Of a stretch of 38,150 bases of DNA, positions 1 to 38,150 are shown one piece after another (position 1 is the stretch's first letter; each line of letters starts with the position of its first letter). Source of the stretch: Psammoneis japonica. Its lineage: Eukaryota. Made by a program: the position numbers and the translations under genes. The stretch lies in assembly GCA_008632985.1 (NCBI GenBank), contig QPGO01000001.1, forward strand, positions 426,600-464,749, in the 5' to 3' direction. The notes under the pieces are model-generated. The model saw only the letters and a list, made by a program, of their open reading frames with translations. It was not told the DNA's origin and did no database searches.

Positions 1-745
1 ACTTCAGTGGGAACTGCATTTGGCTCTTGTGCTTCTCTACAAAGTCATGCACATCGTCCACAATTTCTTTGTCCATCATGTCTGCATCCTGGGTGGCAGT
101 CACACAAGCCAATTTACTTGCACACTCCATGCGAGATTTAAGCAAGCCCAGCAGTTAACTCGCCAAGGCTTTGTTCTTGTTTGCCAGCACTGTCAGCAGC
201 TGTTCCAGCTCATTCACGGGCTTTCTCAAAGTGTTGCCGGCAATGCTGTCTGCTCTGGCGACTTGCTCATCACTCAACTTTTCCCATTCAACACGCTTCT
301 TCCGTTGACTGTCACGAGAGTGCTGAAATTTGTAAAGGCATTTCTTCTTAATGCCTTGCGACATGGGTGAGAGCAGATCCTCATCTCCATCACCACTGGA
401 AGCATTTCTCTTTAGCAGGATGTGCAGATGGATTGGTTTGTTGCTCTTTTCCTCCTTTGCCCTTCTTTTTCTTCTCCCTTTCTTTCCTTTTTTTCATTGC
501 TTTGTCGAGTGCATTCTTGAGCTTTTTCTTGTCCTTCTCACTCACACTGCAATGGACTGCAGGAGAGACTGCTTCACTGAGTCGAAAAATCTGAGAAGAA
601 TTGACTTCTTCATTGCTTTTTCGGTCGAAAGAGCATGACAACAACATTGGCGCACGAGTGTTTTGATGGTGTTTTTGCTCGGGTTCATCCTCTTGCTCTT
701 CCTTGTCTTGATTGAAGACCAGTTCCACATCTTCTTCTTCTTCAT
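1..745 (-). pseudogene. Unidentified degenerate Lys/Glu-rich coding relic abutting the broken copia RT
   Basis: Minus-strand ORF pieces 390-728 and 155-364 read like a charged protein. No recognisable motif. TpA-depleted like its neighbours. Confidence 0.25.
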
Positions 746-749
746 CATC

Positions 750-1480
750 AGCATGTTCATGCCGAGACAGTCGTCTAGAGTGCCTTGAGCATCAATGTCA
801 AAATTCGCGTCTCCAATGTCTTGCATTGCTTTGTCAACAGCAGACTTGTCAAGGGATGCAAAGATGCCATCGTCCACATGATGAACATAAAATGATGTTG
901 TCGCGAAAATGCAGACACTCATCAACCGCTGAATGAATGAAGCCAATTTGCAACAATCCATCACGCAAGTGCTCCTGCCATGCTCTCCCTGCCTGCTTCT
1001 GACCACATGAATTCTTTGGCAATTTCAGAACATGAGTCTTGCCATTGCCACATTTTGTTTCAATTCCAGCAGGTGACTCCACATGCACATCACATTCGAC
1101 ATCAGCGTGCGGGTGTGCCAGAACGAAGTGAACCTGTCGGGTGTGCCATTTGTTGAGCATGGACATGATCAGCAGAAGCCGGACAGCAAACCAGAAGACA
1201 ACCGAGGAGCAAGTCTGAAAGCAGTTGACCGCATGCTCTTGTTTTCCACCGTGCACGTTGAGTCTGGACTTCCACTCATGGACCATTTGTGTTTTGACAT
1301 CTCTTTTCCTTTTCACAGACCACACAGAAGGGAGAATGTCAGCATCAGCAGGTGCATCCTCTCTTGGAATAAGTGCCCAATGTCTCTTTTCAATGTGGTC
1401 ATTTGCTTCCTTGACACAAGCTTTGATGAACTCGTCTCAGTCCGGTTCACGCATGACCTGGTCAAAATGCCATTGCATCG
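750..1480 (-). pseudogene. Copia reverse transcriptase (RVT_2-type) relic
   Basis: WSVKRKR..WKSRLNVHGGKQ, RQVHFVLAHPHA, KLPKNSCGQKQAGRAW (consensus KNLYGxKQAGRxW), HVDDGI (consensus YVDD). Confidence 0.93.
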
Positions 1481-1964
1481 GGGTCCGAGCTTGCAAAAAA
1501 AGAGACAGGTGAGTCCATGTGTCCTGCAACTTGTAATCATCTTCATGCATGGCGTCACAACAAGCCTCTGCCTCAGCATCATAGGATGCAACACCTTGAG
1601 CCCGTTGTGGTTGGCTCTCGCGCATCGTCCTTTTGGTCGGGCGTCATTGTCGTCGGACCTGCTGGTGCTGGGCTGACCCATGGCATGCTGTGGCTCAGGT
1701 GCAGCATCGGGATCATTGGAGGCGTGTGCAGGACCTCATCATCCGGCTGAGCATTGTCAAATGAGTCATCAGCAGTCAATGTGTCACCAGGATGCAGCAG
1801 CTGAGGCGGAATTTCAGGACCCGGTTCAGTTGGTTCCGTTGCGGCAGGAGCAGGGTCCCTCACATCATCTGACCTCAAAAAGATGTTGAGTGTCCTTCCT
1901 GACTTCAGTTGTTTGAAACCCGTTGTGCCTTGCCATTGTGAGAATGTTGAAGGATTTCCAGCAG

Positions 1965-2890
1965 ATGGATGAACGGTCTCAAAGAAGTTGTCAAATTGTG
2001 CGTGAAACTGCGGTGACACAAGCCCAGTTTGCAAATTTAAAACCAAGGGCTGAACCTGCATGTCTTGTTGAGGGTCCGAGATTGATTCACAACCTTGTTC
2101 TTGTTTCCCATTTGGGTGTTCTACCTCCTCCTTGCAATCGGTTTTGCAGGGCATAGACTGGGCATCCGAAAGCATGATGTTGCTTGAGGTTGGGTTGAAC
2201 CTTGACGGAAGAGAAGCGCTCCAAGGGAGAGGAACCATCCTCATGATTCAACAAGTCTGAGAGCACTCGGCCAGTTTAGCTCACCTTGCTTTTGCGTGCA
2301 AGGGTTGCTTCTGAGCCTGTTCTTGGAGGTCCCTTGTTCTCTTTTTCGTGATGCCATTTTGGAAATGAGCGTTTGCGCCACAGTGTGAGATAGTTTGCTG
2401 TTGTTTCTCCACGTCTTGGATGAATGCATCATCAGCAAACCTCCCATTGTCGGCATGGCAGTGTCAAATGCGAACGTGCATCCGTCATGCGAATGCCTCA
2501 AAAGCATGCTTGGCTTGAAGAGTCTCCGCCGAGGCAAGTCCCCTCTGCAAACATGCGCATCCCAAGCCACTGCAGTGATCAACGAACATTGTTGCGGCTC
2601 TGGTCTCTGTACGGCAGGCCTCCCTTTGAGCTGTGGGATCAGTCCAGGAGCAGGACTCTCAAGTTGATCGACGGATGCGGCTTCTCCAGGTGAAGTTGCC
2701 AAGTGGATTCGTCTGTTCCACTTGGACTTTGAGCACCACGGTCGTTTTGTCATGGCACCGCATGGGCAGCCGGCGCACTTTGGATTCTGCACCTTTGTAA
2801 GGCATCTCAGAAGGATGCCTGGGGCAGCCAACAGCTTTGTCATTTTGAATGACATGTGGCCCAGGTGACAGTGCCAACGCAACAGTTTGC
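1965..2890 (-). pseudogene. Copia GAG-pre-integrase plus integrase relic
   Basis: LLRWHCHLGHMSF..KCAGC (HHCC zinc motif), PGEAASVDQLES (first catalytic D), C-terminal LVLNLQTGLVSPQFHAQFDNFFETV. Confidence 0.88.
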
Positions 2891-3470
2891 CCTGATCATC
2901 AGTGGCAGCAAGGGCATCATCATTTGGCATCATGTTGATGGGTTCCGGCAAGTCCTGCTGCACCTCTGGTGTCGTGAAATCCTTGAGGTTTTCCTCATCT
3001 GAGTCTGAACGACTTGTTCCATTTGTTGGCTAAAACAAAACGGGAACATCCGCATCAGCAGCATTGCGTGCGTCTTGCGTCTCGGAAGGACGTGTCTCGG
3101 ATGGACTTCTGAAGACGTCTTTTTCAGTTGCAGCCTCCGCATCATTTGCAATGCTTTCATCGTCTGGTGGCATGATGTGAGCTTGACAGGCCACGTGTTC
3201 AATAGATTGGACATCGGTTTTGGTCTCGACAGCGGCTGCAAAGGTCCAGTGTTTGTTGGAGCTGGGTGCGGAACGCATCTTGGCAACGTCAGAGTTGGCG
3301 GACCATGGAATCAGATGATTGCACTTCCTCTGGTCCCACAGCAGTAAAAGTCCGTCATCCCCAGTCCAGGATGCAGCGCCGTGAGGCTCTGGCTTGTGAT
3401 CATTGGCTTGTTGACTCCATTGTTGAGGGCAAAGCAGGCAATGAGGTGAGTCGGGAACGTGTGGTGCATC

Positions 3471-3680
3471 TCAAATTTTGATGCTGTGCACCTGTCCCAA
3501 GTCGTCCTCAATCTGCCACTGCACCGCACCCTCTCCCTTGACACGCAGATGACCCTTGACACCAAGTGCCACCTTGTTGGACTTCCGAAGAGGGCCAACA
3601 AAGTGACTTGCATTGTTTGACATGGTGCAAGAAGAGTGGCTGTCAACTCCAATCACGAAAGAGTCCGAATCGCAAGTGGG
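3471..3680 (-). pseudogene. Copia aspartic protease relic
   Basis: DSDSFVIGVDSHSSCTMSN..GEGAVQWQIEDDLGQVHSIKI resembles the protease region of diatom copia elements. Confidence 0.75.
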
Positions 3681-4063
3681 ATCCGTTCGCTGGGACGGAA
3701 TGGAGCAGTGGAGTTGCAAGCCGTGCATGTGTGGCAGCTCTTGAAATCATGTCGAGCTCTCTTGGTGGCCACTCTGGAGCGGTGACCTGGCCTCGTCGAC
3801 GTGAGACACCGTGCACAGCACCTTGTCGTTGGCCATCGCTGGCAAGTCTTGACTTGTCTTGTGCCAGTTCAGCCAGGACATGTGAGATGACCCACTCACC
3901 TGGCGTCATTGCGGCACGGGACCATTGCTTGCACTGTTTTGCAGGAATGGACAGCATCGTGAATGGCAGCATGATCCAGATTAGTGTGGCGCATTTCATG
4001 ATGCCAGCGACTGCCATGAGGAAGGCTGATGCAGCAAAAGCGCTTCCAGGAGCAGCAGCAGCA

Positions 4064-4815
4064 TCAGAGTCGACCTGTGATCAGGCACTCTTGGTCCACT
4101 TCATTGAGAATGGTGGAGACAGCACTGGCAAAGGACACCTTCTTGTCACGTGTGTCATCAGATTGGGCAAGCTGTTGTTTGTGAAGCCTGCAGCCTTGAT
4201 TGCCCGGATCGTCAGGTGAGTGCATGACCCAGGCGGTGTGACATGGGCACCAGTGGCAGTCGCGATTGTTGACTCGCTTGTGATGATGCTGATGCCCATT
4301 TGCCATCTTCTTAGGAGTGTCCTCCTTGGGCGGAACTTTCTTCCAGGCTTCGTCAGCCTTTTGCTTCTGACATGGGGCAGTCTTGGTCTTCCTTGACTTG
4401 GTGCTTCTTTCCGTTCCTGAGCCAGCCTCAGCCTTCAGAGCCTTGGACAGCTGAAGGTTCTGGTCCTTGATGGAGCCCACCTTGGATGTGAGCACAATGA
4501 TTTGCTCTTCAGCCGGCGACAATGCTCCCCATTTCTTCTCACGTTTGAGGTCAGTGCGCTTGTTCAATGCCAATGTCATGATCTGAGTCGGCGTGAAGTC
4601 CTCACCGTCGTCGCACCTGTCCTTGTGCAGCATGATGCACTTGAGGAAGACTTCGTCAGCAGCAGCGGTGCATCCCTTGAACAATTCACAATGAGATCGT
4701 CGCACTGCTCTCCTCTAGCTAGGAGTCCGTCAACGTCAAGCTTGGTGCACTTGTTAGCTCTTCGATGTCCGAGTTGACGGCCACCATGCATGCATCCAGG
4801 CTTGACAAGCTCAGA
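4064..4815 (-). pseudogene. Copia gag C-terminal relic
   Basis: LSSLDACMVAVNSDIEE, GLLARGEQCDDLIVN, LFKGC, WKKVPPK..CHWCPCHTAWVMH (Cys/His knuckle). Located upstream of the protease. Confidence 0.75.
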
Positions 4816-5299
4816 AAAGGGCAATGGTTTTGACATTTTTTTTTCAAGTGGCACCAAGTGCACAATTTTTTTGATGCTCGAGACATTGTTGTTGCATTTC
4901 ATTTTTTGTTGTTTTCATTGATCTCAACAACAGCAGCAGTGTGGTGGTTGAAGACAGTCAACAAGGCATTGCAAACACTGCTGTCCTTGCAGCAGCAGCC
5001 CACTGCTGTGAAAAAGAGCCATCTCCTTGAGTTGTTGGTTGGTTGTGCAACAGAAAAATCTCAACAATGTGTGTCATTTTGTACATTCCAAACAATGACC
5101 AAGGATGGAAGGGGCCATTCTCATCTTGACAAGCCACTCTTGCATCCACCATCCTGACACCAACCAGAGCACTGGCAGTTGTTGCATCAAAGCACCACCA
5201 ACAACCATCAATGCACATCAAAACCCATCATCAAGTTGGCTGGAATGGAAGAAAAATGACAAGGAAGAAAAATGACAGGTTTGTCAGCCATTTGTCTTG

Positions 5300-6640
5300 C
5301 TGTTTTGCACACATGCAGCATCCTGCAAGAGGCTGCACACAGCCAAATTACAGTGCCAGGGGTCGCTGACCATTCAAACACCCCATGAAGCTTCTGGTGC
5401 TAACCCCACATGTTGCCAAATTGATGGCAGGCAGGCAGTGCTAGAAGTCATCAGTCCTGCCTGCATCAAACACTTGGGACTCACCCAGGTTGTGCGGTGC
5501 TTCACTGCAGGAAAAAATGCCAGCCAATGCAATGATGGCATGCCAGAGCAAATGACATTTGCTGGCAAGAACATTTGCCACATGCAAGCAGTGTTCACAC
5601 TTGTTCTGTGTGTGGATGGCACACTTTGTGCATTGCATGCAGCCAACTCAACAAAATGGCACCAAAATGACAAACAATCCCCTGGGCATGTGGCGCTCAC
5701 TGTGAAGTCATGCAGCACCTTGCGTCTTTCAATGGGCCCATTGGACAAGAAGCATCGCAAAAAAAAAGCCAGATGACAGCCAAAGCAGCCACAGTGGTGT
5801 TTGATGCAGTCTGCAATGCCAACAACAGCAATGAAAGCATTTGCTGCAATCTGCGGCACAGCATGAGAGACCAAGCACTCTGCAACAATGGCCAGCCTCA
5901 CATTTTGCCCACTGCTTGCTGATGATGGGGGACACCTGTTTTTTCCACTGCCATGTCCACATTTCCTCCTCCAATGGTGTCAAATGAAGCCAAAATGCTT
6001 TTTTGGTCATTTGTGTCAACAAAGCAACAAGAAGGGTCCAAAGTTGATGCTGCTGCACAGGCTGAGCTTTGCCTGTTTTGTTTCACATCTTTGAAGCACA
6101 CACATCAATGAACATTTGACTGTGAGCTGCTCAAGAGAAAGCTGAGCTGTGGCTGATCTTGCAGGGTGCCATTTGGAGATGAAAGCTGTGCCCAATCTGT
6201 GCACCCACCCTCAGCTTCAAACACATGGGTGTGTGCATGATGTCTTTCTGTGTTTGCCCATGCCAACACAAAGCAGGTGGAAATGGCATGCCAAAAGTTT
6301 GGACCACATGCTTCATGTGAGAAGGGGTGCTCTTTTGCATGCTGGATGCACACACCCATGTCTCAAATTTTGGGATGTTGGGCACACACCCAAGTCTGGA
6401 GCAAATTTGTGGTGGCTTGGCCATTGCCAAAGATGTTGGCAAGATGGCACCAGGCATGTTGCTTGTGGCAAGAGAGATTGTGCCAAGATTCTCCAGATCA
6501 CAAAAAAGAGAAAGTCTGGTGTGTGTTCTTGTCACAAAGCACAGCCAGCACGTGCAAGCTGCACAGAGCATTTGTTGCTCACTGTTGTGCCAGCAAGCAG
6601 CCCCCACTTTGAGTCAAGAGATGAGTTGGAGACATGACAC
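5300..6640 (+). pseudogene. Heavily eroded unidentified coding relic, probably TE-derived
   Basis: Semi-continuous frames (5297-5776, and 5888-6637 with stops) in DNA nearly devoid of both TpA and CpG. No motif recognised. Confidence 0.2.
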
Positions 6641-7179
6641 AGCAAAAAGTGGTTTTTGGGCATGAAAGGCTTTTGGCGGCCCAGCGCTTTCCAGATCTCT
6701 GGATTTTAACTTCTTGGGGGGGGTTTGGCACGCTGATGTTGGCTTTTTCAAAGTGACAGCAAAGGTCAAAGCACCAAAGTGGTGGATTGTCTGGAGAATG
6801 TGAGCAGCAAATCTGCTGTGGTGAGATGAAAAAGTGGCAAGGAAATGGCAGCCATTGGTTGATGGTGCACGTGTGTGTGCCAACAGCTCTGGGATGAGCT
6901 GCAAGCTGGCAGCTGCCGGCAGCATCTGCTCTGCTCTAGCTAGAGTGGAGCCAGAGCAGCAGCCAGTGGCAGAGAGCAGCTGCACCAGCAGCTAGAGAGC
7001 AGAGCAGCGGCTGCTGCTGAGCTGCTGTGATGATGTTGCAAGCTCGCTGAAGTGCCTTCTGACCCCAGCAGATTTCTGCGTCAAGCGCCAGAGACAGCCA
7101 TGTAAAATGCACACATCATTGGACGATGATGCAGTCCCAACTTGAAACGGGAGTCTGTTCTCCATTTCACATCTTTTGC

Positions 7180-8415
7180 CATGACAGGATTTGAACAAGA
7201 ATGACTCACCCTTGTTCTTTGCTCAACATTTGAGCATTGACAATGTCAGTGGACATGGAGAGTAGAACTCTGGTCCAGACCCAGTGCAACACCTTGCTGC
7301 TGTCTAAACAGCAGATGAGTGTCCCGCCGAGATGCTGTCACAGGTGCCCCTGTGAACAATGGGGACATGTGTTCCAGGGTCAGGAACAGTTTTTGGTCTG
7401 GCCAGGTGGAAGTGCCTGGTCTTGTGCCTGTCACAGCCGCCCAGATGCACAGACACCTAAACGGCTAAGACACTTGGTTGGTGTGACTCGAACCCAAGCC
7501 CATTTGGAATTCGCACCAGAATGTGCCATTGTTGCCAATGGATTTCCATTCCCCGACCAAGGAATGAAGTGATCCATCAGCATTTACACTGCCAATTTCA
7601 CCACTGTTGCTGTTCACTGTTTCTGCATTCATTGTGAAGGTTGACTGCCGAAACTTGATTCTTCTTCGAATTCTGTCAGAGTGTTGTTTTTTGTCTCTTG
7701 CCATTTTGCGTCAAATTCTGTCAGATTGACAGTCTTGATGACCCTCGTAAATCCATGAGCTGTCATCAAGCGACAAAAACATCCTTTGCAAGGACACAAG
7801 TGCGTGAATGCCAAGCAGTGACTAGAGTCGATTCTGGGGTCAGTTTTTAACAGCAAAGCCAGAAGCCACTTAGAGAGAGATGGATGAATGGCACTCACAG
7901 TGTCAGGTTGATGGGGAGTGACAGAATTTGAAGAAGAATCGAGTTTCGGCAGTCAACCTTCACAATGAGTGCGGAAGCAGTGAATGCAACAGTGACAAAA
8001 TTGGTGTTGCAAATGCCAACAGATCACTTCATTCCTCGGTCAGGAATGGAAATCCATTGGCAACAATGGCACATGCTGGCGCGAATTCCAAATGGGCTTG
8101 GGCTCGAGTCACACCAACCAAGTGTCTTGGCCGTTTGGGTGTCTGTGCATCTGGGTGGCTGTGACAGGCATGAGACCAGGCACTTCCACCTGGCCAGACC
8201 AAAAACTGTTCCTGACCCTGGAACACATGTCCCCATTGTTCACAGGGGCACCTGTGACGGCATCTCGGCGGGATGCTCATCTGCTGTTTAGACAGCAGTG
8301 AGGTGTTGCACTGGGTCTGGGCTGGAGCTCCACTTGCTGTGTCCACTGACTTTGTCAATGCTCGAGTGTGGAGCAAAGAACAAGGGTGAGCAATTCTTGT
8401 TCAAATCCTGTCATG
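7180..8415. repeat. Long inverted repeat: arms 7180-7678 and 7919-8415, spacer about 240 bp
   Basis: catgacaggatttgaacaagaat at 7180 is the reverse complement of the sequence ending at 8415. The arms align throughout, and the ORF track shows the same peptides on opposite strands. Confidence 0.95.
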
Positions 8416-8877
8416 CCATGCCACGCACATGCACAACGCTTCACCAAAAAATGAGGCAACAATGGCAGTGATCCATTTGGATTTTTTTTTTCATGTGGCA
8501 CTTCCTCCCTTGAGACAATGTACGATCAAATCCCTGTTTGGTCCAGAAGGCTGTGACCACAAGTGGGTCAAGCTTCACAATCACGATGCAGCTGTGGTTT
8601 GTTTGAGGACCAAAGAGGAAGTTTGGCTCACATCACGCATCACGTGGCTGCAACTGCTTCTTCCTTTGAAGGTGATCATGACACAGAAGGTGTCACCCCT
8701 CCCACGTCCAAAGCTTCCATTGGACCCTTTTTCTGCAGTGCAATTGACCGCATGGGAAGTGACCAATGTCAACCACCCGTGTGCACAAGAAAGCAACCAG
8801 CAAAGATTGCTGCACATTTGAGAGAAAGAGAGCTTGAACAACAAATGGAATGAACAAAGACAATTGTTTGTGGGTGT

Positions 8878-9140
8878 GTGAGAGCATCTGTTGTCATGAA
8901 TTGTTTCTTTTCTGTTGAAGCCACAATGTCTTGCACTCACAAATCTTTTCCATTGCTGCCATTTGCTCCCAAGTGCCAATGTTGCCATGCACGCATCATG
9001 AGACACCCTGCCTTGCAACATGGGAGAAGACGAGTGAGAGCATCCATTGTCAGGATTTTTTTCTCTTCCATTGAAGTTGTCACAACTTGCACTCACAAAT
9101 TGTTTCTGTTGCAACCATCTGCTCCCAAGTGATGCCATGG
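8878..9140. repeat. Two diverged direct copies of a roughly 105-bp unit (starts 8878 and 9035)
   Basis: Both copies run gtgagagcatc..ttgtca..ttgaag..cttgcactcacaaat..tgctcccaagtg..tgccatg. Confidence 0.8.
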
Positions 9141-10400
9141 GTCACCTTGACACACGCCTTGAGGTGCCCCGCCTCATGATCAAGTGCATTGCGGTGGGTC
9201 TTGAAGACCTTCTTCACCATTCTCTCAAGCATGTCACAGTTCAATTCAGGTGAGTCTGGGTCATTGTCATGAGTGTGGTAGAGGGCCATGTGCTTCCGAG
9301 CATGGGCGGAAACTTCCGAGTCATTTCTGGTTCAGTTGCCTTGATGCACTTGTTCACTTCTGAAATGAAATCCTTGAATGTTCGTTTTCTTGCCATCAGA
9401 ATCTTTCAAAAAAATTTCTTCTGGTGACCCCAACCAAACTCAATCCTGTCCCCTCCAAACTCACAGCAATGCTTGGGCATGAAAATGATGGTTGCTGTGC
9501 AAGTGTCGTCAGAGATGCTCTCAGCAGGTGCTCAAAGGTGGACTTCTCCTTCACAAAATCAGAGCAATGAGAAAGGATTCTTTCCAAGATGCATGGCTCC
9601 ACTCCTCTTTCAGGTTGCCATCTTCATCAAAATGTTGTTTTGTTCCCTTTGCTGAGTGACGTGACATCAGGACGTTTGGGTCAATGAAGCCACGCTCCCA
9701 GCATGTCTGCAGCAATCCCTTGGGCTTCCCTTCCCACCCCTCTTCAATGTCTTCAACTTGGACAGCAAGTGGTGTTCCACACTGATTTGCCAGTGCTGCC
9801 AGCTCTTTCTTCCTGTGCATCTTTCTCTGCAATTTCACCCCTGCACGAGTCAATTTGTCAACCAGTTGGGCATTGGTCTTGTCTTTGGTCTTGTGCATTC
9901 CCAACCCTCTCTGTCTTTTCTCCTTCTTTCGTGCTCCTCTGGTGGCATGTCAAATGGCCCAATTGCGTGGGTTTTGTTTTTTGTGACATGAAGACAACAG
10001 CTGTGTTGCTTTGTGAAAGGGAGAGCAAGTGTGAGCCAAGCTCACCGTCCCTCCTCAAAGCCTCCTCCAGACATCCCCCGTCAAGTTTTTCTTTCCAATC
10101 TCCAAAGTCCTGTCATGCTTTGATGATTTTGCTCCAAGTGGAGACTGGAAGCCACTGTCCTCGCACCACGGCATTCGAGCTGACAGCGCGGAATGCTTTG
10201 AGGACAATTTTACATTCACAGTGGACAATTGCCAAGCCATTTCAGTGTGACTGTGTCAATGGATCAGTGCTGGACACAAATGTCTGGTGTTGGCTTGGCA
10301 ATTGTCTTCCATTCAGTTCCAAAGCAATGGCGGAACGTTTGTCATGGCGTTGCGTCTTTGGTGTCATTTTTCCCGCGGTGCGATTTTTTGCTCGATGGAG
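9080..10400 (-). pseudogene. Degenerate DNA transposase, probably IS630/Tc1/mariner-related
   Basis: EGWEGKPKGLLQTCWERGFIDP, SDFVKEKS, and in a shifted frame MPKHCCEFGGDRIEFGWG (resembles PKYHCELxxIExxWG, the third catalytic motif), then KTHRNALD. The upstream boundary is uncertain. Confidence 0.7.
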
Positions 10401-10621
10401 GTCAGTCTGAAGGTGGGTCAAAGCAATCACAATTTTTTATGCCAGGGCTGCACAATTCTTCTTTGAGCCACAAGTGCGCGCAGTGAGCTTGCACATTGTG
10501 TGCGTTTTGAGTTTGCGTTGTTGCCCACTTCCATCGCACAAACAATGCACCGTGCTTTCATCTTGGCCATTGTTGTCATGTTCCAGCACAACACACACAA
10601 ACACATTCCAGTCCCGTTGCA

Positions 10622-11230
10622 ATGAAAAAGAGTTCCCAATTTTCTTTTAAATGTGGTGTGCCATCCAACAACATCAAGGTTGTCTTGTTGGGTGAATCCG
10701 GAGTGGGCAAGAGCAGTTTGGCTCTGGTGTTTTGTACGAATGAATTTTGTCCGCACTCGGAATCCGCCATTGGTGCAAGTTTCATGTCCAAGACGCTGGA
10801 CAATGGTGTGTCCTTTAACATTTGGGATGCGGTGGGACAAGAAAAGTGCCATTCGTTGGCACCCAAGTGTTGTCTTGGTGCCGCCGCGGCCGCACTCGTC
10901 TTTGATTTGCTCTCCTTAACATCATTTGAATGCATCAAGAATTGAGCAAAGGAACCACAATCCAACGGACCTCCCGACATTGTCTTGTGCATGTGTGGGA
11001 ACAAATTGGATTTGGCAGAACATCAGCAAGCATCCTCGGAGGATGCACAAGCCTGTGCCAACGAGGTTGGAGCAGCCTTTTACACAGAAACGTCCGCACG
11101 AGACCATGTCAATGTGAATGAATTGTTTGAACAAATGTCAAAACATGTGCCAGTCACATCGAGTCAGCAGCAAGAGGATGGATTGGATTTGAGATGTCAA
11201 GAAGGAGGCACGAGAAGTGGGTGTTGCTGA
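10622..11230 (+). pseudogene. Intronless Rab5/Rab22-like small GTPase pseudogene
   Basis: GESGVGKSS (G1), IGASF, WDAVGQE (G3), GNKLD (G4), ETSAR (G5) and a C-terminal CC prenylation motif, all in one frame. TGA at 10943-10945 replaces the conserved Trp, and conserved Tyr residues are Cys/His. Confidence 0.93.
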
Positions 11231-11493
11231 AACTAATCACAAATTGTTGCAGCCAGTGCAACCCCATCAGAGCTGTTTTGCCATGTGATGCTCCTTCCAA
11301 AAATGTCGACCATGAGTTGCATGCTTGATGTTTAGAAGCCACTGGCATCAAAGGTGGCGATTGTTGTCACCGCTGTGATCTCTGACAAAGCATCATCTGT
11401 GGCACTCAATTCTCAGTTCACACCGCAATGCAGTGGCATTTCGGACTCAAGTGGCCTGTCCCATTTGCCAAGAAACAAAGTGGCTGTCAACAA

Positions 11494-12119
11494 GTTGGCA
11501 AAAATCTCAAGCTTTTTTTTGCTGCACCGCAACCGCTCATCGCGAGTTTTGACATTGATAATGCTTTTGGCCTCAAATGCTGGTGAACAAGGCATCGGCG
11601 GAACGGCAATTATTGCAAGAACGTGTTTGTTGCTTTGTTCATGAAAATCCATGATGATTTGTCGAGAAAGGTTGTTCTTGCAGGCATTTTTTGTGCATTT
11701 TTGCATTGGGTGTTCCCGAGAATTTGATTGCTTTTCGATTTGGCCTTTTTCTTTCACGGAGACATGCCAAATGCATCTCCATCATCATGTTCATCTTGCC
11801 TGCATGCTGGATCTTGGACAACGGTTCTGTCGGCATCGTGAAAGAACGTTTTGTTGTTCATTTTGGGGGGCGCTGCAGTGTGTTGTCTTTGTTGCATCAT
11901 TGTCATTGCTTCAAGGAGGATCTGCTCTGGGACATCCAAGGCACGGAACGTCTCTTTGTCATGTTTAAAAGAGATTCGTTGCTTTGAATTTTTCAAAACA
12001 GTGATCCAGGCATCGTGAAATCATTGTGTGTTGTCAGCATCATTGCCGCAGCACCCGTTTGAAATGGCTCTAACGGTGTGTTCACCTTTTTCCATCGTTC
12101 CTGAGTGCAGGTTTTGTCA
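11494..12119 (+). repeat. Left inverted arm (more eroded copy)
   Basis: Aligns to the reverse complement of 15874-16504. Most mismatches are TA/CG versus TG/CA. Confidence 0.95.
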
Positions 12120-12217
12120 AGTGACGAGTGTGATCATTGCCTTTCCATCGCATCTTGTGGCAACAGCAGCTGAGTTGCTTGCTGCGGGGGAGGGCAACAT
12201 TTTGGAGAGGCACAGAG

Positions 12218-13492
12218 ATGGGACATGATGCACGGGGTGTGGGTGGCTCCCGGAGTTCGGCACTGCACGCACAACAGGCCAAATGCACCCAGGCAGCATG
12301 GTGGCATGACGCACAATGACAAGAAATTGCAGAAGGAGCATGTTGAGACTGCAATGGAAAAACTGGGGGACAATGCGTGGCAGCATGCACAGAAGGATGG
12401 TGGGAAAATCCGTCGTCTCAAATCTGTTTGGGAAGAAGTGGGTCAGATGTTTGGCCGGAGGATCAAGTGCAAGACATTCTGTGACTGGTTTCACCACTGC
12501 CTTCAGCATGGTGAGACAAAAGCAGCCACTCACCGTAGAATGAACAGCTGGAAAAGGCATCGGGGAGTGACAACAAGAGCCACATCATTTTCAGAGGCAG
12601 ATGATCAAGCGTTGCTTGACATCATGAGAGAGAAGCCGCATCTCCCTCATGAAATGCAGCTTTCAATGAGATGACGCCGGGGCATGGCATGGCACCCCTC
12701 TGCTGCATGGCATCAATTACACCGATTGGGACACTCTGTTCAAGAATGGTTTTCCGTTCAAGACAAAGATGCGAGGGCAAGTGGGAGAGGTGCTTTTGAC
12801 GGCCAGAGTTGTTTGTAGAAAAACCAGGGATGGCTGTCTTTGTTGACGAGATGGCAAAGAGCGCCAATGTAGCCAGGCGTTTGCATGGCTGGGGAAAATC
12901 TGGCAAAGCACCTGTGGTTGGTGCATGTTTTGAGGAAGATTTTCGCAAGAGGCATGCCATGATTGGTGCGGCAGACATTGACGGTTTTGTGATCAAAGCA
13001 TGCATGTTGGCAGAACATGTGAATGTGGTCCTGATGACAATGACCTGGAACGAGGGACTGTGGACATGGAAAGGTTTGAGAGACACGTTGAAAATGATTT
13101 GGTGCCGGTTCTAGGGAGGCATCATTTTGCAAGCCGTGGTCTGTGGTGCTCATGGACAAGCATCGATGCACATCTCTGACTACGTTCGACAACTGATCAA
13201 AGATGCTGGAGCACAGCCAGTTTGTGCAGCCGCTTGCAGCCCTGATTTGAGTCTGATTGAGTGCCACTTCTTTGTTTGCAAGTCCGGCCTGAGGTGTTTC
13301 ACTTGTGAAGAAGGGATAAATTGGTTGATGGTGCACGAGCTGGCATTGGAAGAGATGATGCCACGAAAAGCCATGAACTGTTTTTGCAAGTGCAGGGTGC
13401 CGGGGTGCGATGAAAATCAGGAAAAGAAGAGGGGGGATGCTGAGGAAGAATTCTTCCTCAGCTGTGCTGGAGCATTCGACACGAATGCTTGA
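12218..13492 (+). pseudogene. Tc1/IS630-like DD34E transposase, frameshifted
   Basis: HTH-like N-terminus, then VFVDEMAK (D1), VVLMD/ASMH across a 1-nt frameshift (D2) and CSPDLSLIE (consensus YSPDLNPIE, E). There are 34 residues between D2 and E once the frameshift is repaired. Confidence 0.9.
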
Positions 13493-13544
13493 GCAGTGTC
13501 ATTTTAGAACAAAAAATCTGCAGCTGCAATCTGTCTGGCTAATC

Positions 13545-13760
13545 CATCTAGAATGTGTGCGGGTGGTCATGCCTGTCATTTTGAAATGCCACCATCCACT
13601 CTTCATCTGCTGGAGTGCGGGATGATCAGATGGTCCATCCAGTCACACGACCAATCTGTCTCCAGCAGAGAACATGTGCGGATGGTCATGATGACAGTTT
13701 TGAAATGCCCCCATTTGCGCTTTGTCTGCTGGAGCATGGAATTGTTGGATGGTGCGTCCA
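13545..13760. repeat. Two diverged direct copies of a roughly 95-bp unit (period about 120 bp)
   Basis: Both contain agaa..tgtgcgg.tggtcatg..ttttgaaatgcc.ccat..tctgctggag..gatggt..tcca. Confidence 0.75.
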
Positions 13761-15861
13761 TGTCTTCAACTGCCAAGTGTAGAAGGATTGATTCTTTTGG
13801 TTTGTTGTTTTCATCTTTTGGTGCCGCGCAAAACAACTCCACAATTGAAAGAGTCTTCAGCCTTCTGCCAACCATGAAAGGATGCTTGTGTTCATCAAAG
13901 AGTTCCAAAGGTGAGTCTGCAACACCTTTTCTTTGTTGTGAACAGACCTGACAATTTCCCTTGACCAACTGCAAACATTGGCATCAGGCAGCCTCCGGTT
14001 GTCGCAGATCACTGTGCAAACAGTTTTTGTTGTTGAGAATGGAACCGAAATGCCCACAGTGCGATCTGATTCCTCATTGGTCACATGGACAAACATTTCA
14101 TCCGGAGCCAGAAAATGTCCACTTTTTGCTTTAGCCAGGGCCATGACAGCTGCAGCTGCATTGACTTGGCCTTCCGCCACCCATGACGTTGCAGTGTGAT
14201 TTGGGCAACCCATTTCCCTGCACCTCGCATGCACCCCATTGAATTGATCCACCATGCCTGCCATCATCTTTGGTCATGCTAGGATGAATCTCTGGAGCCA
14301 CGAGATCAATGCTCGGCCACGCATCTGGCTTTTCTGGGTCCAGCAGCTCGCACGCCTCAAAAATGCACAACTGCCGTTCACCATTGACAGACATCCTGTT
14401 GCTCCAAAACCGTCTACAAACTTTCCAATGTTCCAACGTGAGAGCATGATGAAATGGGTTGCAATCAATGTCGGCACTGACCAGCTTTTTCATGAATTTG
14501 ATGACTTTTCCAGGAGCCTCCGCGTCAAATTCTTGTGTTTCTCCAGTGGTGCGGGGTTTCACTGCTTTCTCAAGAGAGAGCAGTGCTGCAACTCTGTCAT
14601 CCTGGGAGCTGGGAATGGATGGTGCTTCATTGTCATCCCACCACTCATTGGCATTCTTCTTCTTTCCAACAGACAGATGAAGGAAGGAGCATTTTGGATC
14701 CCGTGCCTCAGGCAGTTTGCTGTTTGCCTTGACACGCCTCTGAGCTTCTGAAAACAAATGCTCGGTCAAGTTGACAAGCTTTGCTTGAGCTTTTGAATGA
14801 TCCTCCACAAGCAACAAAGATGACTTCTTCCCCACAAACGCAGCTGGTGCGGTGTTGTGTGCACTGCTCCATTGAACCCTGTTGCCATTTGCCAATGGCT
14901 CTAGAGTGGCAACATGCTGTGCATCTTTCTTGTCTGCAACAACAGGCATTCTGTCCTTGTTCATTGCGGGAGGCAAAAGGTTCAAGGCCAATGACATCTC
15001 GTGGTCTTGCATTCCTCTTTTCCTTGACACTTGCCCCGTGCTTGCTTGGTCTTGAATGTTCCCAACAACACAGATGAGGTCCACAATGATGCTTGACGGG
15101 TCAGACTGACTCTCGACATCAGCCATGTCTCCTTTGTTGTCACATTTCTTGTGCGACATGTGGGTCAATGCATGCATCCAATGCGCCTCCGCAACCACAG
15201 GCGTCACACGGCTTGAGCCGCACTTGCCCAGAGGATCTGCCATCTGGGGGTCAGTTCTGCAGCATGGCTTTGAGTTTGAAGTCTTGTGTGGCATCGACTT
15301 CTTTCCTTTGACGGAAAGGAGTGCACCCAACTCTGACTTGACTTGTTCCATGGTGGAGCCAGTGCCCAGTGATGTGATCGATGCCAAGTCCTGCCCTCTG
15401 TTGGGTCCATTGCAAAAGTTGAATGCGGCAGTGAACTTGGGACTGCCTGTTTTTTGTTCATCATGCAAGCACAACCTAACTGTGACAACTGAATCAACCA
15501 GATCAGCGATGGCACATTCTCTCTCTTCCAAATCTTAAGACATGCTGCCGGAATCTGAACGGGACCTGGGTGTCTTCTTGGAGGACGATGATGACTTTGA
15601 GTTTCTTGACCTAGAAGAGGAGGATGTCTTTGTTGCTTTTTGTCTCTTGGTCCTAGAGAAAGTGCTTGATGTCTGCAGCAGTGCGCCCGCATCGCTGTCT
15701 GATGATGACGAGACATCCATGGCGAGCTTTCATCGTTTGCGGCTGCCACCGCGTTTCTTGCGGATTCTTGCTTGGTCCTTTCTGTTCTCTTCACCCAACT
15801 TGGCTTCCACCGTTGGTTGCCTCTTCCTAGATGAAGTACATTGAGACGTGGATTCCTCCAT
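13603..15861 (-). pseudogene. Second, unidentified ORF of the inverted-arm element (about 750 codons, basic and Ser-rich N-terminus)
   Basis: ORFs 15730-15966, 15535-15720 and 14131-15531 share one frame, broken by single stops. ATG at 15861 (MEESTS) lies just inside the right arm. It probably continues by frameshift into 13857-14267 and 13603-13974. Confidence 0.6.
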
Positions 15862-15873
15862 GGCACCACGTGA

Positions 15874-16504
15874 TGACAAAACCTGCACACGAGGAACGAC
15901 AGAAAAAGGTAAACATGCCATTAGAGCCATGACTGACGGGTGCTGCGGCAACAACACTGACGACACATGACGATTTCACGACGCCTGGATCACCGTTTTG
16001 AAAAATTCAAAGTGACGAATCTCTTTTAAACACAATAAAGAGACGTTCCTTGCCTTGGATATCCCGGAGCGGATCCTCCTTGAAGCAATGACAATGATGC
16101 AACAAAGACAACACACTGCAGCGCCCCCCAAAATGAACAATGAAACGTTTTTTCACGATGCCGATAGAACCGTTGTCCAAGATCCAGCACACAGGCAAGA
16201 TAAACATGATGACAGAGATGCGATTCGGCGTATCTCCGTGAAAGAAAAAGGCTAAATCGAAAGAGCAATCAAATTCTCGGGAACACCCAACGCGAAAATG
16301 CACGAAAAACGCCTACAAGAACGACCTTTCTCGACGAGTTCATTGTGGATTTTAATGAACAAAGCAACAAACACGTTCTTACAATGATTGCCGTTCCGCC
16401 GATGCCTTGTTCGCCAGCGTTTGAAGCCAAAAGCGTCGTCAATGTCAAAACTCGCGAATGAGCGGTTGCGGAGCAGCAAAAAAAAACTTGTGTTTTTCGC
16501 CAAC
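15874..16504 (-). repeat. Right inverted arm (less eroded copy, nearer the host gene)
   Basis: Retains many TA and CG sites that are TG/CA in the left arm. Confidence 0.95.
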
Positions 16505-17342
16505 GCGCAATTCTGACGTCTCGCGCATTTTGCAGTACAAGCAAAACCGGTCTTTCGACGTCTGTCCTTGCAACAGCAAACTGTGTAAAACCACTCTAAG
16601 AGTGGCTTCCCGTTGTTCGACACGCAAACCCCATCTGCTGGCATCGGCCAGAAGGTCAATAGAGATCCTTGTAACAACAGCGGGATGACAGAAGGTTGCA
16701 TCATGGCACAATTGGGGGCTAAAGACGGCACATCGCCATTTTCTAAAAAAAATCCACGGTTTGAGAATTTACACAGATTTTATATCATTCATTATCCTCG
16801 TTGATGTATGTTTTTTAAATTGTCCAATTCTAATGCGTGACAAATGCCGGCATACTAAATGCGAGTAACAAGGCAAAACAACAATGAAGGATAGCTTGTG
16901 GGCCCATGTTATTCGATAAGAGTCTATATTGTGGACTTACCATGCTGCCGTTGCGAGAAATAATGGCTAAGCGATTGACGTCGGATGCAAAAAAAAAACT
17001 GTGTAAATTTCTCGGTACATCGCCACGTAGAATTCTACTGCCGACCGGTCTGTCCTCTTGGAGCGAAAAAAGGCCCTTCTTGCGACAGCAGCAATGGCGT
17101 TCAGAACCGTGAACCTGGCAAATACAGGCATAAGAGCATGTCAATTGACAATGCTAGAAGACATAAGAAGCATTGTACAGTGAAAAACCGATCGATTTTG
17201 GAAACAAAATCGACTTTTACACAGACACCAAAAAGTGGAGGACAGACCGGTTTTTTACTTGTACCAGTAGTCGTTCGCGAGACAAAGAAAAGTTGGTGTG
17301 AAAAAAAAAAAAAACGACTGTCTCTCTAGATTATGCACTCGC

Positions 17343-19142
17343 TCAATCCAATTCAAGAATGACACCACCCGACGCACTGACCGTTACCTCCTTGTTTTGA
17401 TAGTGATCCACGTTTTCTTTCGCAAAACACGGTTGGCCTGTATCAAAGACAACGTACTCCCACAAGCTTTGGTGATCGGTATCAATGACATTGCGCTTAT
17501 TGACCAAGAGACGGATGGGTACGTAGCACTCTCGTGTATTGACGGATCCCACCACAAAGGATGTAAAGCCCGCAAAGGCACCGTGAACGGCATTGTGAGC
17601 AAGCTGTGTGCAATAAACATTGTCTGCCGTGTTGGGAGGGACACCCCGGACCATGTAGCTTGGGTCAATGTATTTAATATAAACCGAGTCACCGTGCTTG
17701 GTTTTCCCGTCCAGTTTGGCATTGAGTTGTGTCTTGAGTTTCTCAGCCAACCAGGGGCCAATGTCATTCAAGAGGGCATTGCCCGAAAGATCTTTTTCTT
17801 CATTCTTCATCATGTCTTGCTCCATTAGTTTTTGTCCGGCACCTTCGGCGACCACCACGACAGCCTTGTCGTTTTGTAGCAAGCGTTCTGCAAGATGATC
17901 CACAATACCGCCCTTTCCGTCTAAATAGAAATCCACTTCTGGGACCAGACACAAATCCACGATGCGACTGCCCAGGGTGGAATGCATGGCGATGAATCCC
18001 GAGTTGCGTCCCATGACCTTGACAATTCCTAGACCCAGCGGAAAGCCTTCTGCTTCGACATGAGCCACATTGATGGCACTTCGTGCGGCTTCTACGGCCG
18101 TTTCAAAGCCAAACGTTCGATCAACTGGACACAGTGCAAGTCAAATAATGAATGTGAGTCACGCACAAAAGTGAAGTAGAAAGCAATACGCAAAGCACAA
18201 AGGTGAAGCGAAAAACAACTAAAAAAAATAGCCACGTACTCAATGGGATATCATTGTCAATTGTCTTGGGAATGACAGCAACGGCTAGGTGGACACCACG
18301 GTTCTTGACTTCTTCTGCAATTTTTGCTGCACCACGCAGGGTTCCATCTCCACCGACGACAAACAAGAGATTAATATTTTGCTCCACCAACGAATCCACA
18401 ATGGCCTTGGTATCGTGTCCTCCACGAGATGATCCCAATATCGATCCGCCCAAGTTGTGAAAATTGGCAACGGTGTTTTCGTCCAAAGAAATCCACAAGG
18501 ATGGATCGAGAAATCCCCGATATCCCTCTTGAATCCCATAAACTTGTTCGACACCGTACTGTCGTACAAGGCACATGGCAACTTCCGTACAACCGTGTTG
18601 AGACCGGGACACAAACCTCCACACGTGACAATGGCCGCTCGACTCGTGTCGGAACAAAAGGCAATCTCTTTTCGGGACCCGCCAAACGAAAGGCGGGAGC
18701 GGCGGCTTGTTCATCAATAATGCAAGTCTGGTGTACATCGACATTGACGCGAGCCGCAACGGCGGCATCCTCCTCGATAAACCATGACTCGGGAATGTTG
18801 TCTTTGAGGGATAGAGGATTTGGATGCATGTGTGGTGCTGTATCAGATGGATCGTAAATCCTATCCACGTCTTCAATCTTCCACAGTGGCACGTCGTAGT
18901 CTTCGTACTCTTCATCAATGGCTTCAGCATCTTGTGTTCTTCGGGGACCACTTATTGGAGGTAAATATCAAGTGACGGTGGCTTTTGACTGTTCGGATAG
19001 ATGGTGGTGCAAGGGCAAATGCAGTTGTCACAAAGGTACGCTGGTTCATGGATAACGCAAGTGCCAATGTGGTAATGAACAACTGCGGCGGCGCCCACTG
19101 TGCTTTCTTATTGGTGCGTAGTATTAGTGTCGAGGAAAACAT
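17343..19142 (-). CDS. PFK: ATP-dependent 6-phosphofructokinase (plant/protist type), possibly plastid-targeted; intron 18125-18239
   Basis: AAIVTCGGLCPGLNTVVR, GGSILGSSRGG, GGDGT (Gly indicates ATP type), PKTIDNDIPL/IDRTFGFETAVE restored by a GT..AG 115-bp intron, MGRNSGFIA, KYIDPSYMVR. Normal Tyr and TpA content. Three 1-nt frameshifts in exon 1. Confidence 0.93.
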
Positions 19143-19691
19143 GATTGCGCAGAATAACTTCTTTTGGTGAGAGCCGACAACTAAAATAGATTCGGATCTC
19201 TGTTCAATGAATGGTGTCTCTTTATTCTTCTCTCTCCGACTACCAACAATACAATCATGTTCATCTGACGAACGTTGAATCGGAAGGAGCAAGGGAAAAG
19301 GGAAAGATGATGTGCGTGCGATGAGTCGGTTTTCTTTTTTCGAAATTTCATTCTATACCTCATCACTGCATAACCCATATAAACAAAGAAATGAGTACTT
19401 CATGTTTGAATAAGGCCGGCTATCCAGCAGTTCCTCTCAGCCAGATAGAAGAAGAAGAGAAAAGGAAAAGGAAGGAAAAAATAAACATTAATGAAGGTTT
19501 GAAAGGGTGCGCTGCAGTGCCGCAGTGCGCACAGCAGTGAAGACGGACGCAGACAGGTGCAGACGCGCTGCGTGGAATTTGGTGCGAAGTGTCATGCGTT
19601 TGCGTGCGCAGAAGGATGTGGATCGCCAACGGCTGGAACAAAGCAGCACACCACACAGCAGTGAGTGCAGCTCTGTCATCACGGTGCTAGA

Positions 19692-20711
19692 ATGGCGGAG
19701 GACAACATCGTTGCATCTGGCAAAGCAGAGGATGCAGCAGCTCCGGAAGTCATGGCAGAACTCACGGGCGCCGAAGGCGCGGCGGCAGCTGCCATGACTG
19801 CACTTGGCGCCGAGGAAAGTGCCGAGGGTGTGTCCATCGAGTCCGAATGCGCAAGGATGTCGGAGAAGCTGGCGCAGTCCCAAACCGAAGAGAGGGAGAA
19901 AGCCGTGCCGCCGGAGCCAACCTTTCAAATTTGTGGTTGGAATGAAGCACAGCAGCTGGGTTGTGCCGCCGAGCAGCTCCTCAAGGCCGGTTGCAAGATC
20001 GAGTTGGTGGGTGATCAGGCCACTTTTGTGAAACCGGAGGTCCTGCCTTTTTGCAGCGGCAAAAGCGAGGAGGCAGCCAAGCCCGTGGCCAAAGTGGTCG
20101 CGAAAGCAACGGCGGAAGAGGAAGAAGAAGGAAAGCAATTTCCGGACCCCAACGATCCGTCATTCGACTTGTGGGACTGGGTGTTGCGGCACGAAAAATC
20201 CGATAAATTCCAGGAGTCCATGTGCCTGATGAAGGATGCGCCAAATGATCCCGACCTCTGGTTCCCCGCACTGGGAGAACTGGGGTGCATCAGGAGCGAC
20301 CCCGAAGCCGTCGCGAATGCTCACGGTGAACACTGCAAGTGGGTGTGGAGGTGCCGCACGGAAGTCGGCGAGAGGGGCATCCCAGACTTGACGCCGAAGA
20401 GCAACAAAGTGTTCAAGACTGTCGTCGAGGCTTTCGAAGCGGGGTGGTCGCTCGCACTGGTCCATCTCGTGAAGAGAGTGAGTGCAGAAGTGTGCACATT
20501 TGGATGAGGCGCCGTGTCACTTCAACCTGCGTTGTTTTGCCTCGAAAAGTCCGTTTGCTCCGAAGGCCCCAAGGAGGTGGAGGTGGGCGAGCTACGCGCA
20601 AAGAAGAAGAGGAAGGCGACGTCGGGTGCCATGAATCGGAAGAAGAAATGGCATCTACTCCCCAAGTCGGGGGGGAGAATCTCTGCGTCTGGCAAAACGT
20701 TTGCCGTGTAG
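19692..20711 (+). CDS. Hypothetical protein (acidic Ala/Glu-rich N-terminus, basic C-terminus), TpA-eroded; probable intron 20478-20549
   Basis: ATG at 19692 with an open frame to 20477. A GTGAGT..AAG 72-bp phase-0 intron removes the stop at 20505 and joins ORF 20514-20711, which has a KKKRK NLS-like patch. No Tyr in the translation. Confidence 0.55.
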
Positions 20712-20821
20712 TGTGCTCTGTAAATTAGCAGCACAGTGTGTTGGTGTTTTTCAGCGAAACTGTGGCATTAGTTGGAAAGGCGTAGCCCCAGTTGTGGTTC
20801 GAAAAATGGGAACGAGGAAGA

Positions 20822-20948
20822 ACAGAAAGTCGGCAAATTTACGCAAATCTGGCAAATTAGCAGGTGCCTGCACAGTCGCCTGAGCACAGAAAGTCAGCAA
20901 ATTTACGCAAATTTAGCAAGTTATTTTGTGCTGTCACAGTCGCCTGAG
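20822..20948. repeat. Two tandem copies of a 64-bp unit between convergent genes
   Basis: acagaaagtc.gcaaatttacgcaaat..cacagtcgcctgag at 20822 and 20886. Confidence 0.9.
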
Positions 20949-22379
20949 AATGGTCTCTTCCTCTAGAGAAAGGGGGATTGAATTGTTGTTCTTGCCCACT
21001 GCAGCACTCTTCAGGTGGAGAGACACGCAGAAGAACTCGTCGTTTGAGTTTGTCCTGCTGGAGATGCAGCGGTGCTTGGTGGGGTCAAAAATGATGACAT
21101 CACCAAGCCGGAGTGCAACGGAGATGCCTTCGGCAGGGAAGCAGAAGTGTGCCACAATCCCGTCATTCATGGTGCAGCTGCCGGGCAGAGGGACTCCCAC
21201 CACGGTGACTGCTGACAGGAAGAAGTCCTGGTCCCGATGGGCATTGAGGAAGACATTGCACCCAGCCACCAGAGAGGAGAAAATGCCATCTGACCGCACC
21301 AGGGATTTCCAGTTGTGAAACTTTTTGACACGAGCGATGCCCTTGAGGATGGCACAGTCCACGCACTCATTGACAAGGTGCTCCATGCGTGAAAGAAGTC
21401 TGGTGAGGTGGTGAGTGTGTTGGTCGGCCATGCCAGGCTGCTTGCAAGAAATTCGAGCGTCCCTCGTGGCAGCCAGGCCAATCATGGAATGCTTGCTCCT
21501 GTCCGTCTCCATGAAGGTAACGCGTTGTTTGCCGCGCACGGTGGACTGGGCGGTGCAGCATTCTAGTGCTTCGAGCGCTCGGTGCTGAGCAACCAGTTCT
21601 GCTGGGTTGGGGGAGCTGAACACCACAGCAGAACGCGGCAGCAGGGTGCAGGTGTTGTCGCAGCGGCAACCGTCCAAGCCAAAGAAAGGCTTCAGATCAA
21701 GCACAGGGTCACAGACGACCAGAGGAGCCAATTCGGCAAAGTCAATGTCAGCAAGACAAGGTGGTGCAGGCTGAGTGCAGTCGCCATTGTAAACTAGAGT
21801 GCGGTCAGCTACGCAGTGTACGGAGAGACTCTCAGTGGTGCACGGTGCGAGTGGAACGAGGCGAGCAATCTTGGATGTTTTCCTGCTGGCACGGCTGCGG
21901 ATTCGCCTGCGGCTGCGGTGGGCCTTACAAAGTGGCGGTTGAGCCCTCAACACGTTCTCGCACATCCTGGCGCGCATTGACGATGCGGTGTTTGCAGAGA
22001 ACGTGTGTGCGAACTTGCCGGCAAATGTTCCGCTGCTTGACACTGTCACTGTCGTCTCAACAGTGCCCAAAGCAGAACTCTGTTGACAGGGACCGGCGGA
22101 CTCCAGGGGAGTGGGGTCAAAACCCAATCGAGAGATGTGTCTGCTTTCCGTTGCCTCAAGAGCACCCAAAGCAAAACTCTGTTGACAGGGACCGGCGGAC
22201 TCCAGGGGAGTGGGGTCGAAACCCAGTCGCGAGAAGCATTTGCTTGTTGTCGGGCCGCGAGCTGCACGTCCCAAACCCCCACACTGTCGAGACCGGCTGT
22301 AACTCGATCGCGACAAGTGCTTGTCGTTGGCAGGATGATGCAGCGAGGCACGAGGTGGTTGCGACATGGTGTGTCTCAA
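20934..22379 (-). CDS. TET/JBP-like 2-oxoglutarate/Fe(II) dioxygenase, TpA-eroded and probably inactive
   Basis: C-terminal half has the DSBH signature NAHRDQD (HxD), then HFCFPAEGISVALRLGDVIIFDPTKHRCISSR (F.FP..G..V.LRPGD...F....H pattern) and CVSLHLK. The N-terminus is low-complexity and the start is uncertain. Confidence 0.65.
   Translation of the reverse strand: MRHTMSQPPRASLHHPANDKHLSRSSYSRSRQCGGLGRAARGPTTSKCFSRLGFDPTPLESAGPCQQSFALGALEATESRHISRLGFDPTPLESAGPCQQSSALGTVETTVTVSSSGTFAGKFAHTFSANTASSMRARMCENVLRAQPPLCKAHRSRRRIRSRASRKTSKIARLVPLAPCTTESLSVHCVADRTLVYNGDCTQPAPPCLADIDFAELAPLVVCDPVLDLKPFFGLDGCRCDNTCTLLPRSAVVFSSPNPAELVAQHRALEALECCTAQSTVRGKQRVTFMETDRSKHSMIGLAATRDARISCKQPGMADQHTHHLTRLLSRMEHLVNECVDCAILKGIARVKKFHNWKSLVRSDGIFSSLVAGCNVFLNAHRDQDFFLSAVTVVGVPLPGSCTMNDGIVAHFCFPAEGISVALRLGDVIIFDPTKHRCISSRTNSNDEFFCVSLHLKSAAVGKNNNSIPLSLEEETILRRL
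22066..22233. repeat. Direct repeat with 99-bp period encoding SRLGFDPTPLESAGPCQQS twice in the dioxygenase ORF
   Basis: cccaaagca.aactctgttgacagggaccggcggactccaggggagtggggtc at 22066 and 22165. Confidence 0.9.
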
Positions 22380-22814
22380 TTTGAAATGTGTTTCAAAATG
22401 TGATGACGGAAGTGTTGTCGCGTTGTTTTTGTCTCCGCGGAGGGAGGATCATCCCACGGCAATCTCAGCACGAGTTCTCGTGTAGAAGTGCGTTGCGTGC
22501 CGTGCCAGCTCGTGCGTTTGAATTGCACGGACACACAAGTGCGGCAACGATGAGAAGCAGGCTGAGATTCAAAACAAATTTTACCGCCTGAAGGCGTCTT
22601 GTCATTTCAACGCGTCTGCATGTCTGTTTAAAATGACTTTGTACGTCGCTCCATGCGCAGGCAGAGGCAGCACGCCGCGTTTGAAAATTTCGCGCATGCA
22701 GAGGGCGCGACGGCAATTTTACGCATTCTGCGCACGTCACAGTTTGGTTTGGAAACGCGACGTCTGGTCGAACCCGCTGCAAGCAAGGTTGATGTTGCCA
22801 CAAGGTTGGATGCG

Positions 22815-23480
22815 ATGAACCATCGTTGCAGAAGTGTTGGGGAGTTTTGTCTTCAAACGGCTCCGGACTCCGCGTTCCAGAGCAGGCGTGTCTCCGGAGA
22901 CGGAAGCGGATCTTCGCACGGCGGCAAAGTTGGCTTCGCTTTGAGCAGCGAAGTGTTTTTGAACGAACGCCTTCTTGGTGTGAATCACACCTGCGACACA
23001 TCTGTCGACATGGGCGGGGGAGTTGCCGGACCCAGCATCGGGCTCAAGTTACTTCGTCGCCGTTGCACCGTGGTGAGCATCGAGGCCGACCACGATCGTC
23101 ACCAAGAGGCTGTACGTTGGGCTCATCGTGCTGGCCTTCGCTCGAATGGCGGGTTAGAGTTGATCAACAAGTCATTCTTGGACGAGAGGCTGGCTCCTTT
23201 GTGGAAAAAGAAAGGACTCAAGGTGTTCTTCAACAACTGCAACTCCCGCATGGTCGACGACAAGAACACACAGCAGAAGGCAGAGGCAAATGCTTTCGAA
23301 GTTGTGTCGTGCTGGGACCGTGGTGGTGGCGCTAGATCCGCTGTTCGCGTCGTGCGCGGGAGAGTGGATGTGCGAGTCCTTCACGGGGGGATTGCCATGA
23401 TGGCGACTTTTTGTGGCACAGCGGAGACGTGAAACATCTCGTCTTCCACAAGCACACCAAGAAAGAGGAGACTTCTCAGT
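22815..23480 (+). pseudogene. Class I SAM-dependent methyltransferase, DOT1 (H3K79)-like, two frameshifts
   Basis: In order: SSHGG (cf. YGE), DTSVDMGGGV (cf. FVDLGSGVG), VSIE, KSFL, VFFNN (cf. VIFVNN); then in shifted frames LCRAGTVVVALDPL and LWHSG..FHKHTK (cf. VSWT..YY). The start codon is uncertain. Confidence 0.6.
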
Positions 23481-23775
23481 CAACCAGCCAGCACATGCGA
23501 CGTCCCACTCCGACACACTTGGAACGGAAGCATTTGCCCGTCGCGAAACAGCCAATTTTACTTAAGAACTCAACTGAACTGTTTCTTTGCTGTCACTGCA
23601 CTGGACGTCACACGCTAGTTACTCCGCTCAATTCGCCATTGCTTCGCGGTAACGTGAGGTCATCGTCGGAGATGGTGCATGCTTGAAGAGACAGAGGAAA
23701 GCTGAGTTGCAATCGACACTCAGTTTGCCAAACATTTGCAAATTTACACTGCACCGGCAAAAAAAAAAAAACAAC

Positions 23776-24648
23776 TCAGTCTTCGTCGCTGTCCTGAAGC
23801 ACCAAGTTGTCATCGACGTTCAGGTCAACTTCGCAGTTGAGCTCGACATCATCATCGGCCTCTTCTCCAGCTTCTTCTGCCGGAGCTCCAATGAGACGAC
23901 AGAGTTCCACAGGCAACGACCCCTCGTAGAAGTAACTGTGAAGCAAGTTCTTGTTTTGGGCATGCCAACCGATGTGAAACTGACCACCTTCCTTCTGAAG
24001 CTTGGCAAGCGCCACCTCGTTGCCAATCACTTCGGACCAAACAGCATCCTTCATCCAGAAGAAGTCGTCTTCAACGAAGACCTCGGCGTTGTTCTCAGGG
24101 TCATCGTTCAGCTGCTTCGCAATGTGCTTCCCGAGGCCGCGCACTTTAGCATCGGTTGGGACTTCTTCGAGGAAGATGAAGAAGAGACGCACGGCGCAGT
24201 TCTTGGCGTTCGTCTGCAGCTCGCCCTCGTGAACCCACCTGCCAGCGCAAGGGTGGAATCCGACTTGAACCGCCCACGGAGTCCTGCTGCGAAGGTTGTC
24301 AAACAGAACCTTCTCCGACCAAACATTGGTCAAAAGGGGATTCTTGGCTTGGAGACGAAAAACGACGCCTTTCTTGCGGCCGACAGTGATGGTGGCGCAG
24401 CGCAGGAGGGCATCCTTGTCGGAATGGCTGCCATTGTCAGAACCGGCGGATTTGGAAAGCTTGAACCCGTGCTTGGCAAGGTGGTCTTCTGGTTTAAGGT
24501 CATTGTCGGTCAAGCCGTTGGTCTTGCGGGGCGGACTTAGTTTCTTCAACAGAGCATCAGAAAACTTCGTCTTTGCCTTCTTCTGTTTGGTTTCGGCGAC
24601 TTTGGCTTTCGCAGCCGGGGAGGTCGTTGTGTTTCTTTTGCGTGCCAT
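23776..24648 (-). CDS. Hypothetical protein (about 290 aa, basic N-terminus, acidic tail), divergent from RepHel
   Basis: Uninterrupted ORF from MARKRN with a globular-looking middle and a D/E-rich C-terminus. No family recognised. Confidence 0.6.
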   Translation of the reverse strand: MARKRNTTTSPAAKAKVAETKQKKAKTKFSDALLKKLSPPRKTNGLTDNDLKPEDHLAKHGFKLSKSAGSDNGSHSDKDALLRCATITVGRKKGVVFRLQAKNPLLTNVWSEKVLFDNLRSRTPWAVQVGFHPCAGRWVHEGELQTNAKNCAVRLFFIFLEEVPTDAKVRGLGKHIAKQLNDDPENNAEVFVEDDFFWMKDAVWSEVIGNEVALAKLQKEGGQFHIGWHAQNKNLLHSYFYEGSLPVELCRLIGAPAEEAGEEADDDVELNCEVDLNVDDNLVLQDSDED

Positions 24649-25195
24649 CGAATCAGTCCGAGAGAAATTGTGGGAACAAAAAGTGCGATCGTTCAGAAGT
24701 GCCAAGAAAGACCCAGTGGAGCTGCGTGCATCATGCCAAGGAGAACTGGCAACGTCAGCAACCAGATTCAAACATGTCGAACTGCAACAAGGTAACCTTC
24801 CAGGTGTCAGCACTCACAAGTGGTGCATGGATTCAATTTGAACAAAACAGACACAAGGATCGGAGCACGCAAAGTCGCACTAAGTTTGCTGAAAATGTGT
24901 AAAATCACGTGCAATTCCGTCCGTGCTTCATGTGCATTTCAGCCGTTGCTGCCGCGCGGCCATCGCGCACGAAATCTAGTCGCCAAACGGTCGACGCCAT
25001 CGCTGTCACTGCATGCTGTGCCGGCAGTTAGCCAAGGTGGGCCCATCACCCATTTGGAGGATTCGCGCACACTTTGGAAACACGAATGACATCAATTGCA
25101 CTGTCATTGCCACACGACTAACTCAACTGCCCCGCCACTTGTCAAAGCGTGATTCTACGGAATTTACGTAAAGCCACGCCCACCACCAAGATTGC

Positions 25196-25298
25196 CGAAA
25201 CAACTTGAACAAGATCCGAATCTTACCCCATGGAATGTTCAGAGCAGATGGTCGAAACAACTGGAACAAGATCCAAATCTCATCCCATGGGATGTTCA
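25196..25298. repeat. Two tandem copies with 57-bp period
   Basis: cgaaacaact.gaacaagatcc.aatct.a.cccatgg.atgttca twice. Confidence 0.85.
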
Positions 25299-25453
25299 AC
25301 GTCGACAAAACCAAGTGGGGTGTCGTGCGTCTGGCACGAAGAAGGACGTGGGAGGAACGCACACGTCACTCTTCCGTCGAGGTGAAAGAGGCACACTTTC
25401 GTCTCACTTTTTTGTGACAGAACCTTTGTGCAAAGGGAAACGAAAAGCATCCA

Positions 25454-26133
25454 ACTACGGTGATTGGGCCGCACTGATCGTAGTCCTCAGTTCTCACAGT
25501 GACCTGGCAACGCAGGTTGTGAGATGACGCACAAGCTCAGCTGCGGTGACTGGACGACACCAGTCGCAGCTCTCACAGAGACCTGATCGCACAGGTTGTG
25601 AGAACACGACACAATGCTGCGGTGATCGGACAGCACTGATGCAGTTCGTCAAGCAACCAACTCACTTGGCTGCGGTGACTGGATGACGCCAGTCGCAGCT
25701 CTCACAGCGACCTGATTGCACAGGTTGTGAGCAAACAACACAGCGCTGCATCTCGTAATGTAGGTTGTGAGATGACGCACAAGCTCAGCTGCGGTGACTG
25801 GACGACACCAGTCGCAGCTCTCACAGAGACCTGATCGCACAGGTTGTGAGAACACGACACAACACTGCGGTGATCGGGTGGCACCGACGCAGTTCGTCAA
25901 GCAACCAATTGGCTTGGCTGCAGTGACTGGACAGCACCAGTCGCAGCACTCACAGCGACCTGATTGCACAGGCTGTGAGAAGACGACACAGCGCTGCGGT
26001 GAACGGGCAGCACCGATGCGGTTTGTTGATCAACTGGACAGAACCACTGCGGTGACTGGACAACACCAGTCGCAGTGCTGCAGGTGGCGAGAAAACACAC
26101 ATCGCTGTGGTGATTGGACAGCACCGATCACAG
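25454..26133. repeat. Array of palindromic (hairpin) modules upstream of RepHel, with a 248-bp higher-order duplication
   Basis: Ten copies of a CTRCGGTGAYYGG-N6-CCRRTCGYAG-like hairpin (25455, 25541, 25617, 25670, 25789, 25865, 25918, 25994, 26047, 26105) interleaved with about five CTCACAG..ACCT..AGGTTGTGAG hairpins. Confidence 0.9.
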
Positions 26134-26220
26134 CTTCACGGTGATCGCACTGAAAAAACAACTGTTTTTGCTGAGCAACTTCTTGAAATTTGTTGAGTTG
26201 AAGTGTCAGCTTAAATTAAA

Positions 26221-29200
26221 ATGGATGAGGCCAACTCCCGTGTTTGCAATGCAATCAACAGAAAGTTTGAGATGCTTCATCTGCACAGAGACGGAGAATT
26301 TAGACCACACGCATGTTCAGTCTGTGACGTTCTGCTGAAACCTAGAGAAGTTTGCTGCTTGCCGCTCGAAACATTGGAATCAGCAAGAAACTCACTCACC
26401 CCTTCAGACTGGAACAGCACATCTGATCGTCTCAAGTCCTGCCACACTGCAGAGCATGAAGATGCTGATTGGATCAAAGACCTGCTGCTTTCTCCCCGCG
26501 CCCAACACGCAGTGCAGGAAGACAGACGACGCGTCGACGGATTCACTTGCTGCAGCGAATGCCGAAGAAGCCTGGGAAGAGCCGTTGTGCCAATGTACGC
26601 GACAGCGAACAACTGCTGTTTCGGTGCCCCGCCGCATGAACTGTTGTCTCTAACCGAAGTAGAATTGGCAATGCTCACACCAGTGAAAACATGCGGGTGC
26701 TGCTTCAGTTGCCTTGGCGGCAAACAGAAGAAGCTTCAGGGAAGTCTGACACGCTACAAAGTCAAGATGCAAAGCATCATAAGAACTGTTGTGCACTTCG
26801 ACGCACTGAATTTACACAAAGAATGTGATTGCACTGATGACTGGAAAGATGACTCTGGAGCAAAGACAACTTGCACGTTCAAAGAACAGAATTAGGATGC
26901 ACTGCATGCCAAGGGCGATGGAATGGCTGTTGCACCACAACCAAGAGTGGGTGCACCAACAGACAAATCTAGACGAAGCCAGGCGCAATCTGCGGAATCC
27001 CGCACTTGTCGATGGCACCGGCGAAGAAGAAGGAGAAAATGCGAGTGTTGAGACCTCAGAGTCATTTCACATTTACTTTCCTGATGGAACCATGTCTCCT
27101 GCGACCGGTGGTCAGTGCAACCTGGACTGCTTCAAAGATCTTGTGCACGAAGCTGCTGCCAACGGATTTGATTTAGAGGCACAAGCACAGTTGTCTAAAG
27201 AATCTGCGAGTGATTTCAAAGGCAACAACTTCATCAACGCGTGTCTGCTGCAGTTTCCTTTTGGCAGAGGAGGAATCAATGAGACGAGAATGAAGAAAGA
27301 CGGAAGTCTTGCAGATGGCACCAACCTTGCACACTGTGCCGACCACTTGGCACGGATTTCCCAGCCTCACTTCCACGAGCAGCTCTTTTGTGTCAACATG
27401 CTGCAACTTGACAATGAAGCAAAGGATGCTGCAGAGCGCAGGGTGGAAAGTCAGGGACAAGAATCAGGCTGCACAGTTTGCAAACGAACTGACAGTGGAC
27501 GATGTGGATGGAGCTGTTTGTGATCACAACTTGGGCGAGAGAAGAGATTGTGGACTCGGGCACCACTTTTTGCGCGCACTCAACGTTGCATCTGCGTCTC
27601 TGCCACACAGCAACGAAGCAGCAAAGAAAATGAGGAGAAACGCCGAAACTCATCAGCATCATTTTGGTCAGGGTGGCATTTTCTTAACCGTCAGTCCGGA
27701 CGACGCAAATTCGTTTCTTGTGCAACTGCACTTGGGTGTCATCCTGGACCCAAACAAAGACGTGACACAACTGACGGACGAAATTCTTGCCAGCAGGGCC
27801 AAGCAACGCAATGAACTGTGTCTGAAGTTTCCCAGTCTAACAGCCTTTGTGTTCGAGTGCTTGTTTGACATTGCAGTGGAAGAGGTGGTGGGTTGGGATC
27901 TGAGTGCCGGCCAACGAAGAGAAAACTTTAACTTCTACATTGGCAGGCCAGCCGCATTTTTAGCCGCAGTTGAGGAGCAGGGACGTCCAACAGCACACGG
28001 ACACATGCAGATCTGGTTCGCATCGATCAACAATGCAAGAGAGAAGCTGCATTCGCCAATGAGACAGATCCGACGCGAAGGTGCTGAGCACCTTGCCAAC
28101 ACAGTTCAGAAGATCTGCAGCACGGAACTAATCTGCAGCGAGGACTTCAGCACTGACGCATTGCGTGAAGCATTCGATCATGACTGCACAGTGCCAAAAA
28201 TGTGTCGCACCTCTCCAAAAGTGGCAGACGACCAACAGCTAAGAAACCTGAGGCACAAAGACGGCCAGCAGTCGAAGAACGGAATGTTTGCTTGTTGTCA
28301 TCACTGCACCAAGTGCTGGACAAACGTCGAGTTTGTAGAAAGCTTTTTGCAGTCATGGCACCGTGCACCTGGCCTGACTCGCTGTCCAGACAACCATGCA
28401 AAGTGACTGAAAGCAATGTGTGTGCAATGCCAGCGAAGTGGTCCGCAAGGGACAATGGAGGCACATGTGCCGGACGCAGCTTACAACCATCACATGCACG
28501 TTACGAAGTCGTGTTTTCCCAAATGCGCAGAGTTGCGTAAAATGCGTAAAAAAAACCCACACGAGGAACTGGACGCGCTGTCAAGGAAAAGGAAACAAGA
28601 GGAGCTCAAACTGGGTGACTGCCGTCACAGGCAACCAGCTGCTTCGTGTCCAAATAATTTGGCAAGGAACGCAGATGACACTCAGACAAAGTGGTTCAGC
28701 TGGGATGGAACTTTTGCGCATCGGTGCGTGAAGGAAGTTGTTCCGAAGAGGAGAAAGTGCGATGCTTTTCAAAACGTGTCGTGCCCTGCAATGAGCAGAT
28801 CAAAACTGACATGCAACACAAACATTGCTTTGTTGATGCCTGGACCGTCTGCTCAATGCACGATTGAGCACATCCTAAAAGACACCCAGAAAGATGACAC
28901 TGCGACGAAGTGCTTCGAACTACAAACAGGACAGCAACGGAATTACAGAAACACGCATCCGATGCATCGGAAGCAATCAGACGTCTCACATGGGGTGCTT
29001 GCTCGCGTGACAAGATGAACGTCATTGGACCACCACTTGCGTCTTACACAACAAGGAACGGAAGCCGTTTCATCGAATCTCATTTGACCGCATGGTGCCC
29101 CTTGAAAGACATCATCAGCACACTAGAAAGAGACGAAGTGTCTGCGACTGTAGCCTATTTTGGCGATGCACCGTTCTTCCAATGCCAGGCCTTGCACCAC

Positions 29201-31950
29201 CTGTGTCGTCCAACAGCACTGGAGAATCTCAGTCCATTTGCGTTTTTTGGTGAACACGAAGTTCTTCGCAACACAAGGAAAAACGAACACGGCATGATGA
29301 TGTTCGACAACAGAGCGCACAGGCACCTGTCTTGCAATTCAATGAAGAACAAGTTTCTTCAAGGTGTCAGACAGCGACAGCAACCGCGATTGTTGAAAGT
29401 GCTTCAGTGTGATTTTCCTGATGCAGCCAAGTTTGGCAGTTGCCTCATGGATCCGCAGCAACCAACAACACCAGACAAAGAATTGCACTGCAAGTTGGCA
29501 TTGGCCTTGTTTGCGCCTTACAGAACAATGACAGAACTCAAACCAACAACCCATGCATGCCTGCGTGAATTCCAACTCTCCGCAGCAGCCGGTGTCATCA
29601 CAGAGGAAAACTTGAACTTCTTGCAGAACCTGCAGGATGCCAAGTCCAACTGCCTTTGTCTCAAAAGCACATCTGACGATCTGCAAAGATGGACGGAGCA
29701 ATTTAGACCTGCTGACGTTGCGTTTGACTGTTGCGAAAGTGACGAGGAAGAAGGTCTTTCAGGCGCCGTTCAGGGTCAACTGCTGGATGCACTCTTGGAA
29801 GAAATGGCAGAGCAGCCAGAAGACGATGACATTGGGTTGAGCAACCAAGCAGTCATTCCTGCGCATTTGAGCGGCAAACGTGCAAGACAGAAAGGTTCAC
29901 ACATGGGTGGTTGCAAATGCTTGGCAGACATGCACACTGACCCACCAAACGAGGAAAGCCAGGTCAATGAACGACAACTTTTGAGAATCTAGAGGGCGGC
30001 ATGACACCGACGAGGAAGACCAGAATGAAGGAGTGCAACAACACATCCACAGCAGACCACTGTCAAGAGACGACATTGTTCAAGTGACACTGACTAGAGC
30101 ACAAAGAACAAGAAGGTTGTTTGAGGATGTGACAGGTTTGGAAGAACACGTCGATGTGCGTCAAGCAAACGGATCTGCAGCAAGTGTCGTAGACTGGGCT
30201 GGGAAAGCAAGACTGGATGGGCAACAGCAGCGTGCCTTTGAAATTCTAGCAGGAACCTTTGTGCTCACTTGCTGCCAAGACGCTCTTCAAGACGAGACGT
30301 CACGCAATGGACTTAATGGGAGAAATGGCAGACACGAATTCGCAACAAACCTTTGCCGATTGAAGAAACTCGTGGAAGTGCAAAGACGCAGAACGTTGCA
30401 ACTTGTGTGTTTTTTACATGGTGCAGGTGGAAGAGGCAAATCAACCACAATGGACCTCGTCGTGGAACACGGAAGAGAGTGTTGCTCGCTTGTTGAGCAG
30501 CCGTTCACAACAAGCACAATCAGAATGACTGCACTGACTGGAGTGGCTGCCACTGTTCTCAAAGGGGACACAATCCACCGAGTTGCACACCTCATGAGAA
30601 GAAAGCAAATGACCGAAGAGCAAATTGAAGCATGGTCAGACACAAGACTTTTGGTGGCAGACGAGATTTCTTTTGCAAGCAAGAGAGAGCTAGAAAAACT
30701 CCATGAGAATTTAACAGCATTGAAGAGCGAACCAAGCAAGCCGTGCGGTGGCACAAACATTGTTTTCGCAGGTGACCTCAGGCAACTAGAACCAGTCAGA
30801 AAAGGAGTGAAGCCACTGTGCAAAGATGCATGTCCCGAGTTTCACGAGTGGATCAACTGCTGCATAGAACTTCGTGGTGCACACAGGTTTAAAGACGATC
30901 CATCATGGGGAAAACTGCTTAAAAGAGATTCCGCACTGGCGAGATTGCAGTTGACGACACAGAGCACATCAACGAATGAGCAGTTCAGAATGAAGATGAT
31001 CTGCCCAGTGACCTCCGCCATGCTGCGTGCGCAAATAAGGGGCAGAGATGCAATTGACACTGGCCTGTTCGAAAAAAGAGCAGGAAACACTGCACAGAAG
31101 AGATGGAGACGTCCTTGACTCAATGTTGATTTTCAGTGACGACTTGCAGGTGCAGAATGGCACGAGACTCTGCCAACCATTTCCGGTTTGCAACAGCTTC
31201 TGGAACAACTGTGGTGAAGGAGACGTTGTCATGCAATCAGGAAGAATGGATCCAGTCTTACGAATTTACAGAAGATGCAGAGTCATGACACCTTTCAACG
31301 AAAATGTGGCAAACGGTCAAGCAAACGGAACGCAAGCCACTGTTGACAAGGTCGTTCTCAAACCAGGACAGGAACCAAGACTGGCAACTTTAGACAACAA
31401 CATTGGCATTCCTGCTGCACTTGCTGGTCAGGTAGACCACGTTGCATTGGAACACTGCAACAAAAGCATCGACCCCGCGAAGTTTTTAGTTGAGCCAAAA
31501 ACAAATGCTTTCAGGGCTTGCATTGCCAAGCCCAGCCCAATTTTAGAAGAAGGCGACAAACAAAGGCACACTTTCCAACTGAAGGCAACCCAGCTGCCGT
31601 TTGTCATCAACAATGCCACTGCAGGGCACAAACTGTAAGGGAGTGGAGTCCCGCAGTTGTTTGCACACTCTTGGAGCTACACTCAGAATTGGGTGCATGT
31701 TGTGCTCTCCAGAGTAAAGACCAGAGAAGGGCTGTTCATGCGAAAGCCACCAAGCAAGGACCTGCGAAAACACAAGGTCCCAGAAGGCTACGAAGCCTTG
31801 ACAAGACTCATGAAGGAGAGAAGCGCCACGCATTTTTCTCAGCAACAGCACGCAGAAATGTCAATGCAGCACGCAAACACCAGATTGGGATGCTCAACCA
31901 CTGCACAACTGTTTGGCGACCCCAACCGCAAAAATGCGGAGATTTCGTAA
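26221..31950 (+). pseudogene. Helitron Rep (HUH endonuclease)-Pif1 helicase fusion, with frameshifts and stops
   Basis: N-terminal CxxC and ANN..G.PP.EL..LTEVE; Rep motifs FLTVSPDD, VEEQGRPTAHGHMQIW (HUH) and CNTN..QCTIEHILK (YxxxYxxK); Pif1 motifs GAGGRGKST, TGVAA..GDTIH, DEIS, AGDLRQLEPV, ANGT, ATAGHKL*G, HVVLSRV. Confidence 0.93.
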
Positions 31951-32015
31951 AATGAAACATTTCGATTAGATCGGCACATTGCGCAGAAATCTACACATGC
32001 GTCACACAACGTCGA

Positions 32016-32486
32016 ATGGATTTTAACCAACAAACCAAGAAACGCGAACGCAACCGTCACAGAAAATGCAGCAATGGAGAAAACATGGATTTGCAACAAC
32101 AAACAAAGAAGGCAGACGAGCCAAAGAAAACTGGTGAGGACAAGAAAAAGGTGCAGACACGTGCGGAACTTCTTCAGTCATTGATGAATGAGGAAGACGA
32201 AGAGGAGATCACCTTGGAAGAAGCAAGAGCGGCGTTTGACCTTGCTTCGGGAAATTTTGATGTCACTTCTGCACTTGTGCAAGACAACACGACAGTGGAC
32301 AGTCATCATGTGGAAACAACGGTCGCACCCAAGGATGATTCAACCATGGAGGAGCCAAAGGCAGCATGTGCAGTGGCGATTCCACAGCGGTCGGGGAGAT
32401 TTTTCACCGAGGAGGAGATGGCGGAGCAGGAGAAGGAGCAAGCAAAGTCCCTTCAGAAGAGGCATGGCCAGAAAGAATGGAATTGA
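32016..32486 (+). CDS. Small charged hypothetical protein downstream of the helicase
   Basis: 156-codon ORF, Lys/Glu-rich, co-oriented with RepHel. No motif recognised. Confidence 0.35.
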   Translation: MDFNQQTKKRERNRHRKCSNGENMDLQQQTKKADEPKKTGEDKKKVQTRAELLQSLMNEEDEEEITLEEARAAFDLASGNFDVTSALVQDNTTVDSHHVETTVAPKDDSTMEEPKAACAVAIPQRSGRFFTEEEMAEQEKEQAKSLQKRHGQKEWN

Positions 32487-33422
32487 GCAAATTGCAAATG
32501 ACCATTTGGCAAAGACAACCGCATCAATGCGCAAAATGCACACACATGGACTTTCACTTGAGCCGCCGCGGATTGAGTGTGGCCACAAATGAGGACCAAC
32601 TGTTTGGCAAAGAAACTGCAACAATGCGTAAATTTCGCACATTTCCACATTCACTTAATCCAACGCAGCTTGCCTTGGACAACATCAACATGCACAACTA
32701 GACAACAACAACACACACAGACAGCCTCATGAAACCTCACAGAAGACAGAACGGTCAGAAGCAAAACAACCAGCACCACGCACTGACGCATGTTGGTCAT
32801 GTCGCGTGGGTCGCGCAAAAGTGCGCACCGAAACAACCGTCATGTGTCACAATTAATTCGAACGCCCGGCGCAAAATGCAGCAAAATGATTGGTGCAGGC
32901 AATCGTCATGGCTCTATTTTCTGATGGCAGCGAGGGCGGCAATCCAAAATCTTTCGGTTTCAGACTTCGATCTAGAGAGTTCCACCTAAAAGAGGAGGAA
33001 CCAATGCATCGCAAAACCCTAAAAAAGCAAACAGAACTGAATGTAGCTCGTTACAAGTTGAAAATTTTTGAAAGGATCGATCGCGTTGAAGACCAGCAGA
33101 CGCGTTCCAGGTCTAGAGGTGGGACCTCGTACTGCTGAACTGTGACATCGATGGTTTTTTGAATCGCATCGTATGTCGCGCACGCACATTTCTACGTGAT
33201 TTTTGCGAAATTTTGTGTGATTTTATAGTGCAATTGTCAGGCCATCCATTGAACAACTTTTAATGTTTTTTTCTTCTGCGCCATTCTCGAGTGTCTTAAG
33301 AATGGCGTGGGGGCAGGCGCACCATCCAAAACTTCGAGCACCGACATGGACAGATGTGCTGCAAACTTGGCCGTTTTTTTTATGTCGAAGACAAATACAT
33401 TCATCAACCAGAGTACGAACTG

Positions 33423-34658
33423 CAGAGCTCGCACGTAGAATTCTACGGGGCAAATGTCACAAAAAGTCCCACCTGGGACTGGAACCCATCAGCAGAGGTG
33501 TGCAACTGGAAACCGCCCATGCCATGTTGAATGCACTGTCGTTGGGTCATGAGAAATTAACAACGACTTTGCAATTAGATCACATGTTTTGCAGGGTGGT
33601 GATGATGACAACAGATGATGATGCCAAAGGTGGTGAGGAGGTGGTGCAACAACTCGATGCCATTGATTGCTGCCGCTTCATTTGGATTTTGGGTGGGGCC
33701 GACTCAGCATCGTGGAGACAGCAGCAGCATCAAAGATGGTTTGCAGGTCTGGTGGGAAACAAAAAACCAGAAATGCTTCCCCAAGTGTGTGCAAATGTTG
33801 CAACTGCTCAGAGCACTGCACAAAACTGCTTTCACCCTGGATTTCGAAGTTCCCACAATGTTGGGGCAAGTGTGGCAGAAAAGTGCAAACTTGAACAGAC
33901 TTCATTGTAGAGGTGAAAAGCTCCTTCACAATGTCCCTCTCTTGCAACTCATCTGCAGTGTGTTGTCATTCCAAGTGCAGCAAACGCACAGGCGTTGAGA
34001 CCCTTCGAGCAAGTGTTTGTTTTGGGAGCGGCAACTTCGCGTTTGCCTGGGCATGAGCGGGCTCTGGTCAGAATCCTGTCCTCATTGGGGGGCAGAATGC
34101 ACACCACTGGAGCTCTTCAACCAAAGCACTCAGTGCTGCTGTGAAGCATGGGAGAATGATGACAGATCAAAGAGCCGCACAGCACTTGGACTGTCCAGGG
34201 GGAACTTGGGGTGGAACATCCAGAGAGAGAGAGAGGGGGGGGGGGGGGGTGATTGGAGGAGGCAAGCTGTCCCAAGCTGGTCGTGAGGTGATGCAGACAG
34301 GGTGCTCCTGCTGTGGGATTGGAGCAGTGGCATCGCCCAACAAATGGGGCATGATGGCCTGATTTCGACCAACCTTCCAGGCACGTGGTGTGAAATGAGT
34401 GTGAACATCCACTCGGGTGCTTCATGTGCTCTGCACTGCCACCAACCATCAACGAAAGGCAAATCACACATGTTGTTGAATGGAATGAAATGGGCTTGAC
34501 AAAGATCTGGAGATGGGAGAATGAAGCTTTCCCAGCACTTGCAAAGTCGCATGTGTTGTGCGAGTCGTCAGCCCAAGTCCAAGGTTTCTGGACGCGTTCC
34601 AGATGCAGGTGGGAATCTGTGTGACATTGGGCCCGTAGAATTCTACGTGCGAGCTCCG
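33423..34658. mobile_element. Non-autonomous 1.24-kb TIR element with a probable TA target duplication
   Basis: gagctcgcacgtagaattctacggg.c.aatgtcaca at 33425 and its reverse complement ending at 34656 (37 bp, 2 mismatches; imperfect match extends to about 70 bp). The right flank is CG|TA and the left flank is TG|CA, its eroded mirror. Confidence 0.7.
34340..34470 (-). pseudogene. RING-H2 (C3H2C3) zinc-finger fragment
   Basis: CVIC..CSHSFHTTCLEGW then, after a 1-nt frameshift, RPSCPIC. Confidence 0.85.
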
Positions 34659-34766
34659 TAGTAAAATTATACGGTAATTAAAATGTCAATGATCGCCAAC
34701 AGAAAATGAGGCAATTTTGCGAACGCACAAACTCGCCCATGATCGAAGTACATCATTTTTTACTTA

Positions 34767-34805
34767 GCCAGTTACATTCTTCAGACATTGAAGAATGTAA
34801 CTGGC
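34767..34805. other. Perfect hairpin, 17-bp stem and 5-nt loop
   Basis: gccagttacattcttca-gacat-tgaagaatgtaactggc. Confidence 0.9.
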
Positions 34806-35009
34806 ACATCATTGTTTCTATAAATTCATTGTATAAAACGTCTGGGGGCTTCGCAAAACAGTGAGTCTGGACAATTTTTTTTTAAATGTCACACGTAGAA
34901 ATGTACGTGCGAAACATACGACGGATGATAAAAATTATTTGTGTCACACGTCAGTGCTACGTACGAGCTCCCACCTGGGGCTGGAACGCGTCTCTGGAAG
35001 ATCAAATCC

Positions 35010-35290
35010 TTGGCATTTGTTTTGACAGCAGAGATGTGCCACAAGCAGCTGTTGAAACCAGGCTTGATGGGCTTTTCAAAGCAATTGCAGAGCAGACAGC
35101 AACAACTTTTGTCTTCAAGTTGATCAAAGCTGTGAAATCCAAGGTTGCAAACAACCACTTTGCCACTCACAGAGCAAGAGGAATTGGTGCAGACACCCTC
35201 CAGTGACAGACCTTTTCTCGCTTGATGCCATGCTGGAGCGCTCTCACTCCATTCAACTTTTTGACAGCGCTGGTTTGGGACGTGTTCCAG
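35010..35290 (-). pseudogene. Cys-rich putative zinc-binding domain of unknown function
   Basis: WSESAPAWHQARKGLSLEGVCTNSSC..VVCNLGF..FD..CLLC..PIKPGFNSCLW within ORF 34889-35503. Resembles, from memory, an uncharacterised eukaryotic domain often next to ubiquitin-like domains. Confidence 0.5.
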
Positions 35291-35608
35291 TGCCAGGTGA
35301 CGCGCAAAACGACAATTTCCACAATTTACACAAGCTTGGTGTTTGGAGTTTTTAATCATAAAATTTGGCATCAAATGTTGCCAATGCATCATCCATTCTC
35401 GTGGGTGATTATTTCCTGTGTGCGTGAAGGAAGCTAAAACCGTTGAGGGTTTCATCTGAGTGGCTGAAGAGACGTGGCGTGAGGGAGGGACAAACAAGAG
35501 CAAGAAGCAGCGAGTGCCGAGTGCCTTTCATTGCACCACAAATGAGTTGCAGTTGCTGCTAGACGAACACAACGTTGAAAAGCAACTTGATCATTCGTGA
35601 ACGCCAAA

Positions 35609-38150
35609 ATGTGCGGTAAAAAGAAACGAACAAAAATCGGGAGGAAGTGCAAGGCTGGGGCTGGACGCAATGCCCCAACGAAAGGAAAGCGCAAAATTCG
35701 CCAGAAAGGTGGATGGGCATCTCCATCTAAAAAAGCTCGCTCAGATGACAGTTTGGATCACGATGGTCAAGAAAGCCTCATTTCTGACAGTGTTGGAGCA
35801 TCTTCTGAGGATGTGGTGGGCTTCGTGATGGACCATTTTGAAGTGGGCCATCGAGGGGACGATTCGAGTGGAGCAGCAGTGAGTGGCAAAGCTTTTGATG
35901 CTTTTGAACCTGGAGCTGACGACACGAATGGAGGATGCGTTGGAGTGAGGGCGGTTGATGATGTTTGCACTTTGGAAGCTGAAGCCAACGATGCAACAAG
36001 TGGAAACGTTGCAGAGGGTTTTTTGGAGAGAGTGTCGCTGCTGGCAATGGCATGGAATCTGATGGTGTCATTGCGGGCAGAGGATGCAGCAACAGTGCCA
36101 CTGTTGCAGCTGACAATGCAAGTAGAGGAGATGTTGGAGTGATGGCAGATGCAACAAGTGGAGTTGTGGCAGAAGGCATTGGAGAGACATTCGTTGGAGA
36201 GAGTGTTGCTGCTGGCAACAGCACAGAATCTGATGGTGTCATCGGGGGCAGAGGACGCAGCAACAGCACCGCCATTGCAGCTGACAATGCAAGCAGAGGA
36301 GATGTTGGAGTGACGGCAGATGCAACAAGCAGCAATGTTGGAGAAGGCGTCAGAGAGAGCGTCGTTGGAGACAGTGTCGCTGCTGGCAGTGGTGTAGAAT
36401 CGAAAGGTGTCATTTCAGGCAGAGGACGCAGCAATGCTGCCACTGTTGCAGCTGACAATGGAAGTGGAGGAGATGTTGGAGTGATGGCAGATGCAACAAG
36501 TGGAAATGTGGTGGAAGGCGTTGGAGAGACATTCGTTGGAGAGAGTGTCGCTGCTGGCAATGGCACAGAATCTGATGGTGTCATTGCAGGCAGAGGACGC
36601 AGCAATGGTGCCACTGTTGCAGCTGACAATGCAAGTAGAGGAGATGTTGGAGTGATGGCAGATGCAACAAGCAGCAATGTCAGAGAAGGCGTCAGAGAGA
36701 GCGTCGTTGGAGACAGTGTCGCTGCTGGCAGTGGTGCAGAATCGAAAGGCATCATTTCGGGCAGAGGACGCAGCAATGCCACCACTGTTGCAGCTGACAA
36801 TGGAAGCAGAGGAGATGTTGGAGTGATGGCAGATGCAACAAGTGGAAATGTGGTAGAAGGCGTTGGAGAGACATTCGTTGGAGAGAGTGTCGCTGCTGGC
36901 AACAGTGTAGAATCTGATGGTGTCATCACAGGCAGAGGACGCAGCAATGGCACCACTGTTGCAGCTGACAATGCAAGCAGAGGAGATGTTGGAGTGACGG
37001 CAGATGCAACAAGCAGTGATGTTAGAGAAGGCGTCAGAGAGAGCATCGTTGGAGATGGTGTCGCTGCTGGCAGCATTGTAGAATCGGAAGGCATCATTTC
37101 GGGCAGAGGATGCAGCAACAGTGCCACTGTTGCAGCTGACAATGCAAGCAGAGGAGATGTTGGAGTGATGGCAGATGCAACAAGTGGAAATGTGGCAGAA
37201 GGCATTGGAGAGACATTCGTTGGAGAGAGTGTCGCTGCTGGCAACAGCACAGAATCTGATGGTGTCATTGGGGGCAGAGGACGCAGCAACAGTGCCGCCA
37301 TTGCAGCTGACAATGCAAGCAGAGGAGATGTTGGAGTGACGGCAGATGCAACAAGCAGCAATGTCAGAGAGAGCGTCGTTGGAGACAGTGTCGCTGCTGG
37401 CAGCAGTGTAGAATCGGAAGGTGTCATTTCGGGCAGAGGACGCAGCTCGAGTGCAAATGCTGTGTCTCGCAGCAAATGCGAATTGTTGGATGCTGCCCCG
37501 ACAATCAAAATCAATGAAGATGCATTTCTGGCAGGGCTGGGTGGTCGTCCCAGAAGCAAGCAAGCGGCCGAAAAGGCCAGACAACGTGTCCCAAAGAGAT
37601 CAGTTGACACTGTGAAGAAGTTGAAGACAGAGGAGCAATGTGCTTTGACGACTCGAGATTTCAACAACTGCAAAGACATGCTGCAATGCTCAAAAGCGGC
37701 AGGGTTCTTTCCAACAAAAGAAACGGTTGCTGCAAATCATGTTGCATCCCAGCAGCGTCGCCTGCCAACTGAAGCGGCCAATGCTAAAAACACAAAGGGA
37801 CGCCCCGACGATGACAGGAGCAACTTTGTCGGAGTCATGTGCACGGCGTCTGCAGACTCTCCAGACAAACCACCACCTCAGAAGAATGCAACAATGACAG
37901 CCTTTGGCGGTGCCATGAGTGATTCTACAACACGATGGAGAATGAAAGAGGCGGAAGCCAAGCGAAAGGCAATCATTGCTGGCGAGAAAGGGGTGAAGTG
38001 GAGTGTTGGTCGGAAAAGAAAGAAATGCCAGAAGGTGTCAGATGAAGTGAGGGAGAAGCTGGCACAATGGATGCGGGATCACCCACATGTGGTCGACTCA
38101 CCGATGGCCAACGACACCTTGTTGATCAAGAATCCGGAAACAGGCGAAAA
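35609..38150 (+). pseudogene. Long, probably transposon-encoded ORF with an internal 57-aa repeat; runs off the window end
   Basis: Basic N-terminus from ATG 35609, frameshift near 36020, then an apparently open frame through the repeats to WMRDHPHVVDSPMANDTLLIKNPETGE at the edge. Family not identified. Confidence 0.5.
35990..37446 (+). repeat. Coding minisatellite: about 8.5 copies of a 171-bp unit with alternating A/B variants (342-bp higher-order period)
   Basis: The anchor gatgcaacaag occurs at 35990, 36148, 36319, 36490, 36661, 36832, 37003, 37174 and 37345. The first interval is 13 bp short. Confidence 0.97.

What the first reader, a model, noticed from the sequence alone, without database searches (positions are those of the whole stretch)
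1..38150. Repeat-targeted TpA->TpG/CpA hypermutation: a candidate RIP-like genome defence running opposite to fungal RIP
Seen: outside about 16.7-19.5 kb and two small patches near 33.2-33.4 and 34.7-34.95 kb, TA dinucleotides are nearly absent. Conserved Tyr codons are Cys or His in unrelated sequences: copia RT (HVDD for YVDD, KNSCG for KNLYG), Tc1 transposase (CSPDL for YSPDL), Pif1 (HVVLSRV for YVxLSR), Helitron Rep and a Rab (EKCHSLAPKCC for ExYHSLAPMYY). Other TA-predicted changes also occur (Leu->Ser/Pro, Val->Ala, and Thr->Ala across codon boundaries). Established: fungal RIP and 5mC decay are C->T; RIP creates TpA and neither removes it. Inference: a strand-symmetric A->G (equivalently T->C) process at TpA hits repeated or silenced DNA after integration. 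It hits DNA transposons, a Helitron and a host-gene copy on both strands, which argues against RNA editing or RT error. Candidate chemistries are DNA adenine deamination or thymine oxidation with mispairing. I do not know of a description of this but could not search the literature.
Basis: partly seen in the sequence, partly recalled or inferred. Interest (0 to 1): 0.96.

Follow-up and report, generated by a model that had tools for sequence, protein, structure and literature searches.

The report
TpA-to-TpG/CpA hypermutation of diatom repeats
Dead transposons, tandem repeats and a copied host gene in this diatom-like genome piece have had almost every TA step turned into TG or CA, the same odd mutation process that was measured in 2026 in an unrelated alga, so it is real but no longer undescribed.

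Summary
The window has 401 TA against about 2385 expected (o/e 0.17), with TG and CA at 1.5-1.6. Conserved Tyr codons are kept at 0 of 16 sites in a copia element and 3 of 18 in a Helitron; 28 of the 34 are now His or Cys. In the neighbouring phosphofructokinase gene, 7 of 13 are kept and none is His or Cys. Seventy-nine related copia loci from metagenomes have TA o/e 0.34-0.93, and 78 of them keep their Tyr. Inverted-repeat arms and tandem copies differ mostly by TA/CG versus TG/CA, so the changes arose in place. Contigs built from a public read run reproduce the TA-poor sequence.

Three points are new here. The target is 5'-TAY-3' (T > C >> A, G after the A). The edges are sharp and one matches the edge of a repeat. 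CpG decay runs alongside as a separate process.

The host looks like a diatom. The process is already in print: a 2026 bioRxiv preprint measured TpA-only A:T>G:C hypermutation in integrated viruses of Bigelowiella natans. I file this as a new member of that kind, in a second lineage and near saturation.

The chemistry is unresolved: adenine deamination or thymine oxidation. One hit element carries a degenerate TET/JBP-like oxygenase gene.

The parts
1..15999 (.). Left TA-depleted block. TA o/e is 0.06-0.09 and CpG o/e 0.10-0.55.
548..3859 (-). Degenerate Ty1/copia element (gag-pre-integrase, integrase, RVT_2). Has HVDD in place of YVDD.
   Evidence: Pfam. tblastn of 93 homologues covers 548-3859. 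Conserved Tyr kept 0 of 16.
7177..8418 (.). Inverted repeat with 376-nt arms, 92% complementary. 23 of its 29 mismatches are transitions and 17 lie in YpR<->YpR dinucleotide pairs.
10511..11227 (+). Rab5-like (Ras family) gene copy, dead. Three Tyr are now Cys and DTAGQ reads DAVGQ.
   Evidence: Pfam Ras 5.3e-19 and 6.1e-12. PDB 2efc_B 2.7e-22 with alignment.
11494..16504 (.). TIR-bounded DNA transposon. Arms are 11494-12102 and 15892-16504. A Tc1-like CSPDL motif lies at 13235-13249(+). The arm next to the PFK gene keeps more TA (12 v 4) and CG (43 v 25).
16000..19499 (-). Spared island. Holds the phosphofructokinase gene (coding matches 17334-18886) and its flanks. TA o/e 0.50, CpG 1.05.
19500..25000 (.). 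High-copy element. TA-poor (o/e 0.17) but CpG-normal (0.94). Its left edge coincides with the drop in TA count.
   Evidence: Word depth rises from 97 to 3070 at about 19.34 kb. TA per 100 nt falls from 5 to 0 at 19,500. Composition.
20934..22448 (-). Degenerate ORF of 504 aa with an HRD...H...SSR motif. Likely a TET/JBP-type 2OG-Fe(II) oxygenase domain.
   Evidence: The only homologue is a Seminavis robusta protein, P0376: 30% identity, 1e-30. ESM Atlas gives Tet_JBP clusters, feature score 0.96 and structure TM 0.72. There is no Pfam hit and no PDB hit.
25514..26126 (.). Tandem repeat of 248/129 nt. 20 of the 24 mismatches between its copies are transitions.
26218..31896 (+). Degenerate Helitron (DUF6570, Helitron_like_N, PIF1 helicase), frameshifted.
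   Evidence: Pfam. tblastn of 150 homologues. Conserved Tyr kept 3 of 18. Word depth 2400-5300.
33500..34599 (.). Stretch with 3 TA (none from 34000 to 34599), flanked by 72-nt inverted repeats (33419-33490 and 34591-34662). It sits between two TA-normal patches and holds a RING-like ORF, 34117-34677(-).
36023..37446 (.). Tandem array of 171 nt. Sixteen dinucleotide columns vary only among TA/CG/TG/CA: 7 are TG/CA only, 2 are TA+TG+CA, and 7 include CG.

Best explanation
This is a piece of a diatom-like nuclear genome. Integrated mobile and repeated DNA here has undergone, in place, a strand-symmetric transition process that turns TpA into TpG or CpA. The process strongly prefers 5'-TAY-3' (equivalently 5'-RTA-3'). 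It has destroyed about 89% of TA steps, and with them Tyr codons, while sparing an adjacent expressed-type gene.

It is the same kind of process that mutation-accumulation lines showed directly in integrated viruses of Bigelowiella natans. Ordinary CpG>TpG/CpA decay of methylated repeats runs beside it and feeds the same TG/CA sink.

Shown: direction, TpA and TAY specificity, both strands, occurrence after insertion, sharp edges, and agreement with reads.

Inferred: it is enzyme-driven and directed at silent or foreign chromatin rather than at homology as such. For the chemical step I put about 0.45 on deamination of adenine to hypoxanthine in DNA by a deaminase-fold enzyme (ADAT2/TadA-like). 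After that, replication fixes G:C.
For: Composition. TA o/e is 0.11 over 33,350 nt against 0.51 in 4,800 spared nt. No shuffle comes near.

Polarity from homologues.
- copia: 409 conserved positions, 121 replaced. TA>TG 19, TA>CA 16, other A:T>G:C 4.
- Helitron: 525 conserved positions, 101 replaced. TA>CA 17, TA>TG 12, other A:T>G:C 3.
- Conserved Tyr are now His or Cys at 28 of 34 positions, against 0 of 13 in PFK.

The signature is not native to the family. Seventy-nine related copia loci have TA o/e 0.34-0.93. The Tyr>His/Cys fraction is 16 of 20 in the window, 6 of 26 in one locus, and 0.09 or less in the other 78.

The changes arose in situ. The TIR arms differ at 66 sites; 58 are transitions and 53 lie in YpR<->YpR pairs. 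The distal arm has TG/CA where the gene-proximal arm has TA 9 times (reverse 1) or CG 18 times (reverse 1). The 171-nt array has TA/TG/CA and TG/CA dimorphic columns.

Context. Survival of NTAN, measured against 299 kb of related copia loci, runs ATAT 0, ATAC 0, ATAG 0.04, ATAA 0.07, GTAC 0.08, CTAC 0.18, GTAA 0.33, CTAA 0.43, TTAA 0.46, CTAG 0.64. Fitted hazards by the base 3' of the A are T 2.86, C 1.48, G 0.28, A 0.21. The order holds in two separate halves of the window.

Edges. TA per 100 nt goes from 5 to 0 at 19,500, which is where word depth jumps from 97 to 3070.

Reads. 1000 of 3852 laid contigs are at least 99% alike. Contigs of 473 and 644 nt in the TA-poor 14.6-15.9 kb stretch differ at 3 and 2 letters.

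Precedent. In B. natans, 230 of 231 de novo mutations in two viral insertions are A>G or T>C, all at TpA, and 124 TpA-poor clusters were found genome-wide (Results read in full).
Against: - No genome is held. I could not compare repeats with single-copy DNA genome-wide, search for a deaminase, or show that the process is still active.
- The taxon is inferred only from best named protein hits: Thalassiosira, Cyclotella, Seminavis.
- The read run may be the one the assembly came from, so it excludes assembly or polishing error but not a chemistry shared by all reads.
- The context hazards use related elements as a stand-in for the unknown ancestors.
- Natural ADAT2/3 substrates, as I recall them, have G, A or C after the edited A, not U. 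The T > C preference is therefore not predicted by a tRNA-type deaminase.
- 59 multi-step and 57 transversion replacements at conserved positions show that much ordinary decay is mixed in.
Confidence: 0.8

Rival explanations
1. The phenomenon is the same, but the chemistry acts on the thymine. A TET/JBP-type dioxygenase oxidises T in 5'-RTA-3' to 5hmU or 5fU in silenced DNA. The oxidised base, or its repair, then mispairs with G and gives T>C.
For: - Sequence alone cannot tell A>G in TAY from T>C in RTA.
- A high-copy element inside the depleted block carries a TET/JBP-like ORF, 20934-22448(-). So the family is present in this genome and was once abundant.
- Dinoflagellate TET/JBP homologues make 5hmU that is enriched on transposons (PMC11572971, passages).
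- Recalled, not tested: base J sits on both T of the TpA step of trypanosome telomere repeats, and 5-formyluracil mispairs with G.
Against: - The ORF here is degenerate and is itself a target.
- The family assignment rests on ESM Atlas likeness only. Pfam found nothing, PDB sequence search found nothing relevant, and the AlphaFold model failed (pLDDT 29.6).
- As I recall, 5hmU itself pairs as T.
- TE-borne TET/JBP genes are usually read as counter-silencing tools. The retained CpG of this element (o/e 0.94) fits that reading better.
Confidence: 0.25
2. Error-prone repair synthesis. Patches opened at T:G or U:G mismatches in methylated repeats are refilled by a Pol eta-like polymerase, which misinserts G opposite T at TA steps, as in the A:T phase of antibody hypermutation.
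For: - TA loss and CpG loss go together across bins (Spearman 0.62).
- Recalled: Pol eta errors peak at WA motifs, with A>G the commonest.
Against: - The 19.5-25 kb element lost TA (o/e 0.17) without losing CpG (0.94).
- Among 34 conserved Tyr, only 2 show an A>T change (Phe) and none an A>C change, against 28 transitions. In B. natans 230 of 231 mutations are transitions.
- A:T>G:C outside TpA is rare (7 against 64), so AA is not a target.
Confidence: 0.07
3. Editing before integration. RNA, cDNA or single-stranded transposition intermediates are edited (ADAR- or APOBEC-style) and the copies arrive already mutated. This would also give sharp edges.
For: The depletion has sharp edges, and one coincides with the edge of a repeat.
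Against: - Both strands are hit equally in coding orientation (31 against 33).
- Cut-and-paste and rolling-circle elements, satellites and a gene copy are all hit.
- The two arms of one inserted element, and neighbouring tandem units, differ from each other at these sites.
- The 3' preference T > C >> G is the reverse of the ADAR preference (recalled).
- B. natans shows the change in resident single-copy DNA.
Confidence: 0.04
4. Artefact or native composition. Either a modified base is misread in sequencing, or the elements were always TA-poor under selection.
For: The only read run found may be the source of the assembly itself.
Against: - Read-derived contigs agree with the window.
- Catalytic Tyr are replaced, which kills the enzymes.
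- Relatives have TA o/e 0.34-0.93 and keep their Tyr.
- Copies within the window disagree with each other at these sites.
- The gene next door is normal.
Confidence: 0.03

Closest known systems
TpA hypermutation of integrated viral DNA in Bigelowiella natans (bioRxiv 10.64898/2026.01.13.699255; abstract, Results, Discussion and passages read)
   Same: - A>G and T>C only at TpA, on both strands.
- Confined to blocks of foreign DNA.
- TpA depletion paired with CpA+TpG excess.
- TpA-poor coding sequences enriched in reverse transcriptase and DDE domains.
- Proposed as a genome defence.
   Different: - The host is a rhizarian, whereas this window looks stramenopile (diatom).
- There, the measured targets were a giant-virus and a virophage insertion, still at Rho(TpA) 0.45 or higher. 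Here transposons, satellites and a gene copy stand at o/e 0.06-0.18.
- The text I read reports no dependence on the 3' base.
- That study has a direct rate measurement. I have none.
Fungal repeat-induced point mutation (RIP)
   Same: Dense transitions that inactivate transposons in place and leave a dinucleotide signature and sharp blocks.
   Different: RIP is C>T (CpA>TpA in Neurospora) and creates TpA. It is homology-triggered and premeiotic (recalled). Here TpA is destroyed, A:T pairs are the target, and dependence on homology is not shown.
5-methylcytosine decay at CpG in methylated diatom repeats
   Same: It is present here as a second process. CG is replaced by TG/CA between repeat copies, and CpG o/e falls to 0.10 at 5-7 kb. 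Diatom repeats are CpG-methylated in blocks of up to 30 kb (PMC5124317, passages).
   Different: It cannot remove TpA or turn Tyr into His/Cys. One element lost TA but not CpG.
ADAR hyper-editing and APOBEC editing of retroelements
   Same: Clustered deamination-type transitions in repeats, with a 5' U/T before the edited A in the ADAR case (stated in the preprint's Discussion).
   Different: Those systems act on RNA or cDNA, on one strand per copy, and on retroelements only. ADAR prefers a 3' G (recalled). Here DNA transposons and satellites are hit, both strands are hit, and the 3' preference is T > C.
5hmU marking of transposons by TET/JBP enzymes in dinoflagellates (PMC11572971, passages)
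   Same: A thymine-directed modification of repeats in another SAR-group alga. A TET/JBP-like gene lies in this window.
   Different: It is an epigenetic mark, and the passages I read do not report it as mutagenic. No link to TpA loss is shown there or here.

Membership tests
B. natans-type TpA hypermutation | Changes are A>G / T>C transitions | tested here: met
   64 unambiguous TA>TG/CA single steps against 7 other A:T>G:C. 28 of 34 conserved Tyr became His or Cys and 2 became Phe.
B. natans-type TpA hypermutation | Restricted to TpA, on both strands | tested here: met
   TA>TG 31 against TA>CA 33 in coding orientation. TG o/e 1.57 and CA 1.63 in the depleted DNA. A further TAY preference was found.
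B. natans-type TpA hypermutation | Confined to blocks of integrated foreign or mobile DNA, with host genes spared | tested here: met
   The PFK island has TA o/e 0.50 and none of its 13 conserved Tyr became His or Cys (7 kept, 6 other residues). Edges are sharp at 19,500, 34,600 and 35,000.
B. natans-type TpA hypermutation | Elevated de novo rate in living lines | not testable with these tools
   This needs mutation-accumulation or pedigree sequencing of this organism.
Fungal RIP | C>T transitions that create TpA | tested here: not met
   TpA is removed, not created.
Fungal RIP | Triggered by sequence duplication | tested here: inconclusive
   High-copy elements are hit (depth 2400-5300). So is a stretch at about 1.5-2 times single-copy depth. 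A repeated stretch at 16.6-17.3 kb is not hit.
ADAR-type RNA hyper-editing fixed by reverse transcription | Retroelements only, one strand per copy, 3' G preferred | tested here: not met
   Helitron, TIR element and satellites are hit. Both strands are hit. The 3' order is T > C >> G, A.
CpG methylation decay | CG>TG/CA in repeats with CpG depletion | tested here: met
   CG in the proximal TIR arm faces TG/CA in the distal arm 18 times. CpG o/e is 0.10-0.55 in 1-16 kb. This is a separate, co-occurring process.
TET/JBP 2OG-Fe(II) dioxygenases (ORF 20934-22448, minus strand) | Match to Pfam Tet_JBP (PF12851) | tested here: not met
   No Pfam family at E up to 10, for the ORF or for its Seminavis homologue P0376.
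TET/JBP 2OG-Fe(II) dioxygenases (ORF 20934-22448, minus strand) | HxD...H...R metal and 2OG-binding motifs on a double-stranded beta-helix | tested here: inconclusive
   HRD (HTD in P0376) and a later His followed by SSR are visible in the alignment. ESM Atlas: 24 of 30 feature hits belong to the Tet_JBP set at score 0.96, and structure TM is 0.72 to a Tet_JBP cluster. My own model failed (pLDDT 29.6).

The most novel reading that the evidence does not exclude
TpA (TAY) hypermutation is an ancient genome defence, directed at chromatin, and shared across the SAR supergroup. It is seen running in a rhizarian and fossilised to saturation in this diatom. Its chemistry would be thymine oxidation by TET/JBP-family enzymes, the family that marks dinoflagellate transposons with 5hmU. 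Transposons that carry their own TET/JBP genes would then be part of an arms race over pyrimidine modification.
Probability: 0.15. Interest if true: 0.92.

Novelty: new member of a known kind. Interest (0 to 1): 0.72.

Why it matters
If a diatom carries the same TpA-directed mutator as a chlorarachniophyte, the process is not a curiosity of one alga. It would be a second kind of mutational genome defence in eukaryotes, running opposite to fungal RIP and to 5mC decay, in a group that fixes a large share of ocean carbon.

The near-saturated fossil record here gives two things the 231 de novo events in B. natans may not: a clear extended motif (TAY), which constrains the enzyme, and element-sharp edges, which constrain the targeting.

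There are practical consequences too.
- TA-free DNA has no TAA or TAG stops, so it yields long false ORFs. This window has 56 stop-to-stop frames of at least 150 aa, most with no family.
- It also yields Tyr-less 'proteins' that already sit in public databases (P0121, P0279, P0298, P0327, P0344).
- Repeat ages estimated from divergence will be wrong.

Tried and rejected
- Whole-genome comparison: no genome is held for this window. I ran no genome-wide TpA scan and no search for deaminase or TET/JBP genes.
- Earlier notes of this scan: nothing for this genome or for these words.
- Expression: no RNA holder was listed among the runs. Nothing is concluded from that.
- Naming the species from database records: cluster look-ups carried no names. 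I did not pursue it further.
- Structure of the TET/JBP-like protein: the AlphaFold model from a 2-row alignment was useless (pLDDT 29.6), so I ran no fold search. Pfam and PDB sequence search (best hit an unrelated designed protein, E 0.13) gave nothing.
- Using the spared island as the ancestral composition for the context analysis. It predicted a TGT excess that is not seen, because transposon coding DNA prefers TAC to TAT. I replaced it with related copia loci.
- N6-methyladenine decay at ApT: considered and dropped. A:T>G:C outside TpA is rare (7 against 64) and ApT is barely depleted (0.84 against 0.91).
- GC-biased gene conversion: rejected for the same reason.
- Searching for other hypermutated copia copies in metagenomes: 1 weak case (L044) among 79 loci. 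The peptide patterns used for the scan favour intact copies, so this does not measure how common the signature is.
- Literature: seven searches found only the B. natans preprint for TpA hypermutation and none for diatoms. Subscription journals are not covered.

Full report
**1. The observation**

The window holds 401 TA dinucleotides, o/e 0.17. TG is 1.53, CA 1.57 and CG 0.66. Two hundred mononucleotide shuffles give 2385 +/- 36 TA and never fewer than 2289. TA o/e is below 0.3 in 66 of 76 bins of 500 nt.

At 100-nt resolution the spared stretches are 16.0-19.5 kb, 20.7-21.0 kb, 32.9-33.5 kb and 34.6-35.0 kb. Those 4,800 nt hold 182 TA (o/e 0.51, CpG 1.04). The other 33,350 nt hold 219 TA (o/e 0.11, CpG 0.62, TG 1.57, CA 1.63).

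**2. What lies in the window**

Pfam and homology searches give this map:
- a degenerate Ty1/copia element at 548-3859 on the minus strand
- a Rab5-like gene copy at 10511-11227 on the plus strand
- a DNA transposon bounded by inverted repeats of about 610 nt, at 11494-16504, with a Tc1-like CSPDL motif
- a phosphofructokinase gene, coding matches 17334-18886 on the minus strand
- a high-copy element at 19.5-25 kb
- tandem repeats at 25.5-26.1 kb
- a frameshifted Helitron at 26218-31896 on the plus strand
- a 171-nt array at 36.0-37.4 kb

The best named relatives are all diatom proteins:
- PFK fragment: Thalassiosira exigua (69%) and T. oceanica (63%)
- copia RT: Cyclotella atomus and C. meneghiniana
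- an ORF in the 19.5-25 kb element: Seminavis robusta only

I therefore read the host as a diatom or a close relative. This is an inference from protein hits. No genome is held.

**3. Direction of change**

I laid homologues on the window with tblastn. I took as ancestral any residue shared by at least 60% of at least 10 homologues. Before counting I dropped the homologues that were themselves Tyr-poor: 1 of 93 for copia and 4 of 150 for the Helitron.

| Element | Conserved positions | Replaced | TA>TG | TA>CA | CpG decay | Other A:T>G:C | Other G:C>A:T | Transversion | Multi-step | Ambiguous |
|---|---|---|---|---|---|---|---|---|---|---|
| copia | 409 | 121 | 19 | 16 | 12 | 4 | 10 | 28 | 31 | 1 |
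| Helitron | 525 | 101 | 12 | 17 | 7 | 3 | 5 | 29 | 23 | 5 |

Fate of conserved Tyr:

| Sequence | Conserved Tyr | Kept | His | Cys | Other |
|---|---|---|---|---|---|
| copia | 16 | 0 | 7 | 7 | 1 Phe, 1 stop |
| Helitron | 18 | 3 | 10 | 4 | 1 Phe |
| PFK (control) | 13 | 7 | 0 | 0 | 6 |

In the Helitron, Phe, His, Cys, Trp and Gln are kept at 89-100% of their conserved positions; in the copia element the same five are kept at 75-91%. Val>Ala (GTA>GCA), Ile>Thr, Leu>Ser, and Ile/Met>Val across a codon boundary also occur, as TA loss predicts.

The Rab5-like copy reads EKCHSLAPKCC where solved Rab5/RABF2b proteins read ERYHSLAPMYY, and DAVGQ where they read DTAGQ.

A:T>G:C at TpA outnumbers A:T>G:C elsewhere 64 to 7. 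Non-TpA A/T sites are several times more numerous, so the excess per site is of the order of fifty-fold. That figure is rough because synonymous changes are invisible to this test.

**4. The signature is not native to the family**

A metagenome scan with a 30-protein copia alignment returned 79 loci. Their TA o/e runs from 0.34 to 0.93 and none is below 0.3.

The fraction of conserved Tyr read as His or Cys is 16 of 20 in the window. It is 6 of 26 in one locus (L044) and at most 0.09 in the other 78.

Caveat: the scan patterns favour intact copies. This controls for family composition. It does not measure how common the signature is in nature.

**5. The changes arose after insertion, in DNA, on both strands**

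- The two arms of the 11.5-16.5 kb element differ at 66 positions. Of these, 58 are transitions and 53 lie in pairs of YpR dinucleotides.
- The distal arm has TG or CA where the arm next to the PFK gene has TA (9 times; reverse 1) or CG (18 times; reverse 1). In 11 places one arm has TG and the other CA.
- The proximal arm keeps 12 TA and 43 CG, against 4 and 25 in the distal arm.
- The 376-nt inverted repeat at 7.2-8.4 kb and two tandem repeats behave alike.
- In the 171-nt array, 16 dinucleotide columns vary only among TA, CG, TG and CA. Seven are TG/CA only, two are TA+TG+CA, and seven include CG.
- TG/CA dimorphism needs two base changes per column. It is the mark of independent hits on one ancestral TA or CG.
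- In coding orientation TA>TG and TA>CA are equal (31 against 33).

Together these exclude editing of a single-stranded RNA or cDNA as the main source.

**6. Two processes, one sink**

CpG decay is as frequent as TA loss between repeat copies. The two are correlated across bins (Spearman 0.62). This fits old, silenced DNA losing both. Diatom repeats are CpG-methylated in blocks (PMC5124317, passages).

The processes are separable, though. The 19.5-25 kb element has TA o/e 0.17 with CpG o/e 0.94.

**7. An extended motif**

I used 299 kb of related copia loci as the compositional reference. Survival of TA by tetranucleotide is shown below, with the two strands merged.

| Context | Survival |
|---|---|
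| ATAT | 0 |
| ATAC | 0 |
| ATAG | 0.04 |
| ATAA | 0.07 |
| GTAC | 0.08 |
| CTAC | 0.18 |
| GTAA | 0.33 |
| CTAA | 0.43 |
| TTAA | 0.46 |
| CTAG | 0.64 |

An additive model gives cumulative hazards by the base 3' of the adenine: T 2.86, C 1.48, G 0.28, A 0.21. The same order appears separately in 1-16 kb plus 35-38 kb and in 19.5-33 kb.

Further support at Tyr codons:
- Tyr>His sites are preceded by a purine in 12 of 17 cases.
- The three surviving TAC codons are preceded by pyrimidines.

The target is therefore 5'-TAY-3', equivalently 5'-RTA-3'. The text of the B. natans preprint gives no context beyond TpA.

**8. Edges and copy number**

TA per 100 nt falls from 5 to 0 at 19,500. It rises from 0 to 8 at 34,600 and falls from 6 to 0 at 35,000.

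Summed word depth of read-derived contigs:

| Stretch | Word depth |
|---|---|
| PFK gene | 87-149 |
| 12-16 kb | 171-238 |
| 19.3-32 kb | 2391-5294 |

The jump from 97 to 3070 falls in the bin that starts at 19,338. That TA edge therefore matches a repeat edge to within the resolution of the bins.

Two things do not fit a pure copy-number trigger:
- the low depth of the strongly depleted 12-16 kb element
- the 16.6-17.3 kb stretch beside the gene, which is repeated (depth 745-1941) yet TA-normal

In B. natans the main target is single-copy and transcriptionally silent. I therefore favour targeting of silent or foreign chromatin over homology sensing. This is inference.

**9. Reads**

One DNA run holds 0.58 of the sampled words. 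Of its 3852 contigs laid at 80% likeness or more, 1000 are at least 99% alike. Contigs of 473 and 644 nt inside the TA-poor 14.6-15.9 kb stretch differ at 3 and 2 letters.

Differences between the window and other contigs are mostly transitions: A>G 189, T>C 204, C>T 173 and G>A 193, against 20-31 for each transversion.

Of the 40 best-supported places shown (958 more were not shown), the breakdown is:
- 10 have window TG/CA against read CG
- 5 have window TG against read TA
- 6 have window CG against read TG/CA
- 1 has window TA against read TG
- 18 are other changes

The run may be the source of the assembly. It rules out assembly or polishing error but is not independent biology.

**10. Literature**

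Seven full-text searches found one description of this process: bioRxiv 10.64898/2026.01.13.699255. I read its abstract, Results, Discussion and targeted passages.

In 15 mutation-accumulation lines of B. natans, 231 of 302 nuclear point mutations fell in two viral insertions. All but one were A>G or T>C, and all of these were at TpA. The rates were about 1e-7 to 1e-6. The authors also found 124 TpA-poor, CpA+TpG-rich clusters and an excess of RT and DDE domains among TpA-poor coding sequences. They proposed an ADAT2-like DNA adenine deaminase.

That paper does not mention diatoms, and no search found a diatom report. Subscription journals are outside the library.

**11. Mechanism**

Shown: a DNA-level, post-insertion, strand-symmetric, TAY-specific transition process with sharp regional limits.

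Inferred: it is enzymatic.

For the chemical step I give the following odds.
- About 0.45 to adenine deamination in DNA. TpA matches the U33-A34 context of tRNA adenosine deaminases (recalled). The T > C preference at the next base is not that of their natural substrates.
- About 0.25 to thymine oxidation in RTA by a TET/JBP-type enzyme.
- Less than 0.1 to Pol eta-like repair synthesis. It predicts transversions and AA hotspots, and neither is seen.

**12. A TET/JBP-like gene in a target element**

The 504-aa ORF at 20934-22448 on the minus strand lies inside the high-copy, CpG-retaining element. Evidence for a TET/JBP assignment:
- It has one homologue, a Seminavis robusta protein (30% identity, 1e-30).
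- An HRD...H...SSR pattern is visible in the alignment.
- ESM Atlas places both proteins among Tet_JBP clusters: feature score 0.96, 24 of 30 hits in that set, structure TM 0.72 for the Seminavis protein.

Evidence lacking: Pfam and PDB sequence searches found nothing, and my own model failed.

I treat this as a lead, with about 0.7 that it is a TET/JBP-type oxygenase. It may explain why this element kept its CpG, and it keeps the thymine-oxidation rival alive. Dinoflagellate TET/JBP enzymes put 5hmU on transposons (PMC11572971, passages).

**13. Verdict**

The finding is real and striking. Its core is now a known kind, described in one preprint in another lineage. I file it as a new member of that kind, in a diatom-like genome and near saturation. 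It adds a TAY motif and element-sharp edges. The RIP analogy holds for the outcome but not for the chemistry, and it is not shown for the trigger.

Noticed in passing
window 20934-22448 (-), within 19500-25000: A high-copy element carries a degenerate ORF that is probably a TET/JBP-type 2OG-Fe(II) oxygenase. Its only homologue is in Seminavis robusta. This element lost TA (o/e 0.17) but kept CpG (0.94), unlike its neighbours. No paper in the library joins JBP, diatom, transposon and dioxygenase.
   Followed up: partly
window 16550-17330: The 3' flank of the PFK gene is repeated in the reads (word depth 745-1941, many alternative joints). It has recurring ACCGGTCTGTCC-like ends, so it looks MITE-like. 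Yet it keeps a normal TA density. A repeat that escapes the process.
   Followed up: partly
window 33419-34662: A stretch with 3 TA, none of them from 34000 to 34599. It is bounded by 72-nt inverted repeats, holds a RING-finger-like ORF (34117-34677, minus strand), and sits between two TA-normal, CpG-normal patches. It looks like a hypermutated insertion in unmutated DNA.
   Followed up: partly
proteins P0121, P0279, P0298, P0327, P0344: Public databases already hold predicted copia and Helitron 'proteins' with under 1% Tyr and His/Cys at conserved Tyr positions. In P0121, 3 are kept, 11 are Cys and 4 are His. The sources are unnamed, so they may be the same organism or others.
   Followed up: partly
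L044 (metagenome locus), whole: This is the only one of 79 related copia loci with a raised Tyr>His/Cys fraction (6 of 26). Its TA o/e is 0.46. It may be a partly hypermutated copy in another organism.
   Followed up: no
window 17330-17947: A read-derived contig over the PFK gene differs from the window at 9 of 618 letters. This points to allelic or strain variation of about 1.5% in single-copy DNA.
   Followed up: no
whole window: TAA and TAG are nearly absent, so the window has 56 stop-to-stop frames of at least 150 aa on both strands. Most have no family. Gene callers will over-predict in such DNA.
   Followed up: no
window 5001-7000: A stretch with both TA (o/e 0.06) and CpG (0.10) almost gone and TG and CA near 2.0. 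It has no recognisable protein, and is probably the oldest repeat in the window.
   Followed up: no
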